Positions 1 through 64,000 of a stretch of 64,000 nucleotides of DNA are shown piece by piece (positions within the stretch are counted from its first letter, which is position 1; the number at the start of each line of letters is the position of its first letter). Both the position numbers and the translations under genes were made by a program. Source of the DNA: a virus (Duplodnaviria > Heunggongvirae > Uroviricota > Caudoviricetes). A model generated the notes under the pieces. That model saw only the letters and a program-made list of their open reading frames with translations, searched no databases and had not been told where the DNA came from. The DNA lies in IMG/VR virus record IMGVR_UViG_3300017585_000052; one strand, given 5' to 3'.

Positions 1-47
1 GTTCATGGAAAACTATTTGTTGCTCACGAACGTGTTGGAGACTTCTA

Positions 48-293
48 ATGGCACAAGAAGAAACTAAAGTTGAGGAAGTTAAGCCACAAGTTATAAGCGA
101 GGGGGCTACTAATGTGACTGCTAAACTAAAAAATCGTAAGAAAGTAAGCATAACTGGTTATGATTTGCAACTTGGCAAATTCGACTGTGATGATGGCGAA
201 ACCCGCGTTACAGACGATTTTACTGAGTTTACCTTGTCAAATGACGAAATGCACGACATAATCAATATGCTTAATTTTTCTACGAATGGCTAA
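48..293 (+). CDS. hypothetical protein
   Basis: Intact ORF ending in TAA. No recognisable motif. Confidence 0.35.
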   Translation: MAQEETKVEEVKPQVISEGATNVTAKLKNRKKVSITGYDLQLGKFDCDDGETRVTDDFTEFTLSNDEMHDIINMLNFSTNG

Positions 294-379
294 CATAAAA
301 CGAAAATTTTGTCTACATAATTACATTTATATCAATAAACGCAAACGCTATATAAACATTATGTTTGGAGGGATATAAA

Positions 380-586
380 TTGAAAACGACATCTATTCTA
401 AATCTGAGCACATACGATGCTACTGCGGACTCCGCACGTCTGACCTCTGAGTATATCAATAATACCTCTGCAAACTTTGATACTATTGATGAGGATTTAG
501 GCCCTTTCAAGGAGACTAATCTCTATGTTGATGAAGATGGAGATGTGTGCCAAAAGGACACCGATACTGATACCGCAAGTGAGTAA
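380..586 (+). CDS. small protein with C-terminal LYVDEDGDVCQ motif
   Basis: TTG start 7 nt after GGAGGG; ends in TAA. C-terminal motif is shared with the tail-fibre C-terminus at 18700-18740. Confidence 0.35.
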   Translation: MKTTSILNLSTYDATADSARLTSEYINNTSANFDTIDEDLGPFKETNLYVDEDGDVCQKDTDTDTASE

Positions 587-613
587 TTAAAGAGAATCTA
601 AGGAGAAAGGACT

Positions 614-1651
614 ATGTTTTTTACATTGATAATCCCAGCTTATAATCCGGGACAGATTATCAAGCTGTTTAATTCAATTATAGCACAACATGAACCAGAT
701 TTGCTTGTTATTGTCTGCGATGATAGACCAGATGACGAGATAAAGGACGTCACGGAACTATATGATAGACTGCTCAATATTAAGTATTGTCATACGAAGG
801 ATAGGGAAATGCACAGTCCGGGTAATACAAGGCTTGATGCTCTGCAATATGTGCCAGATGATACAGTCTATTTATTATTTGCAGATGATGATGATTATTT
901 TAACCCAGATATGTTGCCTAAAATAAAAAACAAACTTATACAAGAGAAAATGCCACCGATGGTTTTTACTGATGTGTATGCAGTAACGCTAAGACATGGG
1001 GTACAAGATATATACAACTTGAATAACTACGAACGCAAATTGCTATTATCGAAGGGCGTATTTTTACATGGAGTTTTTTATAGATGGGATTTTATAAAAA
1101 GCAATGGATGTACCTTCAAAGAGAATATATCCTCCCATGAAGATGGATATTTTAATGCCATGTGTATTAGCTCGTTAATATGTAATAATATGTAGGCTAT
1201 TGTATTTGGCGGGGTTGAGTTTTATAACTGGTTTAGGCACCCGGGTTCAATAACAGATTCAACCAGATATATTGTTGGTATTGAATATATAGAGAATTAT
1301 TTTGAAGGTTTTTTAGAAAGTATTACTGAGCCAATGTGTGAAAAATATATAAATACACATTCACATAGGGAGCAACTATATGAGGTATGTGCCAAAAATA
1401 TGCTACTCGCTTATTTTTATGTACAATATTCCGAATATATTGGAAATAGAAAAATAGCCGACAAAAATAAAGGACTGTATAAAGTCTATCTTGATTACGT
1501 GAACCATTCATTTGGCTCGCAAGATTCAGCTCTTGTAGACTTTGCATATCAGAACCCAAGTTTATATGAGCAAGCTAAATAGACCGCAACTAATGCAGGG
1601 TTTATCTCTGTCGAAACATAGTCATTCAAAGACTTTATAGATTCTTTATAA
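614..1651 (+). CDS. family 2 glycosyltransferase (GT-A fold)
   Basis: N-terminus IIPAYN...VIVCDDRPDD matches the GT2 signature. Single frame with in-frame TAG at 1193, 1580 and 1619; true stop TAA at 1649. Confidence 0.6.
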
Positions 1652-1675
1652 TATTTTAGTTGAAGGAGGATTCTC

Positions 1676-2316
1676 ATGGACGCTCTTACTCTACGAATTA
1701 GAGGAAAATATGTTGTACCAGATGTTAAAGAAATCCTCATTAGTTCTGCTTCCGATGTAAGCAAACTTCCTACTTCTACAACCGCTGGCACATTTGATAA
1801 TGTTAATGCTAATTACCCTGTCGGTGTGGGTTCAATAGCTTATACCGCAGATATGTCAAGTGTATACCAGTTAAATTTAGAAGATGAATGGGTTGAAGTG
1901 GCTTCTTCTGGCGGCAGTGGTGGCGGTGGCGGCGGCGCGACAATCTCTGTAGATGCCACGCTAAACACTCAATCCGCAAATCCTATCGCTAATAGCGCAG
2001 TCGCCACTAAATTTAATGAAATAGAAGATGGAATTGATTAGGAAATAACTGCACGCGAGGAAGCTGACACTGCTGAGGCCACTGCTCGTGAAGAAGCAAT
2101 TACAGCAGAAGCTACCAATAGAGAAAAGGCTGATACTAACTTGGGAGACAGAATTGACATTCTGTCAGATACCGTTGAAACCGTTCAGGCTAAGTTAAAC
2201 GGTACCACCGTTTCTCTGCCAGAGGCAAGCATTTCTGATGTCGGCAAGGTGCTTCGTGTTGACGCTAATGGCTTCTGGGAGCTTGCTAAGTTAGAGACTA
2301 TTGGCGATATTACTTA
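1676..2316 (+). CDS. hypothetical structural (fibre-like) protein
   Basis: RBS AGGAGG. In-frame TAG at 2039, then the frame continues to TAA at 2314. Gly-rich linker SGGSGGGGGG. Confidence 0.45.
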
Positions 2317-2348
2317 ACTAATGAGATAAATAGCATCTAAGGGTAAAT

Positions 2349-2375
2349 GGCGATGTTTTTACATCGCCTTATATG
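2349..2375 (+). terminator. putative hairpin terminator
   Basis: Stem GGCGATGT/ACATCGCC followed by TTATAT. The U-tract is weak. Confidence 0.25.
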
Positions 2376-2448
2376 ACGGTATAAATGACGGTGTTATACC
2401 GTTCCTATTGGAACGTAATTTGTACCGCTATACAAGGTGATGAATATG

Positions 2449-2952
2449 AATCCCGGAAAACAATTTGAAAAGAATTTTGCCAATTCCGTACCGAAGGATG
2501 TTTACTTTATGCGGATTAAAGATTCAGCAAATAACTTTATGAGGACTTCTTCCTCCGCTTTTGCTACGAGCAACCCTTTTGACTGTTTTATGTTATATGA
2601 TGGAAACTTTATTCCAATAGAACTAAAAAGCACAAAAGGAACGAGTTTTAGTTTTTAGACAGAAGCGTGCGAAGATGGCAAAGATATTAAATATCACCAA
2701 ATTAAAAGTTTAGTTTAGGCTTAGACTTTTAAGAATGTTATTGCTGGATTTGTTTTTGATTTTCGTAATAGTGATACTTATTGGATGAGTATTACAGACT
2801 TTTATAAATTCTATTGCGAGACCTCTAAAAAAAGCATAAATGAGCAAGATATTATAAATAATAATGGAGTAGTAATTGACAAGAGACTTATGAAAGTCAA
2901 TTATAAATATGATATACAAGGGCTTTTAGATAATATAACGTCTAAAAGGTGA
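2449..2952 (+). CDS. putative PD-(D/E)XK family nuclease
   Basis: FDCFMLYDGNFIPIELK resembles a D..(E)xK nuclease core. Frame continues through TAG at 2656, 2719 and 2725 to TGA at 2950. Confidence 0.35.
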
Positions 2953-2983
2953 TGATATACTGTTACGTTAGGAGGTCTGATAA

Positions 2984-4060
2984 ATGGGACGAGGAACAGT
3001 ATACAATAATCTCTATACGCCTGAGATTTGGGCGAATGTTAATCCTGAAAACAAGGCTTTGTTAGATGACTTTGTTGCATACAAGAGAACGTCTGATAAA
3101 TCACCTCAGACGATAGAGCAATATTATCAAATGATACGCTTGTTCTTTTGTTGGAACTATACTTATAATAACAACAAATTCTTTGTAGATTTGAAAAAGA
3201 GAGATTTGGTTAGATTTTTCTCTTATGCAGTCGAAGTTATGGGTTGGTCATCTAATAGAACAGCAACAGTTAAATCTGCTTTAAGTTCGATGAGTAATTA
3301 TATTGAGAATATACTTGATGATGAGTACGAAGATTTCAGAAATATAGTTACTAAAATTGAGACAAGCGTTAAACAGCCAGTTAGAGAAAAGACTGTTCTC
3401 TCACAAGAGCAAGTAGACGATTGCCTAAATAAGTTGGTTCAAGCTGGAAAATATCAAATAGCTTGTTATATGGCTTTGGCTTGCGCTTGTGGAGCAAGAA
3501 AACAAGAGCTATTGAGATTCAAGGTCGATTATTTCAAGGACGAATATATTGAGTTTGGTTGCCTTTACAAAACTCCTGAAAAAATCAAAACTAAAGGTCG
3601 TTCATCTAAAGGGAAAATGATTTATAAGTATACATTTGTTAAAATGTTCAAACCGTATTTCGATTTATGGATGGATTACCGCAAAGAACATGGAATTGAA
3701 TCTGAATGGTTATTTGTTGTAAGGGATGGCGAAGGCGGTTATAGACAAGCCAGCGTTGCCTCGGCAAATAACTGGTGCGATGTAATTAGTGATATATTGG
3801 GAGAACCTTTTTATTCTCACGCCGCTCGTCATAGATTTGTTACTATGATGAAAGAAGCTAAACTTCCTGACGGAGTTATTGTCGCCATTATGGGTTGGGA
3901 AACAAGAAACGGTTCTGGTTTAAGCATGGTTGGAATTTATTCTGATTTAGATGAATCTGATATGCTTGCTGATTATTTTGATGAAGATGGAATTAAAAAG
4001 GATATTAAGGTTGGGACTATAACAGATATTGGTGGAACACAACCTAATTATAATAGGTAA
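2984..4060 (+). CDS. int: tyrosine recombinase / integrase
   Basis: Box I ACGARKQEL; box II HAARHRF; C-terminal GW..G.SMVGIYSDL with candidate catalytic Tyr. No internal TAG; strong RBS. Confidence 0.8.
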   Translation: MGRGTVYNNLYTPEIWANVNPENKALLDDFVAYKRTSDKSPQTIEQYYQMIRLFFCWNYTYNNNKFFVDLKKRDLVRFFSYAVEVMGWSSNRTATVKSALSSMSNYIENILDDEYEDFRNIVTKIETSVKQPVREKTVLSQEQVDDCLNKLVQAGKYQIACYMALACACGARKQELLRFKVDYFKDEYIEFGCLYKTPEKIKTKGRSSKGKMIYKYTFVKMFKPYFDLWMDYRKEHGIESEWLFVVRDGEGGYRQASVASANNWCDVISDILGEPFYSHAARHRFVTMMKEAKLPDGVIVAIMGWETRNGSGLSMVGIYSDLDESDMLADYFDEDGIKKDIKVGTITDIGGTQPNYNR

Positions 4061-4075
4061 CGAAAGGGGAAACTT

Positions 4076-4759
4076 ATGAAATTTAGTGAATTGCATGATA
4101 AACTTGCACAGCGCCAGTCTAATCTAATAACAGACCAAGACGTTATCAAGTGGTTATCCTCTAGTATAAAAATGAAGAAATATGTTCCCGTTATTCGCAA
4201 GTATGCAGTTATTGGTGTGATACAGAACACATATAAAACTCTTTTAGATGAAAATAACAAGGGAGACTTTGATATTGCATATCTAAATATGAGCTATGAT
4301 ATTGTTCGCACCATCAGGCTGCTACTTGAATATACGGATGTTGAATATTCTATGAGCGATATTACCATGAGTAATTATGATTTACTCTGCGGAACTAACT
4401 TCTACTCATACGTTATGCTTTATGCCAAAGAGGATTATGATAACTTTGTAGACAAATGCGACAGAGCTACAGGTATTCGTGATTTGCAGATTCTTCATGA
4501 AGTTGTTAATGAAATTGCAGACAAGTTTAATATTGATAACTTATCTAAAGTAAGAGAAGAAATTAACAAAATGGATATGCGTAAACTTGGACTATTGGAG
4601 TCTGTGGCTAAACTTAACGACCCAACTGTCGCTCAAATCGCTGACGTGATGAAAAAGCAAGCGGCAGTAGAGAGTATGAGTAAGGCACGGGATGAATCAT
4701 CGGATGAATCTAAAGAAGAAGTTGAGGGTGAATCCGATGAGCAGTTCAACGAAACTTAA
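4076..4759 (+). CDS. hypothetical protein with acidic C-terminus
   Basis: Intact ORF with RBS. Position upstream of the tape-measure gene suggests a chaperone or scaffold role, but no motif supports this. Confidence 0.45.
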   Translation: MKFSELHDKLAQRQSNLITDQDVIKWLSSSIKMKKYVPVIRKYAVIGVIQNTYKTLLDENNKGDFDIAYLNMSYDIVRTIRLLLEYTDVEYSMSDITMSNYDLLCGTNFYSYVMLYAKEDYDNFVDKCDRATGIRDLQILHEVVNEIADKFNIDNLSKVREEINKMDMRKLGLLESVAKLNDPTVAQIADVMKKQAAVESMSKARDESSDESKEEVEGESDEQFNET

Positions 4760-5312
4760 AAATACTTACGCAGCAAAACAGTTCATGAAAGCGTATAATC
4801 AACAGTTAGATAGTCTACAAAAAAGGTTGTCTAAATTGGTTGAGAAGATAGCTAAAGAAACTGTTTCTCGCGTTCAGGACTATATAAGAATAAATTACTA
4901 CGAAATGTACCCAGAAGGGGATAATTATGAGCGACTTGGTATGAATGGCGGTTTTATGGGAGCCATAACCTATGATTTTGACCCGTCAGGGCCAAGCGCT
5001 ACAATTTATTTTGATGCTTTCAAACTTGTATTTGGGCATAAAGGCAGCAAAGTTTTACCATCGCATATTGAGGCTGGACAACATTTCACGCAAGGATTAT
5101 ATGACTATATGATGCTCGGAGAATGGCCTTCGGGAAAACAATCAAACACGGTGGCCCCAAACTTTACTGGCCTTAATACGTATGGTGAAATGGATGACGC
5201 TATAACAGACTGGCTGAATGATTATATATCTGATAGGGTTTGGCAAGCTATGAGTGACTCTGGTTTATATATGTCTAAATCAAGCTTTGTACACGTTTGG
5301 AGTAATGGATAA
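4737..5312 (+). CDS. hypothetical protein
   Basis: Start taken at the internal ATG preceded by GAGGGTGAA. Overlaps the previous gene in another frame. Confidence 0.45.
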   Translation: MSSSTKLKNTYAAKQFMKAYNQQLDSLQKRLSKLVEKIAKETVSRVQDYIRINYYEMYPEGDNYERLGMNGGFMGAITYDFDPSGPSATIYFDAFKLVFGHKGSKVLPSHIEAGQHFTQGLYDYMMLGEWPSGKQSNTVAPNFTGLNTYGEMDDAITDWLNDYISDRVWQAMSDSGLYMSKSSFVHVWSNG

Positions 5313-5343
5313 GGAGGTGGAGTAATTGGCAGTAAATGACATT

Positions 5344-8300
5344 ATGTTTTAGATTGGCCTTGGTATCAATGGGCAGCAAGCCCAAGTTGACATGGAGGAC
5401 GTTATTGACAAACTTTGTAAAGCTGTCGAAAATGAAGGCATAACAGTTCCTGTTAATATAGATAAGACGGCAGACGATGCGCTAGAACAATTAAATAAGT
5501 TCCTGCAATCTATTGGTGCGCGTGTCAATGTTGTAAAAGACTCAACAACTGGCCTTATATCAGCTATCAACGTAGGAATACCAAAAGCCAATGGGCAATG
5601 GGCTAATCTTCACCAGACAATAGTAGACGTTGGGACTGCTATTAACGGTGTGACTAAACTTGAAAGCGGAGACATTTTTTCGGTTCTCAGTGGCTCTGAG
5701 CAGTCTGGGACAAGAGCGACTTCACTGATAAATGAAGTCGTAAGTCTAACACAGAAAAGAATAGACTTGCAAAAACAACTTGCGAACGAAATTGTTAATG
5801 GAGATTCAAAAGCTCAGACCAGTTTACAAAACCAAATCACAAAAGTACAACAAAAAATAGACTTAAAGACAGAAGAAATACAGCAATATCAACAAGAAGC
5901 TAATGCACTTGGAGCTACAACTGATTATATAGATAATCTTAACGCAAGAATATCTGAACTTCATCAATTAACTGGTCAAGAAAATTTTGTTTTAGGTAGT
6001 TCGACAGATTTATAGAATCTAAACACAAGAGTGAAAGATATTACTTCTACTCTGCAAGAATTTTCTGATATTGCTAAAAAGGCTCTAAATTCAAGTTCCA
6101 ATGATTCCACCTTTAAGTTTTATATAGGGCAGTTGCAAGCCTTGTCTCCTGAGATTGATTCAATTAAACAAGATATGGAGAATCTCGGAGTAACATTTGA
6201 CAAGCAAGGCGCACATTACACTGGAAATCAACAAGCCTTACAAAATCTAACAGAGGCTTATAATAAATATGCGGCAGCGGTAAATGAAGTTGGTACTAAG
6301 GTTTCAGAGAAAAATGCTATTGCCAATCAAAAGCAAGACATTCAAGAACTTAGCACAGCATTGACTGAATACTACAAACATAAAAAGTAGCTTGAAAATG
6401 CCGACACCAACGCAACTAAAACAGTTGAGCAAGCGGCATTACAACAACTTGAACAGAAATATGGAGATATATTAACTCGTGTTCAAGCGTATTCTAACGC
6501 TTTGTCTCAAACTGGACAAACTTCTACGCAAGTATATTCCCAAAATACGCAAGCCGCTGAGAAATTAGTCCAAAAACAGAAAGAGTTACAAAGTTCCCTT
6601 GAAAGAACACAAGCTATTAACAAGGACGCTGCTGACGATGCTGCCATAATTGAACAAACGGTTCAAGCGTATAAGGCGTATCGTGATTAGCTTGATAAGG
6701 TATACGCTCTAAAAAAAGAAAACGCCACAGGCGTTGATATTAAGTCAGAAACGACTCAATTAGAGCAATTAGAAAAACAGTATAAAAATTTAGAGCAAAC
6801 CGTACTGTCTAATGGAGAAGCTGTTAGATAGAATACGGAATATAATAGAGACAAAAACCAAGTGACGCGAGAGTCTATTCAAAATCAGAAAGCTCTCAAT
6901 GTTACAATGCAAAACCAGAGTTTGTCAGATTTGGTAGCTGAAACTATTGAGTACACCGTAAGTTTGTAGAGTTTACAGAAAGTCCTCGAAAGCGTAAAAG
7001 ATGAAGTATTTTCTCTAAATGAAGCAATGACTAATATCAGATTAGTTACTGGTGATACGGCAGAAAATACACGAGAACTAATGTCAACTTATTCTGACAT
7101 CGCAAAAGAGCTTGGTTCAACGACAACAGCAGTTGCCGAGTCCGCTGATAGCTGGTTGAGACAGGGCTATACGATAGAAGAAACCAATGAACTAATTGAA
7201 GCATCTTCAAGTCTTGCCACTATTGGCGCAATGTCAGCAGAAGATGCAAGCACGAGTCTAATTTCTGTTATGAATGGTTATAAAGTTTCGGCAGAAGATG
7301 CGATGAGTATTGTTGATAAATTGACAACGCTTGATATTAACCTTGCAAGTGGTTCGGATGATATTGCTATCGCAATGAGTAAGACTGCCGCTTCTGCCGC
7401 CGATGCTGGTGTTGAGTTAGATAAAATGCTTGCAATCCTTGGAGTCACTTAGGACAGGACTCAACAAGCTGCCGAAACTATTGGTAGAGCTTGGAACTCC
7501 ATCTTGCAACGAATGAACAAGATTAGCGCTGGCAAGGATGTCTCTGACACTGGCGCCTCCCTAAGAAAATTTGGGGCATTATAGAAATATAATGAAAATT
7601 CTCTCTAATGATTATCTTTATTAGATATGCTTGAAAACCCGATTGGACGGGCAACAGGGAGGAAGATTATGAAATCACCTTGAACGACTAAATGAGAGAA
7701 CCATATATAGATATATGGATGTGATAGTCTGAACACCGATATATTCCAATTATACAAGTCGGTGAGAGATGGTCGAGCGTAAAGACGCTCTTGGAAGTAC
7801 CATCTCCGCTTATCTTTTAGATAAGTTATAAAGTAACAGAATGAAATGATGTTGATAAGGTACTTTCTAAGGTCGGTATTAGCCTTCGTGATGAAAACGG
7901 TATTCTTCGTGAGAGCGGAGAGGTTTTGGACGAGATTGCTGCCAAATGGGAAACACTCGACAAGAATCAACAATCTCAGGTTGCAACGGCAGTTGCGGGT
8001 ACAAACCAAGCTAATATATTCAGAAGCACGATGGCGAATTACGATATGGTGTTAGAGCAGACCGTTGCTTCACAAGAAGCAAGCGGCTCCACTATGGAGC
8101 GTATGGCTGTCTACACTGAATCGCTCGAAGCTAAAGTAAATAGACTCAAAACCTCATGGACTGCCCTTGTTAATGATTTAGACTTACAGGGCATATTTAG
8201 TGAGGCCATTGATTTAGCGACAAGAGCTATTGAGGTACTCGATTATATATTAACAAAAATTCCCGGAGTGTCAGAATTAGTACAAACATTATTAAAACTC

Positions 8301-11300
8301 GAAGCCGTCAATGTTGTATTGGGCGGTATATCTAAAGCTGCCAACCATTTACTTGGAGCCGATGGTATTGGTGGATTATTCAGTGGATTTTTGGACTTCA
8401 AGGTCGTACTTGAAGGAATAAACAACGGCATGACTAAAACTGTTGTAGGTTTTACAAAAGGTGCAAGCGCGTCAACTATTCTCGGCAATACTATTGGAAC
8501 CATGGCAAAACAATTTACTGCTGCTGGTGGTGGAATTACTGGCATAGTTTCTGCAATAAGTTCTTTTGTCAGCTTGCATCCAGCAATAACTGCCGTTGCT
8601 GTCGCACTTGGAGCAGCATATGCAGCATACAAGATTTGGGATGCAAACTTTAATCCCGAAACAAAGATTGAAAATGCCAAAGAAGCGTACCAACAGTATG
8701 CTGACGAAATTACCGAAATCAACTCTTAGATTGCAGAGCTTGAAGATAAATCCGAGGCAATAACTTCGCAAGAAAACTTGACCTAGGCTCAAAAAGATTA
8801 TAATGTCGAGCTTGAAAAGACTATTGCCAATCTCAAAAATGAAAAAGCCGCCAAAGAAGAAATGCAACTCACTGAATTGCACAATTAGGCTTCGGCAGAG
8901 GGGGACGAGGCTCGTTCTACAAGTTTTTGGACTGGCAAATCAGAATACGATTCTACCCTTCAAGATATAAAGTACGCGCGTACAGATAAAGATAAATCTG
9001 AGGCAGAAGAAGAAGCCAATGATTTAATCGACACATACGAGAGCTACATAGATACTTTAGATGCTGTTGTCGAGGCTGGCGGGGAACTTACTGACGAGGA
9101 AAAAGAAAACCAAGAACTGTATGAAGAACGCATACAAACCCTGCTTATGCTCACTGACGAGACACAAGCATATGCAAGAGCAATAACCAATAATGATGAT
9201 ATTGCATCTAAATTGTCTGAGGTAAAGCAGAAAATAACAGACAATGCCACCGCTTACCAAAAGGCCCGCGAGGTAATTGAACAAGCCGTCACGGATGAAA
9301 TCAATGCTTCTGGTAAATAGTATACCGCGCAAGAGCGTGTTAATTTAATATACGAGGCTACCGAGCAGATTTTAAGCAACTACGGCTTTACACTCCAATC
9401 TGTCGCAGATAATAATGACACCGTTACAGACTCCTATTCTTCGCAAGCAGAGGCAATGGAGTCATATATAAGCACAATCAAAAGTCTTGAATCGAGCGAA
9501 GAAACGCTTTAGACTGCATTTAATGAAATGACTGAAAGCGGAGAAATTCAGGCAGATACAATGTCTGATTTGATTGCCGCTTATCCAGAACTTGCTAACT
9601 CCGTTGAAATCGTTGATGGAGCAATGCAGATTAACCTCCAAACTCTTAGCGACACAGCTTCTGCACAATACGAAACCGCAGCAGCAGCAGCAGAGGCGCA
9701 AGCCAATAATACTGAAGCGGTAATGAATCAAGTCTCTGCTCGACTGGAATTATATGGTATAGAGGCGCAAGCACTTTCGGCACTTGCTGGCGGTCAAATG
9801 ACTGCAAATCAAGCGGCGTTACAAGCGGCAGACTAGGCGGTAAAGACTGGACAAATCTCCGAAGATGAGTATGATATAATCTACAATGGAGCCGCTGCTG
9901 CCGCCGAACAATATGTTGGCCTTGCAGAAGGCATGGCGCAAGCTCAAAAGAATATCGAAGCTCTTAGAGCAAAAGCAAGCGGTGGGCTTTCTTATACTGG
10001 TTCTAAAAGTAAGTCATCTGGCAGTTCCTCTGGGAGCACGGCAAAAGACGAAGCCTCCGATGCTCGTAAAGAGGCGTATGACCTCGAAAAATCTCGTTAC
10101 GAGCAAACCCAGAACGAATTAGAACTTGAAAAATCTAAACTTGAAGCGCAACAAGATTAGATTGAGAATGAAAAGTCTGCGTTAGAAATAAAGAAGTCTG
10201 AATTAGAGTTACAAAAAGAACTCAAAGAGCAACAATTAGAAGTATTACAAGATGAAGAAGATTCTTTGGATAATATCTTGGATTTGATTAAAGAAATGAC
10301 AGACCAAGATTATGAGAACCTAAAGACTAATCTTGAAAACATATCTGACTATATTGACACATTCCGAGATGTTCTTTCTGACGTTAAAGACACCTACGAT
10401 GATATTGTAGATGACGCTAAAGAAAAATTAAAAGCAGAAAAAGAAGCCGCTGATAATCAAAAGAAGCTACAGGAGAAATCTCAAAAGGTTGCAGAAATTC
10501 AAGCTCAACTTGCAGAGATTCAATTCGATGATTCTTCTGATGCACAGAACAAGAGGGTAGAGTTGACTTCACAACTGAATGAAGCCATGCAAGACTTAAA
10601 TGACGAAGCGTCTGATTAGGCTTACGACACTGCTGTTGACGCCTTAGACAATACGGAAGATAAAGTCGATTAGGTTTTTGAAGCTATTGATACGATACTC
10701 GAATCTTCTCAGGGTGTAATAGAGGAATATGTCAATTATATTTCTGACGTATTACAATCTGACGGTAATTTGTACCAAGCTGCGTTGGCTCAATTTAGTG
10801 CTGCTGACGAACAATCTCGTCAAGAGCTATATAATAGACTACAAGAATATAATGCACAATATGGTGACGGTATCGAAGCTAATGTCACTAAGAAGTGGGA
10901 AGATGCTCTAACTGCATATAATAAGTACGCAGAAGCCACTGGTTCTACCGATACTGGTACTATACGTAATTATATGTAGACTCAGGATAATACTCTAACC
11001 GCAAGCATTAAAACTGATGAGCAAGCTATTAACACTTTAGATAACCAAATTAGCCAGCTTGAAATAGATATAAGCAAATTCGACCAGTCTATTTCTGATG
11101 TTGAGTCTCAAATCAATAATGTAAAATTGGCTTTAGACCAATTAGAGATAGATTATAACGGTCAGGAATTAACTATATCTGGTGTTACTGCTGCCACACA
11201 AGAAGAAATAAATGCAAAGGCTGGTGTAACTGCCGCTACTAATGATAATACAACCGCATTAAATGACAATACAGTTGCACAACAAGAAGAAGAACAAGTT

Positions 11301-12032
11301 ACAACTTAGGTCGCTGACGCTATGAGTGACACCGAGTATAGTGCCACTGGTGCATCTGACTCGTTAGACAAGGTAGATTCTTCTGCCTCAAATGCAGACA
11401 CTGGACTTGGCACACTGACTTCAAGTGCCGATGCTGCTGCTGGCGCATTAGACGGAGTTGCCGCTTCTGCGTCTGGGGTAGACACGGGAACTTCTTCTAC
11501 TGGCAGCACAAGTACATTAGGCAATCTATTTACATTCTTAACTGGTGGTGGAGATTTGTCGAACGTATTTGCGAGTTATCTTGGTAGAGCAATAACTAAA
11601 TATGTTCCTAAAGGAATCAAGGCTTTGGCAAGTATTGCCGTTGCATCTAATCATGAAGGAACAGATTATGTTACTAAGGCCAATTCTTGGTTGGATGACA
11701 TGCTGGGATTAGGCAATGATGAAACCGCTCGTGTCCTTAAAGTCGGTGAAGCTATTATCCCTGATTACGCAAACAACATATCACTTACACAAGTAGATAA
11801 ACCGTTTAGCGGAGCGTCCGCTATAAATCATCCTAATACTTCAAATATATCTAATAGCAACAGTTCTCTAAACATTGATATGGGTGATTTGGATATTAGT
11901 GGAATTGATAGCGAAGCGTTAAGAAACGAGTTACAATCTATTAAGAACGAAGCTACTGACGAAGTGTATAGCACTTTGTATCGCTATATTAAAGTTGGCG
12001 GTTATCGCAATGTAAGAAGATTATACGCATAA
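5344..12032 (+). CDS. tail tape measure protein, TAG-recoded and interrupted by an intron-like insert
   Basis: About 20 ORF fragments share one frame (mod 3 = 1 up to about 7580, mod 3 = 0 from about 7857), separated only by in-frame TAG. Terminal stop is TAA at 12030. Classic tape-measure motif KVGISLRDENGILRESGEVLDEIAAKW at 7866; alpha-helical Q/A/E-rich composition. Confidence 0.7.
7585..7850 (+). other. putative self-splicing (group I-like) intron in the tape-measure gene
   Basis: TAA/TGA stops in all frames and a reading-frame change between flanking exons. Strong local hairpins GAGATGGT...ACCATCTC and GAGCGT...ACGCTC. Boundaries are approximate. Confidence 0.35.
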
Positions 12033-12130
12033 TATAGATTATTCCTGATACTGATTTTTCTTTAGATGCAGAGAAGTTAAGTCAGGGTTTATTATATAAA
12101 TCTAAGAAAAACAAAAGGTGGTGAAAGATA

Positions 12131-13022
12131 ATGGCATTGATGGGTTATCCATTTATATTTGACGATATTCCATCGGAGTTCTATGGATGTTCTATTGCTT
12201 TCTTAGATGAGGACGCAAATAAGCGCAATAGTGGTTCTGGTAAAACATTCACCACTATTACACCGTTGCGTTCTGGTAAACAAATTCTTATCAACTCTAC
12301 TCAGGATTAGGCGTTGTCATTTGGAGTAGAGATACTATTTGACTGCCCGACAGACATCCATACATTAACAAAGGTAAAATCTTGGCTTTCTTCGCCACTA
12401 ACTTTTAGAAAATTAAGAATATGCGCAGACTTATTCGACCAATATTACTATAATTGCTATTTCACATTGAATTAGGACTTAATATATATTGGCGGCTATC
12501 GAGGTGTGTCTGCCACTGTGACTTGTGATGCGCCTTGGGCATGGGAGAATCCTAAAACAATAAATCTAACAAGTGGTGTTACAACTACATTCTATAATGA
12601 ATCTGAGGATGAGGAACTCATGAAACCTATATTGAAGTTCACTACTGCGAGTTCTTCCTCTTATGTTATTATCGAAGTATACAATGAAGATTATTCATTT
12701 GATAGAACTACCACCATATGTGCGCTTGCTGGAAAGACATTAAGTTATACGCAACAAAACGGCACAACTGTGAGTTATACTACGCCAGACTATTCTAAAT
12801 CATGGCTAAGTATAGAAAATGTCACTTTGGACAATGGCTCTGGAATATTTACTTCTACAAATTCGAGTGGAGAAGTAGTTACAGGGCTTAGAAGAATACA
12901 AGGGTTTAACAAGGTATTCTTGTTCATACCTAAAGGTAAATCATATATTAAATTTACGGCAAGCGCTGTGACAAATGCCAAGATTATATATTAGAATATA
13001 AAGAGAATCGGAGGTGGTTTCT
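12131..13022 (+). CDS. distal tail protein (Dit)-like
   Basis: First gene after the tape-measure gene; RBS AAGGTGGTGA. In-frame TAG at 12308 and 12464; stop TAA. Confidence 0.45.
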
Positions 13023-16000
13023 ATTAAGACTTCATTTACTTTTGGTGGACGTTATCGTTACCCAGAACTGATATTGTGTAACCCAAATAAATCCATGCTT
13101 GGTTATCTAACAAATATTAAGAATCTAAAATTCACGCTTAGAAGTATGGACGTTTCAGAAATGACTTTTGATGTGTACCGTACTGATGGAACGGCTGAGT
13201 TTGATGATTATAGGTATGTTAGGAAAATGCGGCTCATTCATGTTGAAGAAATGGGATATTTCGTAATATAGGAAGTAAAAGAGGTTCTTGGTGACATTGT
13301 TCCGCATAAAGAAGTCACTTGTTATTCCGCTGAATATATGTTAAACTACAAGCCAGTTAATCTAACAACAATTACTTCTATAACTGGCGGGACAACCACA
13401 TTTGCTAAAAGCTATAAGTTCTATGACCAAAAATATCCTGACACTACGCTGATGTATATGTTATTTACAGCGGCTGGATTTACAGACTGGAAATTTGATT
13501 TTAAGTCAATCCCAGAAGTTATTTTGGACAGGTATCGTTCTTTTGATGATACTGGCGATGGATTATATGGATTTTTACAAAATTACGTTTCAACGGCGTA
13601 TGACTGTGTATTTACTTATGATATAGAAAATTACGAAGTAAGCGTCCACACCAAAGAAGAACTTGTTACCCCGTCAAGCGTATGTCTGTCTTTTGATAAT
13701 CTTCTCCAACAGGCTAACATTACCGAACTGTCTGATGAAATTTCAACCATCCTTGCGGTCAAGGGTTCTGAAAATATGAGCCTGTCTCGTATTAACCCAA
13801 CGGGCACAAACAATATCTATAATTTTGACTATTATCTTGGCAAGTATGATTATGACGGGAATCAAGATGACCACTGGCAAGATTGGATTGACGAGAACTT
13901 TAGCGTAACGTCAGTAAAGTTTGACGACAACGGAGATATAGTTTGGGCTACCTCTACTGTCCCAGCAAAAACCACCACTACATTTATAGACCATGTAGAG
14001 CTTTGGCAATAGCAGATTTACAAGCTCATAATGAGTTCTAACAAGCAAGGCTCTTATGCGTGGTTATTAAAGCTGTACACATATCTAAATGCAAAGTATG
14101 TCTATATGACAGCTCAATAGCAATATGCTGAGTATATTTACAATTATTGTACAGAGGCTATCTCGACATACCAAGAAGAAACGAAAGAAGTCAAAAAATC
14201 AAGCTGGCTTACAATACTAATTGGCGCTGGTGTTGCTCTCGCAGTCGTTGCTGGTGTTGCTCTTGCTGCGTTTACTGGCGGCGTATCACTCGCCGCAGTT
14301 GGTACAGCGCTTGCTGGAGGCGGTGTTGCTGTTGCTGAAACGCTTGGACTTTCAGGTGCCGCTGCTACCATCGTTGGTGTTGCTGGATAGGCGTTATTTA
14401 CTGCTGGTGTCTCTACTGCATTTAGTGGACTTTTGCAACTCGGTTTAACCACTTATCAAACTAACATTACAAAAGAAGAAATGCAAAAGTACCAAGGTGT
14501 AGCTCAGAGTAATCTAAATGCAATCAGAAGTGGTAATGGTTATTATTACAATCTTACTCCTTCTACTATCACCAACTTAGCTTCTGGTACATATGGGAGT
14601 TTTGTTGTAGACGAGCCACTGTATTGGGTTTCTGGCACATATAATTCAAGCAGCGAAGATTCAATATACCAAAAAGTTCCTACTGATAGTGGTGTATCTT
14701 CTACTACTACTTAGATTTATTGTATAGACGTTCTTGAAAAGAAAATAGATTATGTTACAGACCAAATAGAAAAATACATTAACGTGTATGCCTACAAAAA
14801 TTGGTTTAGCACAAAAGAAAAAGAAACTCTCGAACCGTTCTTAATTCAGAGTGAATACACCGATGAGAGTTTTACTGCCACCGATGATGTTGACGTTAAA
14901 AACGCAAGCGACCCTCAAACTTATGTCGCCACAAGCCAAGGCACTATGACAATAGAAGAATATAATAACGCCACTAGTGGTTATTATGCTGAATATGTTT
15001 GTGCTGGTGACACTGTAAATTATAAAGCTACTCCTTATGTCATCAATGAACAATAGGTTCGTTATTGGATGGCGAATAATACTTCTGGCACTGAATATTC
15101 TCAATACAAGAATAATCTGAGCAAACTTCACGGCTCTTTCTATATTACCTATGATGGTTCGGGTTGGAGTGTGAGCGACTCTACTGGACAAATTGGTTAT
15201 GTTAGCAAATATGGTAGTGCATACCCGTCAGATATGGGTATAACAGCCAATACACATGACGGTTCTTATACTTATACTCCGCAACGCAACGACTATATTC
15301 TGTTGAAACTGTATTCTGATGAGATAGAAATTATAGATACTACTATAATTGCAATGCAATTAGCGCAGCAGGGGTATGATGTACTCGAAGAATGTAGTCA
15401 ACCAGCTTTTGGCTTTGATATATCATGCGCAAACTTTATCTTATTGCCAGAATATACAGAGTGGACAGAGGATATTGGATTTAATATCGGCAATATAACT
15501 CTCGGTACTGAAATTACTGTAATAGATAACAGCGGTACCGTATACAGACCGTTTGTACAAGAGATGTCGTTTGAATACGATAACCCTGACAGTTTACAGT
15601 TTACATTTGGAAATAAGTTTGCACTTGGTAAAAGTGAGTTCACTCTTGGACAATTACTTTCCGAGACTACAAGTTTGGCGCAGAGGACTCAAAGGACTCT
15701 AAGCGCTTATGGAGACTCTACTTCTACTTCAACTTATTCTAATTCAACTGTTACTCAGGGAGTACAAGAGCAAATAGACAAAGCAAATCAAACAGATGAA
15801 GATTTGCAAAAACAATTAGAACAAGAGCAGGCTGCTCTTAGAGCAGAAGATGCTCAAATACGGGCAGAACTTGACGCGCAAGAAGAATAGTTCAACACGG
15901 ACATACAAAACGAACGTACTGCAAGACAAACGGAGATTCAAGATTTGTAGGCCCAACTCGATAATGTATTGGAATATATTCAAAATATGGACATAACTCA

Positions 16001-17045
16001 ACGCATAGCTGATGCAACAAGTTCGATGAACAACTCTATGGCTGGTGGGCTGGGGCTGTATTGTACTCAAATCACGGAAAGTAATGGGTCTATTAAGTAT
16101 TGCTACCATGATGGCGCAACTATGGCAAGTAGTAAAACATATTATTACTATACATCTAGTGGGTATGCCTATGCAACTTACGAAACTCCCGGTATTATTA
16201 CAGAGTCTAACATTGAAAGTTGGACTGGTTGGCAATACGGGATGACATCTTCGGGCCTCATGATAATGAACGAGATATATGCCCATAAGATTACAGGTGA
16301 TTTAATAGAGGCCAACACTATAACCTCTATAAACTTAGGTGCGAGTTGTATAAATGCTTCTAATATTAACGGCAAGATTATAACCGGTGATTTGATAGAG
16401 GCTAATAGTATATACGCTGATAACTTATCTTATGATGCTGTGTTTAGAAAAATATGGTAGCAATCGCTTAGTTCAATGTCAGGTGGTTATACAATATCTA
16501 TGACTACTGACGCAGAGGGAAATTCCATCAGTGGTTTTTATGGAGCTATTGTATATACCGCTGGGAGTAAGGATTTTACGTCAGCAATTTGTACAGTCAA
16601 CAATATAACTTCACTAATTTCGCTAGTTTCTTCGGCTGCGATAGGCGGTACTTATGTTTATTCATCGCGATTCATTGGTGCTAACTCTGGTGAAGTCGCT
16701 TCAACTAATAGCGGCTCTTATGACACTGTTAGTTGTAGAAGCTTTAAGTATATTTATAGTTCTTCAACGAACCGCTATTTATATTTTTATGATAACTACA
16801 CACTTGCGTTTGGAACATTCAAGGTAGCTGGTAAGTCTTGGGGAATGACCGTTGGAATTTCCTTATGTACCTGTCTTTGTCCCAGTACAGGATGCGGTGC
16901 CACGTTCTGGAACGGTGGCGCTGGGCCAATTTGGGAAAGTTTCTGCGGGGTAACGAGTGGCTCTACTAACGTGTTGCCAAAACGTACCCGAAACAACTAT
17001 TACAATATTCCTTGGCGTGTATATGGATTTAAGATTGGATTGTAA
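13014..17045 (+). CDS. Tal-like tail-associated protein / receptor-binding giant protein
   Basis: GTG start. N-terminus RYRYPELILCNPNKSMLGYL..FDVYRTDG resembles the siphovirus Tal N-terminal domain. One frame from 13014 to TAA at 17043, interrupted only by about 9 in-frame TAG. C-terminus has ITGDLIEAN repeats and a Cys/Gly-rich tail. Confidence 0.45.
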
Positions 17046-17063
17046 CGAGGGGAAGTGAACTAA

Positions 17064-18740
17064 ATGCCAGATTTAACTAATATTGCTATTGTTGCTGTAA
17101 TGGACAACTTAGGTAATATTCATAAAATAAACTACGAGACGCTGGAGAATTTGCCGGGAGCTATCAAAAACCCTTATTCCATTACAATATTTGGGTAGAC
17201 TTATGATGGCAGCAACAGCGTGACTATTGCCCCAACAGTTGCAAGCGCAACAGAACTTGGCTGCGTAAAGCCAGTAGCTAAAACTTCTGCAATGTTACAG
17301 GCCGTTGGTGTAGATTCCAACGGATTGCTATATACGCAAGGCGTAACGATAGATACAGTTGTTATGCGCAACAGCTCCTCTGCTGTTAGCGGTAACGCTG
17401 TTTACTCGTTTGTTGACACAAACCTTTCTGCTGTTTCTTCTTAGATGTCAGACTTAAAAGATGAAATTACAAGTGAGTATGAAACAGCAGACACTAAACT
17501 ACAAACGCAGATAACTTCAAACGATACAGATATTTCAACATTATAGGGGAATGTCACCACTATTAACACGTCTATTTCGGGCGTAAAAACCGACATGAGT
17601 TCGTTGGAAACAAAACTGCAAAAAGAAATAGATGCTAATACTACGTCAATCACAAATAATTACAATACGCTGACGGCAAAGAACACTTCACAAGATACCG
17701 CTATTTCTACTAACGCTTCAAATATTACAACTAATGCTACTGAAATATCTAACACAAAAGTTTCACTTAGCTCCGCTATCGAACGCATATCTGCTAATGA
17801 AACAGATATATCTAAATTACAATCTAAAGAAACGGGTAAATTTTTCAGCACAGAAACAGAACTTATAGATTACGCTGCTTCAACTGGCGCAAAAGATTTA
17901 GTTGTAGGCGAAGAAATGTATGTTACTGGATAGACCACATACTTCTATGTGTGGAATGGGACTTCTGCAATAAAGTATATTACTCTTGCTGGTGAAGATA
18001 ACTTTATGGCAAAAATAAACCCTGTCGGAACTGGATTCTTCAAGATGAATAGCGAATCTGGAAGTATTGGGTCAAACGGTGTTAGCCTTGGTGATAACAA
18101 TTCTTAGAACGGAACTTGTGGTTTCACTATTGGCTATGGACTAATAGAAAATATAGATTACGGTGGAGCTATCGGTAAATATAACGCTACTCCGTCCGAT
18201 GATGAATTATTTTCTGTCGGCTATGGCGATGATGACGATAATAGGAAAACTCTTGTAAGATTAACCACGGAAGGTACTCAAAAATATTACGGCGACATTG
18301 TGGCCTATTCTTCTGATATAAACTCAACTAAAGAATTTAACGAAGAATTATCTACTTACCACTATTCTCAAATTAAAGGTGAAATTATTAAAGTCTCCGT
18401 GGATTATGACACATTTATATCAAAAATCACTAAAAATGATTCTAATGCCTATACATTTGAATATATTTTAGACACGGACAACATAGGACATTGGCAATCC
18501 GATAGCTTTAACTTTAAGCCGGATATTCAATGGAGCGGTATAAACTATTATCCAATAAGTACGATAGGTATTTCTACAACTGATTCTGAGGGTAATGCCT
18601 ATTCCAGCTATGGAGTAGGAGACAAAATTACTATTAGATTAGTATATTCTTCTGAGATTAGTATGTATCAATTATACAGTGCTTTTACTAAACTTGGTCT
18701 GTATATAGATGAAGATGGCGATGTTTGCCAATATGATTAA
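17064..18740 (+). CDS. tail fibre protein
   Basis: Frame continuous through about 6 in-frame TAG. Fibre-like Ser/Thr/Asn repeats (ISTNASNITTNATEISNTK). Ends LYIDEDGDVCQYD with TAA. Confidence 0.6.
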
Positions 18741-18793
18741 CTTTTTTGATATATAACTTTTGTTTCAAATCATAAATTGAAAGGAGGGCTGCT

Positions 18794-19164
18794 ATGTATT
18801 GTGAATATGACAAATATCTTGTTCATTTGCATACAAGAGAGATAATCCAAGGAGACACTTGTGTATTTGCCTATCAATTTACAGATTAGGACGGCGGCGC
18901 AATAATTCCTACTGCCAGTCAGTTCTCATGGAAGTTATGTACTTATGATTACTATGATGAAGCTGTCATATCAATTCCAGCATCTTCTTCTTAGATTACG
19001 GTAGATTCCTCCACGGGAATTATTTATTTAACATTAACTGCTGCTAATACTTTAACATTGCAAAATGGCAAATACATACAGCAGCCAGTTCTTACATATG
19101 ATGGAACCCCATACATTAGGGCATGGGGAGAAATCATTGTTAGAAGAAAGGTAGGTGGAACGTA
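18794..19164 (+). CDS. hypothetical structural protein
   Basis: RBS AAGGAGGG. In-frame TAG at 18887 and 18992. Stop TAA overlaps the next ATG (TAATG). Confidence 0.45.
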
Positions 19165-19689
19165 ATGGTGAATAGAGCAATGGCTACACTTGTGAATCAA
19201 TTTATGTTTGGGCAACTTGGGATAGCTACCGCTCCTGACACATGGTATGTAGGAATATTAACTTTAAGTATTCCAACTACAAGTTTAGATGGCGATATTA
19301 GTGGAAAAGAGTTGGATTTAACAGGATACTCTCGTGTAGCTTTGGCAAATACATCAGATAATTTTACTGTGACAAGTTCTACCTCTATACTAAGTTATGT
19401 CGTTAATAAAAACGATATTATATTCCCCAAAATTGGTGGTAGCACTAATGGCACAGTCGCAGGATTTTTCCTGTCTGACACTGAAACTGGCAATGCTTAT
19501 ATCTGGGGGAATATGGCGACTACAAGAACAGTATATACTAATTCTGCTGTCGTTATTAAAGCTGGCGCTTTACAATTTGGATTAAGCAACGCTGGTTCTG
19601 GCGGCACTTCTGTCACTGGATTGTCCGTTGACGAAGATGGTATTCTGTCTGGTGTTTCTGCGGTATCTGCAACTGGCGTAATGTCGTGA
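19165..19689 (+). CDS. hypothetical structural protein
   Basis: Intact ORF; stop TGA. Confidence 0.5.
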   Translation: MVNRAMATLVNQFMFGQLGIATAPDTWYVGILTLSIPTTSLDGDISGKELDLTGYSRVALANTSDNFTVTSSTSILSYVVNKNDIIFPKIGGSTNGTVAGFFLSDTETGNAYIWGNMATTRTVYTNSAVVIKAGALQFGLSNAGSGGTSVTGLSVDEDGILSGVSAVSATGVMS

Positions 19690-19699
19690 GGTGGTATAA

Positions 19700-19900
19700 A
19701 TGTTTTATGACACCAAAGGCTTTATAGTTGAACAAATACCACTGTTTGACAGAACAAGAACACTTTCTGTCATCGGCGCACAAAAACCAGCGACTATCCA
19801 CATTGATAACTTAGATAGAAAAACGTATATAACCGATGCTGGTTTTGATACGTATTTCTGGTCTAATGTTTATGACTCTCTAATTTCGGATTTCTCGTGA
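19700..19900 (+). CDS. hypothetical protein
   Basis: RBS GAGGTGG; stop TGA. Confidence 0.4.
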   Translation: MFYDTKGFIVEQIPLFDRTRTLSVIGAQKPATIHIDNLDRKTYITDAGFDTYFWSNVYDSLISDFS

Positions 19901-20100
19901 CGGTCTTATTGGGGATATTGCGCCTCTCACTATCGGTGATGTTGGGGCAAGAACCATATTTTCTATTACGAGATGGGAGTTAGAATAATACCCGAACTCA
20001 AAAGTGCTATATAGCACAGTCATCTTATCCATACGTAAGACTATTCATCTTTTACATGAAGAAAATTCTTTGTATGGGGGGGGGGTGAAATCAAGCAACG

Positions 20101-21018
20101 ATGAAAACAGTGAAAGAACTAATAGATTACAGCCCACCAAGACGATTTTCTATGCAACAGTGTTTTGAAATCATAATCAGAGAACCGTCAACAAGACGCA
20201 CAATTTGTGTTTTAGATGATTGTAAAACTACTAACCTTGAAAACACAATAGAATTAGTCTATTAGATGGGCGGTGCTGGAAATGCTCTAATCGGTGGCGC
20301 GTGGGGACATAGTAAACGTGCCACATTAACGGTTGAGTCTGCCACATACAGCACTGATGTAATGGCGTTGCAGAACGGAACAAATGTAGAATATGGGTCT
20401 CAGACAATCACCGCATTTGATATTTTGGATATAGATTCAGATTTCAAAGACGGTGTAAAATTAAAACATACTCCTATTTCAACTGGTGGATATGATATTG
20501 GTTACGTCTATCTCTTAGGAGATGACGGGAGTATCGAAAATAAACTAATTCAGGGAGATGTAGCCATCTCAGGACAATTTATCTGTAATAATGATACTTT
20601 GTATTTTGCGGACGGCGATGTAGCAATCGGGGATAAAGTCTGTTGCTCATATTCGTATACTTCTTCTAATGATAGTACAAGAATCACCAATAAAGCAGGC
20701 TCTATGCCAAAAATGGCTCTGATTACTGCTATCGGTGTCGCAAAGGATATTTGCTCTGGTGATATGTGGCCTTGTCAATTAGAAGGACTTGTCCAGATTG
20801 GTGGAGCATCCAATCTTGATTTAAGTGCGGACGGAGATACGATTACACAATCAATCACTATGGAATTTGTCACAAGATGTAATTCCAGAAGTATGTATCA
20901 ATTTGTGGTTTATCCGCAAGATGAATACAGAGGTGCTTTGATTTACGATATAGCTCCGCTGACAATAGGTTTTATTGCACCTATGACAATAGAAGAAATT
21001 ACCAAATGGCCTATCTGA
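20101..21018 (+). CDS. hypothetical structural protein
   Basis: ATG 15 nt after a G10 tract. In-frame TAG at 20263 joins it to ORF 20266..21018. Stop TGA. Confidence 0.45.
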
Positions 21019-21133
21019 CCATTGTTACAAACGAAGCCTTCTTTAGATTACTTGACAATATTGTTTAATCCCCAACATATTATTTTAGTAGTCTAAAGTA
21101 TAAATAATTATTTATTTTACGGAGGTAAAATAT

Positions 21134-22339
21134 ATGGGAAAACTTTTGAGAGATGAAACTTATATCGAGCAGATGAACAAACAGAACGCGCTTCTGGAAG
21201 TTCTTGTTGCCGATAAGCTGGCGAGTGCTTCCGCTAATTGGGCAGAAATCGCCAAGATTATTAAGGGCGGTTATGGCTCTTATGTCTACTATCCCGGCGA
21301 CCAGTTCAGCGACACTTGGGCTGACGCTTATGCTACTGGCGGTTCAAAGGAGTACACTTATCCTTGGCACGTTGCATCCCATCGCACTGTTACCCTGAGT
21401 GATGGTGAGACTAAGAGCGGTATGATTATTCAGGCTCACTACGCTCATCCTTTTGGCGTTCAGTTTAGCCATCAGCGTGCTTTCCTTGCTTGCCCCTCTG
21501 GACTTGTTGCTGGCACGTATTATTTCACCATTGAATCTGCTTGGGGTACTAATGTTGCCGCAAACGATGTTGTTTGCTTCACTACTACTCAGTCCGTTCC
21601 GCAGGGCGGTTGTATCGCTGGTTGCTACGGCGCACCCGACCAAGCGAAATCTAATTGGCGTATTTATCTGTATGCCGCTGACCGCACTACGATTCTTGAG
21701 ACTATTGTTCCTACCTTTACCACTCCTGACAGCGGCACAAATCTCGGCACTCAGCATCTGAATAAGCGTGATGGGAACCTGAACTCCACTCAGGAGATGG
21801 CTTACGGTTGGAACCGTTGGTCTACCTCTGCGCTGCGTCAGTACCTCAATAGTTCTGCTGATAAAGGCGCGTGGTGGACTGCACAGGACGAGTGGGATAT
21901 TGCGCCTAACGAGCTTGCATCAAAGGCTGGTTTTATGGCTGGTCTGCCAGAGGAACTCGTGAACGCAATTAAGCCTGTTCAGGTCACTACTTACACCAAT
22001 ACCGTTCAGGATGGCGGCACTGCGGACATTACCTATGATAAGTTCTTCCTCCCTGCATTGCAGGAAATCCATGTTAATCCGCAGATTCAGGGCGAAGGCG
22101 AGGCATGGGAGTATTGGACTCAGGTTTCTGGTTCTGTTACTCCGCTGGCACAATACGGTACTTATTCTCAGATGATTACTTATGCAGTTGAGAATCATGT
22201 TAGTCCGCAGTATGTTCGTTTGCGTTCGGCGAACCGTGGCGGCGCGAATAATACGTGGATTGTCTACTCGTCTGGCTATGTCAACGTCAGCGGCGCTAGC
22301 GTCTCGAATAGGTTTTCGCCGGCCTGCGTCATCTGCTAA
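21134..22339 (+). CDS. retroelement target protein (variable C-terminal domain, probable receptor-binding protein)
   Basis: The C-terminal ~40 codons coincide with the variable repeat. Gene is GC-richer than its flanks. RBS GGAGG; stop TAA. Confidence 0.7.
   Translation: MGKLLRDETYIEQMNKQNALLEVLVADKLASASANWAEIAKIIKGGYGSYVYYPGDQFSDTWADAYATGGSKEYTYPWHVASHRTVTLSDGETKSGMIIQAHYAHPFGVQFSHQRAFLACPSGLVAGTYYFTIESAWGTNVAANDVVCFTTTQSVPQGGCIAGCYGAPDQAKSNWRIYLYAADRTTILETIVPTFTTPDSGTNLGTQHLNKRDGNLNSTQEMAYGWNRWSTSALRQYLNSSADKGAWWTAQDEWDIAPNELASKAGFMAGLPEELVNAIKPVQVTTYTNTVQDGGTADITYDKFFLPALQEIHVNPQIQGEGEAWEYWTQVSGSVTPLAQYGTYSQMITYAVENHVSPQYVRLRSANRGGANNTWIVYSSGYVNVSGASVSNRFSPACVIC
22207..22327 (+). repeat. 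variable repeat (VR) of the diversity-generating retroelement
   Basis: 121-nt match to 23155-23275. All ~15 differences fall at adenines of the template copy (AAC to GTC, AGC or GGC). Confidence 0.8.
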
Positions 22340-22479
22340 TCCCTACCCTAAAAGTGTGATGTTTAATTACACTTTTAGGGAATCCAGCCATGCGAACGCA
22401 TGGCGTATACAGAGTGACGTAAACGGTTAAAATAACCTTAAAAGGTCAATTAAATATTACTAAAACAAACTTGCCATAA

Positions 22480-22526
22480 CTTCTCTTTAGATGTACAAAG
22501 ATACGTCCGCGTTATCTAAAGAGAAG
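22480..22526 (+). promoter_or_regulatory. 13-bp perfect inverted repeat downstream of the target gene
   Basis: CTTCTCTTTAGAT..21 nt..ATCTAAAGAGAAG. A second small hairpin ACACGC/GCGTGT lies at 22554-22570. Could be a terminator or a retrohoming-enhancing structure. Confidence 0.45.
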
Positions 22527-22603
22527 TCTATATATAATTTTCTTTTAGATGTTACACGCAATGCGCGTGTTAAATTTCTATAAATAGATATTTACAAAGG
22601 AGT

Positions 22604-23113
22604 ATGATTATTATGTCAGTACCAGCGCATAGACGTGCGCCGAACAAGCTCACTGCTTTGGTTAAAGCTAGAGAACTTGCTTCTTATACATTAAAAATAA
22701 CTCAAAATCAAAACACGTTCCAGCCTAAAAACGGGACGGTTGTAAGAGATAAAGTGCAGTCATGCGCGGCTGACATATTTTTGCTTGCAAGTGATGCTAA
22801 TGATATTAACGTAAGTAAGAATCCTGATTTGCTTGAAAAGCGTCAGGAATTGCAAAAAGAAGCATTATATAAATGTAAGGCGTTAAAGAATCTCATTAGT
22901 TTAGCTGGTATAACATATCATTTGCGTGATAGACGGATTGCCTATTGGACGAGCTTAGTGGAAGAAACGTATGCGTTGCTAAGAAAGTGGTATTTAGCCG
23001 ATTGTAATAGATACGGCGCACCACTTACGCAAGAAAATGTTGTTGGCGTTTCAAAGAAATCTAATGCAAATGATATAAGAGCAAGCTCTTATGAAGATAA
23101 TTCTCCCTTTTGA
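22604..23113 (+). CDS. putative accessory variability determinant (Avd)-like protein
   Basis: Basic, helical ORF between the variable and template repeats. This position is typical for Avd. Confidence 0.4.
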   Translation: MIIMSVPAHRRAPNKLTALVKARELASYTLKITQNQNTFQPKNGTVVRDKVQSCAADIFLLASDANDINVSKNPDLLEKRQELQKEALYKCKALKNLISLAGITYHLRDRRIAYWTSLVEETYALLRKWYLADCNRYGAPLTQENVVGVSKKSNANDIRASSYEDNSPF

Positions 23114-23154
23114 AAGGATTGATTATATGATTAAGGAATGGAGTGAGGCTATGT

Positions 23155-23275
23155 GCAGAATGTTCGTTTGCGTTCGGCGAACCGTGGCAACGCGAATAAT
23201 ACGTGGAATGTCAACTCGTCTGGCAATGTCAACAACAACAACGCTAGCAACTCGAATAGGTTTTCGCCGGACTGT
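23155..23275 (+). repeat. template repeat (TR) of the diversity-generating retroelement
   Basis: Adenine-rich (AAC runs) counterpart of the variable repeat, immediately upstream of the reverse transcriptase. Confidence 0.8.
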
Positions 23276-23467
23276 ATTTTCAAAAATGGCCTATCGACAA
23301 GCATCTAATGATTGTACGGCGTGTGGGAAAACGCAGGGAGTCTCGCTACCATGTTATATCTGAAATTAAAATCTACGGATTAAACAGATAATAGATATAA
23401 CGAAACAATCATGGGGTGATGTCGTTGACTTGCGAGTTAGTACGGCTATACACATCCCATCAATTAT

Positions 23468-24571
23468 TTGTTTTTTCTAAATTCGAGGTGTTTACTCATC
23501 GAAAAGTTAGAACTAATTAGGAAGTATGGAGAAATAGATGTTTGTGATTTTGAGCATCTAATGGAATCAGAACACAAATGCGTAAAAGGTGTATTATGGA
23601 AAGGCTCTGTCGCGGCTTTTGATTTGAACAAAATTGCTTTGCTCAAAAAGTTGTCAGATGAATTACATAATGACACTTATCGCCCACTTCCTCCAAGAAC
23701 TGTTTTAATCACCTACCCTAAACGCAGAGTTGCTGTCAGCATAGCATTTCGTGACAGAATCTACCAAAGAAGTCTAAACGACAATATTGTCTATCCTCTT
23801 ATGACAAGAAGTTTCATTTATGATAACTGTGCTTGCCAAAAAGGAAAGGGTTCAGACTTCGCAAGGGGTAGATTAAAATGTCATATTCAGAAATGCTTTC
23901 GTAAAAATGGCATGGACTTCTGGGTATTGCAATGTGATATAAAACACTATTATGATAACATGAGACATGACACGACAGAAGCATTATTCCGTGAGCATTT
24001 ACCACCACGTTACGGGAATATGGTCGCTAAAGTTCTTAATGAACAGTATCAAGGTGATGTTGGGTTTAATCCCGGTAGTCAAATGATACAAATAGCGGGT
24101 ATCTCTGTTTTGGACAAGTTAGACCATAAGATTAAAGAGCGGATGCACATTAAACATTATTTGAGATATATGGATGACTTTATTTTGATGCACCCTGATA
24201 AAGAATACCTGTTACAATGTAAAAAGTGGATTAACGAGGAATTGTCCAAGATAGGTCTGTCTCTACATGAAAAGAAAACAAAACTGTATCATATCTCAAA
24301 AGGAGTTGACCTTTTGGGATTCCATTATAAACTTTTCAACACTGGAAAAGTAACAATGTCCGTACTTGGACAAAATGTAAAACATGAACGCCGCAAACTT
24401 CGCAAAATGGTTAAACTTGTTAAAACTGGTAGAATACCAAAAAGTAGACAACCATTAACCAAACAAAGGTTAGATATGTGCTATCAATCATGGAAAGCAC
24501 ATATAGCTCATGGAAATTCTCATAAGTTACAAGTACGAATGGATAAATTCTACAAAGATTTATGGAGGTAG
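23468..24571 (+). CDS. diversity-generating-retroelement reverse transcriptase
   Basis: Motif C YLRYMDDFIL (YxDD). GSQ variant of the GxxxSP motif, typical of retroelement reverse transcriptases. GVDLLGFHY. Annotated stop is TAG. Confidence 0.85.
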   Translation: MFFLNSRCLLIEKLELIRKYGEIDVCDFEHLMESEHKCVKGVLWKGSVAAFDLNKIALLKKLSDELHNDTYRPLPPRTVLITYPKRRVAVSIAFRDRIYQRSLNDNIVYPLMTRSFIYDNCACQKGKGSDFARGRLKCHIQKCFRKNGMDFWVLQCDIKHYYDNMRHDTTEALFREHLPPRYGNMVAKVLNEQYQGDVGFNPGSQMIQIAGISVLDKLDHKIKERMHIKHYLRYMDDFILMHPDKEYLLQCKKWINEELSKIGLSLHEKKTKLYHISKGVDLLGFHYKLFNTGKVTMSVLGQNVKHERRKLRKMVKLVKTGRIPKSRQPLTKQRLDMCYQSWKAHIAHGNSHKLQVRMDKFYKDLWR

Positions 24572-24575
24572 GATT

Positions 24576-24749
24576 ATGATTTTCACAAAAGCGAAAATGA
24601 CTCCTTACGAGGAAAAGATGGCTGAGTATCGCAATTCTCAAATCGAGGAACAAGGTTCTCAGATTGAGTATCTTGCTATTATGACCGATGTTGAGTTCCC
24701 TTCTGAGGAAACTACGACTTCTGGCAATGTGGATGAGGTGACTGAATAA
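24576..24749 (+). CDS. hypothetical small protein
   Basis: RBS GGAGGTAGG. TAA stop overlaps the next ATG. Confidence 0.4.
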   Translation: MIFTKAKMTPYEEKMAEYRNSQIEEQGSQIEYLAIMTDVEFPSEETTTSGNVDEVTE

Positions 24750-24904
24750 TGACTGAACTTAGCGCACATGGTATCAAGGTTAAGAAGTATTATGAGGCTG
24801 GCTACTGGAATAAACAGATGGTTTATAATGTAACTACTAAGGGTTACATTACCCCAGAAGAATATGAAATTATCATCGGGGAGCCTTACGCTGCCGCCAA
24901 CTAA
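24749..24904 (+). CDS. XkdX-like small phage protein
   Basis: Sequence ..YYEAGYWNKQMV..KGYITPEEYEIIIGE resembles the PBSX XkdX family. Confidence 0.45.
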   Translation: MTELSAHGIKVKKYYEAGYWNKQMVYNVTTKGYITPEEYEIIIGEPYAAAN

Positions 24905-24924
24905 TCTAAAGATGAATAAAGAAG

Positions 24925-25563
24925 ATGGCTCCAATGTCCGTAATTAAATATAGCGTATCAAAAGACGGCAGCACTGCTCTTTCTGCGAATTTCAAAGTTA
25001 GAGAATTTGCTTGCAATGATGGTTCCGATGAAGTTCTAATTGATTCTGACTTGGTTATCGTCTTGCAAAAAATTCGTGACCACTTCGGAAAGCCGCTAAT
25101 CATAAATTCAGCATACAGAACCTCTGCCTATAATAAAAAAATAGGTGGTTCTTCAAGTTCATACCATGTAAAAGGTATGGCAGCGGACATAAAGATTAGC
25201 GGTGTTTCCGCTGTTGAGTTGGGGCTTTATGCTCAAACTATAACGAATGGTGTAGGTGTGTATTATTATGGCAACACTGAATTTGTTCATGTAGATACAC
25301 GGTCGAGCACTGTGTATTGGTTATGCGCAAAAGCTGGCAAATACGAATATTATCACTCTGCACTAATGCCTACAATTAAACGTGGCGGTAATGTCGGTAA
25401 AACTTCTGCTGTTAAATTTCTCCAAAAGAAACTCGGTATATATGCTGATGGCTCATTTGGGAAATCAACAGAATCTAAAGTAAAAGAATTTCAGAAAGCT
25501 AATGGACTTACTGCTGACGGTATTGTCGGTAAAAATACATGGAACAAATTGTTCTGTGTTTAA
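24925..25563 (+). CDS. endolysin: peptidase M15 domain plus C-terminal peptidoglycan-binding domain
   Basis: M15 motifs FKVREFACNDG..SAYRT..N...GG...SYHVKGMAADI. C-terminus LGIYADGSFG...GLTADGIVG is a PG_binding_1-like repeat. Confidence 0.8.
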   Translation: MAPMSVIKYSVSKDGSTALSANFKVREFACNDGSDEVLIDSDLVIVLQKIRDHFGKPLIINSAYRTSAYNKKIGGSSSSYHVKGMAADIKISGVSAVELGLYAQTITNGVGVYYYGNTEFVHVDTRSSTVYWLCAKAGKYEYYHSALMPTIKRGGNVGKTSAVKFLQKKLGIYADGSFGKSTESKVKEFQKANGLTADGIVGKNTWNKLFCV

Positions 25564-25597
25564 CATTTAGATGTAACGATATAAGAGGTGAACCTAA

Positions 25598-25912
25598 ATG
25601 ACTATTGAAATGTTTTGCACTTTGCTTCTCGGTCTTGGTACTGGTACTACTCTTGTTATTGAGTTCATCAAGAGTTTCCTCGAAAAGACTGGCAAAACTG
25701 TCTCCGCGAGTTCGCTCTCGCTTGTTACTGGCGCTATTGTTGGCGCTGGCGGTATGGTGCTGTATTTCATTATGGCTAATATTGCTTTTACCCCTGCAAA
25801 TCTTATTTGGATTGTCGGCATGGCTATTGCTAATATAATGGGTAGCCAGCTTGGATATGATAAGATTGTCGCAGTAGTCAAACAAATGAGTTCCAAGAAA
25901 GAAGAAGCATAA
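25598..25912 (+). CDS. holin-like membrane protein
   Basis: 104 aa, 2-3 transmembrane helices and a charged C-terminus, immediately after the endolysin. Confidence 0.55.
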   Translation: MTIEMFCTLLLGLGTGTTLVIEFIKSFLEKTGKTVSASSLSLVTGAIVGAGGMVLYFIMANIAFTPANLIWIVGMAIANIMGSQLGYDKIVAVVKQMSSKKEEA

Positions 25913-25973
25913 TATCTAAATATGAAACATATCATATCCTAATATGATTTTTCTTTAGATGCAAAATAAAAAT

Positions 25974-26008
25974 GGGGCTGTCCGAAAGGACAGCCCTTAT
26001 CTTTTTGC
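25974..26008. terminator. bidirectional rho-independent terminator
   Basis: GGGGCTGTCC-GAAA-GGACAGCCC flanked by an A-tract upstream and a T-tract downstream. Sits at the convergence of the plus and minus modules. Confidence 0.7.
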
Positions 26009-26024
26009 GTTTTAATATTTTACA

Positions 26025-26330
26025 TCAAAAATAAAGATTTGAAGTCTCTGGCGGTTCTTCATCTTCGTCAAATGTTGGCGGGTGAGGCCAATTCGTCCAA
26101 TGGGTAATCTTGTCTCTCATATTATCGGAGAATTGATAAAACTCATTCATAAGACACCAACCAATATCTCCATTTCCAAAAATAGGCGGTGTAGGGTTAT
26201 ACCAAGCATCTAATACCATATTATACCAGCGCTCATCTCGTTCAGACCATTCATGCACATTAACTAAGTAATTTCCAGCTTGGTCTGGTAATTTATCTTT
26301 TACGCTTATCCATTCTTGTGTAAATTCCAT
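26025..26330 (-). CDS. DUF551-like hypothetical protein
   Basis: Trp-rich. N-terminus WISVKDKLPDQAGNYLV parallels the neighbouring ORF. Confidence 0.5.
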   Translation of the reverse strand: MEFTQEWISVKDKLPDQAGNYLVNVHEWSERDERWYNMVLDAWYNPTPPIFGNGDIGWCLMNEFYQFSDNMRDKITHWTNWPHPPTFDEDEEPPETSNLYF

Positions 26331-26331
26331 A

Positions 26332-26880
26332 TTATATTAACCTCCATTCTTTACCTTCTTCTACCGAAAGTATTGGCGCATAGTAAAGTTCATTTTCTAT
26401 TGTTATACGAAGGTCAAAATTGCGAGGAAAAGCAACTTTTTCTAAATTATATATCGGAACTCTAATTCTTTGATAGGTTGTTGCGATAGGCAATACTTCA
26501 TGATTTAGAATTTGATTAAATTTAATGCCGTAATCTCCAATAACTTCCTTTAGAGATACATCGCATTTCTGAGTGCTTGAAAGAAAGTCATCATACGTTT
26601 CAAATCTAATCATCAAAGGCAGCAATCCTTTGCCTTTTTCGATGACCGTAAATTTCTTCGCGAGCTTTTCAGGTTGCGGAACTGGCATCCAGAATCTGAC
26701 GCACCCTTTATTTCTTGGAGTCTCAACAGACCAACCTGATTTAGCATAATATTTTGAGAACATAATATCGTTGGCTTTTTCTTTGGAAGAAGAACTGCCA
26801 GCAATATATTCTGGCGCATATACTAAATACCAACCATTTTCTGTTGGCAATCTATCAGTAACAGAAATAAACTCGTCCAT
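26332..26880 (-). CDS. DUF551-like hypothetical protein (paralog)
   Basis: N-terminus FISVTDRLPTENGWYLV. Confidence 0.5.
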   Translation of the reverse strand: MDEFISVTDRLPTENGWYLVYAPEYIAGSSSSKEKANDIMFSKYYAKSGWSVETPRNKGCVRFWMPVPQPEKLAKKFTVIEKGKGLLPLMIRFETYDDFLSSTQKCDVSLKEVIGDYGIKFNQILNHEVLPIATTYQRIRVPIYNLEKVAFPRNFDLRITIENELYYAPILSVEEGKEWRLI

Positions 26881-26899
26881 TAGCTCTTATCTCCTTGTT

Positions 26900-27103
26900 T
26901 TATTTTGGCTTATATTGAGAACAATGTTTATGCGAAAAATGAAACACATCTTGTTGTAATTCTTCTCCGTAGAAATAGTATCTGTTCGGGCAACTACATT
27001 GATATTTATACTTCTTAGGAGCCGCTAAATCTATATCGAAACAATTATAAATCACAAGATAACGACATCGTTCGCAATCATATATTGGCTCGAAATCATT
27101 CAT
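26900..27103 (-). CDS. Cys-rich small protein (zinc-ribbon-like)
   Basis: CxxC...CSCP pattern. Confidence 0.4.
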   Translation of the reverse strand: MNDFEPIYDCERCRYLVIYNCFDIDLAAPKKYKYQCSCPNRYYFYGEELQQDVFHFSHKHCSQYKPK

Positions 27104-27209
27104 TATAGCAATCCCCAGAGTAAAAATAATAGTTATGTCCAGCTTGCGTTCCGCGTTCTTGTGGCTGCGATGTAGCTGGGAACCAATTTAATTCCATTTA
27201 GATGTCCCC

Positions 27210-27920
27210 TTATTTAATCGCGTAGTCAATAGCTTGTTGTTTATCTAAGAAGAAATGAATACCATGAGCACAGATATGCCCAAATGACGGCTCAAAACTA
27301 TCTGCATAAATCCATCGGCCTACTTTGTACTCTGTTTCTTCCCCTGTGCATTTCGGATGTCTCGGAATTACAGCACTATAACCAACAGATTCCTCATTTC
27401 CTGTCTTAATATCATTGATACTTAAAACTTTTACCTTGTCGGCTCTGCATTTCTGACAATTACCAGAAGCACGTTTGGCATTTTCTGGAATATAAAGTTT
27501 TGCTACAAGCTCCCTATTGTCTTTGCTTATAATCTTTTTATACGCGATAAATGAACCTTCTGTCGGACAACTCATATAGCCTTTAACACATTCTCCAACG
27601 CAGTTATAGAATTTACAAGGCTTACGAAACTCAGTGAAAATATTATAGTTGTTTATATTGCTATTAAACTGGCATCCGTCAAACGTACAATGTTCAAATA
27701 CGAAACGTATTTTGACATCATTACTAAGTCCAGATTCTGTGCGTATTTTCTTTCCGAAGTCCTCTCCTATTAGTGCGTTCTCAAAGTAACAATACTTTGA
27801 CTTAATAAGTATTGTATCGGTACGTCTATTCTGCCACACGTCTTTCCGTATATGGTATTTGACATGAATAGCAATATTATATAGAGATAGGCACTTGAAT
27901 GAGTATTCTAAGACAATCAT
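27210..27920 (-). CDS. hypothetical protein
   Basis: Intact ORF, Cys-rich. Confidence 0.5.
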   Translation of the reverse strand: MIVLEYSFKCLSLYNIAIHVKYHIRKDVWQNRRTDTILIKSKYCYFENALIGEDFGKKIRTESGLSNDVKIRFVFEHCTFDGCQFNSNINNYNIFTEFRKPCKFYNCVGECVKGYMSCPTEGSFIAYKKIISKDNRELVAKLYIPENAKRASGNCQKCRADKVKVLSINDIKTGNEESVGYSAVIPRHPKCTGEETEYKVGRWIYADSFEPSFGHICAHGIHFFLDKQQAIDYAIK

Positions 27921-28264
27921 TATTTCTGTTCCTCTTTATTTACGGCGCACTCTCTGAGTAACCCTTTGAATTTTGCTAATTCTTTCCTGAGCGCTTTTGT
28001 ATCTCTTAGATTATAAAACTGTCCTACTCTGCTATCTATTACTACGTTACCAGTATTAAAGGTTAAAATATGGTATGTTACAGAAGTCTTATATCCAGCT
28101 TCAACCATATAATTCTGTACAATATTAGTATATAGCATATTGCAATTATCTAAAGCCTCATAGAAATCAGCCATGCACTTTATATTGTAATCTAAAGAAT
28201 AATTGTGAACGCCGTCATCTATATGAAGATGGCATATAACATGATTTGCTTCAATTCTCGTCAT
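27920..28264 (-). CDS. hypothetical protein
   Basis: Intact ORF, translationally coupled to its neighbours. Confidence 0.5.
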   Translation of the reverse strand: MTRIEANHVICHLHIDDGVHNYSLDYNIKCMADFYEALDNCNMLYTNIVQNYMVEAGYKTSVTYHILTFNTGNVVIDSRVGQFYNLRDTKALRKELAKFKGLLRECAVNKEEQK

Positions 28265-28463
28265 AAGCCACCATATTCACACAAGGCCTAATCAAAGCCA
28301 GAATAATCACGACAATCGCCACAAAGAAAGTTATCACAATGGGAATCCATAGCGGCGACAACACCCATATCCAAGTCCAGCTAATAGCTCCAAATGTTTT
28401 CAACATTGTAAACACTGCCGTCAGAGCTACACACAGAATAAATAGTTTTGTTTCTTTTTTCAT
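28251..28463 (-). CDS. small membrane protein
   Basis: Two transmembrane helices with a WTWIWVLSPLW motif. Paralog of the next gene. Confidence 0.5.
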   Translation of the reverse strand: MKKETKLFILCVALTAVFTMLKTFGAISWTWIWVLSPLWIPIVITFFVAIVVIILALIRPCVNMVAYDEN

Positions 28464-28678
28464 TTAGATTCCTCTTGTTTATTTAACCAGTTATCCAAAA
28501 TAAGAATTACAACAATAATAAGAATGCCCACAATAATTCCAATCCAAGTAGGAGCGAGAACCCAAACCCAAGGCCAATCAATAACGCCAATAAGTTTCAA
28601 TACAACAAATATAAGGGTGAGAGTTTCGCAAAACCCAATTCCACCACTCGAACTATTACCGTTACTATTCTTACTCAC
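28460..28678 (-). CDS. small membrane protein (tandem paralog)
   Basis: WPWVWVLAPTW motif. Ends EESK* with ATGA overlap. Confidence 0.5.
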   Translation of the reverse strand: MSKNSNGNSSSGGIGFCETLTLIFVVLKLIGVIDWPWVWVLAPTWIGIIVGILIIVVILILDNWLNKQEESK

Positions 28679-28689
28679 AAAATCTCTCC

Positions 28690-29190
28690 TTATAGTTTAA
28701 TTTCAACTGTACAAATTGTATCATTTCTTGAACCGCCATGAGGCACAAGTAAAATTCTCGTCATTTCAAATCCACGAGTTTTACCAATCCCCATAGAGTT
28801 CCAGCCAAAACAGATAACTTTTCCATTTGGCTTTACGATACGCGCAATTTCATTTTTGGTATTAGACCAAAATGTAGTTCTGCCGTCCCATCTCATGCTC
28901 TTATCAATGCCGTCATAACATTCACGAAGCTGACGAGGTGAATAAGGTGGGTCGTATAGAACACCATCGACAGAGTTATCTTTGAACATTTTAAGAAATT
29001 CCAGAGCATCTAAATGATAATTTGTTGGGGCTTCTGGATTAAGGTCATTCGTAATACTTGCTGGCGAATTTCTTCCAGCGAACGGGTCAATCCACAGACC
29101 TTTTGTTAATTCCTCTGAGATAAGCTCTGAGATTGGTTTTATCGTAAAAGTCCATTTGTTCGGCATAGCCCATTTGCGTTCTATTATCAT
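28690..29190 (-). CDS. DNA methyltransferase (N6-A/N4-C, DPPY type)
   Basis: Motif I IDPFAGRNS and motif IV LYDPPYSP. Confidence 0.7.
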   Translation of the reverse strand: MIIERKWAMPNKWTFTIKPISELISEELTKGLWIDPFAGRNSPASITNDLNPEAPTNYHLDALEFLKMFKDNSVDGVLYDPPYSPRQLRECYDGIDKSMRWDGRTTFWSNTKNEIARIVKPNGKVICFGWNSMGIGKTRGFEMTRILLVPHGGSRNDTICTVEIKL

Positions 29191-29353
29191 TTAGTGCGCT
29201 CCAATCTCCAATTAAAACGACATGGCGTGCTGGTTCCTTAATTGGTTCAGTTTTTCCAACAATTATATAATTATGCCCATTTATTTGTATTGTGTCCCCA
29301 AGTTTCCCTCTTATGTTTCTGAAATATATGACACCGCGTTCTTCGTCATTCAT
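29087..29353 (-). CDS. hypothetical protein overlapping the methyltransferase start
   Basis: 88-aa ORF in a different frame, overlapping about 100 nt. Coding status uncertain. Confidence 0.3.
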   Translation of the reverse strand: MNDEERGVIYFRNIRGKLGDTIQINGHNYIIVGKTEPIKEPARHVVLIGDWSALNDNRTQMGYAEQMDFYDKTNLRAYLRGINKRSVD

Positions 29354-29355
29354 AT

Positions 29356-31140
29356 CTATTCCTCCGTCACTTCATACCCAATGAATCTGAAATTACGATT
29401 TACCCAACCATCTTTAGGAAATCTACTCCATACAGTCGCCATATATTCTTTAATATCTGGACGCTTATCAAATATTTCCGTTGAAATAGCACAATGTATG
29501 AGGTTGTCTTTTCCATTAAAAGAGATAGCCTTTACTAACGAGATGCCTAAAATTGATTTAGTTTTTAGGCAATTTACAATACGGTCATTACATTCGGCCT
29601 TTCTAAACCAAATTTTAGCAAATTTATATTCATATTGCGCAAGGGAATGATATTTACAGCATAAGATATATACATAATACGAATAAGCTCCAATGTTATT
29701 TTTGTCATCAGGAAAACGGTACAATATATGAGTAGCAAATCTGTACGGCGTTATTTCGTCTATCGTGTGCCTATTTGGGACGAGCTTTGAATCCGAATAC
29801 AGCTTTGATTTATTATATACTCTTAGTTTTCTGTATATCTGGTTAGATAGCATCCGTAAGCGAATTGTCTTGTCCCTGTCAATCAATACTGTATTGCTTA
29901 GGGGGTTAAGCACTGCATACTCGTCATAGCTTGTAAATAATGGTGTTTTGTTTAGCTTTATATACGGTTTGCCGTTTTTACTCCCCGCTTTTACAACAAG
30001 ATTTTCAGAATCATAACCCAAGCTATTGCTAACTGATTTTCTGCGAAATTGCCTTGCTTTTAACCCGATAGATATATCAATCAATTCTTGTTCAGATAAA
30101 TCGAATGTGCCCATTGGGACAAAGTATTCAAGGCCATTGTTATTTAAGAAATTATCGACAGCGTGGAAATAAATATACTTCTCTTGCTCGGTTATCTTTG
30201 GAAATTGATATAATTTTTCGTCAGATTCATATACAGTAATTGCTTCTTCGTCTATCAAGGAGTCTATTTTAGTTTTTCTTGTCGGATATGGCTTTCCTAT
30301 ATATTCTATTGTTGGTTTTCTTTTCTTTTCTTTTCTTGGAGCGCAAGGTTCTTTTTCGATACTCTCTTGAATCCATTGAGAGGCTATGTGTTCTCCCTCG
30401 TTGTTATATTTATTTAGTTTGCTTTTGATTATTTCACATAGTTTTTTATAATTTTCTTCCTCATAACTAAAGATATTAGTATTTACACGCAAACCAGTTA
30501 CATAGCTTTTGCCATCTATTTCTACACCCATAGCCTTATCGAAAAGCATCACTCCGTTTGGAGTATAACGCATACCGAACAAATTTTCAAGGATTTCACT
30601 TTCCATAACGCCGTTTTTCGTGTCAGGGTAATCACGAGACTCTATTTCGCGGTTCCCCGTGTCGAAGAATTGTTTAATCACGGTAAAATAAACCTGACGT
30701 TCGATTTCACTCATTTGTGGAATAAAAAATTCCTCTATGTCATACCGTCCGCGCTTTAACCCCGTATCTTGTTTGACTTTTTGCTTGTCAGCTTTTTGGG
30801 GTTTATTTGCGCTTTGCCGCCTTATAGCTGGCAACACAAAATCTTCCTCTTTGTATTCCAGCCATTCATATTCTGACTCGTCAATTTTGGCGGTCATTTC
30901 GCAGTCGTATTTGTCCGCTACATTAAGACGTGGTTTCCACTTGTTAATGTAATATAACTCACAAAATCTCGTCATTAGAGGATTGTCAAGTATAATATAC
31001 TCTACATGGGCGTTTAGATTTTGGAATTTCGCTTCTGGTTTATGCTGATTGATTCTATTGATTAAATTAGTGTCGTTTTTGCCGACATACAATATTTCGC
31101 CTGTGTCGTTATCAACATACCTATAAACATAGTGTCCCAT
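29356..31140 (-). CDS. GIY-YIG domain protein (large; possible homing-endonuclease-like)
   Basis: N-terminus YVYRYVDNDTGEILYVGKN...R..H fits GIY-YIG. Annotated stop is TAG followed by 2 codons then TGA. Confidence 0.55.
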   Translation of the reverse strand: MGHYVYRYVDNDTGEILYVGKNDTNLINRINQHKPEAKFQNLNAHVEYIILDNPLMTRFCELYYINKWKPRLNVADKYDCEMTAKIDESEYEWLEYKEEDFVLPAIRRQSANKPQKADKQKVKQDTGLKRGRYDIEEFFIPQMSEIERQVYFTVIKQFFDTGNREIESRDYPDTKNGVMESEILENLFGMRYTPNGVMLFDKAMGVEIDGKSYVTGLRVNTNIFSYEEENYKKLCEIIKSKLNKYNNEGEHIASQWIQESIEKEPCAPRKEKKRKPTIEYIGKPYPTRKTKIDSLIDEEAITVYESDEKLYQFPKITEQEKYIYFHAVDNFLNNNGLEYFVPMGTFDLSEQELIDISIGLKARQFRRKSVSNSLGYDSENLVVKAGSKNGKPYIKLNKTPLFTSYDEYAVLNPLSNTVLIDRDKTIRLRMLSNQIYRKLRVYNKSKLYSDSKLVPNRHTIDEITPYRFATHILYRFPDDKNNIGAYSYYVYILCCKYHSLAQYEYKFAKIWFRKAECNDRIVNCLKTKSILGISLVKAISFNGKDNLIHCAISTEIFDKRPDIKEYMATVWSRFPKDGWVNRNFRFIGYEVTEE

Positions 31141-31171
31141 ATCTTACCGCCCCCTCTATACCTATTATAAC

Positions 31172-31207
31172 ACAAAAACACCCGAAAGTCAAGTGCTTTC
31201 GGGTGAA
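31172..31207 (-). terminator. rho-independent terminator
   Basis: CACCCGAAAG..ACTTGAC..CTTTCGGGTG followed by a T-run in minus orientation. Confidence 0.55.
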
Positions 31208-31216
31208 AAATGTAAA

Positions 31217-31492
31217 TTATTTTTTAACCACTTTGGCTAATTTTTGAGTTTTCTTCTTTGCTCTCTTTTTGCTGATAGGGGAATTAGGGTCTAAATATAA
31301 GAGCTTTGAATACTCTCTGTACTTTTTCCTTATTCCTCTTTCGGTGATAGGAGCGCGGCGTATTTCTTCGCCCTCTCTTATGTAATAGAATCCATAGTAG
31401 AAAAGGTAAGATTTGCCATCACACACAATCTAAAACAAGTTTGTTTCATTCCGTATGATTACATAGCCTTTATCCAACTTAGATTGCGGCAT
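31217..31492 (-). CDS. small GIY-YIG nuclease-like protein
   Basis: N-terminal extension through an in-frame TAG at plus-strand 31430-31432 gives MPQSKLDKGYVIIRNETNLF(Q)IVCDGKSYLFYYGF, a GIY..YIG pattern. Basic C-terminus. Confidence 0.45.
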
Positions 31493-31547
31493 TATGCTCT
31501 CTATGAATCCTATAATGTTTCGAGGCAAGCAAAGCTCAACTCTTATC

Positions 31548-32441
31548 TCATTCTCCTGAGACATTTGCAATTACCGTATCTGCGCCAGAAACAGTTACCC
31601 AACCATGAGCAAGACGGGCTTCTGCCTCTTTCATATCAATAAGCTCCTGAGTGATAGATTCAGACAGCTTTTTGTTGGCCTCTGCCTCGGCCTCTGCCTC
31701 GATACGTTTAACCTCCGCTTCTGCCTCTGCTTCGATAATCTTAACATCAGCCGTTGCTTGGGCTTTTGCCTTTTCAGTCTCAGCCTGTGCAAGCGCAGTC
31801 TTGGTATTCAGTTCGGCGGTTTCGGCCTCTTGCTTTGCCTGTGCTTTGGCCTGAATCTTTTCAAGAACGGTAGCGTCAGGAGTTGCGTCAATAATGAGTG
31901 CGCTGCTTACATTGATACCGTATTCAGAACTTAACTTGTTATTTAGATATTCAGTGATTGCGGCGTTCACTTCTGCACGATTTTCAAGATAAATCTCGCT
32001 CACTGTATAGCGCTGCAAAACTTCTTTAGTATAAGCGATAATATCATTCTGGATATAAGATTCCATAAGAGTAGCACCGCTCATGCCGTTGAACTTACTG
32101 TAAAGTTCTACAACACGGTCAGGCATAAAGTTATAATTTACTGTTAGATTGATGGAAATAATCCCGTCATTTGCAGTAGCGTCAATATGCCAATCTTGAT
32201 GCTCTTTTTCGTTATAGTCAGCAGGGTCATCCGAGAATACGATACGCTGTTGACTAATCGGGAAAGTAGAAACGTGCTTCAAAGGCGACATGAAGTGCCA
32301 ACCCTGACTAAGCGTAGTCTGCTCAACTCCCTGCGCCGAATAAACAACGCCAACATAGCCAACAGGAACGCGCTCAAAGCAGAATAGGACAATAAACAGT
32401 GCGATAATAGCGGCAACAATGCCGCCAATGATTTTCTTCAT
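31548..32441 (-). CDS. SPFH/band-7 (prohibitin/HflC-like) membrane protein with EA-repeat coiled coil
   Basis: N-terminal transmembrane helix, an SPFH-like core, then AEAEAEVKRIEAEAEAEA repeats encoded by a tandem nucleotide repeat at 31650-31800. Confidence 0.65.
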   Translation of the reverse strand: MKKIIGGIVAAIIALFIVLFCFERVPVGYVGVVYSAQGVEQTTLSQGWHFMSPLKHVSTFPISQQRIVFSDDPADYNEKEHQDWHIDATANDGIISINLTVNYNFMPDRVVELYSKFNGMSGATLMESYIQNDIIAYTKEVLQRYTVSEIYLENRAEVNAAITEYLNNKLSSEYGINVSSALIIDATPDATVLEKIQAKAQAKQEAETAELNTKTALAQAETEKAKAQATADVKIIEAEAEAEVKRIEAEAEAEANKKLSESITQELIDMKEAEARLAHGWVTVSGADTVIANVSGE

Positions 32442-32458
32442 TTTTTTAGATTACCTCA

Positions 32459-32755
32459 TTAGCCACAGCAAACACTAACAAACTCGTTGTTTTTCCTCAC
32501 AAGCTCAATTACAGCATCGTAGTTCTCGTTAATCTTGCCGTTATACTCAATGCAGACAAACGGTGTTTTTACATGAATATGATTTACCTCGCCAGTTGCG
32601 TGGATAAACTTGTATTCATCCGCAGTAAAATCACCAACACCATTTACAGCAAGCAATGGACTTGAAATATTATTGTTGCCATAGTTTGGCATAATAACAA
32701 CAGGAGCATTTTGGTCGCATTGTTCCAAAAGTTCTACAAGCTCATTAACAAACAT
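32459..32755 (-). CDS. hypothetical protein
   Basis: Intact ORF; SD + ATCTAAA spacer at start. Confidence 0.45.
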   Translation of the reverse strand: MFVNELVELLEQCDQNAPVVIMPNYGNNNISSPLLAVNGVGDFTADEYKFIHATGEVNHIHVKTPFVCIEYNGKINENYDAVIELVRKNNEFVSVCCG

Positions 32756-32810
32756 ATAATTTTTCTCCTTATAATTATTTATTACAAATACTTCTGCAAG
32801 TAATTGCTTC

Positions 32811-33041
32811 TTATTCTGCTAAACACCATTGACCATCTTTATCTCTCTCATATAATCCATATGGGAAAGTCGCACCATCTACGAACATCTCTGCATTTGG
32901 AGCAGTCGAGTCAACCCAATCTAAAAGGACACAATCATCTCCCGCTCTTACATAACAGCAATCTTCACAGCCAATACTTGCATTATAGAGGGCTGCGAAT
33001 TGTTCTGCATTATCTGGTGTCAGTCTAAAAAATTGCCTCAT
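32811..33041 (-). CDS. hypothetical protein
   Basis: Intact ORF. Confidence 0.4.
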   Translation of the reverse strand: MRQFFRLTPDNAEQFAALYNASIGCEDCCYVRAGDDCVLLDWVDSTAPNAEMFVDGATFPYGLYERDKDGQWCLAE

Positions 33042-33403
33042 CTCTCTTGAACACTTTCTTTTAGATTTTTTAAGTCTTTGCGCTCTTTATAGGTATGAGC
33101 AAATCCTCTACAAGAATCAATATATTTAATCACATACTCTTTATTGTGTAGAGGTAGCGGACTTCCAGTAGTAAACTTATTATTGTCTATTAGATAACAA
33201 GGATAAAGGCTATCGACTAACGGAGCGTCAAGCCTGACTTTATCTGACATATAAATGTTCATTACTTGCCTTGCATCATCAGGAGATTCAATCTTCAAGA
33301 TTCTTGAAATTCCCCGATTAACATAAACTGGCTCAAAGTATTTCATATTATTTCCTCTCAAAATGGTCTTGCCCAAAATAATATATAATAGCCCAAATAA
33401 CAA
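33038..33403 (-). CDS. hypothetical protein
   Basis: Intact ORF with ATGA overlap. Confidence 0.45.
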   Translation of the reverse strand: MLFGLLYIILGKTILRGNNMKYFEPVYVNRGISRILKIESPDDARQVMNIYMSDKVRLDAPLVDSLYPCYLIDNNKFTTGSPLPLHNKEYVIKYIDSCRGFAHTYKERKDLKNLKESVQER

Positions 33404-33438
33404 GAAATAGGACTATATATTGTTTTAGAAAACTCATA

Positions 33439-33642
33439 TTATAAATCCTCTTTGCTGAAATCCATTAGTGTGTGAGTTTTATACCAATCCAATTCTTGTG
33501 ATTTATAATCTTTGTTTATTTCGCATACGGTTTCAAAATGTATCTCTTTGCCTTGCATGGCTTGAATAATGCCAAATCTCAAAGCCCACCATCTATCTAA
33601 AAAGTCGTTATACTCGTTACCATAATGAACTCTCTCAACCAC
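33439..33642 (-). CDS. hypothetical protein
   Basis: Intact ORF. Confidence 0.4.
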   Translation of the reverse strand: MVERVHYGNEYNDFLDRWWALRFGIIQAMQGKEIHFETVCEINKDYKSQELDWYKTHTLMDFSKEDL

Positions 33643-33803
33643 ACAAACTTTACTATAATCCTCTAATATTCTATTTATAAGGTCTGTAAAACTTTCGTCA
33701 TATTTCTCCGTCTGACTCTCTCCTTTACAATATTATTATGGTACGAACGCCGCGCCATGCCAAGTTGCAAAGCCCAATCTTTAGGTTTCATATTAACATT
33801 TCC

Positions 33804-34031
33804 TCAACATCCCACTTTAATAATAACGGGTAAACAATCAACAGTAAGGTCTTCGCAGAAATGATTTAACGAACCATTATTAAGGCATACGGCGTTCACC
33901 ATTTCATACTCATCATTAGGTCGATACTTTGAATAATGTTCCTCACAGGCGATATATACACGGTCTCCATAGAGAAACGATTCTCCTACAGCAATGTCTC
34001 TAAAACAATATTTGGCCTTTTCAATTTTCAT
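33804..34031 (-). CDS. hypothetical protein
   Basis: Intact ORF. Confidence 0.4.
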   Translation of the reverse strand: MKIEKAKYCFRDIAVGESFLYGDRVYIACEEHYSKYRPNDEYEMVNAVCLNNGSLNHFCEDLTVDCLPVIIKVGC

Positions 34032-34138
34032 AATATGTATCTCCTTTGCTCTCTTAGTATTTGGGACTTGCCCCTCGTTCTGTGTATACTATAACACGGT
34101 TTATACCCACTTTTAGATTATTTTGCAACCCATGACTG

Positions 34139-34552
34139 CTACTCGTCAGAATCTTCACACATTTCATAATCATCAGGATAAAACGGGGTAGAGAACCCGG
34201 AGATTTTCCGTTCAATCTGTAAATATCTTTTAACTTCATATTGCAAATCTTTGATATTATCGAGGGTCTTCTCGGAATAATCATGCAGATAAGCGATAGC
34301 CGCTCTATCGCTAATAATTCTGGCATGACAGCCAGTATTATATCCTTGTATATAAATATTGCATGGGAAGTTGTCTGGCTTATCTATATAACAATACCCT
34401 TCGTGTCCACCTTTGCCAATGGCAACAAACAATCTATTCCCGTGCCACGAACACCCATCTATGAAGTATGGAATTTGATTCCAGTCGGATTCTGTTTCTA
34501 CACGTAATAACCTATTATTATAAGTGCGGTCTACCATATCATTCACCCTCAC
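34139..34552 (-). CDS. hypothetical protein
   Basis: Intact ORF. Confidence 0.45.
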   Translation of the reverse strand: MRVNDMVDRTYNNRLLRVETESDWNQIPYFIDGCSWHGNRLFVAIGKGGHEGYCYIDKPDNFPCNIYIQGYNTGCHARIISDRAAIAYLHDYSEKTLDNIKDLQYEVKRYLQIERKISGFSTPFYPDDYEMCEDSDE

Positions 34553-34946
34553 TTGGATTTACATTATTGCGAAGTTCATAAATTTTCTCGCCAGCATAAT
34601 CAATAATATCTACTACCGTTTCAGCTACTTTATCTGTAGCGGCAGAGGCCGTGTCAGAGATATATTCAGTAATGGCTTCAATATTATCTATCGTTGCATA
34701 CTTAGCGATAGCAATTTTGTACATAGTGGATTCAGAGGGAATTAGGATGTGCGCAAATAGAAATATTACGCATCCAATACCACTTGCAATATGTGCGATA
34801 GTCCAGCGTTTCTTATTGACTTCGTCAGCGAAAAACGAAACCACGAAAGCAATAGCCATTATAACAGTAATAATTACACAAATGGGTTTTAACGTGCTAA
34901 ACACATCTATAAGATAAAAATACGTAGGGTTAATAATTGGTTCCAT
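34539..34946 (-). CDS. membrane protein
   Basis: Several transmembrane helices. Confidence 0.45.
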   Translation of the reverse strand: MEPIINPTYFYLIDVFSTLKPICVIITVIMAIAFVVSFFADEVNKKRWTIAHIASGIGCVIFLFAHILIPSESTMYKIAIAKYATIDNIEAITEYISDTASAATDKVAETVVDIIDYAGEKIYELRNNVNPSEGE

Positions 34947-34949
34947 TAT

Positions 34950-35210
34950 TTATTCTCCTTTAGGCCAAGTATTGCAAGGCGTGTTTTCTCCATCAACAAA
35001 TACTTTAACGGACGTTACACTCGTGTGAGTAGGATTACCATTAGCATCTTTTGCCTGTGTCATGTTGCCAAATACAGTGGTAAGTTCATCATGCACCTGT
35101 TTTGCAATATCAGCTTGTTGTGCGCCAACAGCGATAGCCCGTTTAGTCAGAGCATCAATTTGGTCTTTGTCGATACTATTTTCGATAACGATAGTTGCTT
35201 CAATCTTCAT
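34950..35210 (-). CDS. hypothetical protein
   Basis: Intact ORF; GAGGAATCTAAATG start context. Confidence 0.45.
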   Translation of the reverse strand: MKIEATIVIENSIDKDQIDALTKRAIAVGAQQADIAKQVHDELTTVFGNMTQAKDANGNPTHTSVTSVKVFVDGENTPCNTWPKGE

Positions 35211-35219
35211 TTAGATTCC

Positions 35220-35549
35220 TCACATTCTCGGCAAAACAGTTCCCATAAACGGAATGTTCATAGGCTGTTCCTCTTCATTAGGGTTACGCTCCCAAGTATC
35301 AATGCTTTCTCCTGTCTCACTATCAAATACTTCGACCTTATTCACATAAATATCAACATTCGCTCCATTAGCGTCCTTATTCTGTCCAGAGGCGTTAGTC
35401 ATCTGGATTGTAAGTCTAAATTCATCCTTGATTTCGTCAGCGATAGAAAGTCCGTCACCAAAACCATTTTCCATAGACTTTTTCAACAGCTCTGGAATCT
35501 GATTTGCTGTTAAACTATTATCGTATTCCATTGTTACAAGATACTTCAT
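35220..35549 (-). CDS. hypothetical protein
   Basis: Intact ORF; AGGAGAATCTAAAATG start context. Confidence 0.45.
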   Translation of the reverse strand: MKYLVTMEYDNSLTANQIPELLKKSMENGFGDGLSIADEIKDEFRLTIQMTNASGQNKDANGANVDIYVNKVEVFDSETGESIDTWERNPNEEEQPMNIPFMGTVLPRM

Positions 35550-35561
35550 TTTAGATTCTCC

Positions 35562-36263
35562 TTATTCCATTTCTAAGCGACCTAATTGCGCTTCAATCTC
35601 CGCATACTTATAAACCTCTTTAGCTCTTTCTTGCCTTAGAACATCACAAGAATTTTCTTTTGCCATAATTTTAAGCATATCGTCTATAAAATATTTGGTC
35701 TGTTTATGAATACACATGGGCTGGCTACATTCGTTTTCCCACCATCTAAGCTCGGATTGATATGTGAATTTCTTGCCCTGATAAGCCATTCCAGCGCCGA
35801 GATAGTCACAAACACTTTCCAAGGCATATTTGAATGGCATCTGCAAGGCAATAGTTCCCTTATCGTAATAATCAGTCCACGCTTCGCGGTGGTGCAAATT
35901 ACGTCCCCTATGGTGAATCCATGACATAGAATAACCTTTGTCGTTCTTGCAAGCATTTATAGGACTTGTTTTGCCGCTGTAATAGTGAACCGATTCCCAA
36001 AATTCAGTGGGAGAAAACTTAGACAGGTCGTGTACGATTCCTTGCCAATATAATCCCGCCTGAAAGCAGTAATATCCAACGTACCACTTATGCTTGCAAA
36101 TCGTCTTTAGATGCCCAAAAAATCTTTGACCAAAACTCATCCCTTTATAGTCATACAATCCATTGGGTTGAACATAATCGCCCATTTGAATCACTCGCTT
36201 TCTTGAACTTTCAAGTCTTTTAAGATTTCTTTTAAGAATACCCATTTGGATATTGGAACGCAA
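35562..36263 (-). CDS. hypothetical protein (His/Trp-rich)
   Basis: Intact 233-aa ORF with no recognised motif. Confidence 0.5.
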   Translation of the reverse strand: MRSNIQMGILKRNLKRLESSRKRVIQMGDYVQPNGLYDYKGMSFGQRFFGHLKTICKHKWYVGYYCFQAGLYWQGIVHDLSKFSPTEFWESVHYYSGKTSPINACKNDKGYSMSWIHHRGRNLHHREAWTDYYDKGTIALQMPFKYALESVCDYLGAGMAYQGKKFTYQSELRWWENECSQPMCIHKQTKYFIDDMLKIMAKENSCDVLRQERAKEVYKYAEIEAQLGRLEME

Positions 36264-36336
36264 AAATCTTGTTCGCTTTCATCTAAAAGATAATAGAAAC
36301 CATCTTCTGCCTTTATCATGTCGTTCATAACCTACC

Positions 36337-36603
36337 TCAACAGAATAGTATCAACTTTTCCATATCAAGCTCTTTGGTGAAAATGCGGTAATGTGTCATT
36401 TTTTGTGCTGTAAACATAGAGACAACGATATATACGTCTTGACTCTCCTGTCTCATTTTGGTGGGATAACCCTTAAATGTTTTCTCGTAATCAGCCTGAA
36501 TCCAGTCAATAGCTTCTTGACGAGAATAACAGACGGTGGTTTCAATATCATAATGAGTGGATGAAGCACTCCTGACTACAATAGTGATGTTTCTATTCGT
36601 CAT
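36337..36603 (-). CDS. hypothetical protein
   Basis: ATGA overlap with upstream gene. Confidence 0.45.
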   Translation of the reverse strand: MTNRNITIVVRSASSTHYDIETTVCYSRQEAIDWIQADYEKTFKGYPTKMRQESQDVYIVVSMFTAQKMTHYRIFTKELDMEKLILFC

Positions 36604-36794
36604 TTTCTTTTAGATTCCTCTTTAGCCCTTGCTATTTCTTCTGACAATTCCATGTACCTATCATGGATTTCAACTATTGCTACCATAGGCCATAACAAAA
36701 CATCCGCGAACTCATCAGTGCTGTATTCACAAATTAAGCCGATTAAGGTATACAAAACGCCAAACGCGAAAAGAATCAAGAAAAATTCTGCCAT
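36600..36794 (-). CDS. small membrane protein
   Basis: Transmembrane helix; ends EESKRK*. Confidence 0.4.
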   Translation of the reverse strand: MAEFFLILFAFGVLYTLIGLICEYSTDEFADVLLWPMVAIVEIHDRYMELSEEIARAKEESKRK

Positions 36795-36802
36795 ACATTA
36801 CC

Positions 36803-37486
36803 TCACACATATTTAATTACTTTGGGAGTCTTTCTAAATACCCAAAAATAACAGTGAAACTTTCTCGCGTGTTTCTGATTTTTTAACTGCCAATCTGCCA
36901 CAAGCCTTGTTTTTGCTCCTAAGATAAATAAATCTTCTGGGTAAAAACCAATTTTAATAGCTTCGTTCATAATAAATACATGGCTCATATACTGTTTTCC
37001 ATGTGTAATCTTATCTTGGCACTTAAAAATCAGGATGCCGTCATCCATCAAAATCCTATATGCTTCTTTCATAGAATCTATATAGAATTGGTGAAGCGAT
37101 TCCTCATTTGGATAGACACCGAACCTGTGCGCAATAATATTTCTATCGTCATTCTCTTGTAAAGATTTACCAGAAGTAGCAAGAAATGGCGGGTCAAACA
37201 TCTCACAGCGAATACTCTCGGAATCAATCGGTAAACAACGACTGTCACCTTCCATGACGCTATCATCACAAGGGTGCAAATCCAGTCTCCAATACGGTTC
37301 TTTTATACCTGTGCTATTAAAGTTCCTGTCGTGGTAAAACCGTCCCACACTGTATGTGGGGTCGCAATCTATACAACCACATGGGACATAGAGTTTAAGT
37401 ATATTTTTAATAATTTCTATCTGGTCGAAAGATAAACTTTTAATCAATTCCACCGTAAATTCTCCTGTATGCTTCGGTCGATTCAC
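36803..37486 (-). CDS. putative DNA adenine methyltransferase (phage Dam-like)
   Basis: FDPPF motif IV and IDCDPTYSVG motif-I-like segment. Confidence 0.5.
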   Translation of the reverse strand: MNRPKHTGEFTVELIKSLSFDQIEIIKNILKLYVPCGCIDCDPTYSVGRFYHDRNFNSTGIKEPYWRLDLHPCDDSVMEGDSRCLPIDSESIRCEMFDPPFLATSGKSLQENDDRNIIAHRFGVYPNEESLHQFYIDSMKEAYRILMDDGILIFKCQDKITHGKQYMSHVFIMNEAIKIGFYPEDLFILGAKTRLVADWQLKNQKHARKFHCYFWVFRKTPKVIKYV

Positions 37487-37622
37487 AAAGTTGTTCCCTT
37501 AAAGCCTCACGAACTGACCTTTTCCAAGGACACTCCTCAAGGATAGTGTCAAGGGCCTTTATGATTTGAATTTGATTCTTTAGATTTAATTCATCTAAAT
37601 ATGATTTGGTTTCTTCATTCAT
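37440..37622 (-). CDS. hypothetical small protein
   Basis: 60-aa ORF overlapping the previous gene's start. Confidence 0.3.
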   Translation of the reverse strand: MNEETKSYLDELNLKNQIQIIKALDTILEECPWKRSVREALREQLCESTEAYRRIYGGID

Positions 37623-37693
37623 AATACTTTACTTCCAAACTCATCCCAATTATCTCCGCTAAAATAAATATCGTCACTAATCTTCATTTTAGC

Positions 37694-38155
37694 CTACAGT
37701 TCTTCCTCGTTACATTCTCCCATTAGGGCGTTGAGCGTCATTCTGTAACAGTTCATATTGGGAGAATATCTTGGATTCGTGAATATTGACATATCGTCAT
37801 TGGTAACAAACTTCATAATAGCCGCACAAACACCAGACGAACGGGAACAACCAGCTTCGCATTGGACAATAATAAGTCCAGCCCAATCATCGTGTTGTCT
37901 GACAAAATCTGCAACAAATTTACCTTGCGTTGGTGTCATTGCGATAGACCATTCGTCAGACTTTTCGCAATCATTGAACTGCAAACGTAAAAAGTGAATG
38001 TATGGCTCATGGCAATCATCACCAGCGATAGGAGAATCTGGGTCAGTAATAGAAATAACGATAGTATTCACCTTTTTTGGATTCATAAGGTAATTTTCAA
38101 GCATACACCGAGACATTACCTTAAATTTAGGATTCCACTCGCCCATACATATCAC
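37694..38155 (-). CDS. dual-specificity / tyrosine phosphatase-like protein
   Basis: CX5R P-loop VQCEAGCSRSSG. Confidence 0.6.
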   Translation of the reverse strand: MICMGEWNPKFKVMSRCMLENYLMNPKKVNTIVISITDPDSPIAGDDCHEPYIHFLRLQFNDCEKSDEWSIAMTPTQGKFVADFVRQHDDWAGLIIVQCEAGCSRSSGVCAAIMKFVTNDDMSIFTNPRYSPNMNCYRMTLNALMGECNEEEL

Positions 38156-38166
38156 CTCTTTTTAGA

Positions 38167-38682
38167 TTATTCGGGCATCATGCCAAACGGAAGTGGAGAA
38201 GCTGGCTGATTTGGGATGTTAAACCCATACTGACCGTTTGGCATCATTTGAATTAGTGGCAATGTGGCTCTTACCATCATAAGAATCTCACCAAGTCTGT
38301 TCTGACCTTTCTGATGGTCTACAAAGTCAGTTCCCCAATAATAGTCTCCCCAACTGTTGCCTTCCATTAGGATATTATTACCAGTCTGGAAAAGTTTATT
38401 TGCAATGTCAGGGTTCTGTGCAAATTTATTCCAGATGATACCGCGCATAACATCATCTTTTACTTCTTCCCAATCCTCACGCAAATCGGGAAGTACGCGT
38501 CCCATTTCTTTTGCTTTGCCAGAACCTACTCCCACAAAAGTTTTACGAACTTCCTCATCGAGAGTTTTCTGCGCCTGAAACGCTTCTTCCGAACTCTCAT
38601 AAGTAATCCCATTGTAAGTTACCTTGCAAGGATAGAAGTTACTAAGGAAGAAGTATTCGCCTTCAAATCTATCAATAATCAT
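38167..38682 (-). CDS. NADAR (YbiA/DUF1768) domain protein
   Basis: FLSNFYP...Y.S.E.AFQAQK is the NADAR signature. Confidence 0.7.
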   Translation of the reverse strand: MIIDRFEGEYFFLSNFYPCKVTYNGITYESSEEAFQAQKTLDEEVRKTFVGVGSGKAKEMGRVLPDLREDWEEVKDDVMRGIIWNKFAQNPDIANKLFQTGNNILMEGNSWGDYYWGTDFVDHQKGQNRLGEILMMVRATLPLIQMMPNGQYGFNIPNQPASPLPFGMMPE

Positions 38683-39062
38683 TTCTTAGATTTTCTCCTT
38701 TTCTTCTGTTTGTATACTTCACGCTCATATCCAGTAAACGGTTCTACTTCTGATAATGATTTTCTATAATCTATAATAACCGCTATTGCGCAAGCTATTA
38801 TTTCTAATAGAACTGCGATAGGCCATAACACCACGTCAATAAATGACATAAGCATATACCTGTCAGATATTACCAGTTCTACGCGCCAAAGCAATTCTTC
38901 ATTGAATTTTCTTCTTAGATGTTCAGTTTTACCAGATTTCTCAGTTGCCCTATATGCGATATGAAGCCATACTGTCTTGCCCAATATAATCCAACCCTCA
39001 ACCACTATTATCAACACAACGGCAAGCACAAGAGTGAGAGCGATTCCTGATACAATCTCCAT
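38679..39062 (-). CDS. membrane protein
   Basis: Start moved to the internal Met (MEIVSGIALTLV...) because a consensus promoter lies inside the longer ORF. Confidence 0.4.
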   Translation of the reverse strand: MEIVSGIALTLVLAVVLIIVVEGWIILGKTVWLHIAYRATEKSGKTEHLRRKFNEELLWRVELVISDRYMLMSFIDVVLWPIAVLLEIIACAIAVIIDYRKSLSEVEPFTGYEREVYKQKKRRKSKK

Positions 39063-39110
39063 ATTTATCAATAAAACATTAAACTTTTCGACCAATCGAG
39101 TTGTGCGATA

Positions 39111-39139
39111 ATTATACGACAAAATCCGTCTTTTGTCAA
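39111..39139 (-). promoter_or_regulatory. sigma70-type consensus promoter
   Basis: Minus orientation: TTGACA, 17-nt spacer, TATAAT. Confidence 0.55.
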
Positions 39140-39173
39140 GCACCTCTCGCAGATTGTAACATATTGTTAATAT

Positions 39174-40022
39174 TTACGAAAGGTCTGAAAAGCGCAATGA
39201 AATCCAGCGTTTCTTGCCATTTACACGGTATTCGAGCCACGTTCCACTGCCGCCAAGTTTAGTTTCGAGCGTTTCAAGTACCTTATCATCTAAAGACAAA
39301 ATGTTCTGCCTGAACTTATCAATATCCTCAAATGAGTAATTACCGCGAAGTTGCAACAATCTCAAAGTCCTATTGAGTTCAGCTATTGCATAATCTTTTT
39401 CTGTCATATTAGCGGTAGACAGGTCTGCTGTCTTTAGTGCCCTACAACATTTACTCGCGCTTGCAAAATCCTTATAGATTCTGTTAAAAGGTACGACCCT
39501 TGTGGCTTTAGTAAACTCCAAACTTGGAGTATCATACTTTACTCTGAGAATCCAGCCCTTGTGTTTATCAATATCGGCCTCGAATTTGCCGCTAAAATTA
39601 TCTTTGACTTTGCACCAAACTCTATCTTCCAGAGCCTTTTTCAGAGAATCTAAATCTTGCCAGTTGACGGCCTCTTGCTTCTTTTTGTTTATATTATCAC
39701 GACAAATATCAACCACGGAAAATAATGTAGTATTATAAGTCCAACCTTTTGGAAGTTTGTGCCAATCTTCTTGATATTGAGAAAATTCCTCTGCCTTGAT
39801 TCCGTTGTGATATTGACTAAAAACATGGAGTTCTTTGCGCGGAGTTAAGAAATCAACCGTAATATGAAATGGGTCAATAATCTCGACAATCTGGCAAGCT
39901 GACATCCAATATTTGCCGTTACTGATTGTTACATAAGGTTCGTTTACAACAGCGTAACAAATATCGCCTTCGTGTAATTCATTTGCAAACCAGTTACTTG
40001 TATATTGTTCAAGATTTTCCAT
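39174..40022 (-). CDS. hypothetical protein
   Basis: Intact 282-aa ORF. Confidence 0.5.
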   Translation of the reverse strand: MENLEQYTSNWFANELHEGDICYAVVNEPYVTISNGKYWMSACQIVEIIDPFHITVDFLTPRKELHVFSQYHNGIKAEEFSQYQEDWHKLPKGWTYNTTLFSVVDICRDNINKKKQEAVNWQDLDSLKKALEDRVWCKVKDNFSGKFEADIDKHKGWILRVKYDTPSLEFTKATRVVPFNRIYKDFASASKCCRALKTADLSTANMTEKDYAIAELNRTLRLLQLRGNYSFEDIDKFRQNILSLDDKVLETLETKLGGSGTWLEYRVNGKKRWISLRFSDLS

Positions 40023-40458
40023 AAGTTATAAAACTCCCATCACATTCAAGTAACTGATTCATTTTGTCCATAATCATACGCCGCTCGTTATCAAGTTCGC
40101 TACGTTCCGAAATACTATCGGTATTTCTCATTTCTTCGGTAAGCTCGTGTTCAGCTTCTTCCAGCTTGTAGTATTCGTCTGTACAATCAGTCGTTGTGTA
40201 CTCAATTTCAATGGGCTGTCCGCAATAGGGGCAAAATCTAATAGGAACTAAAATATCATTAGTCCAGCTATCTTCATAGCTCGTAATTTCTTCCTGTTTT
40301 GTCAGACAAACGACAGGCTTTGAATAATCCTCTGTGTCTTGTGGATAGCCAACTGTGATAAAGTTTTCTTTGGTGAAATCCTTGCACATACCATCAACCG
40401 AATCAATGGTAAAACCATAATCATCGCCAATTTTTCTTACAGAGACCTTAACTAACAT
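40009..40458 (-). CDS. hypothetical protein with CPYCG zinc-ribbon motif
   Basis: Intact ORF. Confidence 0.45.
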   Translation of the reverse strand: MLVKVSVRKIGDDYGFTIDSVDGMCKDFTKENFITVGYPQDTEDYSKPVVCLTKQEEITSYEDSWTNDILVPIRFCPYCGQPIEIEYTTTDCTDEYYKLEEAEHELTEEMRNTDSISERSELDNERRMIMDKMNQLLECDGSFITYGKS

Positions 40459-40851
40459 TTATTTCTCCTTTAACCACTTCTTAATGCGAAATCTGCGAGT
40501 AATATTGTCAGTGGCCTTATCCTGTTTATCATCATCTGTATTATTATAAATTTCAGAAACAATGGTCTTAACGGACTCGTTAAAGTTGCGCAGATTCTTG
40601 TCGAGCCTCACATAACCATATTGACCTTTACTCACATACGTTTTGCTCTTATCGTCAACGATGATGTAATCTAAGAGGATAGAGGTAGTTGGGGAAGTGA
40701 AAACATTCGCGCCGCACAGCCACTTCATAAAGGTATCATATTGAGACTTGTAATCCTCAATATCTGCTTTAGATGTAATCTGCTTCATAAGTGTACCGTA
40801 CTCGCCATGAGTTTGAGCGTCAATGACCGAAATGTTAATCTGAGAAATCAT
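40459..40851 (-). CDS. hypothetical protein
   Basis: Intact ORF. Confidence 0.45.
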   Translation of the reverse strand: MISQINISVIDAQTHGEYGTLMKQITSKADIEDYKSQYDTFMKWLCGANVFTSPTTSILLDYIIVDDKSKTYVSKGQYGYVRLDKNLRNFNESVKTIVSEIYNNTDDDKQDKATDNITRRFRIKKWLKEK

Positions 40852-40854
40852 AAA

Positions 40855-41256
40855 TTACCTCGCAAACGGTTGCATAATAAGGAATGTAGCTGAAATCTGA
40901 ATCACATGGAGAATCTGGTCTGTATAAAGTCCAATTTTGTGTTTGTTGGCTTTCGCGTTATCCACAATAAAGTGAATGACAGTATTCATAAGAACTACTA
41001 TACCAAAAGCTGTATCAAAAGCGGTTGTATAAATTGCTCCACTAAAGAATGAATAAATCAGGATGGGAAACATAATACTGATAGCCCACTGTAAAGAGTG
41101 CCAAGTCAGGGCAACCGCCCAATCATCTTTATAAAGTTCATCGGGATAATTTTTGTTCCACCAATCCTTACATTTCATATCGGCAAGGATTCCCTGATTA
41201 TGAAAATCATCCCAAATATGAACCCAAAACATAGTCAGAAAAGTGATAATACCCAT
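40855..41256 (-). CDS. membrane protein
   Basis: Four predicted transmembrane helices. Confidence 0.45.
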   Translation of the reverse strand: MGIITFLTMFWVHIWDDFHNQGILADMKCKDWWNKNYPDELYKDDWAVALTWHSLQWAISIMFPILIYSFFSGAIYTTAFDTAFGIVVLMNTVIHFIVDNAKANKHKIGLYTDQILHVIQISATFLIMQPFAR

Positions 41257-41258
41257 TA

Positions 41259-41549
41259 CTACAGACCTCTTTTCAGCATCTTGCTGCGCTTTCTCTGCGC
41301 TTTAAGCAGTTCACGTTGATGCCACCATTCATGTTCTTCAAACTTTTGCAGATACGGACAATTTTTACCAAGACATTCATGTGATTTAATCGCCGCAGTC
41401 GTTAAATACCCTTTGTGTGTTATATTATGACAATAAGCTGGATAAGATTTATTATTTGATTTACGCCTTGTTATCTGCGGATGTCTCGGTGTGCTCATTC
41501 TCTTTCTCCTTTTTCGGTTCATTATTACAAACCGTATTCCAAAGTTCAT
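41259..41549 (-). CDS. basic small protein
   Basis: Overlaps the 3' end of the next gene out of frame. Coding status uncertain. Confidence 0.3.
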   Translation of the reverse strand: MNFGIRFVIMNRKRRKRMSTPRHPQITRRKSNNKSYPAYCHNITHKGYLTTAAIKSHECLGKNCPYLQKFEEHEWWHQRELLKAQRKRSKMLKRGL

Positions 41550-42027
41550 TAGTCACATACACAGTATAGAAGCTGTGCGTTCCACAACGATGATAGTCCC
41601 TTAATTTAATCCTCTTAACTACCATACCCTTCTTATCTACAAATAGAACTTCCTCTCCGCTGTCGAGTTTTACTTGTACTGAATGATGATAAGGGAATGT
41701 GGTCTTGATATTATATACGTCACGAAGTTCTGCGTACCGAGTTCCTTCTTTGACTTTTGCAGTTTCCATAACCTGTGCGTAATAATTCTTCTGCTTGTCG
41801 AGACTATTCTCTGCGTTCTGAATAATCTTGCGCATAAACGGCACATCGGAATCTACAATCTTTCTTAGAAAATGTTCCCCTTTGTCCGTCTGCTCACCGA
41901 CCATGACAATAGGATATTTTTCTGGCATTTTGTAGAGAGTGTATTTGTCTCCTATTTCCATGAACGTCTTTAGTTGTTGTTCGCCTTGGAAGATATAAAA
42001 CATCTTATCCTTTTTTAGCTTTTTCAT
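41461..42027 (-). CDS. hypothetical protein
   Basis: Start taken at MKKLKKDKMFYIF with RBS GGCGAGGTG. Confidence 0.45.
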   Translation of the reverse strand: MKKLKKDKMFYIFQGEQQLKTFMEIGDKYTLYKMPEKYPIVMVGEQTDKGEHFLRKIVDSDVPFMRKIIQNAENSLDKQKNYYAQVMETAKVKEGTRYAELRDVYNIKTTFPYHHSVQVKLDSGEEVLFVDKKGMVVKRIKLRDYHRCGTHSFYTVYVTNELWNTVCNNEPKKEKENEHTETSADNKA

Positions 42028-42062
42028 GTCACACCTCGCCTTATTTGTTACTCTTATTATAG

Positions 42063-42095
42063 CACAAAACCGCCCCAAAGTCAAGTGGGGCGGTA
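42063..42095 (-). terminator. rho-independent terminator
   Basis: CCGCCCCA..CTTGAC..TGGGGCGG followed by TTTTGTG in minus orientation. Confidence 0.6.
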
Positions 42096-42126
42096 AAATT
42101 CACAAAAATTTCACAATTTATCAGGC

Positions 42127-42876
42127 TTATTCTTTTAGATTCTTTACGTATTCTCTTACCGTAACAGCCTGACCGCAAGACATTCGACCCTCTTGGCAAG
42201 CACCTCTCACGCAAGATGGGCCAGCGTCACGAAACAAATGCGGGGCAATAGGATAAACCAGCGCAAGCATTTGATAAGCAACTTCTCTAATCTCTGTCTG
42301 CGCACGATTGCAACATCTAAGCTCAAAGAAATGCAGCAATTCTCTCGCGTTCATTGTAACAATCATAGCAGTGTTACAAGCCTCTGGGAGAACATACCGA
42401 GCGTTTTCTTGTGCTTTCTTTTTAGCGGCCTTTTCTTCCATACCAGAATCAACATAAATCTTTGTTAGATGCTCAACAAGAGAATTATAATTCTCAAAAG
42501 ATTTCTTGTATGATTCTGTAAACAGCCAGTCAACGCCGTTTTCTGCCATGTAATCCTGCTCTGGTATAACGCAATCGGCATTTGCCATCGAGCAATACCT
42601 TTGACTTCTGCATGAGTAAGCGCAACCTACCCTATGTCTCGTTATCTGAGCAAGAAAACTACGACTGACACCTTCGATACTGAAAGTAAATGAAACGTGT
42701 TCAAAAGGCGATTGATGCCCAAGGTTTGTTAAATGGTCTAAGAAAGAATTTACTTTATCTTCTGTTAAACCATCCCTCAGCTTATTAACATCACTATTAG
42801 AATAGCACAGTTTTGCTGCTGCTGCCACAATTTTTTCTGGCTCAGGAGTATACGTAATTAGTTTGACTTTTGCCAT
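42127..42876 (-). CDS. thyX: FAD-dependent thymidylate synthase
   Basis: ThyX motif TRHRVGCAYSCRSQRY (RHRx7S). Confidence 0.85.
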   Translation of the reverse strand: MAKVKLITYTPEPEKIVAAAAKLCYSNSDVNKLRDGLTEDKVNSFLDHLTNLGHQSPFEHVSFTFSIEGVSRSFLAQITRHRVGCAYSCRSQRYCSMANADCVIPEQDYMAENGVDWLFTESYKKSFENYNSLVEHLTKIYVDSGMEEKAAKKKAQENARYVLPEACNTAMIVTMNARELLHFFELRCCNRAQTEIREVAYQMLALVYPIAPHLFRDAGPSCVRGACQEGRMSCGQAVTVREYVKNLKE

Positions 42877-42888
42877 TTACTAATCGCC

Positions 42889-43164
42889 TCATTTAGATTC
42901 TTCGTTATTGATTACCAACTTACCATCAACAGTCTCGTAGCGGTTTCCCTTATAAAGCATGACAAAAATCTCACCATTATCATCGTAATAAATGGTCGGA
43001 GTTTCGATTGCTACTCTGCTATCTGAATTAGGCTCCTGAACGTAACACTTGCGAGGGAAACCAGCTCCATCAATCATATCATACCGAGAAAGTACAAGTC
43101 TTGTGGTGGAAGTTGGTCTAATATTGTTTGCGTCTGAAAGATTATTTCTCACAAAACACTTCAT
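42889..43164 (-). CDS. hypothetical protein
   Basis: Ends NNEESK* with ATGA overlap. Confidence 0.45.
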   Translation of the reverse strand: MKCFVRNNLSDANNIRPTSTTRLVLSRYDMIDGAGFPRKCYVQEPNSDSRVAIETPTIYYDDNGEIFVMLYKGNRYETVDGKLVINNEESK

Positions 43165-43179
43165 ACTTTTCTCCTTAGA

Positions 43180-43482
43180 TTACAGAACGTGCGGCTTATA
43201 AATCTTTAATGCGGACGAGGCGCTCTCATAAACTTCTGGGATTGCCTTAAATACAGTGTCGATAATAGAAGTAGCGAAATCTAAAGCCTGAGAATAATTA
43301 TCAAACAGGAATGTATCTTCGGTTTCATCGCCTTCTGAATCAATGAGATTATATGTGATACCAACCTTGACAGCGCCAGAAGCAGTACCAGTTTTCTGTC
43401 CAGATACTTCAAGAGTAGCTCCGTCTGCTGACGAAGTGAATTTAGCTGAATAAATAGGATATGTGGTAGTTTCTGCCATCAT
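43180..43482 (-). CDS. hypothetical protein
   Basis: Intact ORF. Confidence 0.45.
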   Translation of the reverse strand: MMAETTTYPIYSAKFTSSADGATLEVSGQKTGTASGAVKVGITYNLIDSEGDETEDTFLFDNYSQALDFATSIIDTVFKAIPEVYESASSALKIYKPHVL

Positions 43483-43497
43483 TATTTTCCTCCGTTA

Positions 43498-43806
43498 TTA
43501 ACCATTTACGGTTGCGTTTTCGTCAGTATCAGCAGTAGTGTCCTCTGCGTCAAGCTGACTGATAGTTAATGTTGCATTAACAGGATGTACTTCTGCCGAA
43601 TTAGCAAACGTCACAATAGTATAGTCATTCATAACAGGCGTAACGTCAGGATTATTGCGAAGCAAAACTGCATTAGCGTAATTAACATTGTCGGTGCTAT
43701 ACAGATAAACCTTCAGATAATAACGGCTATCATAATAAAATACATCACCGACTACCAAATCACCAAATAACTTTGCTGGCGTAGCGGAATCAAATACAAT
43801 CTTCAT
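43498..43806 (-). CDS. hypothetical protein
   Basis: Intact ORF. Confidence 0.45.
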   Translation of the reverse strand: MKIVFDSATPAKLFGDLVVGDVFYYDSRYYLKVYLYSTDNVNYANAVLLRNNPDVTPVMNDYTIVTFANSAEVHPVNATLTISQLDAEDTTADTDENATVNG

Positions 43807-43999
43807 TCTTGTGTCTCCTTATATCGTCATAATCTAAATGACAAGGTTCTGCATTGGGATTTTCAAAACGCTTGCCACATACGGGGCATTTTGTAATATT
43901 TACTGGTTGTTCCAACCAATTAGCATCGCCGCAATAGGAGCAAGACCAGTAAACAAACTTATCAAATTTCTTTACAATAAAAGCCATATTAGTCTCCAT
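43790..43999 (-). CDS. zinc-finger small protein
   Basis: CSYCG...CPVCG motif. Confidence 0.4.
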   Translation of the reverse strand: METNMAFIVKKFDKFVYWSCSYCGDANWLEQPVNITKCPVCGKRFENPNAEPCHLDYDDIRRHKNEDCI

Positions 44000-44210
44000 C
44001 TACCATAACTTTTAACGCTGATTCTAAACTGAATACCCAATCTGCATTATACGTTTTCGGGTCTTCATCCTCACCACAACCAGCCTCCACAAATATATCG
44101 TTCTTCTTGTCGTAAACATAAAAGGCTCCAATTTCACCCCCGAGCCAGACCAATTCTTTGTCACACAAAGAACGCTTATCGTTTATCATTAGATTATACA
44201 TTATTGCCAC
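43989..44210 (-). CDS. hypothetical protein
   Basis: Intact ORF. Confidence 0.4.
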   Translation of the reverse strand: MAIMYNLMINDKRSLCDKELVWLGGEIGAFYVYDKKNDIFVEAGCGEDEDPKTYNADWVFSLESALKVMVDGD

Positions 44211-44994
44211 CTATTCCATATTTTAATCCAAGACCAAGTGTATATAATCTTTCAGGCGAATAACTCTTATCAGTGGCTTTAATACTACGCAATATGGGTC
44301 TTTCCCAAATGCACATGAAATCCTCTGGCATATTCTGTTCGCAACACAATACTATATTATTTACTGATAGCTTACGGCAAATCTCATAATATTTCTCGTA
44401 ATCGAAATCTTTGGAATTGGCGTACTGTTTCACATCTTTATAAGGCGGGTCAAATAAAAAAACAAAACCAGAATACAAATCAATGTTCTGTTCATTGAAA
44501 TCTAAAAAGAAATCACGAGTCGCAAACAAAATTCCTTTTAGATTTTCTGCCTGTGATTCAATATTGCGCTTTGCTTCTTGATAGTAATTTCTTATTCTAT
44601 CACCTTTTGGAGTATGCTCAATCCCAGTCTTAGCATAACCGCCGTCAAAGAATCTGCCATTATATGACGCGAGAAACCCTACTATCCCGATATATGCGTC
44701 ACTGTACTTCCCATCATCTAAATAGCAATGTTCTCTTACGTCATCATATACAGATTTAGGAATCTCATTTGGAAGTGGTAATCCAGCAGCTACATGATTT
44801 AATAGCCCAATAAGATATTTATTGCTATCAAATGCCCATCTGTTTTGACATTTAATTTTCTCGATTACCGAACAGCTACCGCAAAACGGTTCTTCATAAT
44901 TTACAGCGCCAGTTTCGTCAATATACTGCTGGATTATTGGAACGATGTATTTACATATTCGTTCTTTGCTACCCATGTACTTCATTCGTCCCAA
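44194..44994 (-). CDS. dam: Dam-family N6-adenine DNA methyltransferase
   Basis: N-terminal KYMGSK and motif IV FLFDPPYKD. Confidence 0.75.
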   Translation of the reverse strand: MGRMKYMGSKERICKYIVPIIQQYIDETGAVNYEEPFCGSCSVIEKIKCQNRWAFDSNKYLIGLLNHVAAGLPLPNEIPKSVYDDVREHCYLDDGKYSDAYIGIVGFLASYNGRFFDGGYAKTGIEHTPKGDRIRNYYQEAKRNIESQAENLKGILFATRDFFLDFNEQNIDLYSGFVFLFDPPYKDVKQYANSKDFDYEKYYEICRKLSVNNIVLCCEQNMPEDFMCIWERPILRSIKATDKSYSPERLYTLGLGLKYGIGGNNV

Positions 44995-45296
44995 TACTCC
45001 CTATTAAAGTCAGATTCTTCTTGCCTATTAAGACCTGAGATTGTCATTTTCTTAATTGAAGAAGTCGGCAGTTTAGCAACAAGTTTCCAAGTAAATTTCG
45101 TTTTAGATGTATATTCCTTGCAATAGCAATACCATCTTTGCTCCGATGACTTAAATGCTACCATATCAAAAACATTCCAGCGAGATTCTTCAACCTTGCG
45201 AAATGTCTCAACTCTGATTGACGTATGGTCGCGCAGAAAGTAGAAATCAAAACCATTCTTGCCTTGGAAAACCTTGAAAGCCAAATTACTCACCAC
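44982..45296 (-). CDS. hypothetical protein
   Basis: Intact ORF. Confidence 0.45.
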   Translation of the reverse strand: MVSNLAFKVFQGKNGFDFYFLRDHTSIRVETFRKVEESRWNVFDMVAFKSSEQRWYCYCKEYTSKTKFTWKLVAKLPTSSIKKMTISGLNRQEESDFNREYWDE

Positions 45297-45802
45297 CTAA
45301 TCGGTTCCATACCATTTTTCATTAGATATTCGTTTGCCACTGCGAAATGATTATTACCAAAGAACCCACGTCTTGCTGAAAACGGGGAGGGATGCGCAGA
45401 CTGTAACACAATATGGTTTGGGTTTGTAACATACTCCCTAAGTTGCTGCGCGTTCTTTCCCCATAACATATAAACAATAGGTTGCATTTGTTCCTCTATT
45501 CTGTAAATTACATTAGAGGTAAAACGCTCCCAACCGTGTCCAAAATGTGATAGAGATTGACCCGCTCTTACCGTCATGGTTCTGTTTAACAGAAATACGC
45601 CTTGCATAGCCCAACGAGTTAAGTCATTAGACCAATCATCACGCAATACATTTTCCGAATCCAATTCTTTATGTATATTAACTAATGACGGTGGAGCCTT
45701 AGTAAGCTCTGGAACTGAGAAACATAAACCCATCGCTTGATTTGGATTTATATAGCAATCCTGTCCAACTATAACGACCTTTATCTGTGAAAGTGGTGTC
45801 AT
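45290..45802 (-). CDS. ung: uracil-DNA glycosylase (family 1)
   Basis: VIVGQDCY (GQDPY-like) and HPSPFS motifs. Confidence 0.8.
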   Translation of the reverse strand: MTPLSQIKVVIVGQDCYINPNQAMGLCFSVPELTKAPPSLVNIHKELDSENVLRDDWSNDLTRWAMQGVFLLNRTMTVRAGQSLSHFGHGWERFTSNVIYRIEEQMQPIVYMLWGKNAQQLREYVTNPNHIVLQSAHPSPFSARRGFFGNNHFAVANEYLMKNGMEPIRW

Positions 45803-45986
45803 TTTGAACGCATAGAAAATTTCGTCTGCTGGCGGGTATATTGTTTGAGTTTGATATTCCCAAGCGAGAAATTGTCTTAGGTCTTTGTAATAATCTTTAG
45901 ACTGTTCCTAATCTAAAAACTCTTGCCAGTCGTTTCCTACATTGATAATCTTCCATCACACCTCTCTTATTCGCCTTTCTGGTAAA

Positions 45987-46015
45987 ATTATACCACAAAC
46001 CAGAGGATTTGTCAA
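45987..46015 (-). promoter_or_regulatory. sigma70-type consensus promoter
   Basis: Minus orientation: TTGACA, 17 nt, TATAAT with extended -10 TGgTATAAT. Confidence 0.55.
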
Positions 46016-46040
46016 GTGGTTTGTGGTAATTTTTCAAAAT

Positions 46041-46415
46041 TTATTTCGCTTCTGGCAGGGGGTACTTAGCCATGATAGTCTCCAAGATTGTGTTATACAC
46101 ATCTTTGGCCTCTGGGGACAAGCCCTCTACACGGGTCTTTACATCGTCCTCTGCCCCTTGAATGGTCTTGCGATAAGTCTTATCTTGAAGCAGATACCCT
46201 TCAAGCTCCCACAGCTTATTTTCTGCGTGTTCCCGACAGGTCTTGCGGCCTATTTCAATATCAAAATTAGCTGGGTCTACACACGCGCTGGATTCAACCA
46301 TAACGAACCCGTTCTTGAATTGGTATGCCACAATTAAGCATTTATCAAATATAACAACCTCACGGGTGTCTGCTGAATCTAACAAAGAGTTGATTTGTTC
46401 TTGTGTTACTGTCAT
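46041..46415 (-). CDS. hypothetical protein
   Basis: Intact ORF. Confidence 0.45.
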   Translation of the reverse strand: MTVTQEQINSLLDSADTREVVIFDKCLIVAYQFKNGFVMVESSACVDPANFDIEIGRKTCREHAENKLWELEGYLLQDKTYRKTIQGAEDDVKTRVEGLSPEAKDVYNTILETIMAKYPLPEAK

Positions 46416-47104
46416 AGCCTATCCCTTTCGTATATTAGATTTTCGAGTAGTGCAAGTGATGACAAATCAAATATATTATGTCTATCCAATTTAACCACGC
46501 CTGTCCACTCAACAAAACCGTTTAATCCTTTATCGTCAGAAGTAATAGCAATATCGCTCATTTCAAGATATGAATATTCTACCTTGCTGTTACCCCATAT
46601 GACCTTACATCCACGGTCATGGAGAATATCAATCAGGTCTGCTATATGTCTATCTTCGCAAGCGATATAAACCGTTTTCCCTTTTAGATTTATATTGTTG
46701 TTATCAAAATATTCGACAATACCTTTTGCCATAGGATTTATGTAAGATGACATTGAGGTAAGAGCAGCTATATCCTGAATAGGAGAAAGATAATCTAAAA
46801 GGAATTTTACACGTTCGTGCATATTGATAAATATAACACCAGTAGCAATAGTATCTTGCGTCCAATTTAACATTTCCATTAAATCATCAAGGTCTTTTTC
46901 TGCCAAATCTAGAGGATAGGTATAGGAAACCATTTTAATTTCTAATGCTCCGCATAGAGTTTCCAGACGTTCGAGCATACTCTTTTCTTTATCGTTAAAG
47001 TTAAATACTACTAATGTCCTATTATGTAAATTATATTTGTTTACATAATCTTTCATCCTTATAAACTCAGGAAGAAAATATTTATTATATAACTCCATAG
47101 GCAT
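46412..47104 (-). CDS. hypothetical protein
   Basis: Intact ORF. Confidence 0.5.
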   Translation of the reverse strand: MPMELYNKYFLPEFIRMKDYVNKYNLHNRTLVVFNFNDKEKSMLERLETLCGALEIKMVSYTYPLDLAEKDLDDLMEMLNWTQDTIATGVIFINMHERVKFLLDYLSPIQDIAALTSMSSYINPMAKGIVEYFDNNNINLKGKTVYIACEDRHIADLIDILHDRGCKVIWGNSKVEYSYLEMSDIAITSDDKGLNGFVEWTGVVKLDRHNIFDLSSLALLENLIYERDRL

Positions 47105-47107
47105 TAC

Positions 47108-47260
47108 CCGTAATTCTTGTCTGTGATTGCTATATATTCGTCTGCTGTATCAATGAATAAATCTTCTTGAATAACTTCCGAAGCATAATTTAACATGGAG
47201 ATTACTAACGGGAAATCCTCGCAGTTATTGTCAACAGCCCAATCATAAAGTTCTTCAATA
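47108..47260 (-). CDS. small hypothetical protein (53 aa)
   Basis: Not in the ORF track (under 60 aa). TAA overlaps the downstream ATG (TAATG). Confidence 0.3.
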
Positions 47261-47264
47261 GTCA

Positions 47265-47831
47265 TTACTGTGTCACCTTGTCCGTACTTCCGAAACCACC
47301 GTTACGAGTAGAACGGAGTGGACGGTCATTATCGACCTTTAGATAATTCAGGAAAATTCCCTGTGCAAAACGCTCACCAGCAACGACACGGAAAACATCA
47401 AGGTTGTGATTCTCAATTCTGACTTTGATAAAGATATGGCCTTCATTATCGGACTTATAGTAATCGCTGTCTATTACTCCTAAAGTGCCTGACAATCTAA
47501 GATAATGCTTACTTCCAAGCCCAGACCGAGGAACGATAACCAGACAAACATTTTCATCCATAATAGCCCTAATGCCAGTGGGAATCATAATTTCGGTAGG
47601 ACGAGGCTCGTACCCACAAGTCTTATCTCCAATAATAACCTCTGAACGGTTATCAAGTTCCCAATCAAAAGGCGAGAAGAAATCATATCCGCACGAACCA
47701 GAGGTTGCCCTCTTGGGTAGCTTTAGGTTATTATACATAGGCTTAATATATTTTTCCTCAATCTCATCACCGTAGATTGCCTTATAATCTTTAAGAAATT
47801 GCTCGTAGCTGACCTTTTCAAACTTAATCAT
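47265..47831 (-). CDS. dut: dUTP diphosphatase
   Basis: Motifs ATSGSCGYDF, PRSGLG, GVIDSDY and R.GGFGSTD. Confidence 0.85.
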   Translation of the reverse strand: MIKFEKVSYEQFLKDYKAIYGDEIEEKYIKPMYNNLKLPKRATSGSCGYDFFSPFDWELDNRSEVIIGDKTCGYEPRPTEIMIPTGIRAIMDENVCLVIVPRSGLGSKHYLRLSGTLGVIDSDYYKSDNEGHIFIKVRIENHNLDVFRVVAGERFAQGIFLNYLKVDNDRPLRSTRNGGFGSTDKVTQ

Positions 47832-48339
47832 AATCTTTACTCCTTAGATATGTAACAAAACCCTTTGCTTTACGGTCAAGCGCATCTAAATCAGAATCAT
47901 TATTTAATGTGAAATCATAGTTGTTATAGCTTGCAACATATTTATCAGAGTCGTTGCTAACAATTTGTGTATTGCCAGCACGACTAACAAATACGCTTAA
48001 CGCACTAAAATCTTTGACCGCTCTGCTTATTTCTTCTGGTTCACGAATATGTATGAAAAGTAACTCATTGTCACTTTTGCGGAAATCTCTCACGGTCTCT
48101 TTGACTTTTTTATAAGGAATATCGTCTAAATAAGCCATTAGACGTTTTAGCTCTGACAGAAACAGTCTGCTCTTGTCAGTTTTCTTCCCGTCCCAGCCAG
48201 CATATTCAGCAACGTCCTTAACAAAATCAATAGAAGAAAAGTTTACTACTTTAGCGTAGTTACCACAGAGATTTACGAATGTATCTTTGCCACTTTGAGG
48301 CAAACCATTGATTATAATAACTCTTTTAATATGTATCAC
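47824..48339 (-). CDS. P-loop kinase, putative dNMP kinase
   Basis: Walker A GLPQSGKDT at the N-terminus, size about 170 aa, context next to dut. Confidence 0.5.
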   Translation of the reverse strand: MIHIKRVIIINGLPQSGKDTFVNLCGNYAKVVNFSSIDFVKDVAEYAGWDGKKTDKSRLFLSELKRLMAYLDDIPYKKVKETVRDFRKSDNELLFIHIREPEEISRAVKDFSALSVFVSRAGNTQIVSNDSDKYVASYNNYDFTLNNDSDLDALDRKAKGFVTYLRSKDYD

Positions 48340-48590
48340 TCCACGAGAATCAAATCATCAACATAGAATAACCACTTAGGAACTGTTTCATCTTCCTCTA
48401 ATTCGTACATCATTCCAGTTGCCTTAGTTCCAGCCTTTGCGTCTTTAGCTGTGAAAATTTCATCCTTATGAGACTTAACGAACTTGCGGAATCTGTTGGA
48501 GGTTTTAGTAGCCAGAATCTTTTCTGCGTTCAGTTTTACCTGTTTACTATCAAGATTCTGACTATTCTCCCAAGTAACTGTAAAAGACAT
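48336..48590 (-). CDS. hypothetical protein
   Basis: Intact ORF. Confidence 0.45.
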   Translation of the reverse strand: MSFTVTWENSQNLDSKQVKLNAEKILATKTSNRFRKFVKSHKDEIFTAKDAKAGTKATGMMYELEEDETVPKWLFYVDDLILVE

Positions 48591-48592
48591 TA

Positions 48593-51500
48593 TTACACCT
48601 CTACTTCGTATTTGGTTACATAGAAGTAACCCTTTTTGTTTTTATACCAATCTAAGATATGGATTATATCAATAGATTCTTCGGCCATTTTGAATGGTTG
48701 TTTCTTATAAATCTTGTAAGGTATCGTATATTCTGTACGCTTACCACTGCCAACTGACTGTCCAGTAATTACACAAGCCCAAGGCTGTTTATCCTCTTTA
48801 GATTTCAGTATACGCTTGTCTATTACTATAATTCTTGGTCTATCTTCTTGTTTGCCAGTCTTTAGCGAGATACTGCCAGTAAAATCAAGTTGGTTCTTTA
48901 TCTGGTCTTTAACGGGCAAGTCTGGCAATCTAAGAGAACGCAAATATGCTTCACATTCATCAATCAGCCCTCTAAGGTCAGTTATTGTCCAACTCTTAGC
49001 TTCTTTACCGTTCTTAGTTAATCCTGTTGCATGACGAGAAATAAGAGCCGTTAATATTTCATCATTAGCATATTTATCTTTCTTTATGCTTTTAGCTTGC
49101 CTTTCTTCTCCAACTTTGAACTCATTAAAAATCTTTATGATTTGTAACAATTCTCTTTGAGTACCGAACTCTTTGAAGTAATCCAGCTTAACAAGAATAT
49201 CTAATTGACGGGCATTGATACTGGTTTTGTTATAAACATCTAAAAGGCAGTCAACAAATGTGTTATATTGATTATCCTTTAGTGCGTACAGTTCGTTCGC
49301 CACTGCACTATTTAAGAACTTGACTGATTCAATTCCTTTATAGATTGAATTAGTTGCCTTATCGAAGAAATATTCCGACTTGGAATATCTAAAACGAGGG
49401 GGCATCATTCTTACTTTGAGTTCACCAGCAAGAATTTCTCCATTTACGAAATCTTCTTCCGTTTTGGAACAATTAAAGAACGCTGTCAAAAATTCCAACG
49501 GATAGTAGTGCCTGTAATATCCGCACAAATATCCGAGCAAGCAGTAGCCTACGCTATGGTTGTAACCAAACTGATAGGACGAACTATCTTCGATAATTTG
49601 TAAGAACTCTTTGGCTTCTTGCTCTGCTACATCACGAGATTTATCAGACTTAGCGCAATATCCGTCAAGAATCTTAGGGATGGCTTCTTGCAATTTCTTT
49701 GCATCCTTATGACCAATAGCACGGCGAACTGTGTCTGCCTCACTTCCACTGAAACCACAAATATCTTGCAAAAACTTAATGGTGTCCTCTTGATAAACCA
49801 GATAACCTAAGTTATCTTTTAGCATATCATCAATAATTTTTGATGGATTTTTGTGTTGAACTCTCGCAATTAGATTATCACGATAGCTTGCGCCAGACGG
49901 TCTAATACAAGCCGTAACAAGTGACATATCCTCTATTGAATTTGTTCCAAACTTCTTTAATAGCGAGAAAGCAAAACTTTCTTCAAATTGGAATATACCG
50001 ATAGGAGATTTCTTTATGCCGTCCCATACTTCTCTGTCGTTCCAATCAATTTCATAGGATTTAGGAAAATGAGTGCCTATGTATTCTGTACATTTTTTTA
50101 TAATTCCAATATTTCTTAACCCAAGAATATCATATTTTGCCAATCCGACATCGTGCGAATTATCCATGTCAAGACATAGTATCTGCATATCGTCTTTAAT
50201 CAAAGTACCGTAATTGTCAGATAATGTAATTGGCGAAATTATCATTCCAGCGGGGTGCATTGATTGAGATTGATATGTCCCTACAAGACCATCGAAATAA
50301 TAGAAAATATCTGGATGATTTATTTTGCAAGTTTCAGGGTCTGAATCATATTCCTTTTTAATCTTTGCTATGATACTCAAAGAATATGGATTATTGTTGT
50401 TTCCAAAATGCTCTTTCTCCCATCTTTTTGCCAACGAACCGCCGATAACGTCTATCGTAGCCTTATCCGCTATTGTGCCAAGCGCAAGAACGTAAGCCGT
50501 CTTTTCTTTCCCAAACGTGTCGATTATATGCTGATACACTATTGGTCTATCATCTTCAAAGAGGTCAACATCGATGTCCCCGATTTCCACACGGTTTTCA
50601 TTACAGAAACGAGAGAACACTGTATGCCACTGCACTGGATTAAGGTCTGTTATATCTGTTACATAGGCTACGCATGAGCCGCCACAACTTCCCCTGCTTG
50701 GCCCAACGGCTATACCATTCGCTTTACACCACCCAATAATTTCTGACATTGACAACATGAATGTACACATATTTACTTTCTTAAATACGCGAATTTCTTC
50801 ATCAAGTCTTGTCTCAAACTCAGCTTTCTGAGACATTGGGATAACGCCAGAATTTATCTTGTCATCAAACATAGACCAAACGCGCTTAACGAACTTATCT
50901 TCCGCGCCTTCGCCCATGTATGGATATTTTGTAGACTTATCAAGGTTTGGGTCATTTACACAATCAGCAACAACATTAGTATATACAAGCGCGTCACTTA
51001 TCTGTGTGTCACTTAACACTCCTTGGCGTTTGAACATATCAAATATCTCATCATAACTGTGATACGACAAATCGAAATCGTCTTCGTCAGCGTATGTAGC
51101 ACCCTTATATTCCTTAAATATCTGCCTACATTCGGCCTTATAATTATTTAAGTTGTGTACGTCAGTTCCACAGATAAGAGGCTTGTCATACTTCTTAGAC
51201 AGACTAATCAAATACTCATTAAATTCTGCTTGGTCTTGGCTCATATAATGAGGCTGAACCTCAAAGAATGAGTATTTTTTACAAAGTAAATCATACCACG
51301 CAAGATGCTCTTGGTGTGCCTCTTGTCCACATTCTTCAAGAATTTCTTGTCCAATTCTATCAAAGTTATGTTTATTGATTGGAGAAGCAAGACAAGCAGA
51401 GGTCGTGATTACATTATCAGACAAACCTAAAAATTCTTCAAAGCTAATTCTTGGTTTATAATATTGATGGGCATTATCTGACGAGATTGAAACAAGACTA

Positions 51501-51817
51501 TTTATTTCCCTTATTCCATTTAGATTTTTGGCTAAAAGAATTGTATGGTAGTTATCACGTATTCTAAATGTAGAACCGTCTGGCTTTGTATGTTCTAACT
51601 TTTCCGTCAGATAACACTCAACGCCATGAATATATTTCAATCCAGCGGTATTGCAAGCGACTTTTTTCTCAACCCAATTATAGATGACACCATGTTCTGT
51701 ACTTGCAAGTGCCTCTTGCCCTAATTCTGCGGCGCGTTGTACATAGTCCTGAAACTTTGTACATGAATCTAACAACGATAAATCTGAATGTATATGCGTT
51801 TGTACATAATTTGGCAT
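48593..51817 (-). CDS. dnaE: DnaE-type DNA polymerase III alpha subunit-like replicase (PHP domain)
   Basis: N-terminus THIHSDLSLLDS is a PHP metal-binding motif; 1074 aa. Confidence 0.75.
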   Translation of the reverse strand: MPNYVQTHIHSDLSLLDSCTKFQDYVQRAAELGQEALASTEHGVIYNWVEKKVACNTAGLKYIHGVECYLTEKLEHTKPDGSTFRIRDNYHTILLAKNLNGIREINSLVSISSDNAHQYYKPRISFEEFLGLSDNVITTSACLASPINKHNFDRIGQEILEECGQEAHQEHLAWYDLLCKKYSFFEVQPHYMSQDQAEFNEYLISLSKKYDKPLICGTDVHNLNNYKAECRQIFKEYKGATYADEDDFDLSYHSYDEIFDMFKRQGVLSDTQISDALVYTNVVADCVNDPNLDKSTKYPYMGEGAEDKFVKRVWSMFDDKINSGVIPMSQKAEFETRLDEEIRVFKKVNMCTFMLSMSEIIGWCKANGIAVGPSRGSCGGSCVAYVTDITDLNPVQWHTVFSRFCNENRVEIGDIDVDLFEDDRPIVYQHIIDTFGKEKTAYVLALGTIADKATIDVIGGSLAKRWEKEHFGNNNNPYSLSIIAKIKKEYDSDPETCKINHPDIFYYFDGLVGTYQSQSMHPAGMIISPITLSDNYGTLIKDDMQILCLDMDNSHDVGLAKYDILGLRNIGIIKKCTEYIGTHFPKSYEIDWNDREVWDGIKKSPIGIFQFEESFAFSLLKKFGTNSIEDMSLVTACIRPSGASYRDNLIARVQHKNPSKIIDDMLKDNLGYLVYQEDTIKFLQDICGFSGSEADTVRRAIGHKDAKKLQEAIPKILDGYCAKSDKSRDVAEQEAKEFLQIIEDSSSYQFGYNHSVGYCLLGYLCGYYRHYYPLEFLTAFFNCSKTEEDFVNGEILAGELKVRMMPPRFRYSKSEYFFDKATNSIYKGIESVKFLNSAVANELYALKDNQYNTFVDCLLDVYNKTSINARQLDILVKLDYFKEFGTQRELLQIIKIFNEFKVGEERQAKSIKKDKYANDEILTALISRHATGLTKNGKEAKSWTITDLRGLIDECEAYLRSLRLPDLPVKDQIKNQLDFTGSISLKTGKQEDRPRIIVIDKRILKSKEDKQPWACVITGQSVGSGKRTEYTIPYKIYKKQPFKMAEESIDIIHILDWYKNKKGYFYVTKYEVEV

Positions 51818-51826
51818 CTCATCACC

Positions 51827-53821
51827 TCAGTATGGTGTTGCTTCATTTCTCGCTCTATCAATATCCAGCTCTCTATGTCCAACAATTAGACCACCGTTGT
51901 ACTGTTCGCTGGAATATCTAATAGAACCATCATCCCACGAATATTTCTTAAAGGGGTCATCTGAGTGTCCACGCAGTCTACGAGTAACCTTGTCATAGTA
52001 CAATCCAGAATAGCTACCAGCACGAGCCAGTGGCCTATCTTTTAGAACACATAGCTCTCTGTCGAAACCCATCTCCATAATATCTTGGTCGAATGGTTTT
52101 TCAATACTAAACAATCTATCGCAGAGATTCCCAACATTTGCCGACCCAGCAATGTCTTGCTGCGTCAATGGCTGACTTACGCCAACCGCGCCCTTTCTCG
52201 GATGAACTATCAAACTTGTTGTGATTCCATAGTTCTTTGTAAAGTTAATCAACTTGTTAAACCATTCAACAAGTCTGCCAGAAGTTTCAGATTCAGAAGC
52301 TCCGTTAAAATTTAGACACATTAGATTATCAATTATATAAACTGTCGTGCCACATCTCTTGTAGGAATACTTCATTTTCTCAATAAGAGAATCTGGATTT
52401 GTAAGCAGCAAATTATCATAAAGGTAAACCTTGCCTCGATAATATTCTGCTATCGCTTGTTTAGCCTCATTAGTTGGTTTATAATAATGGAAACCACTAC
52501 GCGAAACATACTCAACCATGTGCTCACGCGAACAAAGCTGGCTTACAAGCCAATCTTTTGTCTGTGAGGGCTGAGATTCCATGCTTACCCAGAACACTTT
52601 CTTCCCGTGTTCAATAGCTTCTGCCGCTACTATCTGTGACACTAAACTTGATTTACCGAGTCCACTCTTTCCTAAGAAAAGATTGAGCGTTGACGGTACA
52701 AGTCCATAAATCTGCGAATCAAAATCTTTTAGGCCAGTAGGTGTGTAATCAACTTCCAGAATGTTAAAATCTGGCGCATCGAAAATATCAATAAGGCTTT
52801 CCAAAGGAATTTCTTCCGCATTATTGATAAGGCTTAATACTCTTGCCGCCCCACAAGCCAATAACACATTATTTGCATCTGTCTTATGTATATCTAAAGT
52901 AGAATTACCAGTAGCGTTTTGATAATACAGCTTTACAGCTTCTTCATCTTCTTCTGCTGGCTTAACAATCTTGCACCGATACTCACCAAGACGCTGCACC
53001 ACTTTAGATAGACCATTCTGTCCAGCCTCGTCATTATCATACCAGAGAATTAGTTCCTCGCACTGGTCTATAAACTGATAACACAACTCAATCCAATTCA
53101 AATCCTCTGCGCCAGACGGAATACTGACAACATTTGTAAATCCAGCTTCAATTACCGCTAAAGTGTCATTCATGCCTTCTGTTACCAACAAAGGTTTTGT
53201 TGGGTCAACCTTGTTAATGTTATACAACATCGGGCAAGTGCTTGCATCTTTCTGGTAAAAATATTTTGCTTCACCGGGTCTGATTGCGTGAGAGGGGCGA
53301 TATTTCACAGTTACGAGTCTACCGTTAATATCATGGAAATTATATACGACATTATTGTGAGCGTCAGAACCAATTCCAGCATAACGGCAAGTACGTTCTG
53401 AAATACCACGCTTTGCCATATATGCAATCACCGTATCGTTTGCTGGCTGTTCTTCGTGCGGATATATGTAATTCTTGAAATAGTCTTTAGATTCATTACT
53501 ATTAAAGTTGAATAATGACGGTTCATATTCAACCCCCGTTTCATCTAAAAGACGCTTGACAGATTTTAGGTAAGGTTCATTGTATTTGTACATATAATAA
53601 TCCAAAATACCGAAAACCTTGCCAGTAGAGAAATCTTTGAAGTAGTAATTGCGTTTCTCCCACATCATAGAGGGAGTATTATCATTCTGATTAAAAATAG
53701 ATTTGGCAGAGCCGCGCTCTGGATTCCACTGTTCAAGCGGGTAGCCCTCTGCGATAATTTCTGCCTGTCTATCACCGAGTTTTTCCTTTGCTTCAATAAT
53801 CTTATCTAACAACTGGCTCAT
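51827..53821 (-). CDS. primase-helicase (TOPRIM + DnaB-like)
   Basis: TOPRIM region LVTEGMNDTLA...WYDNDEAGQ. Walker A GKSGLGKSS in the C-terminal helicase domain. Confidence 0.8.
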   Translation of the reverse strand: MSQLLDKIIEAKEKLGDRQAEIIAEGYPLEQWNPERGSAKSIFNQNDNTPSMMWEKRNYYFKDFSTGKVFGILDYYMYKYNEPYLKSVKRLLDETGVEYEPSLFNFNSNESKDYFKNYIYPHEEQPANDTVIAYMAKRGISERTCRYAGIGSDAHNNVVYNFHDINGRLVTVKYRPSHAIRPGEAKYFYQKDASTCPMLYNINKVDPTKPLLVTEGMNDTLAVIEAGFTNVVSIPSGAEDLNWIELCYQFIDQCEELILWYDNDEAGQNGLSKVVQRLGEYRCKIVKPAEEDEEAVKLYYQNATGNSTLDIHKTDANNVLLACGAARVLSLINNAEEIPLESLIDIFDAPDFNILEVDYTPTGLKDFDSQIYGLVPSTLNLFLGKSGLGKSSLVSQIVAAEAIEHGKKVFWVSMESQPSQTKDWLVSQLCSREHMVEYVSRSGFHYYKPTNEAKQAIAEYYRGKVYLYDNLLLTNPDSLIEKMKYSYKRCGTTVYIIDNLMCLNFNGASESETSGRLVEWFNKLINFTKNYGITTSLIVHPRKGAVGVSQPLTQQDIAGSANVGNLCDRLFSIEKPFDQDIMEMGFDRELCVLKDRPLARAGSYSGLYYDKVTRRLRGHSDDPFKKYSWDDGSIRYSSEQYNGGLIVGHRELDIDRARNEATPY

Positions 53822-53833
53822 GCCAAAATCCCC

Positions 53834-54361
53834 TTAACTATTTAACTGTCCATAAGGACATGAGTGTCTAAAATCACAGAAGTTGTTACAGAAGAAATTA
53901 AAACTGTCATCAACATCTGTAATGGGTTCAAATTCAAATTCGTCATTGATATTCTCAACTTCTTCTTCGACCCATTTCAATACTTCTTTTAGCCTATTTT
54001 CATCAAAGTTTACCCAAGTCCATTTATCAATTCTAAACATATAGAAAGCCATCTTAGCGGGGTAAACTCCATATAATTGCTTAACAGCCCAAGCATAGAA
54101 ATATAATTGCTTCTCATACTTTAGGCGTTCCTTTTTAGATTTCCAATTTCCTTTAGATTTGTAATCAACCACCAGAAGTCCGTCATTATCTTGTGCAACA
54201 ACGTCAATTTGTCCATTTAGATTATATTCTTCATTATATGGTAAATCGAACCGTAGTTCTGTTTCAAGAATCTTAAACGGAAATCCTTGGAATGTCTCAA
54301 AGAACTTCAATCCCTTTTCATAATAGGAATCTCCCATATATTTGCCAAATGTAGGAGCCAT
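53834..54361 (-). CDS. Cas4/RecB-like PD-(D/E)XK exonuclease
   Basis: D..VVDYKSK core plus a C-terminal 4-Cys cluster CNNFCDFRHSC. Confidence 0.65.
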   Translation of the reverse strand: MAPTFGKYMGDSYYEKGLKFFETFQGFPFKILETELRFDLPYNEEYNLNGQIDVVAQDNDGLLVVDYKSKGNWKSKKERLKYEKQLYFYAWAVKQLYGVYPAKMAFYMFRIDKWTWVNFDENRLKEVLKWVEEEVENINDEFEFEPITDVDDSFNFFCNNFCDFRHSCPYGQLNS

Positions 54362-54693
54362 TCTGAGGTTAAAGTCTGAAACAACATTCTCATTGTAGTG
54401 GTCTACATAATAATCCAGTAATTCTTCTAATTTTAATTGCCCACTACCATACAGTTCCAGTATCTTGTGAACAAAACTTCCAAATTCACTTGTGCCATGG
54501 GATTCCCTCTCCCAACCATGTGAATCAAAGTAATTTAGATAGAAATACTGCTTACAACTCTAAAAATTCTTAATCTTGGAGAACGAATAAGTCTGTCTTT
54601 TTTCCATTAGCATCTCCAATTATAATTAAAGGACGGGCATTTCTGCCACGCCCTTTCTCGTCTTAATTATTTATAAACGCCAATATTTCCTTG

Positions 54694-55110
54694 TCAAAAC
54701 GGGAGGTCATCATAAGCGGGAGCCTCCACCACAGGGGTGCGCTCTACGCCAGCAACTGCGGTGGTAGTGGTAGCAGTAGACCCACCAGAGCCGCCACGTC
54801 CACAGAACGACACGTTATTAGCGATAATATCAGTAGCAGTACGATTATTGCCGTCCTTATCGGTGTAACGCCGAGTCTGCAAAGAACCCTCAATGGCAAT
54901 CATATCGCCCTTGTGGAAATACTTGGAAATAAACTCTGCGGTCTTATTCCAAGCGGTCACGTTAAAGAAATCAGCAACACGATTACCGTCCTTATCTGCG
55001 CGATTGCGGTCAACTGCGATGCTAAAATTAGAAACACTCGCAGTGTCATTCACCTTGCGCAGTTCGGGGTCGGCAACAAAACGTCCAGTAATAGCAACAA
55101 CATTCATCAT
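54694..55110 (-). CDS. ssb: single-stranded DNA-binding protein
   Basis: OB-fold pattern, Gly-rich linker, acidic tail DDLPF. Confidence 0.85.
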   Translation of the reverse strand: MMNVVAITGRFVADPELRKVNDTASVSNFSIAVDRNRADKDGNRVADFFNVTAWNKTAEFISKYFHKGDMIAIEGSLQTRRYTDKDGNNRTATDIIANNVSFCGRGGSGGSTATTTTAVAGVERTPVVEAPAYDDLPF

Positions 55111-55133
55111 AAATTAAAATCTCCTAATCTAAA

Positions 55134-56096
55134 TCAAGAATGGCTCTTGTTGTAATTATCCATCAGAGTTTCAAGAGAAGTCAGTGTAGCCTTTGCGACC
55201 TCAATATTGGTAATGGTCTTATAGTTTGCACTCGGTCTACCGTTCACAATATGATTTGTGCGAATAACGTCAGCAATCGCTGACTTGTCAGCGCCAGCCG
55301 CCAGCAAAGCGGAAGTTACATCGCTGATACGGGCGATAACGTCATTCAGTCCACCAGATACATTGACATCAACAGAAATAGGCTCTGCTGGCGTAATAGG
55401 TGGAACTGACACGGTTGGAATCTTACCACTGTTACACCAATCATAAAGGGCGATACCATCTTTTTCGGTAATAGGCTCAAAGCGACCCTCAAAAACATGG
55501 GTATTATCCTTCATAACAGTTGCAACGTGTGTGTCTTGAATAAGCTGGAAAGTACAAGTATAATTGTACTCCAACTGCTTATCTCCGTCAATACCTTCAC
55601 CAACTTTACGAGGTGTCTGCTTGCCCTTTTCGTTGGTATCAAGAACGTATGCGTCCTTGCCACGAGCCGTAGCTATAATATGTATCGGAGCTTGCAAAAT
55701 CTTCTCCATGAGAGCCTTATGACGTGCCTTCAGGGGTGCCCAATTTGTAAAACTATTTCCCGGCATCTTAGCATGAACTTCGTTTAGATACATCCATTCA
55801 TGCGTCAGACTGTCGATACAAAGAACCTTGTAACCGCCAGCAATAGCCTCGTCAATCGCCGCAATATACTTTTCGGGCGAATACGGCTCTTGAAGAACCA
55901 TAGTATCGAATCCAAACTGGTCTGCGTAATATTGCGCACGTCCAGCCTCGGTGTCGATATAAGCTATCCCAGAGTTACACTTAGAGGCAAGACCAGTGGC
56001 TAATCTCAGCGCGCTAAATGTCTTGCCAGACCCCGAAGGGCCAGCCAGCAGAATCTTACTCCATACGTTCTGCCGTACAGCTTTTTGGAAACCCAT
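55134..56096 (-). CDS. RecA-superfamily ATPase (Sak4-like recombination protein)
   Basis: Walker A LLAGPSGSGKT. Sits next to SSB and the Cas4-like nuclease. Confidence 0.55.
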   Translation of the reverse strand: MGFQKAVRQNVWSKILLAGPSGSGKTFSALRLATGLASKCNSGIAYIDTEAGRAQYYADQFGFDTMVLQEPYSPEKYIAAIDEAIAGGYKVLCIDSLTHEWMYLNEVHAKMPGNSFTNWAPLKARHKALMEKILQAPIHIIATARGKDAYVLDTNEKGKQTPRKVGEGIDGDKQLEYNYTCTFQLIQDTHVATVMKDNTHVFEGRFEPITEKDGIALYDWCNSGKIPTVSVPPITPAEPISVDVNVSGGLNDVIARISDVTSALLAAGADKSAIADVIRTNHIVNGRPSANYKTITNIEVAKATLTSLETLMDNYNKSHS

Positions 56097-56190
56097 TATG
56101 TAATCACTCCTATTAGATTATATATGTTTACTTTATATTAAATAAAGAACGAACCAAACTTATGTAAAGGTGGCAAAGCCACCCCGCTTA

Positions 56191-56526
56191 TTAGCCCTGA
56201 GTAGAATATTTTGTGGAAAGAAATTCCGTAACTTTCTGCTCGGCCTCGGCCTTGTGTGCCTTAACGATTTCGATTGCCTTTTTCTGATTGGCAATTTCCA
56301 GCTCACAAGCCTTAATCAGATTCTGCAAATCCTTAATATCGCGCTCATGGTCTGCGATACGAGCGTCCTTCTTCGCAACCTTATACTTCAAAGCGGCAAG
56401 CTGGACACCGAAATCCTTGTCGAACTGGTCATCCTTAGAGCATACTGCCTGAACCTTGACGCGCCGACCATTCTCATAACCAGTAGCGATGCAACGGTTA
56501 TGTGCGGGATAGCATTTGATTTTCAT
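56191..56526 (-). CDS. hypothetical coiled-coil protein
   Basis: RBS AAGGAG; downstream of two tandem consensus promoters. Confidence 0.5.
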   Translation of the reverse strand: MKIKCYPAHNRCIATGYENGRRVKVQAVCSKDDQFDKDFGVQLAALKYKVAKKDARIADHERDIKDLQNLIKACELEIANQKKAIEIVKAHKAEAEQKVTEFLSTKYSTQG

Positions 56527-56555
56527 GTTTTACTCCTTAATTTCTTTGTAGTAAC

Positions 56556-56584
56556 ATTATACCACACCAACCACAATTTGTCAA
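56556..56584 (-). promoter_or_regulatory. sigma70-type consensus promoter
   Basis: TTGACA, 17 nt, TATAAT with extended -10 TGgTATAAT. Confidence 0.6.
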
Positions 56585-56678
56585 GGGGTATTGAAAATTT
56601 TTTCAGCGTAATAGCAAACCCCTTGGATGTGGCTTTGTTACTGATGATATTGTGGAGGTATTCCCTCTCACCACCAAT

Positions 56679-56707
56679 ATTATAGCACATCTAAGGGGTA
56701 ATGTCAA
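56679..56707 (-). promoter_or_regulatory. sigma70-type consensus promoter within a ~45-nt repeated element
   Basis: TTGACAttaccccTTAGATGtgcTATAAT. Near-identical copy at 62415-62443. Confidence 0.6.
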
Positions 56708-56730
56708 GGGGTCTGGAAAATATTTTTAGA

Positions 56731-57444
56731 TTATTCCAGAGCCGCCAACTCCGACTGGATATACTCTAACTTTAGTTGACTAAATCGTACTTGCCAGTCG
56801 TAATATTCTGTTTGATAAGCCTCGCAAGAATCAGCAGACTGCGTGAGATTATTTAATTCTTCTTGCGCTGCATCTAATTCATCTAAAAGAAAATTCTCAT
56901 ATGCTTGTCTTTTAGATTCTGCGAAATAATTCGCGTATTCATAATATAACTCAGTAATTTCAATGGTAGCTTTGTTCTTCGCTAATCCATTTTGTTTTCT
57001 GATTTTGACCGCTCCTTCTCCACAAGTGTACACATAAAAAGCATCCTCTATCGTATCTGTCTCGTCTATTGCATACTTTAGGATAACAGCGCCGCATTTA
57101 ATGTTTGTTTCTGCATTATATAAGTCGCTCTTTGTTACTTTGATTCCTCTTTCTTCGAGAAAGTTAAGAATGTCTTTTGTGGAGCCAACTTGCATTAGAC
57201 CAATATAATTTGTTCCAACTGACGGGTCGAATCTGGATTCATGGTAAATAATTGCCACAAGAGCCGCATAAGGCACTCCGTATTCTTCGCTGATTGTTTT
57301 GGTGTATTCCTTTAATTCATTATCCCATGTTTCATATAATTCATACTTGTCTGAAAAGTCTGCTGCTTTTGACGAGACTACTGTGGTGCATATCGTACAT
57401 GACACCATGATACAAGCCAGAATGGTGCATAGTAGTTTTTTCAT
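56731..57444 (-). CDS. secreted lytic transglycosylase (SLT domain)
   Basis: Signal peptide MKKLLCTILACIMVSC..SSKAA. SLT motifs YHESRF and GLMQV. Confidence 0.75.
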   Translation of the reverse strand: MKKLLCTILACIMVSCTICTTVVSSKAADFSDKYELYETWDNELKEYTKTISEEYGVPYAALVAIIYHESRFDPSVGTNYIGLMQVGSTKDILNFLEERGIKVTKSDLYNAETNIKCGAVILKYAIDETDTIEDAFYVYTCGEGAVKIRKQNGLAKNKATIEITELYYEYANYFAESKRQAYENFLLDELDAAQEELNNLTQSADSCEAYQTEYYDWQVRFSQLKLEYIQSELAALE

Positions 57445-57541
57445 AATACCAAAATCCTTTCGTAAACAAAATAATGGGACTAACAGTTGACCCCGCTAAT
57501 CCCATTTGTTATATATTAAACACACCAAAATCCAGATAAAA

Positions 57542-57665
57542 TAGACGCTGTTTCACTTATGCGCTCTAACCAATTAAGCTAACTCCCGTTCGGTCGGGAG
57601 TGGACGGCTCGAACGTCCACCTCATGCTCCTGATAGCAATGTGATTATGTCGCTGTAAGCGTCTA
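57542..57665 (-). ncRNA. YrlA-like Y RNA (permuted tRNA mimic), copy A
   Basis: Minus-strand order: closing stem TAGACGCT...AGCGTCTA; T-arm GGACG-TTCGAGC-CGTCC with consensus T-loop; 7-bp acceptor-like hairpin ACTCCCG/CGGGAGT; D-arm GCTT-AATTGGTTA-GAGC containing GG. Preceded by the conserved box AAATAAATAAGTTTTAGACGCTTACAGCGACATAAT. Confidence 0.5.
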
Positions 57666-57673
57666 AAACTTAT

Positions 57674-58075
57674 TTATTTGTTTCCGTCAGGTTTCTTATT
57701 CTGTTCTTCGCAGTATTTATCCCAATCTTTCTTTAGATTCTCCGCATCTTTCATCGTAGAGTCACCAACAACCGTAACTGTAATTGTGCTGTCAGAAAGT
57801 TTAGCGTCAATAATTTGAACACCAAATTTTCTCAAAACATTCTTAATTGCACTCAAATCATTACTATTCAAGAATGAAGCGATAACCTCTTGTTCTTCTT
57901 CCTCTGAACATTTCATCCACCTATTATAAGCGGAATTAGTAATGTAAATTTGCCAGTTGTGGTCTTGAATTGGAACCTTTTTAATGGATTCAATTTTGTC
58001 AGCCACACTTGTATCAATGTTATTTAGAATATCATTGAATAGTGTGACAGGCGTTGATTCATCAATCCATGCCAT
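57674..58075 (-). CDS. hypothetical protein
   Basis: Start at the second ATG with RBS AGAGGTAAAAAT. Lies between the two Y-RNA-like elements. Confidence 0.45.
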   Translation of the reverse strand: MAWIDESTPVTLFNDILNNIDTSVADKIESIKKVPIQDHNWQIYITNSAYNRWMKCSEEEEQEVIASFLNSNDLSAIKNVLRKFGVQIIDAKLSDSTITVTVVGDSTMKDAENLKKDWDKYCEEQNKKPDGNK

Positions 58076-58090
58076 ATTTTTACCTCTCAT

Positions 58091-58216
58091 TAGACGCTTT
58101 GTTTCTTTTAGTTTTATCCAATTAAACTATACACCCTCTCGGATGCAGCGGGACTCGAACCCACAACTCCTATTTTGAAGATAGATGAAGAAAAATTATG
58201 TCGCTGTAAGCGTCTA
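58091..58216 (-). ncRNA. Y RNA-like tRNA mimic, copy B
   Basis: Same conserved box and closing stem as copy A. Anticodon-arm-like hairpin TCTAT-CTTCAAA-ATAGG; T-arm GTGGG-TTCGAGT-CCCGC; 7-bp hairpin TGCATCC-GAGA-GGGTGTA with a GNRA loop; D-like hairpin AGTTT-AATTGGATA-AAACT. Confidence 0.5.
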
Positions 58217-58244
58217 AAACTTATTTATTTAATTATCAAAGTAG

Positions 58245-58317
58245 AACCGCTACCCGAACTTGAATCGGGAATTAAGGATTAGAAGTCCTTTGTTTTATCC
58301 AGTTAGACTATAACGGC
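58245..58317 (-). tRNA. tRNA-Arg (anticodon UCU)
   Basis: Hand-folded 73-nt cloverleaf. Acceptor GCCGTTA/TAGCGGT with G1:U72 and U5:G68 wobbles. D-loop AACTGGATA; anticodon arm AAGGA-CTTCTAA-TCCTT; T-arm CCCGA-TTCAAGT-TCGGG. One D-stem mismatch. Confidence 0.55.
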
Positions 58318-58364
58318 ATATCGCCTCTTGATTTCTAAGAACCTCTGTCCTTTGGAACAATTTA

Positions 58365-58393
58365 ATTATAACATACTTTCTTAGATTTGTCAA
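58365..58393 (-). promoter_or_regulatory. sigma70-type consensus promoter upstream of tRNA-Arg and the Y RNAs
   Basis: cTTGACA, 17 nt, TATAAT in minus orientation, about 45 nt upstream of the tRNA 5' end. Confidence 0.6.
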
Positions 58394-58426
58394 GAGGAAA
58401 ATTGTGAAAATTTTGTGAAATAATTG

Positions 58427-59266
58427 TTACTCTTTCTCGTAGTCACAGTAAACGAGGTCATCAATATAATCACGTTCCTGCGAGAAAACTGGAATCTCTG
58501 TGTCCATTTTCCACTTGTTATCGCCACAAATATCTTTCCAGTAGCAACTTCCACGTTTCAACATGGTAGCAACCTCATTCCAGTTGACATTCTTCTCAAT
58601 CAATAGCTTTTCTTGCAACTCGTCACAGCTTAGACCCTCTATTTGTTTATGAGAGAAATTATCCTGTGCAAGCATCAAGATAGAATTGCGAGAAGCGTCA
58701 TTCTGCCGCCAAATGAAGTAATTACAGACTTCTTCACGAGGGACATTAAATGCACGAGAATCAAAACACAAGCCTTTCGCAAGACAATCATCTAACGCTT
58801 GTTCATACTTTGCGCCATCATCGGTCAAAGTATCTTTGTCGCAGAGCTTTCCACTTTTGTCAAACCAAAGATTCTGATAGCCCCAATAATCGAACGCCCT
58901 GTTAAATTCCAGAGTTGCCATTGAAGCAGATAGAGATACAATCTTATTTAGATTATTCGCAAAGAAAGCATCGTAATCTAAGGATTGATAGTCAACCACC
59001 AACAAAGAAATCTCGTCACTTTGAGTATATCCAAAGACACAACCTTGAATATTCTCGCACAAGAATTTCATAGTTGACTGCATTGCATAACCAAAAGAAC
59101 TATCCCAAGGTTTTGCTAAATGCCTTGTAAAAGAGGAACCAGCCCGTGCGTCAACACGGATAATAACAGGAGTACGATGCGTCAGATAAATCCTATAAGG
59201 TTTCTCATAATAGGATTTCATTCTATCCTCTAAAGATAATCCCATATTATTCATCCTCCGAGTCAT
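58427..59266 (-). CDS. Thg1-like protein (3'-5' nucleotidyltransferase, tRNA-His guanylyltransferase family)
   Basis: VIIRVDARAGSSF matches VVVRLDGRNFH; FGYTQSDEISLLV matches the AYGQSDEYSF hallmark; NYFIWRQNDASRN matches DYLSWRQAD. Confidence 0.75.
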   Translation of the reverse strand: MTRRMNNMGLSLEDRMKSYYEKPYRIYLTHRTPVIIRVDARAGSSFTRHLAKPWDSSFGYAMQSTMKFLCENIQGCVFGYTQSDEISLLVVDYQSLDYDAFFANNLNKIVSLSASMATLEFNRAFDYWGYQNLWFDKSGKLCDKDTLTDDGAKYEQALDDCLAKGLCFDSRAFNVPREEVCNYFIWRQNDASRNSILMLAQDNFSHKQIEGLSCDELQEKLLIEKNVNWNEVATMLKRGSCYWKDICGDNKWKMDTEIPVFSQERDYIDDLVYCDYEKE

Positions 59267-59819
59267 CTTTAATATCTTGCCAAGGCGTTAATGGCTCATA
59301 AATTCCCCAACGCTCAATAGCTCCACTGTAAATAGAGCGTTTATCGGTAACAAAATTGTCATCAAGAGCCTCAATCAACTTCCGTCCAGAAAGGATAATT
59401 TCTTCGTCACCGAACAAACGATAATGCAAAGAATCACCAGTAATAGAGATTGTACATTTGTACACATATAGATGCTTAGAGAATCTAAAGAGAAATTTTA
59501 CAATCTCCCTGTTTGTCTGAGCCATATCTCTGTCACGCAAATCACCGTTAATAGCCACCAAAATTGGTGAACTGTCAAGAAGCCCATGATGACAGTCGTA
59601 ACGATAATCCATGCGGTTTGAGTTTCGATTATACTCGTCACTCGATGAAGAACGATTATGGTCTTTGGACGGGAATACATAATAATTGCAACCACCCTCT
59701 GAGCCTGTAGCGACAGGAGGCATATTACGCATTACCGTATTAACAGCATAGATTCCTTCGTCAGTCGTGCGGAAACTACCAACTTCAATCAAGCCATTAA
59801 CGTGCGTCCAAATACTCAT
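59247..59819 (-). CDS. hypothetical protein
   Basis: RBS GAGGAA; no recognisable motif. Confidence 0.45.
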   Translation of the reverse strand: MSIWTHVNGLIEVGSFRTTDEGIYAVNTVMRNMPPVATGSEGGCNYYVFPSKDHNRSSSSDEYNRNSNRMDYRYDCHHGLLDSSPILVAINGDLRDRDMAQTNREIVKFLFRFSKHLYVYKCTISITGDSLHYRLFGDEEIILSGRKLIEALDDNFVTDKRSIYSGAIERWGIYEPLTPWQDIKDDSEDE

Positions 59820-59834
59820 AATTTCCTCACTTAG

Positions 59835-60569
59835 TTAAAACTTGAATATTTTTCTGAGCAAATCTAAGAAAGAACAGGATTTCTTTTCTTCTTTAGATTC
59901 TTCAACAATGGGTTCATCTTCGGTCTTTTCTGGCGTATTGATAATGGACGGATAATCAACCCATGCGTAGTTTACATCGCAGTTTCCTGAGATTCCACTG
60001 ACTTTATGTTGACTATCATACTGCCACATAGTACACTCAACATCTGGTTTTGTGGCTCTGTAAGCAGCAACCCATAAATCAATTCCAGCTTCACGAATAC
60101 GGGTCATATCAATATAATTCTGAGAGAAATATAATCCAGTATAAAGACATGGATAATATCCTTTAGATTTAATTTGATTAGCTCCGTCAATTATCCAGCT
60201 TGTTAATGAATCTTTATCCACTGACGCACTTTCATCAGTTTCAATATCCATAACAACAGGATAATCTAAGTGATATTGGCCTATTGCTTCAAAAGTTCTA
60301 TCAAGCTCTGCTTGGAATGTATCATGGTTTGTTGCATAACTTATGAAATACACTCCAAACGGAATACTAAGGCGAGTACATTCGCTCATATTTCTACTTA
60401 GATATGGGTCGGTATACATACCGCTTTTCTTTGTGGAAACTGCGCGAATGATAATCCCATCAATAGGAATTATTCTCTAATCCTTAATGATTCCACCGCT
60501 CTTTAGAGCATCGAAATCAATCTGACCCTGATATTTTGAAATATCAATGACATTTTTTATATCAGACAT
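59835..60569 (-). CDS. GH25 family lysozyme (muramidase) with recoded in-frame TAG
   Basis: Start at plus-strand 60567-60569 with RBS AGAGGTG. N-terminus MSDIKNVIDISKYQGQIDFDALKSGGIIKD, then TAG at plus-strand 60477-60479, then RIIPIDGIIIRA...LWVAAY...WQYDS..G.SGNCDVNYA, which are GH25 motifs. Confidence 0.7.
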
Positions 60570-60613
60570 ATAACACCTCTATATGTAACGTGGGCTTTCG
60601 CCCACAAAGAAGA

Positions 60614-62155
60614 TTACACAGTAATCTTTGCGAAATTAGCGGACATGAGGACTTTCAGCATTGCCTCATAGGGATTGTAACCAATCGTCTGCAAGACATC
60701 ACGGAAAGTGCTTGCCGCACTGCCACTGAACGCCGTAACACCCTTGTCATTATAGTTCTGGTGAACCGTATTCTGACGAGAGTTTACACACCAGAACACG
60801 CAAGCGGGGAGAGTATAGCCATACTTAGCGTACAGCTTAGTCATAGCAGCGTGATAGGTGTTTGCGCCATTCAGAGAATTACCCCAACCGTAAGAACGAC
60901 TTCCGCTATGCGGGTCAAACTCAAAGTCGCTAATAATGATAAGCGCTTTCGGCAAATCATCATTAGAGAGGTGATTCTCTACGGCAGTTTTCAGAATCAG
61001 ACGGAACGCAGATTCAAGGTTGGTAGAACCGCCCCAAGGAGCAGCAACGGCCTTACGAACATTACCAAGCAGAGAGTTGTCACCAAGCTCAATCCAATGC
61101 GGATTGCTCTCGAACGTCATAAACAGGTTATGATACGCTCCGTGGTTACGCTCTGCAAAATAAATTGCAAGACCAAGCGCGGACTCAATGGGCTTACCAG
61201 ACATAGAACCAGAAGTATCTGCCATAATAACCACATTGTTGTTGCCTTCAATGTAATTCGGCAGTGCCTTCCACTGCGCCTCAACAACCTCATCAATCTC
61301 ATTCTGATTAGTCTGGCAGTTATAGTAACTGCTATTCCAAGCAGAACGTATAGAGCGAGAACTCATGTACTTGCCAACAAGGTCGTAAGGATAGAGCGTA
61401 GAAGCGTTAATCTTCTTCGTTCCAGTCTTGACACCGTTCATAAACTCACCAAAACCTTCGGGGTCGTGCTTGGTGAAACTATGACGGTACAGCGTCATCG
61501 CCTTAGAGGGAACAGCCTGATAGTCAATGTTGTTCCACTGACGAGCAGACATCTTAACCTCAGTGACGTTGATATACTTACGCAGTTTGGACAGAGCCTT
61601 CTGGTAAGCATAAGCCTTCAAACCGAGGTGACGCGCAGTCATGTGACCCAAATTGACAGTCTTGCGGGACGAAGTGTTGACAGACGGCAACCACTTCGCC
61701 ATAAGCGAAACAGGCTTGCCAGCCTTATAGTTGGCAATGTCAGCCTCAAACTGACTCTTTACCAACTTCCAAATATCACCCTCAATAGGAGTGCCAACGA
61801 AGATGTAAATATCATCCCAGCGTCCATACTCAGGCAGATACTTTAGATTCTTACGCATAGTATCGGGATGGTTATTGGCTACCCACTTCAACATCTCATA
61901 AGAAACGTCACGTTCGCCCATGCCCTGCCCCCTGATGCTACGGGTATAAAAAGCCAGTTTGATTGCCAATTCAGGATTCTCATTCCAAGCGTTTGCGAAC
62001 ATATCCTGAACGTCATTCAAGCGACCACGCATACCACCAGCCAGCGAGAAAAGGTCAAGAACCTTAGAGCCAGTGGTATTCATGGCAACAGCGCCGTTCT
62101 CGGTGTACTTCATCTTAGTCTGATTGCGGACTGCATTGGTAAAATTGTTGCTCAT
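60614..62155 (-). CDS. rsr: Ro60/Rsr-like protein (TROVE-like N-terminal region + C-terminal vWA domain)
   Basis: 513 aa. C-terminal vWA with MIDAS DTSGSMSG. Ro60-like size and architecture. Y-RNA-like tRNA mimics lie 2.4-4.6 kb away on the same strand. Confidence 0.5.
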   Translation of the reverse strand: MSNNFTNAVRNQTKMKYTENGAVAMNTTGSKVLDLFSLAGGMRGRLNDVQDMFANAWNENPELAIKLAFYTRSIRGQGMGERDVSYEMLKWVANNHPDTMRKNLKYLPEYGRWDDIYIFVGTPIEGDIWKLVKSQFEADIANYKAGKPVSLMAKWLPSVNTSSRKTVNLGHMTARHLGLKAYAYQKALSKLRKYINVTEVKMSARQWNNIDYQAVPSKAMTLYRHSFTKHDPEGFGEFMNGVKTGTKKINASTLYPYDLVGKYMSSRSIRSAWNSSYYNCQTNQNEIDEVVEAQWKALPNYIEGNNNVVIMADTSGSMSGKPIESALGLAIYFAERNHGAYHNLFMTFESNPHWIELGDNSLLGNVRKAVAAPWGGSTNLESAFRLILKTAVENHLSNDDLPKALIIISDFEFDPHSGSRSYGWGNSLNGANTYHAAMTKLYAKYGYTLPACVFWCVNSRQNTVHQNYNDKGVTAFSGSAASTFRDVLQTIGYNPYEAMLKVLMSANFAKITV

Positions 62156-62382
62156 TTAGATACCTCTCTTAAATTATTATTGCTGTTCGTATCTTTATGG
62201 TAGTGACGAAACACTGAAACGCCAAGTCTTGTCATTTGGTAGACAGTATCATGATAGAATCCCTCGTAACTCAACTTACCGCCAGCCCTCACAATAGCGT
62301 CTGCATAAGCAATAGCTTCTTCAAGAGGAAAGCCAATCATTTGCATCTCGCTAATGAACCTTACGCGCCTCATGTTTCTCAC
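62152..62382 (-). CDS. hypothetical protein
   Basis: ATGA overlap with rsr; RBS AAGGAGTGAG. Confidence 0.45.
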   Translation of the reverse strand: MRNMRRVRFISEMQMIGFPLEEAIAYADAIVRAGGKLSYEGFYHDTVYQMTRLGVSVFRHYHKDTNSNNNLREVSK

Positions 62383-62414
62383 TCCTTATCTCTTGTTCCC
62401 CTTGGAACACTCTT

Positions 62415-62443
62415 ATTATAGCACATCTAAAATGGATTGTCAA
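62415..62443 (-). promoter_or_regulatory. sigma70-type consensus promoter (copy of the 56679 element)
   Basis: TTGACAatccatTTTAGATGtgcTATAAT. Confidence 0.6.
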
Positions 62444-62847
62444 GGGGTCTTGGAAATATTTTTTGGATTATATAAATATTTTCCCTCGGAATCTTTGGCT
62501 AATGCTTGATAGCATCTAACGATTCCGATATATAGCCTCATAATCCCACTATAAGTTGTATAACTTGATAATTTTACAACTACTTTATCTTTTGGGATAG
62601 AGTTATAGTTTACATAAGTATAAACATCAAACTCGTCACCCAAAAGAACTTGTAGCATAAAGTTATCAATATTGTGGAATTTGAAAACTCCAACATTGTA
62701 ATCTATTGTGTAATCAAATTCCACATCATGCCAATCTAATCCAGTGAGTAAGAGATTGAACTTATCTGCAAAATCTTGCTCGTATAACTCTTTGTCATCT
62801 CTTACTTTCTTATCTGAAATCTCAAAATGATTCTGTAAATCTCTCAT
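62440..62847 (-). CDS. hypothetical protein
   Basis: Intact ORF. Confidence 0.45.
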   Translation of the reverse strand: MRDLQNHFEISDKKVRDDKELYEQDFADKFNLLLTGLDWHDVEFDYTIDYNVGVFKFHNIDNFMLQVLLGDEFDVYTYVNYNSIPKDKVVVKLSSYTTYSGIMRLYIGIVRCYQALAKDSEGKYLYNPKNISKTP

Positions 62848-64000
62848 TCAAACAAAGTCGTAAATGTTTTACTTGCTTCGCTTCTGACATCTTCTTCGAG
62901 ATATACACAGGCGAACAACGGATTTCCCTTTAATTCCTCGCACATCTTCACAAGCGGGTTTGACGTACTCTTATTAAGAAGTGACTGCTTATAATCTCCG
63001 CAGAAGAAGATTCTGGAATCTTTGCCAAGTCTTGTCCCCATAAGTTTAATTTGACTCTCAGTTAAATCTTCCGCTTCGTCAACAACAGCTATTGTTTCAT
63101 TGTACGTTGTGCCTTTTAAGTAATAAGGTATCTGCGTTTCTAATATGCCTTGTTGACGCAATCTTTCAAGCTCATAACTTCCACCGTCAAGCTGTTGTTC
63201 AAGAGGCTTAAAGAAGTCACCAGTTTTTTCAAGAAACTCTCCGGGAAGATAACCAACCTGTGCGCCTTCGCCCTTTGCCTCACGGATTCCTAAGATTCTC
63301 GACTGTTCGCCCTTTTCTTTAACCTTATATAAGGCCATACGAAGCGCAAGCATTGTCTTGCCAGAACCACTACTGCCTAATAGCGCAACTATTGGAGTGT
63401 CTTTATTATTAAGGGCATCTAAAGCGCAACGCTGATGACCATTCAGACCTTTGATAATCTTGCTCGGAGGCAGCTTTAATCCGACAAGATTCTCACCGTC
63501 AAAGCGCATTTCCGTTGTTCTTCCAGCCGCAGTATTATTTATAATAAGGTATTCATTTCTGTATAGAGTAGAATAATCAATACTTGCCATTTGAGCGTTG
63601 ATTTCTTCCTCATTGCCAGAAATAGTTACATAACCTTTATAAATATCATTTGCAATACTATTAAGAGTAGCAGTCTTTAGATGGAAGATTCTTTTTGCGA
63701 TATTATAGCAATTAACATCGTCAGTAACAAATGTTATATCTCCACGCTCAATATTGAGAAAATAAGCCTCTGTTACAATTACAGCGTCAGGAGTTAATTC
63801 AAGGCCGCTCTTTGCAATCTCATTGCAGATTCTATCATATTCATAGTTGCATACGATACAAGAATCATCATTTGCCGCTTGAAAAGCTCTTGCTAATTTT
63901 CTTGCAAAGTGTTTAGTTTCTTCGTCTTTTCTTCCAGAGGTTTTAATAGATTCAATTTCTTCCAGCGTCTTATGACTGCAAGCAAACCTCTATTCAAAAC
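62844..64000 (-). CDS. PIN-PhoH (YlaK-like) ATPase, 5' end beyond the window
   Basis: PhoH motifs LGSSGSGKTMLA, VVDEAEDLT and FFCGDYKQ. The frame continues upstream of the annotated Met into a PIN-like domain (..ITFVTDDVNCYNIAKRI..) through an in-frame TAG at plus-strand 63990-63992, and runs off the window. Confidence 0.65.

Follow-up and report, generated by a model that had tools for sequence, protein, structure and literature searches.

The phage behind this DNA very probably uses two genetic codes: the standard code for its early genes, and TAG read as glutamine in its late and lysis genes and a few others. The window, the whole stretch of 64,000 nt that was analysed, comes from a gut-type tailed phage of ~98 kb, a siphovirus with an SPbeta-like structural module and a GC content of 38%. 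Near-identical contigs allowed us to reconstruct ~98 kb of the genome. The composite, of 98,080 nt, is not closed: its two ends, a truncated 5' end of an RNA-ligase gene 8 kb to the right of the window and an AT-rich repeat on the left, do not overlap, every IMG/VR contig stops at the same end with none extending past it, and neither an exact-pattern search outward from its left end nor a first IMG/VR protein scan aimed at genome closure gave a match.

When a phage collection was queried by blastn, the tail module had no close relatives and the polymerase region gave weak Clostridioides phage matches only. No prophage copies were found in GTDB species genomes using a capsid-protein profile. 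Judged by the major capsid protein (36–37% identity over 96% of the protein), the closest cultured relatives are the Enterocloster bolteae phages PMBT24 and CB457P1-CB473P3 (97–107 kb; PMC11035940), which are siphoviruses of similar genome size. PMBT24 has no tRNAs, unlike this phage, and the paper describing it makes no mention of recoding, amber or stop codons (PMC11035940).

In-frame TAG codons in the late module

Amber reassignment across the plus-strand late module, the core of the original prediction, is upheld: TAG alone is found in frame, reading it as sense restores coding coverage, homologs are intact, and the residue is glutamine. With ORFs bounded by TAA or TGA, 46–47 in-frame TAG interrupt otherwise intact plus-strand genes between 614 and 24625, and no in-frame TAA or TGA occurs in these genes. 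Same-strand ORFs of at least 100 aa covered 0.62 of positions 600–25600 under code 11. Reading TAG as sense raised this to 0.91, and doing so for TGA gave 0.65; the corresponding values for the early region, in that order, were 0.81, 0.85 and 0.86. Late-module coverage responds to TAG as sense only, not to TGA. Every plus-strand gene ends in TAA or TGA, which is partly true by construction, and the five stop codons quoted earlier (12030 TAA, 17043 TAA, 18738 TAA, 21016 TGA and 22337 TAA) are correct.

The recoded plus-strand genes can be followed along the window. A 345-aa GT2 glycosyltransferase (614..1651; PF00535, E = 5.7e-13) holds three TAG (1193, 1580 and 1619), and standard-code callers stop it at 1195, after 193 aa. 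A 213-aa protein (1676..2317; TAG at 2039) comes next, and then a RecU-like nuclease of 170 aa (2440..2952; TAG at 2656, 2716 and 2722), whose Pfam RecU match over residues 18–155 covers all three TAG at 24.2 bits, just below the cut-off of 25. The tyrosine integrase (2984..4060; PF00589 and PF13495) has no TAG and is a standard-code island within the recoded module. Beyond the tape-measure gene, treated below, lies the distal tail protein Dit (DUF6558; 12131..13027, 298 aa, three TAG), with a PF20195 match over residues 5–133 that covers two TAG positions. The Tal-like tail protein (13095..17045, 1316 aa) has nine TAG. Its full-length homologs, at 45–55% identity and 100% coverage, are uninterrupted and cover all the TAG-separated pieces. 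It is followed by a 558-aa tail fibre (17064..18740, five TAG), a 123-aa tail-module protein (18794..19165, two TAG) and a 305-aa protein (20101..21018; TAG at 20263). The TAG at 19141 probably precedes the true start (19162) of a Gp80-like gene. The reverse transcriptase (RT) of a DGR (23561..24625, 354 aa; RVT_1) has a near-terminal TAG at 24569, where standard-code callers end it at 336 aa; its alignment to relatives' RT runs on beyond this TAG.

Pfam matches to GH25, PDDEXK_1, PhageMin_Tail and DUF6558 all cross TAG positions. In two syntenic standard-code relatives, L008 and L010, the tape measure, Dit, Tal, fibre and RT are single ORFs with no in-frame TAG, and neither relative uses TAG stops. 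These single ORFs and the uninterrupted full-length homologs identify the fragments as parts of one protein each, not independent proteins. Standard-code callers break the tail module into ~40 fragments and truncate the lysin, PIN-PhoH, nuclease and RT, so that table 11 database entries for this phage are wrong.

Codon differences among strain variants in the TAG-containing frames were 213 synonymous versus 29 non-synonymous; coding therefore continues across TAG, and the in-frame TAG sit in conserved genes under purifying selection. Standard-code gene callers would likewise fragment a module that had gathered nonsense mutations as part of a decaying or defective element, or one with assembly errors, but such an origin is vanishingly improbable given this selection, the restriction to one of three stop codons, the recurrence of the same TAG in assemblies made independently from six or more samples, and the clean TAA or TGA ends of all recoded genes. 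A read-through context signal was sought and rejected: a purine follows TAG in 83% of cases, not significantly different from Gln codons (p = 0.06).

For the tape measure, the original prediction of a ~2200-aa protein rebuilt by TAG read-through was right in taking 18 TAG as sense, but a 281-nt intron must also be removed. The gene lies in two ORFs (5344-7608 and 7845-12032) that are in different frames with a TAA between them, so read-through alone cannot join them. Removal of the group-I-like intron (7563..7843) joins exon 1 (5344..7562, seven TAG) in frame with exon 2 (7844..12032, 11 TAG) to give 2135 aa. The PhageMin_Tail match is unbroken over the splice junction, where the spliced sequence also aligns as a single piece to uninterrupted tape-measure genes from 121 phage records. 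The base preceding the 5' splice site is U and that preceding the 3' splice site is G, and the intron carries the conserved elements GACUAAA and AUAGUCU. A search of 600 nt scored it at 21.8 bits against Rfam Intron_gpI (RF00028; E = 0.0027), below the gathering score of 50; the four introns found in other parts of this genome reach 52–77 bits. Relatives carry a 380-aa DUF7487 ORF at the same tape-measure site.

The residue at TAG positions

Alignments indicate that the TAG positions correspond to glutamine, as the original prediction suggested. Of the reliably aligned TAG sites, 39% matched Q; genuine Gln codons did so in 53% of cases. At TAG sites Q had the top BLOSUM sum in all six settings, leading E, K and N by 10–30 units, and as a control the same method recovered the true residue in at least 96% of samplings. 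Strain variants at 98–99% identity replaced TAG with CAG at three sites (8784, 12473 and 14010). Gln codons in the late genes number 209 CAA, 57 CAG and 47 TAG.

At the three Dit TAG sites both L008 and L010 have Q, N and Q, and L006 has CAG at 12473. Residue 59 of Tal is Q in 27 of 36 homologs and residue 540 in 30 of 36. At site 18992, in the 123-aa tail-module protein, L008 and L010 encode Q, and L011, an independently recoded relative, has TAG; for L011, TAG sites aligned to Q in 16 of 23 and 14 of 21 cases.

That TAG encodes some other amino acid, such as pyrrolysine, tyrosine, lysine or glutamate, is very improbable. Where a TAG site is poorly conserved, relatives do have K, E, N, T or H, but the lead of Q over E, K and N held in every setting, and all three strain-level replacements were CAG. 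A long variable arm, typical of Ser, Leu and Tyr tRNAs, is present in some relatives' tRNA(CUA) genes, and might point to one of those residues. The alignments still favour Gln: even in relatives with the long-arm tRNA(CUA), TAG sites aligned best to Q (15 of 50; score 57 versus 10 for the next residue). Pyrrolysine decoding was rejected, there being no credible tRNA(CUA) in the unclosed composite, no pyl genes or domains among the Pfam annotations, and aligned residues of Q rather than K.

Minus-strand genes and the two codes

The 68 minus-strand early genes are almost free of TAG. Their stops are 36 TAA, 28 TGA and four TAG, so the earlier statement that every gene ends in TAA or TGA holds for the plus-strand module but fails on the minus strand. 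The four genes that end in TAG are a 594-aa gene (29356..31140), with a TGA two codons later, and genes at 34139-34537, 37694-38146 and 41259-41498. TAG density is 47 in 6003 late codons versus ~4 in ~11,900 early codons (odds ratio 23, Fisher p = 2e-18).

A few minus-strand genes nonetheless carry an in-frame TAG. The GH25 lysin (59835..60569, 244 aa; PF01183) covers profile positions 1–180 of 180 only if the TAG at 60477 is read through, confirming the predicted restoration of its N-terminus. A 259-aa PD-(D/E)XK nuclease (53834..54613) has a PF12705 match, over profile positions 2–247 of 247, that covers its TAG at 54560; this TAG is kept in L002-L004. PIN-PhoH (62844..64000, 400 aa, TAG at 63990) starts 46 nt past the window edge, and its N-terminus, taken from L001, reads MVFYDTNALL..., with TAG as codon 19. 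The 133 codons after this TAG contain no ATG, GTG or TTG; read-through is required because there is no alternative start codon. That part of the prediction stood, and Pfam confirmed the PhoH domain, but the PIN domain had no significant Pfam match. The uracil-DNA glycosylase (UDG; 45290..45940), whose start codon is uncertain, probably also needs one TAG read through, at 45908 near its N-terminus: UDG-like N-terminal sequence runs on upstream of this TAG, and the Pfam UDG match comprises residues 47–206 only. A small GIY-YIG protein, predicted through read-through at 31430, matched no Pfam family and was dropped. Because three or four minus-strand genes (PIN-PhoH, the GH25 lysin, the PD-(D/E)XK nuclease and probably UDG) need read-through, the recoding is not strictly late.

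This distribution is suggestive of a temporal switch operated by TAG decoding. The minus-strand replication and early genes, in the standard code, could be translated by host ribosomes on arrival. The virion, tail-fibre, GT2, DGR RT and GH25 lysin genes and a few nuclease genes need their in-frame TAG decoded as glutamine. Given the TAG in the tail genes, the infected cell could produce full-length tail proteins, including the 18-TAG tape measure, only after efficient amber decoding had set in. TAG would then hold back late and lysis functions as a timing lock.

The arrangement is a familiar one. Borges et al. (bioRxiv 10.1101/2021.08.26.457843) found that recoding clusters in the late and lysis genes, and that the integrase is in standard code, among gut phages that recode TAG to Gln (table 15), which include crAss-like, Lak and Firmicutes-infecting clades. 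Peptide evidence exists for such phages (PMC9523058). Like them, the present phage has in-frame TAG concentrated in structural and lysis genes, alignments that place Gln at these positions, early genes and an integrase compatible with the standard code, low GC, and TAG stops that are rare or unused in standard-code relatives. It differs from the Borges et al. clades in its lineage, its SPbeta-like structural module and its size. Another comparison is phAss-1, of the proposed Phassvirus (136 kb, TAG in 41 ORFs; PMC10607447), which is also a large gut siphovirus-type genome with Gln recoding inferred from alignments and no dedicated aminoacyl-tRNA synthetase. TAG interrupts its terminase, tape-measure and fibre genes, which we count as a further likeness. 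However, phAss-1 has three tRNA-Sup(CUA) and 36 tRNAs, unlike this phage with about 10 tRNA or tRNA-like genes and no CUA anticodon, and it was absent among the capsid-protein tblastn matches.

The search for a decoder

No tRNA(CUA) was found in the 98,080-nt unclosed composite by ARAGORN, by Rfam tRNA scans at a permissive E-value or by a custom cloverleaf scan. The prediction that the window holds none was accurate; its sole tRNA is a tRNA-Arg(UCU) (58244..58317, minus strand), not a suppressor. Precomputed Pfam annotations of the called genes included no release-factor (RF-1/PCRF) or aminoacyl-tRNA-synthetase domains. The composite thus resembles ~60% of the TAG-recoded genomes of Borges et al. 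in lacking a detected tRNA(CUA), RF2 or GlnRS; suppressor tRNA(CUA) was detected in 40% of those genomes (bioRxiv 10.1101/2021.08.26.457843).

Several candidates were rejected. ARAGORN, relaxed to allow introns, called 'tRNA-Pyl(cta)' at 45572-45778 and 23309-24082 and a 'tRNA-Gln(ctg)' just left of the window. All have mismatched stems and lie inside coding sequence, and the introns demanded by these relaxed calls are 112–683 nt. The cloverleaf scan for CUA and UUA anticodons gave noise-level matches inside ORFs only. The phage does encode a non-canonical tRNA-Gln(UUG) with an unusual T-loop, missed by ARAGORN, and its lineage has a tRNA-like gene, fully conserved, whose anticodon loop is 8 nt long.

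Across the wider phage group, a canonical tRNA(CUA) is present in 15 of ~24 recoded loci versus none of 13 non-recoded loci, and more distant recoded relatives do carry it. The relatives' tRNA(CUA) site is just downstream of a conserved 107-aa gene, a position occupied in this phage by a terminator hairpin. The decoder is most likely a tRNA(CUA) that lies in the part of the genome not assembled, or a tRNA that departs too far from the canonical form to be detected.

An unlikely alternative is that TAG is reassigned with no cognate tRNA(CUA), through neutralisation of host RF1 or a boost to near-cognate decoding. A tRNA-Gln, either the host's tRNA-Gln(CUG/UUG) or the phage's own tRNA-Gln(UUG), would then read UAG by G36-U wobble at the first position. 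Failure to find a tRNA(CUA) in 98 kb by three methods fits this, as does the unusual phage tRNA-Gln(UUG). A recoded relative at 78% identity, L042, also has a tRNA array without tRNA(CUA), in which there are a tRNA-Gln(UUG) and a long-arm tRNA of 98 nt whose anticodon is CUG. RF1-deficient E. coli inserts mainly Gln, Tyr and Lys at UAG. Yet the gap in the unclosed genome could hold a 75–90-nt tRNA gene, and ordinary tRNA(CUA) solves the problem in relatives. Moreover, 18 TAG in one gene need very efficient decoding, which near-cognate reading rarely provides, and a UUG anticodon would threaten TAA too, the main stop codon. We give only a small chance to the proposal that this lineage and L042 decode TAG as Gln with no CUA-anticodon tRNA at all. 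On that view either host RF1 would be disabled or the lineage's own non-canonical tRNAs would serve as near-cognate amber readers, the candidates being the tRNA-Gln(UUG) with the aberrant T-loop, the conserved tRNA-like gene and the long-arm CUG tRNA of L042.

This phage is a further member of the already known code-15 class, and extends the range of TAG-to-Gln phages by a Lachnospiraceae-type, SPbeta-like lineage. Recoded members (the window's lineage and L011) and standard-code members (L008 and L010) occur within one syntenic family, which makes it well suited to work on the origin of recoding. That no amber suppressor could be detected in a nearly complete genome also bears on how the code is changed in the ~60% of recoded phages that lack a recognisable suppressor tRNA. 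If decoding independent of tRNA(CUA) did prove true, it would represent a second route to stop-codon reassignment in phages.

In-frame TAG codons in the late module

When only TAA or TGA was taken as an ORF bound, the plus strand of the window (38% GC) showed a run of long frames from 602 to 24625, in which 46–47 TAG were the only in-frame stops. These TAG codons lie in plus-strand genes for a glycosyltransferase (GT2; 614–1651, three TAG), a RecU-like protein (2440–2952, three), the tape measure (18), the distal tail protein Dit (12131–13027, three), a Tal-like tail protein (13095–17045, nine), a fibre (17064–18740, five) and the reverse transcriptase (RT) of a diversity-generating retroelement (DGR; 23561–24625, one), and in ORFs 1676–2317 (one), 18794–19165 (two) and 20101–21018 (one). 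Five gene-end stop codons, all TAA or TGA, cited in the original prediction were right on checking. Coverage of 600–25600 by same-strand ORFs of at least 100 aa rose from 0.62 under code 11 to 0.91 when TAG was treated as sense, and to 0.65 when TGA was; the corresponding values for the minus-strand early region were 0.81, 0.85 and 0.86. Density of in-frame TAG was 47 in 6003 late codons, versus about 4 in ∼11,900 early codons (odds ratio 23, p = 2e-18).

Pieces separated by TAG form single genes, as originally proposed. The Tal-like translation, with X at each TAG, had 32 full-length homologs (1250–1390 aa, 43–56% identity), many spanning the whole query, and three contigs encoding such homologs were retrieved: L008 (112 kb), L010 (79 kb) and L011 (96 kb). 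The standard-code relatives L008 and L010 hold intact orthologs in syntenic order (tape measure, Dit, Tal, fibre, two small proteins, DGR target, Avd, RT), with neither in-frame TAG nor TAG stops across this module. L011, a second relative recoded independently, has 49 in-frame TAG. Two near-identical strain contigs from other JGI samples (98–99% identity) differed from the window in the TAG-containing frames by 213 synonymous and 29 non-synonymous codon changes (L006) and by 123 and 18 (L007), a synonymous excess that indicates purifying selection on those frames across the TAG codons. TAG positions are also crossed by Pfam matches to PhageMin_Tail (E = 1e-29), DUF6558, RecU (score slightly under cut-off), GH25 (profile 1–180 of 180) and PDDEXK_1 (2–247 of 247). 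TAG recoding in the late module is real and confirmed.

The proposal of a ∼2200-aa tape measure restored by TAG read-through stood only in part: 18 TAG are indeed read as sense, but the two ORFs (5344–7608 and 7845–12032, plus strand) are in different frames with TAA between them, and a 281-nt group-I-like intron must also be removed. The gap gave a sub-threshold Rfam group I intron match (21.8 bits, E = 0.0027). With the splice modelled after U at 7562 and after G at 7843, the product is in frame at 2135 aa; one PhageMin_Tail match runs over the junction, and uninterrupted tape-measure genes from 121 phage records align with the junction peptide without a break. The intron (7563–7843, plus strand) has no ORF. 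A DUF7487 ORF of 266–380 aa, probably a homing endonuclease, occupies this site in L008, L010 and L011. Group I introns are abundant in this genome: four more, above the Rfam threshold (52–77 bits), were found upstream of the window, in the genome's structural and left-hand region, on near-identical strain contigs (L035 12189–12492, 15729–16072 and 16134–16464; L037 2540–2811).

The RecU-like gene and the tail chaperones flank a TAG-free tyrosine integrase gene (2984–4060, plus strand), set well inside the recoded tail module. The two ORFs that follow it (4076–4759 and 4692–5312, plus strand; 68-nt overlap), both without TAG, may be tail assembly chaperones fused via programmed frameshift. A complete DGR occupies 21134–24625 (plus strand), comprising a DUF6273 target gene (21134–22339, variable repeat 22207–22326), an Avd-like ORF (22604–23113), the template repeat (23155–23274) and the RT. 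Wherever the two repeats differ, the template has A and the variable repeat N; neither the target nor the Avd gene contains TAG, and the RT has its one TAG.

The residue read at TAG

Tal residue 59 is Q in 27 of 36 homologs and residue 540 in 30 of 36, at a background Q frequency of 3.8%. Because some database Tal homologs were themselves called with TAG as Q, the test was rerun with standard-code relatives only; Q stood at 9 of 23 reliably aligned TAG sites against L008 and 9 of 21 against L010. In the L008 alignment 39% of TAG sites were Q, versus 53% of genuine Gln codons. Summed BLOSUM62 scores ranked Q top in all six settings, by a procedure that recovered the true residue in 96–100% of control samplings covering all 20 amino acids. 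The TAG sites of L011 itself matched Q at 16 of 23 (L008) and 14 of 21 (L010). Replacement of TAG in strain variants was by CAG in three of three cases (8784, 12473, 14010), and Gln codon usage in late genes is CAA 209, CAG 57 and TAG 47. On the relatives' alignments, the BLOSUM62 ranking and the TAG/CAG swaps, we conclude with high confidence that TAG is read as Gln, the residue originally suggested.

TAG in the early genes

Stops of the 68 called minus-strand genes are 36 TAA, 28 TGA and 4 TAG. The four TAG-terminated genes (29356–31140, 34139–34537, 37694–38146 and 41259–41498, minus strand) indicate that TAG remains a stop in the first-expressed genes. Their next in-frame TAA or TGA, a back-up stop, comes 0, 1, 6 or 24 codons downstream, and once the code has switched, little would be added to their products. 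Read-through is needed in minus-strand genes for a GH25 lysin (TAG at 60477), a PD-(D/E)XK nuclease (54560), PIN-PhoH (63990) and probably UDG (45908); these TAG codons are kept in three strain variants. The N-termini proposed for GH25 and PIN-PhoH hold, since the complete GH25 profile spans its TAG and none of the 133 codons following TAG 63990 in PIN-PhoH is a possible start; the PIN-PhoH start, MVFYDTNALL, lies 46 nt outside the window. A GIY-YIG gene proposed at 31430 gained no support from a family search.

A possible RNA-repair and Ro/Y-RNA module is present (window 58111–58317, 58427–59245 and 60614–62155, minus strand; 2–2131 and 7017–7949 of L001, another contig extending the genome). 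Its DUF2828/DUF7788 protein may be TROVE/Ro60-like; its other members are tRNA-Arg(UCU) with a neighbouring sub-threshold Y RNA match, a Thg1-like protein, a KTI12/AAA_33 kinase, RlaP and a DRB0094-type RNA ligase. Judged from sequence motifs, the L001 ligase (709 aa) appears to carry an intein that the ligase of strain variant L043 (333 aa) lacks.

The decoder and known recoded phages

The sole tRNA in the window is Arg(UCU), in agreement with the originally noted absence of a CUA-anticodon tRNA there; it adjoins a YrlA-like Y RNA match (31.5 bits, sub-threshold). Exact-protein look-ups extended the genome to a 98,080-nt composite, with the window starting at 26,032. A tRNA array ∼18 kb left of the window reads Met, Gln(UUG), Asp, Trp, Pro(UGG), Tyr, Asn, drum RNA, Ser(UGA) and two odd tRNA-like genes. 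ARAGORN missed tRNA-Gln(UUG) (43.6 bits with Rfam, non-canonical GGCGGTA T-loop), tRNA-Pro(UGG) (34.9 bits) and a non-canonical 58-nt tRNA-like element; these and the drum RNA (65.9 bits, over the gathering score) lie at L037 6419–6490, 7132–7200, 7636–7746 and 8642–8699.

A 107-aa protein adjoining the array served as a marker and recovered 38 more distant IMG/VR loci. About 24 were TAG-recoded, 15 of these with a canonical tRNA(CUA) (CTCTAAA anticodon loop), usually directly downstream of the marker gene; the 13 non-recoded loci all lacked one. Many of the suppressor tRNAs (L046, L050, L053, L054, L059, L071, L072, L074) are 85–93 nt and have the long variable arm usual for Ser, Leu and Tyr tRNAs; TAG sites in these phages nonetheless aligned best to Gln. 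A tRNA-Ser(UGA) fills the slot in L062 and L078. The window phage and L042, a recoded relative at 78% identity, have a terminator hairpin at the tRNA(CUA) position. A tRNA-like gene some 17 kb to the left of the window (L037 8893–8974), 100% identical across five strain contigs, has good acceptor, D and T arms and an 8-nt anticodon loop (CGACCATT). At the equivalent position L042 has a 98-nt tRNA (5242–5339) whose variable arm is long and whose anticodon is CUG; both genes adjoin the marker gene, the place of tRNA(CUA) in distant relatives.

ARAGORN, permissive-threshold Rfam and a custom cloverleaf scan, which does find known tRNAs, detected no tRNA(CUA) in the unclosed 98-kb composite, and called genes had no release-factor or aminoacyl-tRNA-synthetase domains. 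Truly tRNA(CUA)-independent decoding, which if true would be of high interest, is improbable. At least five independent contigs break off at an identical pair of positions, with no overlap between the ends, and the assembly is not closed. The right end cuts the RNA ligase, removing roughly its first 30 residues, because its PF21189 match starts at profile position 32 of 92. With the ends unclosed and the ligase truncated, a tRNA gene could therefore lie hidden in a gap that is probably small. The decoder is most probably a tRNA(CUA) in this gap, or a non-canonical tRNA that escaped detection. The left contig end (L037 1–200), exactly at the break point of all assemblies, is AT-rich and repeats a motif of about 28 nt (AGTAAGTTATCCTATATAGGTTAGTTAT); it may serve for packaging or as a replication origin, or be a repeat that assembly cannot resolve.

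In published recoded gut phages, recoding is focused on structural and lysis genes, standard code is kept by early genes and integrase, standard-code relatives have no TAG stops, and suppressor tRNAs were found in only 40% of TAG-recoded genomes, the authors suspecting that non-canonical tRNAs were missed (bioRxiv 10.1101/2021.08.26.457843). The window phage matches this published pattern. Peptide-level proof of code 15 is reported for crAss-like phages (PMC9523058), and an unrelated 136-kb gut phage group has three tRNA-Sup(CUA) genes (PMC10607447). Among cultured phages, those of Enterocloster bolteae (97–107 kb, 36–37% identity) are nearest by capsid protein; one of them, PMBT24, lacks tRNAs, and recoding goes unmentioned in its paper. 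The window phage belongs to the already described class of TAG-to-Gln phages.

Follow-up and report, generated by a model that had tools for sequence, protein, structure and literature searches.

What interrupts the tape-measure protein (TMP) gene of an uncultivated tailed phage? The DNA analysed, here called the window, is a 64,000-nt stretch from IMG/VR record IMGVR_UViG_3300017585_000052 (Caudoviricetes). It belongs to a large phage that reads TAG as sense in its late genes and whose nearest matches by DnaE are phages of Clostridioides and Bacillus. An earlier note, made from the sequence alone, had described a structured insert with a frame change inside the TMP gene and had offered three readings: a small self-splicing group I intron, two separate genes, or a sequencing frameshift. 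We conclude that positions 7563–7843 are very probably an ORF-less group I intron within the TMP gene of a TAG-recoded large phage.

Reading frames and exon junction

The TMP gene lies on the + strand in two parts, 5326 (TTG)–7562 and 7844–12032, with the interruption at 7563–7843, and encodes 2141 aa. Exon 1 (5326–7562, frame mod 3 = 1) starts at TTG 5326 downstream of the RBS AAGGAGG and contains 7 in-frame TAG codons. Exon 2 (7844–12032, frame mod 3 = 0 from 7845) contains 11 more, ends with the stop codon at 12030–12032, and is open over 1395 codons, with TAG as the sole in-frame stop type. All 18 TAG codons were taken as sense because the reading frames are otherwise not continuous. Use of TAG as a sense codon in the TMP gene is an observation absent from the earlier note. 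For annotation, the gene is doubly broken, by TAG recoding and by the intron, and the correct product is one 2141-aa protein. The TMP region (6900–8600) had no match among GenBank phages by blastn.

Unspliced, the exon 1 frame is terminated in frame, near 7606 as previously described, by TAA 7606–7608 followed by TGA 7609–7611. Stops were likewise confirmed in all three frames between the exons. Coding resumes after TGA 7842–7844 in frame mod 3 = 0 with ...NDVDKVLSKVGISLRDENGIL..., as had been proposed; the resumption point is 7844 rather than 7857. The insert itself is also present, with bounds of 7563–7843 (281 nt) in place of 7585–7850; homologous coding ends at 7562.

Removal of 7563–7843 yields ...DTGASL|NDVDKVLSKVGISLRD, which matches uninterrupted homologs without gaps or added residues. 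Comparison of the flanking exons with such homologs, the check that had been suggested, located the splice junctions: aligned with ten sequences, among them P0001 and P0002 (both uninterrupted, 60% identity), the protein has no gap at SL|ND, and residues L222, N223, and D224 are almost invariant. The predicted protein of the ligated frame reads ...DVSDTGASLNDVDK... across the junction, which DTGASLNDVDK also spans. Exon 1 ends in CT, bases 1–2 of a Leu codon, and A7844 finishes CTA. The ligated mRNA would be ...GCC UCC CU|A AAU GAU..., corresponding in DNA to GCCTCCCT|AAATGATG (30-mer form, ACTGGCGCCTCCCT|AAATGATGTTGATAAG), and the unspliced boundaries are CCTCCCT|AAGAAAAT on the 5′ side and CAGAATG|AAATGATG on the 3′ side. 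Colinearity permits two pairs of cuts that give the same mRNA, 7562|7563 with 7843|7844 or 7563|7564 with 7844|7845. The first pair was chosen because it alone obeys the terminal-G rule as well as the U(-1) rule. In a syntenic relative (L027), the TAG-recoded TMP (2093 aa) reads ...AAATCTTT|GAACGATGTT... at the homologous position, and the DNA carries no insert.

Two independent TMP-like genes separated by a structured spacer, such as a regulatory RNA or a processing site, would agree with the standard-code ORF list, in which the region looks like many short ORFs, and with the calling of 7926–8729 as a separate protein (P0008). Fragmentation elsewhere is, however, accounted for by TAG recoding, and standard gene callers split the TMP gene into more than 10 fragments. 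The break sits midway in one conserved domain, where homologs are continuous: a single PF10145 (PhageMin_Tail) match (residues 68–274, profile positions 3–201 of 201) spans the junction at segment residue 222, and a single TIGR01760 match crosses it at the same residue. The first in-frame start in exon 2 is TTG 7926. With no usable start before it, 27 homolog-aligned codons (7845–7925) would be lost from a separate gene. Neither a + strand promoter-like site nor a terminator-like site was found in 7300–8100. The two-gene reading is hardly tenable.

The metagenome-type origin of the window and the +2 frame change across the insert might raise suspicion of an artefact of assembly or sequencing, be it a chimeric insertion or a frameshift, or of a different recoding device, for example bypassing or an intein. 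Against an artefact, including the sequencing frameshift considered before, two further samples gave independent assemblies with the same insert, identical at 281/281 positions between flanks that are 97.7–98.5% identical (divergence of 1.5–2.3%). An intein was rejected on the basis of stops in every frame over 281 nt. Translational bypass was rejected on length and on the covarying group I core of the insert, which is foreign to bypassing elements; known bypass gaps are far shorter than 281 nt. This group of explanations can practically be dismissed.

Structure of the intron

The intron (7563–7843, + strand, 281 nt) was delimited by homolog alignment together with the U(-1)/terminal-G rule. 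The features that follow are all on the + strand and are given 5′ to 3′.

P1 (7559–7576) pairs exon CCCU and intron AAG (7559–7565) with the guide UUUGGGG (7570–7576) and places a U7562·G7573 wobble at the 5′ splice site. It is evident in the sequence and is recovered by the Rfam alignment and the minimum free energy (MFE) fold. By complementarity, A7569–U7572 may form P10 with exon 2 AAAU (7844–7847). The P2 hairpin (7577–7594; CAUUAUA, GAAA loop, UAUAAUG) is found in the Rfam alignment and the MFE fold. The P3 5′ strand (7599–7605, UUCUCUC; partner 7694–7700) is almost invariant across the intron family, apart from a single C-G to U-G change. J3/4 (7606–7629, 24 nt) consists of the conserved UAAU, which includes the in-frame TAA 7606, and an insertion of ~20 nt, maybe a small hairpin. 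The insertion is unique to the window intron and has no counterpart in any other family member.

The P4–P6 domain (7630–7681) was parsed into helices from anchors and is also predicted by the MFE fold. It comprises P4 (7630–7633/7655–7658), P5 (7638–7641/7648–7651), P6 (7659–7662/7678–7681), and P6a (7665–7668/7673–7676), each with compensatory changes. The R element (7682–7700) follows and includes J6/7 GAAC, the P7 5′ strand GACUA (7686–7690), J7/3 AAU, and the P3 3′ strand GAGAGAA (7694–7700). The P8 hairpin (7701–7718; CCAUAUA, UAGA loop, UAUAUGG) has both-side changes in 6 of 7 pairs. The S element (7719–7733) includes J8/7 AUGUGA, the P7 3′ strand UAGUC (7725–7729), and UGAA. The R and S core elements are GAACGACUAAAUG and GAUAGUCUGAAC; both elements are aligned by Rfam, which sets CUUGAACGACUAAAUG on R and GAUAGUCUGAA on S. 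R has one exact match within the window, and P7 is predicted by the MFE fold. P7 (GACUA/UAGUC) and P3 (UUCUCUC/GAGAGAA) are formed in 12/12 family members and make up the P3/P7 pseudoknot. U7730–G7731 could pair with C7837–A7838 as P9.0.

The P9 hairpin (7734–7764, CACCGAU...GUCGGUG) has both-side changes in six of its seven pairs. P9.1 (7766–7806, GAGAUGGU/ACCAUCUC) encloses P9.1a (GAGCGU-AAAG-ACGCUC). These two helices coincide with stem-loops already recognized in the DNA, GAGATGGT (7766–7773) with ACCATCTC (7799–7806) and GAGCGT (7775–7780) with ACGCTC (7785–7790). A third, CTTATC (7809–7814) with GATAAG (7820–7825), is the P9.2 hairpin (7809–7825, CUUAUC-UUUUA-GAUAAG); its strands stand and its loop is TTTTA, not TTTTAGA. 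Compensatory changes were counted in 5/8 pairs of P9.1 and 4/6 pairs of P9.1a (five introns), and both-side changes in 5/5 counted pairs of P9.2 (7810–7814 with 7820–7824). For the 3′ domain of P9.1, P9.1a, and P9.2, both-side changes occur in 14 of 19 pairs. The 3′ tail (7833–7843) carries the conserved GUAACAGAAUG, whose last base is the terminal G (omega G) 7843. GUAACA(A/G)A recurs close to the 3′ end in family members.

The MFE of a 300-nt RNA is -76.2 kcal/mol (z = -3.5), a stability reached by 0/200 shuffles, and the fold recovers P1, P2, P4–P6a, P7, P8, P9, P9.1, and P9.2. The insert thus has the P1 U·G, terminal G, P3–P8 core, R and S elements, compensatory changes, and ORF-restoring excision that are the criteria for group I introns. 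The earlier proposal of a small group I intron in the TMP gene is supported by junction colinearity, the two splice-site bases, the core, and covariation.

The suggested Rfam check was weakly positive. RF00028 matches 7553–7764 with 21.8 bits (E = 0.0027 in a 601-nt search), below the gathering score of 50; neither the search at the gathering threshold nor an E-value scan of the whole window returned an intron match. A clear family member (L010) also had no RF00028 match, and the model is therefore insensitive to the subfamily of the window intron. That RF00028 misses a compact subfamily matters for virome intron surveys. A group II intron was rejected, with no group II family match in an E-value scan of 7400–8000. 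Searches for the R and S patterns, with mismatches allowed, and an Rfam E-value scan of 17000–26500 found no further intron copies in the window.

Intron family, covariation, and integrity

Core-pattern scans identified 12 distinct family members, the window intron and 11 others from viral and metagenome contigs. The exact core pattern had 0 matches in 185,579 reference bacterial and archaeal genomes, and L010 had one match only in the GenBank phage collection, an uncultured Caudoviricetes record. Some members sit in classical intron host genes, namely NrdD, always at the same position, and an RNR large subunit. ORFs lie inside P8 in L014 and upstream of P3 in L007, and L013 adjoins a GIY-YIG endonuclease gene. 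The P9.1/P9.1a/P9.2 module and the GUAACAGAAUG tail are common to the window intron and a few metagenomic introns only. The L012 intron has the same 3′ end, ...AAAGUAACAGAAUG|exon, with a P1 of its own site (GGGU|/GCCC).

A plain MAFFT alignment of the core misplaced P5, P8, and L013, and anchor parsing was used instead. For covariation, alignments were fitted to the helices manually, from anchor-parsed helices and N-padded rows. All 44 core pairs are formed, with 100% of cells paired, a figure that is partly by construction because the alignments were fitted to the helices. Both-side changes occur in 21/44 pairs. The core covariation score is 0.41 versus ~0.04 for slid controls, and 0/500 shuffles reach 0.41. 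Despite the hand fitting, there is still the contrast with the slid controls, and compensatory changes still fall at fixed positions.

No homing endonuclease ORF occurs in the 281-nt intron, which has stops in all three frames. Lacking an endonuclease gene, it presumably spreads by passive inheritance or is mobilized by help in trans. The missing ORF, the sub-threshold Rfam score, and the unique ~20-nt J3/4 insertion, which could in principle hamper folding, would also fit a decayed, splicing-incompetent remnant, with a TMP pseudogene or truncated protein on the contig of a defective phage. Yet the window intron keeps intact all positions that do not vary in the family core, along with all of its core pairs, and three independent assemblies share an identical intron while their flanks have diverged. 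An exon 2 open over its whole length is also unexpected downstream of a dead interruption. Decay is very unlikely, and an intact group I intron is the preferred reading.

IA1 and IA2 introns have extra helices, P7.1 and P7.2, between P3′ and P8 in the Michel and Westhof classification. In the window intron, P3′ (7694–7700) is directly followed by the single P8 hairpin (7701–7718), J8/7, and P7′. The introns of L030, L032, and L034 have a much longer stretch from the GACUA element to AAGAUAUAGUC, which we read as putative P7.1/P7.2. Group I introns of relatives occupy five other sites in the same TMP domain, which shows at least six alternative intron sites within ~190 codons of the PhageMin_Tail domain.

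Splicing, known systems, and the code switch

That the intron splices, and does so autocatalytically, is what we infer from its sequence. The late transcript would fold into the group I core, P3–P8 with the P3/P7 pseudoknot, and the guide would bind the end of exon 1, setting U7562·G7573 at the cleavage site. Exogenous guanosine would attack after U7562. The freed 3′-OH of exon 1 would then attack after terminal G7843, with a short P10 holding exon 2, and exon ligation would give one tape-measure protein of 2141 aa. On RNA left unspliced, translation would stop at TAA 7606 and yield a shortened protein.

Prophage TMP genes were already known to contain group I introns, and the window intron is an added member of this kind; nothing known about the working of such introns is altered by it. 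TMP genes of Bacillus cereus-group prophages contain the group I introns TMP-IVS1, IVS2, IVS3a, and IVS3b at three sites, reported as IA1 or IA2 (Tourasse & Kolsto 2008, PMC2504315). The window intron resembles these in host gene and small size, and several of them have no complete endonuclease gene. In both systems, related introns occur at differing sites with site-adapted P1/P10 (here, the window intron versus L012, L023, and L033). Unlike them, the window intron lacks P7.1/P7.2 between P3′ and P8 and therefore does not fit IA1 or IA2, and its phage reads TAG as sense. The TMP sites counted here extend the three-site picture of the Bacillus prophages, and an uncultivated TAG-recoded lineage, with Firmicutes phages as nearest DnaE matches, joins the phages with group I introns in this gene.

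The classical phage group I introns are those of T4 td, nrdB, and nrdD (sunY) and of Staphylococcus phage Twort orf142. By general features, the window intron is like these in U·G in P1, terminal G, and R and S elements, and would share their guanosine-initiated two-step self-splicing. Members of its family, too, lie within nrdD and RNR genes. Endonuclease ORFs and peripheral elements of IA2 type are present in the T4 introns; in contrast, the window intron is compact and ORF-less, with the P9.1/P9.1a/P9.2 module and the GUAACAGAAUG tail. Group I introns in stop-codon-recoded gut phages were reportedly noted by Yutin et al. in 2021.

Cluster J mycobacteriophages have introns in capsid and tail genes that are spliced during late expression, one type being ORF-less (Pope et al. 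2013, PMC3706429). There too, late structural genes harbour group I introns, but the genes concerned are capsid and minor tail genes, the host phylum is different, and no sequence relation was detected. Group I introns are also noted in gut phages with recoded stop codons in a preprint (Borges et al., bioRxiv 10.1101/2021.08.26.457843). There, as here, self-splicing introns occur alongside stop-codon reassignment in uncultivated phages. In an example from that work, the phage is TGA-recoded and the intron, which carries an endonuclease, interrupts an early gene, whereas the window intron is ORF-less and lies in a late TAG-recoded gene.

No suppressor tRNA was found within the window, where relaxed ARAGORN settings gave junk only. 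A tRNA at 58245–58317 that a cmscan alignment presented as a CUA suppressor was rejected, being tRNA-Arg(UCU) by ARAGORN and by a recount of the anticodon loop.

Splicing might be coupled to the code switch of the phage, so that tape-measure synthesis would pass a second gate, set by RNA folding in the intron. We consider this unlikely and offer it as speculation. Exon 1 has 7 in-frame TAG codons, and standard-code ribosomes would therefore never get to the intron. With TAG as sense, ribosomes would pass the in-intron TAG 7582 (in P2) and halt at TAA 7606/TGA 7609. TAA 7606 lies in the conserved J3/4 UAAU, directly 3′ of the P3 5′ strand, and ribosomes reaching it would unwind P1–P3 of transcripts not yet spliced. 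If the coupling were true, the gate would be an intron of a compact, RF00028-missed subfamily, located in a six-site TMP-domain hot spot of a phage clade.

Tape-measure reading frames and insert boundaries

An earlier note proposed a small group I intron in the tape-measure (TMP) gene, and this is borne out by a homolog-colinear junction, a group I core, and a covarying family. The insert is very probably a genuine group I intron that lacks an ORF and has exactly mapped boundaries; residual doubt on this reading is chiefly over loss of splicing ability, and we infer that the intron is spliced. Group I introns in phage TMP genes are already known, and this intron adds another member.

Region 7300–8100 was read and its three forward frames translated, which confirmed the two-frame coding described in the note. 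TMP-like coding in frame mod 3 = 1 ends at TAA 7606–7608 and TGA 7609–7611. Coding in frame mod 3 = 0 (NDVDKVLSKVGISLRDENGIL...) runs from 7845, immediately after TGA 7842–7844, and stops occur in all three frames between the exon-1 and exon-2 coding. Both TMP coding frames contain in-frame TAG and lack TAA and TGA, a point that the note did not mention. With TAG read as sense, short forward-strand ORFs fuse into 5326–7608, 7845–12032, 13002–17045, and 17064–18740; reverse-strand genes, including a DnaE-type polymerase and a primase-helicase, are unaltered. Given these long merged ORFs, the late module therefore has a code-15-like TAG reassignment, as reported for many gut phages. The TMP gene starts at TTG 5326 downstream of AAGGAGG and encodes a 2141-aa product. 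Gln is the commonest relative residue opposite its TAG codons (4/18), which is weak evidence.

On the forward strand from 600 to 25000, in-frame TAGs number 18 in the TMP gene, 9 in 13002–17045, 5 in 17064–18740, and 3 in 602–1651. None are present in the integrase gene (2984–4060) or the reverse-strand replication genes (26000–64000). No suppressor tRNA was found within the window, where the sole tRNA is tRNA-Arg(UCU) (58244–58317, reverse strand). Adjoining it at 58111–58167 (reverse strand), Rfam weakly matches YrlA, a Y RNA-like family with a tRNA-like domain, at 31.5 bits and E = 0.0068 (gathering score 69); either a degenerate tRNA-like element or coincidence might explain the match.

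The flanking exons (5326–7562 and 7844–12032, forward strand) were compared with uninterrupted homologs, as the note had suggested. Ligating 7562 to 7844 yields ...ISAGKDVSDTGASL joined to NDVDKVLSKVGISLRD..., and the 376-aa junction segment (junction at residue 222) has one PF10145 PhageMin_Tail match (residues 68–274, profile 3–201 of 201) and likewise one TIGR01760 match. A database search gave 34 relatives. In an alignment of ten sequences the junction is gapless, sequences covering the region are continuous there, and L222, N223, and D224 are nearly invariant. Contig L027 (153 kb) is syntenic with the window, having a RecU-like gene, an integrase, and then tail genes; its TMP (P0002) is a TAG-recoded ORF of 2093 aa that reads ...AAATCTTT followed by GAACGATGTT... 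at the homologous site, with no insert. Only two cut pairs fit protein colinearity because A7563 equals A7844. Cutting at 7562/7563 and 7843/7844 is the sole choice that leaves U as the last base of exon 1 and G as the last base of the intron, and the intron is therefore 7563–7843. Its length of 281 nt (3n+2) accounts for the reading-frame change.

The note also considered a sequencing frameshift, which is contradicted by two further samples, JGI 3300029968 and JGI 3300017520, whose assemblies contain the identical intron. Their flanking DNA shares 98.5% and 97.7% identity with the window, respectively; across 481 nt, one synonymous change (C to A at 7557) is all that separates the sequences. 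The insert is not an assembly artefact. Region 7300–8100 contains no forward-strand promoter-like site and no terminator-like site, and exon 2 has no in-frame start before TTG 7926, which lies 27 codons inside homolog-aligned sequence.

RecU-like Holliday junction resolvase and tyrosine integrase genes (2419–4060) lie directly upstream of the tail/TMP genes in the window, an unusual position for an integrase. The same arrangement is found in L027 (1–1459) and L034 (658–2248), contigs of relatives; in a third, L032, the record covers the integrase alone (651–1748).

Intron structure

The RF00028 (Rfam group I intron) search proposed in the note gave a split result. At gathering score Rfam returned tRNA only and no intron, but RF00028 was the single match in an E-value scan of 7400–8000 (7553–7764, 21.8 bits, E = 0.0027). 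In its alignment, the R element is CUUGAACGACUAAAUG and the S element is GAUAGUCUGAA; each motif occurs once in the window. An Rfam scan of 17000–26500 found no further introns.

Anatomy was based on sequence, family comparison, and an unconstrained fold (−76.2 kcal/mol, z = −3.5; 0/200 shuffles equally stable). P1 (7559–7565/7570–7576), which the RF00028 alignment recovers, pairs CCCUAAG with UUUGGGG and has U7562.G7573 at the splice site. P2 (7577–7583/7588–7594) has a GAAA loop. P3 (7599–7605/7694–7700) is followed by a long J3/4 of 24 nt (7606–7629), P4 (7630–7633/7655–7658), P5 (7638–7641/7648–7651), and P6 (7659–7662/7678–7681) with P6a within. P7 (7686–7690/7725–7729) forms a pseudoknot with P3, and P8 and P9 span 7701–7718 and 7734–7764. 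The three stem-loops described in the note are present as P9.1 (7766–7773/7799–7806), the enclosed P9.1a (7775–7780/7785–7790), and P9.2 (7809–7825). The 3′ tail (7833–7843) is GUAACAGAAUG, with G7843 as last base. Exon-2 AAAU (7844–7847) is complementary to guide AUUU (7569–7572) and may form a P10.

The unspliced exon-1 frame meets TAG 7582, within P2, and then TAA 7606 and TGA 7609. TAA 7606 is part of the family-conserved J3/4 UAAU, directly after the P3 5′ strand. With TAG as sense, TAG 7582 would no longer halt ribosomes, which would pass through P1–P3 before a stop. Functional coupling of TAG read-through to intron folding is improbable.

Intron family and covariation

Exact-pattern scans for the core motif identified 11 further distinct family members on viral and metagenome contigs; an exact core-pattern scan of the reference-genome collection found none. 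MAFFT alone misaligned variable hairpins, so each intron was parsed by anchors and rows were N-padded; columns were confirmed as kept on alignment. In the core alignment, all 44 pairs of P3, P4, P5, P6/P6a, P7, P8, and P9 are formed in every sequence, a figure that is partly by construction, since pairing guided the choice of helix lengths. This does not apply to the slid controls or to the compensatory changes seen at outer positions that are fixed. Both-sided changes occur in 21 core pairs, and the core covariation score is 0.41 versus 0.04–0.05 with partners slid 1–3 columns; 0/500 shuffles reached any observed value. Being invariant or nearly so, P3 and P7 are uninformative, and the signal is located in P4, P5, P6, P8, and P9. 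Four other introns (one each in L012 and L033, two in L023) share the P9.1/P9.1a/P9.2 module, with both-sided changes in 14 of 19 pairs.

Family introns interrupt the NrdD genes of two unrelated contigs (L017 and L019) at the same point, position 414 of the Pfam NRDD profile. In L014, the intron interrupts an RNR large-subunit gene and has an ORF inserted in its P8, and in L013 a GIY-YIG endonuclease gene adjoins the intron upstream. The family core of these four is UUCUCUC...GAACGACUAAAUGAGAGAA...GAUAGUCUGAAC, and NrdD, RNR, and GIY-YIG neighborhoods are typical group I settings. RF00028 gives no match at E ≤ 1 to a compact, clearly homologous member (L010 6250–6700); Rfam-based surveys would therefore miss this subfamily.

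Tape-measure introns in related and known phages

In Bacillus cereus-group prophages, group I introns occupy three TMP sites (Tourasse & Kolsto 2008, PMC2504315), with relatives at different sites, adapted P1/P10, and several without complete endonuclease genes (PMC2504315). Other late phage genes also host group I introns (PMC3706429, PMC4299906), and introns in recoded phages were already noted (bioRxiv 10.1101/2021.08.26.457843). By analogy, the window intron would operate like these published introns. Unlike the Bacillus TMP introns, reported as IA1/IA2, it lacks P7.1/P7.2 and is therefore not of that type. It also differs in its P9.1–P9.2 plus GUAACAGAAUG module, its score below the RF00028 threshold, and its TAG-recoded late host gene. 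The closest phages by DnaE are gut 'Bacteriophage sp.' (47%) and Clostridioides phages (~40%); the GenBank phage collection has no DNA match to the TMP region.

The window TMP was mapped onto contigs of truncated homologs, and sites are numbered by window TMP residues. The window intron is at 746/747, which among loci mapped is occupied in the window's own phage only. Other introns are at 611/612 in L034 (5013–6180), at ~676 and 722/723 in both L032 (4702–5087 and 5220–5618) and L030 (~1553–2979), at 798/799 in L033 (3775–4100), and at the equivalent of 730/731 in L012 (~7086–7393). The L012 TMP is distant (23% identity to the window TMP), and its intron has the core and 3′ module of the window intron with P1/P10 fitted to its own site. 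At least three introns interrupt the L023 TMP gene in 1.3 kb (~1300–2450, reverse strand). Those in L030, L032, and L034 are of a different, classical-looking type with UUAACUGCGGGAAA, CAAUCCGCA, and GGUUCAACGACUAU and extra sequence between P3′ and P8; some contain PF24308 (DUF7487) ORFs. In related TMP genes, the PhageMin_Tail domain is an insertion hot-spot for group I introns, with at least six different sites in ~190 codons.

The PF24308 ORFs inside TMP insertions are at L030 227–943, L030 1940–2947, and L034 5351–6154. A classical-type group I core was read in the L034 and L030 1940–2947 insertions and is presumed for L030 227–943, which suggests that PF24308 marks an intron-encoded (homing) endonuclease family.

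Follow-up and report, generated by a model that had tools for sequence, protein, structure and literature searches.

Within the tail/lysis module of a phage, a 64,000-nt window (the whole stretch of DNA analyzed) carries a diversity-generating retroelement (DGR) whose parts lie on the + strand in the canonical order: target gene, avd, template repeat (TR), spacer, and reverse transcriptase (RT). The target gene (21134..22339) encodes 401 residues, with an N-terminal helix and β-sandwich followed by a C-terminal DUF6273/C-type-lectin domain, and bears the variable repeat (VR, 22208-22326) in codons 359-398 at its 3′ end. The host of the element is an uncultured siphophage-like phage with a genome of ~98 kb, known from gut or rumen-type samples. 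An earlier inspection of the letters, hereafter the sequence-only reading, had proposed a complete DGR with an adenine-mutated VR at this locus, and our follow-up confirms it, with each testable component found.

The C-terminus of the target matches DUF6273 and adopts a C-type-lectin fold in the structure model, one of the two folds anticipated (C-type lectin or Ig-like). The VR lies in a protein-coding target on this variation-tolerant fold, and other DGR targets are known to carry DUF6273 with a C-terminal VR (PMC11792537, PMC10743442). By analogy, the target, which closes the tail module, is probably a receptor-binding protein. Its GC content is 50%, compared with 38% for the window; the enrichment first noticed by the sequence-only reading is real but is not a property of the DGR. 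It stems from a codon usage that avoids A in the third position (A3), at 0.08-0.09 across the gene and 0.26-0.34 in its neighbors, while T3 is unchanged. The enrichment is not DGR-specific because the same A3-poor, T3-rich codon class occurs in non-DGR genes, namely SSB (54694-55113; A3 0.06), a DUF2828/VWA gene (60614-62155; 0.06), and an AAA_24 gene (0.16). We consider it very improbable that adenine mutagenesis extending beyond the VR left this composition as its footprint, or that the composition marks a recently imported foreign module. Either origin would fit the low A3 over the whole gene. Targets are also GC-richer than their own loci in most related cassettes, and across 47 loci, which are not independent, target A3 is lower than that of other ORFs. 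However, the shared codon class of SSB and the other non-DGR genes led us to reject both origins; there is no gradient toward the VR, and homologous targets in two related loci (L036 and L039) show no depletion (A3 ~0.30). The bias is also kept in a sister lineage at 66% protein identity, which argues against recent import.

The TR (23156-23274) is non-coding, contains 14 AAY codons in the VR frame, and terminates in an IMH*-like end (...CGCCGGACTG). VR 22207/8-22326 and TR 23155/6-23274 align without gaps at an offset of 948, with 14 mismatches in 120 nt, every one at a TR adenine. With 33 adenines in 121 nt, the chance of all mismatches falling on A is P ~2e-10. Twelve of the 14 occupy codon positions 1-2 of AAY codons. 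The adenine-only pattern described earlier (AAC to GGC, GTC, or AGC) is thus borne out on re-alignment; of the approximately 15 differences then counted, 14 stand within the repeat, but the fifteenth, T to C at 22327, is a non-A change just beyond it. The placement of the adenines in 14 AAY codons means that replacing a TR adenine, by whatever nucleotide, cannot yield a stop codon, and ~10^18.7 protein variants are possible. No second VR is present in the window.

The RT is given as the maximal ORF, 23468..24571, which opens with TTG and closes with a TAG stop codon. Candidate starts are TTG 23468, ATC 23498 behind GAGGTG, ATA 23534, and ATG 23561; none combines a clear ATG with a Shine-Dalgarno site, and the ATG used by related RTs reads ATA here. 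Read-through of the TAG stop as a functional extension was considered and rejected, as the added stretch varies from 5 to 32 codons between relatives and runs into the next gene in another frame. The protein matches RVT_1 (E 5.8e-16) and PHROG 1423 (E 2.5e-70), and among solved structures it is closest to the Bordetella phage DGR RT (bRT; 8ub7_A, E 8e-15, residues 25-354). DGR-clade RTs are recognized by YxDD and by motif 4, [LIV]GxxxSQ. The YMDD noted previously is present as RYMDDF. The retroelement-type GSQ noted alongside it exists in its letters but is shifted relative to the DGR hallmark: PGSQMIQ aligns with IGSLTSQ of bRT, which makes the second Q the hallmark Gln, with Gly and Gln conserved and Ile in place of the hallmark Ser. 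The same cassette order is found in 260 IMG/VR relatives. Across 60+ related loci, this order recurs with A-specific mismatches and a TR-to-RT distance of ~160-310 nt; the VR-to-TR offset is ~580-750 nt in most and ~1,000-1,240 in a few, compared with 948 nt here.

The avd gene (22613..23113) encodes 166 residues from the second ATG of an ORF listed from 22604, with the Shine-Dalgarno sequence AAGGAG 10 nt upstream. Its product agrees with the basic helical ORF reported in the Avd position, being all-helical with a pI of 9.4 and a disordered tail. Single-sequence prediction yields a four-helix bundle closest to PF05635 structures and BPP-1 Avd. The protein has a PHROG Avd match, and members of its family match the Pfam bAvd/23S_rRNA_IVP families; the window's Avd itself is below every Pfam and NCBIfam threshold. 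We assign the ORF to the Avd family, as a predicted basic four-helix bundle.

Between the TR and the RT lies the spacer of the DGR RNA (23275..23467, ~190 nt), which includes a three-helix element at 23412-23459. In 46 related spacers, the 15 pairs of this element are 88% paired, versus 32-47% with the partner slid, and 14 of them show compensatory changes. Its covariation score is 0.80 versus 0.12-0.16, a value that none of 500 shuffles reaches. An Rfam search of the cassette and the whole window returned nothing but one tRNA; to our knowledge, the DGR RNA has no curated Rfam family. The Sp elements of BPP-1 comprise an Avd-binding stem-loop, a template:primer duplex, and a cPRT stop (bioRxiv 10.1101/2023.10.23.563531).

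At the other end of the cassette, 22309..22339 (TAGGTTTTCGCCGGCCTGCGTCATCTGCTAA) is invariant in all four VR alleles described below, and the TR reads ...CGCCGGACTGTATTTTC there. An invariant GC-rich CGCCGG core is followed by divergence (VR ...CGCCGGCCTGCGTC, TR ...CGCCGGACTGTATT), with TR homology ending after 22326. By analogy with the Bordetella phage element (PMC5758913), this segment is a candidate IMH. At 22323, all four alleles carry the same fixed A to C change, which points to an IMH/IMH* difference and not to mutagenesis. Where one hairpin besides the inverted repeat had been suggested after the target gene, two follow the stop codon. Hairpin 1 (22346..22380) begins 7 nt past the stop and has a 15-bp AT-rich stem with a 5-nt loop, while hairpin 2 (22387..22404), 61 nt from the VR end, has a 7-bp GC-rich stem with a 4-nt GAAC loop. 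The fold of 22340-22410 has an energy of -20.1 kcal/mol (z -7.9), matched by 0 of 200 shuffles, and every related locus examined has a strong hairpin in this place, conserved in position but different in sequence. Phage DGR targets carry a GC-rich tetraloop hairpin/cruciform (PMC3240598), with a consensus of a 7-10 bp GC-rich stem and a GRNA tetraloop, 4-34 bp from the VR. Both hairpins depart from it, the first in its AT-rich stem and 5-nt loop and the second in its distance and loop. Hairpin 2 is the nearest in form, yet its loop is not GRNA; two relatives (L008 and L010) carry GCGCCC-GAAA-GGGCGC. The downstream hairpin/cruciform feature is found in only 34% of DGRs (PMC5758913).

Upstream of avd, the perfect inverted repeat previously placed at 22480-22526 with 13-bp arms is present but measures 14 bp (22479-22492/22514-22527; DNA fold z = -5.2). 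Each arm contains the 9-mer TCTTTAGAT, which has 18 copies in the window against 1.2 expected (~15-fold over), 7 of the 18 being intergenic. The repeat at 22479-22527 is probably a regulatory site or a transcription-unit boundary. A separate 15-nt inverted repeat (21040-21054/24898-24912) was considered as the ends of a mobile cassette and rejected, its arms being genome-wide TCTTTAGAT copies with one such pair expected by chance.

Related contigs provide evidence of activity. A contig from a different sample (L011) is 99.8% identical to the window across 9,206 nt, and all 17 differences between them fall inside the VR at TR-adenine positions. Heterogeneity restricted to template adenines was what the sequence-only reading had proposed seeking in related contigs, and this is the pattern they display. 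Two genomes 98% identical to the window (L001 and L002) supply two further alleles, for a total of four in genomes 98-99.8% identical; the TR is identical in the window and these three. Among the three ungapped alleles, at least one carries a substitution at 24 of the 33 TR adenines; non-A positions are untouched, save the boundary base 22207. The VR positions observed to vary run from 22211 to 22308, and the protein cluster shows the same VR pattern. No JGI metagenome contig matched the VR-specific 3′ end in an exact-pattern scan (0 matches), and in the viral collection the same pattern hit two already known contigs only. Because near-identical genomes differ solely at TR-adenine positions of the VR, this comparison of contigs at the population level indicates that the DGR is active in nature, with mutagenic retrohoming apparently ongoing.

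It is highly improbable that the element is instead a relic, once functional and now inactive, with TR/VR differences that are fossils. An RT without an obvious ATG and Shine-Dalgarno site, ATA at the position of the relatives' ATG, and the atypical hairpins are what decay might leave. However, differences confined to the VR between 99.8%-identical genomes imply that the VR turns over far faster than background substitution proceeds. The TR shows no change at all, the reading frames of RT, Avd, and target are unbroken, and the RT region 23400-24200 shows zero differences among the window, L001, and L002.

There is scarcely any chance that the VR variation stems from ordinary recombination or positive selection and that the RT belongs to an unrelated retroelement (group II intron, retron, or defence RT): hypervariability is frequent in receptor-binding tips, and the RT has sub-threshold NCBIfam matches to group II intron RT (83.6 bits vs a cut-off of 300) and Drt3a, yet neither process would obey a template-adenine rule under which 24 A sites and no non-A site vary, matching an invariant non-coding copy 948 nt downstream, while the best solved relative of the RT is a DGR RT over nearly its full length, Rfam group II intron or retron RNA was not found in the cassette or window, and the RT-TR-VR linkage recurs in 60+ loci.

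We regard the region as very likely a canonical target-avd-TR-RT DGR, currently active, in the tail/lysis module of an uncultured phage. An RT-Avd complex would bind an RNA spanning the avd 3′ end, the TR, and the ~190-nt spacer through structured spacer elements, the three-helix element at 23412-23459 included. The RT would then make cDNA from the TR, placing random nucleotides opposite template adenines, and the cDNA would take the place of the VR in gene 21134-22339, the 3′ boundary being set by the invariant GC-rich IMH-like end. The hairpins past the stop codon would probably aid homing. Approximately 19 surface residues of the C-type-lectin (DUF6273) domain could be redrawn in this manner, giving up to ~10^18-19 variants, with which the phage may keep pace as host surfaces change. 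Cis-priming from the spacer, the roles of the IMH and hairpins, and receptor binding by the target are inferred from the BPP-1 model.

The phage carrying this element appears to read TAG as an amino acid in its late genes, as phages recoded from TAG to Gln (genetic code 15) do. On the + strand, ORFs of 349-1,395 codons at 602-18740 are open only if TAG is a sense codon, and ORF 20266-21018 gains an upstream extension to 20089 on the same reading. In alignments of the RT, Avd, and the next gene, TAG codons of relatives stand opposite Gln CAA/CAG. Sister lineages have in-frame TAG in avd and RT (amber-containing RT genes in L003-L005 and L007); the window's own avd, RT, and target are without internal TAG. 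A tblastn search for residues opposite the window's own TAG codons gave very few matches, and no suppressor tRNA(CUA) was found within the 64-kb window of the ~98-kb genome. The phage also has a tape-measure gene of >2,000 codons, represented by ORFs 5326-7608 and 7845-12032, with a candidate group I intron in the region 7553-7845. It further has tail genes of the XkdX and YomU types, a DnaE-type polymerase, and strong Shine-Dalgarno sites. No GenBank phage matched 18000-27000 by megablast, and a protein search against the same phages found relatives at ≤43% identity only.

A speculative and, on balance, unlikely extension is that the DGR of this lineage is wired into the phage's own gene-expression switches, namely TAG decoding and a phage-wide regulator. 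Sister lineages need TAG-to-Gln decoding for full-length Avd and RT, so mutagenic retrohoming would take place only late in infection, when recoding operates. Ahead of the avd-TR-RT unit stands an inverted repeat of the 9-mer, which is over-represented across the genome and concentrated between genes; this suggests control by a phage-wide regulator. The loss of internal TAGs in the window's own lineage would uncouple that lineage from the TAG gate.

The element is a clean example of a well-known DGR system and leaves the understanding of DGRs unchanged. Its value lies in unusually direct natural evidence for DGR activity, as near-identical genomes differ only at template-adenine VR positions. 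It also adds a well-delimited member and 60+ relatives to the large DUF6273/C-type-lectin target family. The covarying spacer RNA element, divergent Avd family, and natural VR alleles together form a comparative resource for DGR RNA-protein recognition.

The BPP-1 DGR (mtd-avd-TR-brt) has the same gene order, architecture B1 of Wu et al. 2018 (PMC5758913). Both have an AAY-rich TR, a basic four-helix-bundle Avd (predicted here), and a receptor-binding gene (putative here) of C-type-lectin fold with the VR at its 3′ end. The GC-rich IMH-like end, the inverted repeat past the VR, and the apparently structured spacer RNA here also resemble those of BPP-1; the BPP-1 enzyme is the closest solved relative of the RT. 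Unlike BPP-1, the target here belongs to the DUF6273 family and has no detectable sequence similarity to Mtd, and Avd has 166 residues with a disordered tail, compared with 128 in BPP-1. Motif 4 reads GSQMIQ here and GSLTSQ in BPP-1, and that phage has an 8-bp GC stem with a GAAA loop, unlike the hairpins here. In the present element, 273 nt, including the 14-bp inverted repeat, separate target and avd, and its phage appears to recode TAG.

A second group of known systems comprises the DUF6273-target DGRs of gut Clostridia phages (Faecalibacterium prophages Lelie, Roos, Pioen, and CP11; target2 of phages nd4/nd12), which likewise place DUF6273 on a C-type-lectin fold with the VR at its C-terminal end (PMC11792537, PMC10743442). 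Identity to them is low, with the best GenBank phage record at 43% and phage nd12 giving a weak tblastn match, and the single 401-residue target here has its own N-terminal helix and β-sandwich. Tentaclins, by contrast, have an N-terminal C-type-lectin domain with the VR, then Ig-like domains and a C-terminal anchor motif (PMC10743442). We rejected this identity for the target, whose VR and lectin domain are C-terminal, with no Ig repeats after them in the model. The TAG-recoded zeta crAss-like phage DGRs (PMC12386605) differ in that the present phage is not crAss-like and has the tape measure, XkdX/YomU-type genes, Shine-Dalgarno sites, and DnaE-type polymerase given above; an Avd is present here, whereas most zeta crAss DGRs are without one (PMC12386605), and avd, RT, and target of the window are free of internal TAG. 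Both nevertheless place a DGR in a phage whose late genes take TAG as sense (apparently so here), and both have amber codons inside RT genes, which here occur in the sister lineages.

[quoted passage not shown] The two differ at 14 of 120 nt, and all 14 mismatches lie at TR adenines; with 33 A in the 121-nt TR, the probability of this arising by chance is ~2e-10. Positions 1 and 2 of AAY codons take 12 of the mismatches. This alignment bears out the repeat location and the AAC to GGC, GTC and AGC changes described in a sequence-only reading. That reading also counted about 15 differences, all at template adenines, which holds for the 14 inside the repeat but not for the fifteenth (22327, T to C), located outside it; TR/VR homology stops after 22326. 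Read in frame with the VR, the TR offers 14 AAY codons plus five more codons that contain A; a stop codon cannot arise from any A to N change, and ~10^18.7 protein variants are reachable. A search of both strands of the window returned no second VR.

The test that the same reading held to be decisive, VR heterogeneity limited to template-A positions in related contigs, was positive. The comparison used three contigs that nearly match the window. One of them, L011 (JGI sample 3300029976), shares 99.8% identity with window 17134-26339, with 17 differences in 9,206 nt, every one of which falls within 22211-22307 where the TR has an A. Two further VR alleles are carried by L001 (IMG/VR sample 3300029968) and L002 (3300017520), both at 98% identity; all four genomes have the same TR. 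Among the three alleles without gaps, substitutions hit 24 of the 33 TR-A positions in at least one allele and spare every non-A position but the boundary base 22207. This cross-contig comparison is population-level evidence that the DGR is active. An A to C change at 22323 is fixed in every VR allele and is therefore part of the distinction between IMH and IMH*, the candidate boundary elements at the VR and TR ends. The L001 allele (3390-3512 of IMGVR_UViG_3300029968_000040) is 3 nt, or one codon, longer than the TR, placing five mutated codons (TAC CAC TAC CTC GCC) opposite (AAC)4, which fits slippage of the reverse transcriptase along the AAC run. Indels of this type opposite AAC have been reported earlier (PMC5758913).

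Directly downstream of the target stop codon are two hairpins, one with a 15-bp AT-rich stem and 5-nt loop (22346-22380) and one with a 7-bp GC-rich stem and GAAC loop (22387-22404), which fold together with a z of -7.9. A strong hairpin lies 10-21 nt past the target stop codon in all of the related loci examined. Its sequence differs among them; in L008 and L010 it is a textbook GCGCCC-GAAA-GGGCGC. By analogy, these elements fit the homing-promoting hairpin/cruciform of Bordetella phage BPP-1, for which the consensus gives a GC-rich stem of 7-10 bp with a GRNA loop, set 4-34 bp away (PMC3240598). Those of the window depart from it and may alternatively act as a terminator. A perfect inverted repeat noted after the target gene is present, but spans 14 bp at 22479-22527 (z -5.2, 85 nt upstream of avd) rather than 13 bp at 22480-22526. 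The target-avd intergenic region (22340-22612) measures 273 nt, compared with ~140 nt in L004 of a sister lineage (5043-5181), where the VR-to-TR offset is 746 nt rather than 948 nt; the extra sequence contains the second hairpin and the inverted repeat.

The spacer between TR and reverse transcriptase (RT) holds a three-helix element at 23412-23459, identified by aligning 46 distinct spacers from related cassettes. Its 15 pairs are 88% paired, versus 32-47% after shifting the 3' partner by 1-3 columns, and 14 of them show compensatory changes. The covariation score is 0.80 (versus 0.12-0.16), and none of 500 shuffles attained the observed value. In BPP-1, cis-primed reverse transcription needs structured RNA around the TR, a feature predicted to be widespread (bioRxiv 10.1101/2023.10.23.563531).

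The lectin fold predicted for the target was confirmed. DUF6273 has been described before among DGR target domains, carrying the VR at the C-terminal end (PMC11792537, PMC10743442). The basic ORF in the Avd position was likewise recovered as proposed, with a pI of 9.4 and a match to PHROG 3206 ("Avd protein of DGR", E 5.8e-8); its family sits between VR and TR in >50 related cassettes. Some family members match Pfam bAvd and 23S_rRNA_IVP; the window Avd alone has no Pfam or NCBIfam match above threshold. Its start is most likely the second ATG (22613), which is preceded by AAGGAG and yields the same MSVP... N-terminus as in relatives.

The RT matches RVT_1 and PHROG 1423 (E 2.5e-70), and among solved structures it is closest to the BPP-1 DGR RT (bRT; 8ub7_A, E 8e-15, residues 25-354). 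YMDD is present as described, but the reported GSQ letters are out of register with the hallmark motif: PGSQMIQ aligns on IGSLTSQ of bRT, retaining the hallmark Gln and replacing the hallmark Ser with Ile. Region 23468-23565, identical in the three near-identical contigs, offers no clear RT start codon. Candidates are TTG 23468, an in-frame ATC at 23498 situated 7 nt behind GAGGTG, and ATG 23561, the start given by the gene calls for L011; an out-of-frame ATG lies at 23538 behind GGAG. Where the window has ATA-GAT (ATA 23534), ATG-GAx immediately precedes the first conserved residues in many related RTs. The RT stop codon is a TAG that falls within GGAGGTAG, the next gene's Shine-Dalgarno sequence, both in the window (24569-24625) and in a 68%-identical lineage. 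Read-through would add 5-32 non-conserved residues, varying by lineage (window, L003-L008).

On the + strand, the late (structural) genes (602-18740) form long ORFs of 349-1,395 codons only with TAG as sense. Under this reading, the tape-measure gene comprises ORFs of 760 and 1,395 codons (5326-7608 and 7845-12032) and the tail proteins have 1,347 and 558 codons (13002-17045 and 17064-18740). The same strand carries, ahead of the tail genes, a family-2 glycosyltransferase (614-1651; three in-frame TAG codons) and a tyrosine integrase/recombinase (2984-4060); the latter suggests a temperate or site-specific-recombining lifestyle. ORF 20266-21018 likewise gains an upstream stretch reaching 20089. 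Early genes on the - strand (DnaE-type polymerase, primase-helicase, SSB) use the standard code and are unaffected, and internal TAG is absent from the target, avd and RT of the window. Sister-lineage loci L003-L005 and L007 carry in-frame TAG in RT, Avd and the next gene at Gln sites of related loci L006/L017 or the window, an alignment that supports TAG as Gln; with these codons in RT and Avd, those DGRs would need suppression to function. Amber codons also occur in DGR RT genes of zeta crAss-like phages (PMC12386605), so the phenomenon is already known in kind. No suppressor tRNA was found within the 64-kb window, where the sole tRNA is tRNA-Arg(TCT) (58244-58317).

The two tape-measure ORFs are in different frames, and the gap (7553-7844) is a candidate self-splicing intron: it matches the group I intron model RF00028 below threshold (21.8 bits, gathering score 50; E 0.0023 when 501 nt were searched), and the match includes the conserved core motifs GACUAAA and AUAGUCU. 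Elsewhere, the 9-mer TCTTTAGAT occurs 18 times in the window (e.g., at 12059, 21040, 22484, 22514, 24904, 25952 and 63674) against 1.2 expected, and for the 8-mer CTTTAGAT 34 occurrences compare with 4.1 expected. Of the 18 copies, seven fall between genes, in a window that is only ~6% non-coding. Copies lie upstream of the target gene, flank the lysis genes and form the arms of the inverted repeat upstream of avd, and two share the 19-nt context TGATTTTTCTTTAGATGCA. TCTTTAGAT is probably a phage regulatory site.

The target gene is indeed GC-richer than its surroundings (50% versus 38%) because third codon positions throughout its length avoid A (A3 0.08 versus ~0.3), with T3 unchanged. We rejected this bias as a DGR footprint, as it is shared by - strand genes for SSB (54694-55113, A3 0.06), a DUF2828/DUF7788/VWA protein (60614-62155, 0.06) and an AAA_24 ATPase (55134-56117, 0.16), alongside a short A3-poor ORF (56191-56529). 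These genes (A3 0.06-0.16 against a median of 0.27 over 61 ORFs, T3 kept high) therefore represent a phage codon-usage class, the cause of which may be expression level, host adaptation or a shared origin.

In IMG/VR, 260 relatives fall in the RT clade, and >60 of 80 loci fetched share the cassette layout and A-specific mismatches. Their VR-to-TR offset is ~580-750 nt in most and ~1,000-1,240 nt in a few, and the TR-to-RT distance is ~160-310 nt. The protein collection contains 3,568 members of the target family, and some 90%-identity clusters comprise up to 248 variants; the family's genome-bin matches are gut and rumen MAGs, mostly Clostridia. Among GenBank phages, no relative exceeds 43% identity. 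The window DGR has the type B1 architecture, the commonest (PMC5758913), and is therefore a well-documented addition to an already known kind of system.

What the first reader, a model, noticed from the sequence alone, without database searches (positions are those of the whole stretch)
57542..62155. Ro60/Rsr-like gene with two YrlA-type permuted tRNA-mimic Y RNAs, all under consensus promoters
Two ~125-nt elements (57542-57665 and 58091-58216, minus strand) each begin with the same 36-nt box. Each folds by eye into a closing stem formed by its 5' and 3' ends (TAGACGCT/AGCGTCTA), a T-arm with a perfect TTCGAGC or TTCGAGT loop, a 7-bp acceptor-like hairpin and a D-arm with GG. This is a circularly permuted tRNA layout, which is the architecture reported for bacterial YrlA Y RNAs that bind Ro60. 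A 513-aa TROVE-like + vWA (MIDAS DTSGSMSG) protein with Ro60/Rsr architecture lies on the same strand at 60614-62155. G-U wobbles fix the strand: they would be C-A mismatches on the other strand. A Ro-Y RNA ribonucleoprotein in a TAG-recoded phage has no obvious explanation here.
Basis: partly seen in the sequence, partly recalled or inferred. Interest (0 to 1): 0.85.

Follow-up and report, generated by a model that had tools for sequence, protein, structure and literature searches.

The report
Phage Ro60-like protein with tRNA-mimic RNAs
A gut-type phage carries a ring-shaped Ro60-like RNA-binding protein plus two small RNAs that imitate a rearranged tRNA, and the same protein-RNA pairing, marked by a previously unlisted RNA signature, turns up in many other phages.

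Summary
Two ~125-nt minus-strand elements (58216-58091, 57665-57542) share a 36-nt 5' box. Each folds as closing stem, V region, T-arm, closed acceptor-like hairpin and D-arm, which is the YrlA layout. Rfam's YrlA model hits both tRNA-like cores, but only locally and below its threshold.

New here: these RNAs lack YrlA's GNCGAA box. They carry a different constant module: a 7-bp stem followed by NN-ACAGCAAY. I found that module on the gene strand in 88 of 95 DUF2828 loci, including Felixounavirus, Listeria, Enterococcus, Staphylococcus, Bacillus and mycobacteriophage genomes. The variable part is a single tRNA-arm-like hairpin or a whole tRNA-like domain, in several circular permutations.

Ro60/Y-RNA pairs in phages are already published, so this is a new variant of a known kind. 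The most likely role is a phage RNP acting on tRNA metabolism, repair or anti-defence. Neighbours include a tRNA, a Thg1-like enzyme and, in relatives, an RNA ligase. Binding, expression and function are all untested.

The parts
62415..62443 (-). Perfect sigma-70 consensus promoter (TTGACA-17-TATAAT, TG-extended -10) upstream of the 76-aa ORF and the Ro60-like gene
   Evidence: 12/12 match; one of six perfect promoters in the window, all on the minus strand
62152..62382 (-). 76-aa ORF of unknown function. Its stop overlaps the start of the Ro60-like gene. Found in 8 of 95 related loci.
   Evidence: (no Pfam or PHROG hit)
60614..62155 (-). 513-aa Ro60-like protein: DUF2828 helical-repeat domain plus C-terminal vWA (DUF7788) with a complete MIDAS motif (D313-x-S315-x-S317, T378, D410)
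58427..59266 (-). Thg1-like protein (tRNA-His guanylyltransferase / 3'-5' polymerase family). A clade-specific neighbour.
   Evidence: Pfam PF04446 1.8e-22; PHROG 4717 2e-78; present in 10 of 95 DUF2828 loci; syntenic in L006-L009
58365..58393 (-). Perfect sigma-70 consensus promoter driving tRNA-Arg, element A, the 133-aa ORF and element B
58244..58317 (-). Genuine tRNA-Arg(UCU), first gene of the small-RNA unit
   Evidence: Rfam tRNA 54.6 bits; ARAGORN
58091..58216 (-). Element A, 126 nt, YrlA-topology RNA. Closing stem 58216-58210 with 58097-58091. Box UUACAGCGAC 58209-58200. V region 58199-58165. T-arm 58164-58148. Acceptor-like hairpin 58147-58130. UA 58129-58128. D-arm 58127-58111. A-rich linker 58110-58098.
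57674..58075 (-). 133-aa ORF of unknown function between the two RNAs. Its RBS GAGAGG follows directly after element A. Found only in the 99%-identical relatives.
57542..57665 (-). Element B, 124 nt, YrlA-topology RNA. Closing stem 57665-57659 with 57548-57542. Box UUACAGCGAC 57658-57649. V region 57648-57619. T-arm 57618-57602. Acceptor-like hairpin 57601-57582. UA 57581-57580. D-arm 57579-57563. Linker 57562-57549.
57473..57506 (-). Terminator-like hairpin (14 pairs) followed by a T-run, ending the small-RNA unit

Best explanation
The locus encodes a phage version of a Ro60/Y-RNA ribonucleoprotein.

Transcription and processing (inferred):
- Host RNA polymerase transcribes the Ro60-like DUF2828 protein from the consensus promoter at 62443.
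- It transcribes a second unit from the promoter at 58393: tRNA-Arg, RNA A, a 133-aa ORF, RNA B, then a terminator.
- Processing of that transcript releases two ~125-nt RNAs.

Anatomy of each RNA (shown):
- A constant module: a 7-8-bp stem made by the two ends, with the single-stranded box UUACAGCGAC immediately inside it, opposite an A-rich strand.
- A variable module: a tRNA-like L-shaped domain (V, T-arm, closed acceptor hairpin, D-arm, with the U8, A14, G18-G19, U54-U55-C56, A58 and 15-48 positions in place).

Mechanism (inferred by analogy with Ro60-Y RNA and from co-occurrence):
- The ring protein binds the constant module.
- The tRNA-like domain then tethers the ring to tRNA-handling enzymes, or competes with tRNAs for them. 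Candidates are the neighbouring Thg1-like 3'-5' polymerase, host RNase P, CCA-adding enzyme or PNPase, or host tRNA-cleaving defence nucleases.
- The particle would thereby help the phage keep a working tRNA pool, or blunt RNA-targeting defence, during infection.

Status: the anatomy, conservation, covariation, protein fold and genomic association are shown. Binding, processing and physiological role are inferred.
For: Protein:
- The Ro60 fold is found by two methods from a confident model.
- Conserved MIDAS residues and many invariant Arg/Lys residues.

RNA:
- YrlA model hits on both cores.
- Seven YrlA-topology elements from five phage lineages: 96.3% of cells paired, 18 of 23 pairs with double changes, 0 of 500 shuffles as good, slid controls 38-45%.
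- The Levitt 15-48 pair covaries: A-U in three elements, G-C in two (read).

Association:
- The strict box NRGRYVYNNACAGCNAY occurs 62 times (unique instances) on the gene strand and 0 times on the other strand.
- 47 of those 62 have a perfect 7-bp partner 25-150 nt downstream, against 2.5 expected from shuffles.
- 88 of 95 DUF2828 loci carry at least one module on the gene strand: 258 modules against 18 on the opposite strand, with 162 lying within 1 kb upstream of the gene.
- In the reverse direction, 16 of 123 motif-only hits in IMG/VR had a DUF2828 gene in the held stretch, all 16 on the same strand.
- The module is present in cultured phages of six host genera.

Context:
- Synteny with Thg1, RNA ligase, Band_7, a KTI12/AAA_33 kinase and tRNA arrays in relatives; RtcB and an RNA ligase near the Listeria phage homolog.

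Precedent:
- YrlA within 4 kb of Ro60 on the same strand in 254 bacteria and 22 phages (PMC4201824).
- phiLo Ro60 binds two upstream Y-like RNAs whose 5'-3' stem flanks a bulge with a CGAA box (PMC12135203).
- A Ro60-like Felixounavirus protein lying just upstream of tRNA genes counters the Ppl defence (PMC11482910).
Against: - There are no expression, processing or binding data for this phage.
- The protein shows no sequence-level match to TROVE.
- The RNAs do not reach Rfam's YrlA threshold and lack the GNCGAA box, so binding cannot simply be transferred from Ro60.
- Loci were collected through the protein, so '88 of 95' tests only one direction. The reverse test was limited by short held stretches, and many well-formed modules had no DUF2828 gene within about 4 kb.
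- Bas63 gp130 alone protected T7 from Ppl without any phage RNA, so the protein may act without these RNAs.
- The Thg1 neighbour is clade-specific, in 10 of 95 loci.
- The alignment used for covariation was hand-fitted to the structure.
Confidence: 0.72

Rival explanations
1. The RNAs are real, structured tRNA-mimic RNAs, but they work independently of the DUF2828 protein. They could be decoys or substrates for host tRNA enzymes or nucleases, with the ACAGCAAY box bound by a host factor or used as a processing signal. Linkage to the gene would then reflect only shared residence in phage tRNA regions.
For: - Modules often sit inside or next to tRNA arrays.
- Several well-formed modules had no DUF2828 gene within the held 4-5 kb.
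- gp130 works without phage RNAs in T7.
Against: - 162 of 258 modules lie within 1 kb upstream of the DUF2828 gene, on the same strand.
- In the motif-first search, all 16 neighbouring DUF2828 genes were co-oriented with the motif, at 110-5135 nt.
- Staphylococcus, Listeria and mycobacteriophage loci have modules abutting the gene without any tRNA array between them.
Confidence: 0.14
2. The elements are cis-acting parts of the mRNA: 5'-UTR structures, RNase processing sites or stabilisers for the 133-aa ORF and neighbouring genes. They would not be free RNAs.
For: - Element A ends 6 nt before the RBS of the 133-aa ORF, and both elements lie in one transcription unit.
Against: - Element B is followed by a terminator, not an ORF.
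- In relatives, modules occur in tandem arrays with no ORFs between them.
- tRNA-type tertiary nucleotides and a covarying Levitt pair are not expected of a UTR hairpin.
- The 133-aa ORF is absent outside the 99%-identical clade, while the RNAs persist.
Confidence: 0.06
3. They are circularly permuted or decayed tRNA genes. Either they mature into working tRNAs, or they are pseudogenes or tandem-tRNA artefacts.
For: - T-arm, D-arm and a 7-bp acceptor-like helix with tRNA-type conserved bases.
- Relatives carry unpermuted 121-127-nt tRNA-like genes that the tRNA model scores at 40-48 bits.
- M. smegmatis YrlA can be cut by RNase P and receive CCA (PMC4201824).
Against: - There is no anticodon arm. 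ARAGORN and the tRNA model do not call them.
- The acceptor hairpin is closed by a 4-6-nt loop, so they are not two adjacent tRNAs.
- The conserved non-tRNA box and closing stem are under selection across lineages.
- Both copies are identical in three independent metagenomic relatives.
Confidence: 0.04

Closest known systems
Bacterial and phage YrlA Y RNAs with Rsr/Ro60 (Rfam RF02553; Chen et al. 2014, PMC4201824)
   Same: - The 5' and 3' ends pair into a stem that carries a conserved box.
- The interior is V arm, T-arm, closed acceptor-like hairpin and D-arm, with tRNA tertiary nucleotides and a covarying 15-48 pair.
- The RNAs are encoded within 4 kb of the ring protein on the same strand, often in two copies.
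- The protein partner has a helical-repeat ring plus vWA/MIDAS fold.
   Different: - The box is (stem)-NN-ACAGCAAY rather than GNCGAAN0-1G.
- Rfam scores are 31.5 and 19.9 bits against a threshold of 69, and only the tRNA-like core aligns.
- The protein is Pfam DUF2828, which sequence methods do not link to TROVE.
- The wider RNA family includes ~50-65-nt minimal forms and other permutations not described for YrlA.
Thermus phage phiLo Ro60 with Yrl1/Yrl2 (PMC12135203; PDB 9l5y)
   Same: - A phage-encoded Ro60-fold protein with two adjacent Y-like RNAs.
- Each RNA has a 5'-3' stem flanking an internal loop that holds the protein-binding box.
   Different: - phiLo Ro60 is a TROVE-domain protein and its RNAs carry CGAA.
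- The passages I read (a term search) say nothing of a tRNA-like domain, and the term 'tRNA' occurs only twice in that paper.
- Its reported activity is attenuation of host PNPase; nothing comparable has been tested here.
Bas63 (Felixounavirus) gp130, a counter of the Ppl defence (preprint PMC11482910)
   Same: - A Ro60-like fold, with the gene directly upstream of phage tRNA genes.
- Felixounavirus phages carry DUF2828 homologs of the window protein (about 32% identity) in that same position.
- I found one constant module among the tRNAs of ECML-1, at record positions 82847-82905.
   Different: - That gp130 belongs to the DUF2828 family is my inference, not checked on the Bas63 sequence.
- The authors only speculated that some tRNA genes might be Y RNAs.
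- gp130 acted without phage RNAs when moved to T7.
Eukaryotic Ro60-Y RNA particles (PDB 1yvp, 2i91)
   Same: - The RNA has a modular design: a conserved protein-binding stem plus a variable effector module.
   Different: - 11% sequence identity.
- Metazoan Y RNAs have no tRNA-like domain, and their box is GGUCCGA in a bulged helix.
Circularly permuted tRNA genes and two-piece (permuted) tmRNA
   Same: The order of tRNA parts is circularly permuted, with a T-arm and an acceptor helix.
   Different: There is no anticodon arm, no tag reading frame and no pseudoknots. ARAGORN finds no tmRNA, and the acceptor helix is closed by a loop.

Membership tests
Ro60 / TROVE-domain proteins (Pfam PF05731) | Significant match to the TROVE sequence profile or to Ro60 sequences | tested here: not met
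   Pfam at E up to 10 lists only DUF2828, DUF7788, VWA_2 and VWA_CoxE. A 50-sequence profile searched against all PDB sequences hits only a vWA protein.
Ro60 / TROVE-domain proteins (Pfam PF05731) | Helical-repeat ring followed by a vWA domain (the Ro60 fold) | tested here: met
   [not shown]
Ro60 / TROVE-domain proteins (Pfam PF05731) | MIDAS motif in the vWA domain | tested here: met
   D313, S315, S317, T378 and D410 are invariant in 50 homologs. The sequence reads ADTSGSMSG.
Ro60 / TROVE-domain proteins (Pfam PF05731) | Binds Y RNA on the ring surface and misfolded RNA ends in the central hole | not testable with these tools
   Needs biochemistry or a structure.
YrlA (Rfam RF02553) | Score at or above the Rfam gathering threshold (69 bits) | tested here: not met
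   31.5 and 19.9 bits, local matches to model positions 28-81 and 30-81 of 114.
YrlA (Rfam RF02553) | tRNA-like domain in the order V, T-arm, closed acceptor-like stem-loop, D-arm, with tRNA tertiary nucleotides | tested here: met
   U8, A14, G18-G19, U54-U55-C56 and A58 are present, and the 15-48 pair is A-U in both elements.
YrlA (Rfam RF02553) | GNCGAAN0-1G box near the 5' end (proposed Rsr-binding site) | tested here: not met
   The 5' region reads UAGACGCUUACAGCGACAUAAU. The Rfam consensus acggCgaAUGC does not align to it, nor to the mycobacteriophage relative.
YrlA (Rfam RF02553) | 5' and 3' ends pair to form the stem that carries the protein-binding box | tested here: met
   8-bp UAGACGCU/AGCGUCUA in both elements. 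The stem covaries across lineages, with 5 of 7 pairs showing double changes.
YrlA (Rfam RF02553) | Encoded within 4 kb of the Ro60 ortholog on the same strand | tested here: met
   2.4 kb and 2.9 kb downstream of 60614, on the minus strand.
tRNA (RF00005) | Cloverleaf with an anticodon arm, recognised by tRNA finders | tested here: not met
   Only 58244-58317 is called as a tRNA. Elements A and B have no anticodon arm.
DUF2828-associated small RNAs (class proposed here) | 7-bp stem (consensus R-N-G-A-Y-R-C) followed by NN-ACAGC-N-A-Y, with the partner strand downstream after an A/U-rich stretch, co-oriented with a DUF2828 gene | tested here: met
   Both elements carry UAGACGC-UU-ACAGCGAC ... 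GCGUCUA.

The most novel reading that the evidence does not exclude
The DUF2828 ring and its small RNAs form a modular 'tRNA-piece display' system. One constant handle (stem + ACAGCAAY) is bound by the protein. The exchangeable part presents an anticodon-loop look-alike, a D-arm, a T-arm or a whole tRNA body. Among unique minimal elements, 24 of 82 inner hairpin loops fit the pattern CU-NNN-AA, with 'anticodons' GUU, GCU and UUU that switch between close relatives. The phage would use these as decoys, sensors or repair platforms against host nucleases that cut specific tRNAs. That would be a widespread, RNA-programmable anti-defence particle present in many model phages (Felix O1-like, Listeria P100-like, mycobacteriophage cluster E-size).
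Probability: 0.2. Interest if true: 0.85.

Novelty: new variant of a known kind. Interest (0 to 1): 0.62.

Why it matters
Ro60-Y RNA particles are an old puzzle: an autoantigen in humans, linked to RNA quality control and RNA-repair operons in bacteria. Phage versions have only just begun to be studied.

- This locus shows that a much larger phage protein family belongs to the same structural class. The family is PHROG 850 / DUF2828, found in at least 695 sequenced phage genomes and usually annotated 'hypothetical' or 'RNA-binding'.
- That family has its own recognisable RNA partners, defined by a short signature that is not in Rfam.
- This gives annotators a way to find these RNAs. Some are currently mislabelled as 120-nt tRNAs.
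- It gives experimenters tractable systems (E. coli Felixounavirus, Listeria, Staphylococcus and Mycobacterium phages) to test what a viral Ro particle does, including its reported anti-defence activity.

Tried and rejected
1. Rfam at gathering threshold found only the tRNA. The YrlA link appears only in an E-value search of a short region.

2. A sequence-profile search of PDB found no Ro60, so the relation had to be tested by fold.

3. Plain MAFFT alignments of the elements misplace the T-stem and acceptor strands. I replaced them with a hand parse padded with N to equal length. That alignment leans towards the structure.

4. The first partner test, using a loose motif (ACAGCNAY) and offset 7-mers as control, gave only about 2-fold enrichment: 108 of 238 against 34-66. 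AT-rich DNA gives many chance 7-bp G-U-tolerant matches, and many loose motif hits are coding-sequence noise. The stricter motif with shuffled controls is the figure to trust. The 8th and 9th outer pairs are not enriched, so the family stem is 7 bp.

5. The reverse association by a 16-mer scan of IMG/VR was only partly informative. Roughly 100 chance matches are expected by my estimate, and many held stretches are short.

6. I considered a special role for the V-arm loop of element A (CUUCAAA, an anticodon-like UCA). Two alternative hairpins are possible there, so I make no claim.

7. I considered Thg1 as an obligate partner and rejected it: it is present in only 10 of 95 loci.

8. Four literature look-ups failed because the papers are not held: two ids tried for Burroughs & Aravind 2016, plus the Sim et al. 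2020 and Sim & Wolin 2018 reviews. I could therefore not check whether DUF2828 was already tied to Ro60 or Y RNAs there. 'DUF2828' itself appears in only 5 held papers, none of them relevant.


Full report
**1. What is in the sequence**

On the minus strand, 58216-58091 (element A, 126 nt) and 57665-57542 (element B, 124 nt) start with an identical stretch. The shared box is 36 nt, AAATAAATAAGTTTTAGACGCTTACAGCGACATAAT, of which 14 nt lie upstream of the structured part.

Each element closes with UAGACGCU/AGCGUCUA. Read 5' to 3', each contains:
- a single-stranded box, UUACAGCGAC;
- a variable region with a small hairpin;
- a 5-bp T-arm with loop UUCGAGU (A) or UUCGAGC (B);
- a 7-bp hairpin closed by 4-6 nt;
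- UA;
- a 4-bp D-arm with loop AAUUGGNUA;
- an A-rich linker.

The T, acceptor-like and D helices differ between A and B by compensatory changes. RNAfold recovers these helices for A. The minus-strand RNAs fold better than shuffles (z -2.5 and -3.0). For A the opposite strand does not (z -1.1); for B it does (z -2.6), so folding energy alone does not fix B's strand.

**2. Independent checks of the RNA**

- Rfam at gathering threshold finds only a genuine tRNA-Arg(UCU) at 58244-58317.
- In an E-value search of 1.2 kb, the YrlA model (RF02553) is the only non-tRNA family of note. It hits 58167-58111 (31.5 bits, E 1.3e-4) and 57619-57563 (19.9 bits, E 0.29).
- Both hits are local, to the T/acceptor/D part of the model (positions 28-81 of 114), and both fall below the 69-bit threshold.
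- The published YrlA description (PMC4201824) lists the same arm order, the same tRNA-type conserved nucleotides, location within 4 kb of the Ro60 gene on the same strand, and a GNCGAAN0-1G box near the 5' end.
- All but the last hold here. The 5' box here is different.

**3. The protein**

- 60614-62155 (minus strand) encodes 513 aa matching Pfam DUF2828 (1e-53) and DUF7788, a vWA domain (5e-28). TROVE is not listed even at E 10.
- It matches PHROG 850, 'RNA-binding protein'.
- A profile of 50 homologs finds no Ro60 among PDB sequences.
- An AlphaFold model built from that alignment is confident (pLDDT 90.3, pTM 0.90).
- Foldseek against PDB returns Ro60/TROVE entries as the top 12, aligned over the full length (E 4e-8 to 4e-4, TM 0.30-0.58, mostly 0.45-0.58). 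These include the Thermus phage phiLo Ro60 and D. radiodurans Rsr.
- The MIDAS residues are invariant in the family.
- So the protein has the Ro60 architecture but is a separate sequence family.

**4. Transcription layout**

The window has six perfect TTGACA-17-TATAAT promoters, all on the minus strand and all with an extended -10. One at 62443 precedes a 76-aa ORF and the Ro60-like gene. One at 58393 precedes tRNA-Arg, element A, a 133-aa ORF whose RBS follows A directly, and element B. A 14-pair hairpin with a T-run follows B. B therefore has no promoter of its own, and release of A and B requires processing (inferred).

**5. Relatives**

- tblastn finds the protein in 695 phage records, all below 60% identity. 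They include Escherichia/Salmonella Felixounavirus, Mycobacterium ('Ro-like RNA binding protein'), Listeria, Staphylococcus, Campylobacter, Enterococcus, Bacillus, Aeromonas and Vibrio phages.
- In annotated genomes the gene sits beside tRNA genes. In Listeria phage LP-125 it lies near RtcB and an RNA ligase.
- Metagenomic relatives at 99%, 63% and about 45% identity were fetched.
- The 63% clade keeps the order PhoH, DUF2828, (Band_7), Thg1, (RNA ligase), tRNA array, with a KTI12/AAA_33 kinase upstream.
- Thg1 is confined to this clade, in 10 of 95 loci.

**6. A conserved RNA handle**

Reading the intergenic DNA of these loci showed a recurring signature, most often AGACGCTTACAGCAAT-like.

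- Defined by sequence alone (NRGRYVYNNACAGCNAY), it occurs 62 times (unique instances) on the gene strand and never on the other strand.
- 47 of the 62 have a perfect 7-bp partner for the first seven bases 25-150 nt downstream, against 2.5 expected from shuffling.
- The rest mostly have the partner just upstream, forming a hairpin.
- With a looser definition, 88 of 95 loci carry at least one such module on the gene strand: 258 modules against 18 on the opposite strand, and 162 lie within 1 kb upstream of the gene.
- The position profile is R-N-G-A-Y-R-C / U-U / A-C-A-G-C-A-A-Y, with an A/U-rich stretch before the 3' strand.
- The module is present in E. coli phage ECML-1 (between tRNA-Glu and tRNA-Tyr), Listeria LP-125 (two copies upstream of the gene), Enterococcus EA1 (two copies), a Staphylococcus phage (20 nt after the gene), Bacillus phage Tsamsa, and mycobacteriophage AvadaKedavra (three in a row after the gene).
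- In the mycobacteriophage the middle RNA is a full-length YrlA hit (39.8 bits). Even so, Rfam's 5' consensus (acggCgaAUGC) fails to align with its real closing stem and AGCAGCAAU box.
- No Rfam family matches the handle.

**7. Modularity and permutation**

The part enclosed by the handle varies.

- Minimal RNAs of about 50-65 nt hold one hairpin.
  - 37 of 82 of these loops are 7 nt, and 24 fit the anticodon-loop pattern YU-NNN-R-N. The commonest are CUGUUAA, CUGCUAA and CUUUUAA, and they switch among close relatives.
  - Others look like D-loops (UUGGAUAA) or T-arms. These counts include related loci and are not independent.
- Longer forms hold D + anticodon + T arms preceded by a closed acceptor hairpin (the 63% clade), or the YrlA order V-T-acceptor-D.
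  - The YrlA order is seen in the window, L037, L061/L080, Enterococcus EA1 and the mycobacteriophage.
- In other relatives the handle is closed into a hairpin and inserted where the anticodon loop would be, in an otherwise ordinary tRNA-like gene of 121-127 nt.
  - The tRNA model scores these at 40-48 bits.
  - Aeromonas phage Aeh1's annotated 122-nt 'tRNA-Val' is one of these, with the box variant ACCGCAAA.
- The window's elements are therefore one of several circular permutations of the same two parts.

**8. Covariation**

Seven YrlA-order elements from five lineages were parsed by rule, padded to equal length, and scored for closing stem, T, acceptor-like and D helices.

- 96.3% of cells pair, and 18 of 23 pairs show changes on both sides.
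- None of 500 shuffles reaches any measure.
- Sliding the partner by 1-3 columns drops pairing to 38-45%.
- The 15-48 position covaries: A-U in W_A, W_B and the mycobacteriophage; G-C in L037 and EA1. One lineage (L061) does not fit.
- Caveat: the alignment was fitted to the structure, and the closing stem was a selection criterion.

**9. Reverse association**

Scanning IMG/VR for AGACRCTTACAGCAAY gave 123 instances in 120 stretches. Of these, 44 have a closing partner. A DUF2828 gene lies within the held stretch in 16, and all 16 are co-oriented with the motif. Many other hits are well-formed modules with no gene in the few kb held. The gene may lie further away, or the RNAs may sometimes occur without it. 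This is unresolved.

**10. Interpretation**

Shown:
- two structured, conserved, strand-specific RNAs with a tRNA-like domain;
- a Ro60-fold protein;
- a family-wide genomic association between that protein family and RNAs bearing a specific handle.

Inferred:
- The ring binds the handle. This rests on analogy with Ro60/Y RNA and with phiLo, where a 5'-3' stem flanks a loop carrying the CGAA box.
- The tRNA-like part engages tRNA enzymes.

The neighbours are tRNA genes, Thg1-like, RNA ligase, RtcB, a PNK-like kinase and Band_7. From established knowledge, Thg1-like proteins repair tRNA 5' ends, and bacterial rsr-yrlA lies in the rtcBA RNA-repair operon (PMC7790460 abstract). The likeliest role is therefore protection or repair of the tRNA pool, or interference with RNA-targeting defence.

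A Felixounavirus Ro60-like protein counters the Ppl defence and improves T7 growth when transplanted alone. This supports an anti-defence role but also shows the protein can act without phage RNAs.

**11. Novelty**

- Phage Ro60 with Y-like RNAs is published (22 phages in Chen et al. 2014; phiLo 2025).
- Chen et al. searched only genomes annotated with a TROVE protein, so DUF2828 phages were outside that survey.
- I found no paper describing the ACAGCAAY handle, the minimal forms or the permutations. However, several key reviews were not available to me.
- I rate it a new variant of a known kind.

**12. Side issue**

The late region of the window (about 1-36 kb) is much more open if TAG is read as sense. 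Stop-free coverage in 4-kb bins rises from 0.40-0.65 to 0.81-1.0 in the first 16 kb. The Ro-like locus is intact under the standard code. No suppressor tRNA lies in these 64 kb.

Noticed in passing
window 1-36000 (mostly + strand genes): ORFs are interrupted by in-frame TAG. If TAG is read as sense, stop-free coverage of the first 16 kb rises from 0.40-0.65 to 0.81-1.0 and the longest frames reach 1395 and 1347 aa. This is consistent with TAG recoding of late genes. No suppressor tRNA lies within the 64 kb.
   Followed up: partly
window 62443, 58393, 56707, 56584, 46015, 39139 (all minus strand): Six perfect TTGACA-17-TATAAT promoters, each with a TG-extended -10, all on one strand. This looks like an early region read by host RNA polymerase.
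   Followed up: partly
L093 9190-9311 (Aeromonas phage Aeh1, NC_005260 96384-96505): The annotated 122-nt 'tRNA-Val' is an unpermuted tRNA-like RNA. A hairpin plus UUUACCGCAAAU (a variant of the handle) is inserted at the anticodon position, and the CCA end is encoded. It lies 2.8 kb downstream of the phage's DUF2828 gene. Similar 121-127-nt 'tRNAs' occur at L001 1570-1690 and at L002 1195-1315 and 1494-1620.
   Followed up: partly
minimal elements in L002, L018, L021, L026, L031-L088, L037, L040, L068, L072, L106, L177: The inner hairpins often have 7-nt loops of the form CU-NNN-AA, with the middle triplet GUU, GCU or UUU. The triplet changes between closely related phages while the flanks stay fixed. 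They look like anticodon loops of tRNA-Asn, Ser and Lys.
   Followed up: partly
L004 6458-6705 (mycobacteriophage AvadaKedavra, MN096382 about 40365-40612): Three handle-bearing RNAs lie in tandem right after the 'Ro-like RNA binding protein' gene: minimal, YrlA-order and minimal, followed by a terminator. A band-7-like gene lies 1.1 kb upstream of the Ro-like gene.
   Followed up: partly
L007 1502-3682; L006 1818-4055: Relatives carry an adenylosuccinate synthetase-like gene and a KTI12/AAA_33 (polynucleotide-kinase-like) gene just upstream of PhoH and the DUF2828 gene. L008 has an RNA_ligase (PF09414) gene after Thg1.
   Followed up: no
window 59247-59819, 57674-58075, 62440-62847 (minus strand): Three ORFs (190, 133 and 135 aa) inside or next to the module have no Pfam or PHROG match. 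The 190-aa and 133-aa ORFs occur only in the 99%-identical relatives.
   Followed up: partly
3' flank of the closing stem, family-wide: The base right after the 3' strand of the closing stem is G in 74% of 122 unique modules. The set is dominated by one gut clade, and this G is not present in the window's two elements.
   Followed up: no
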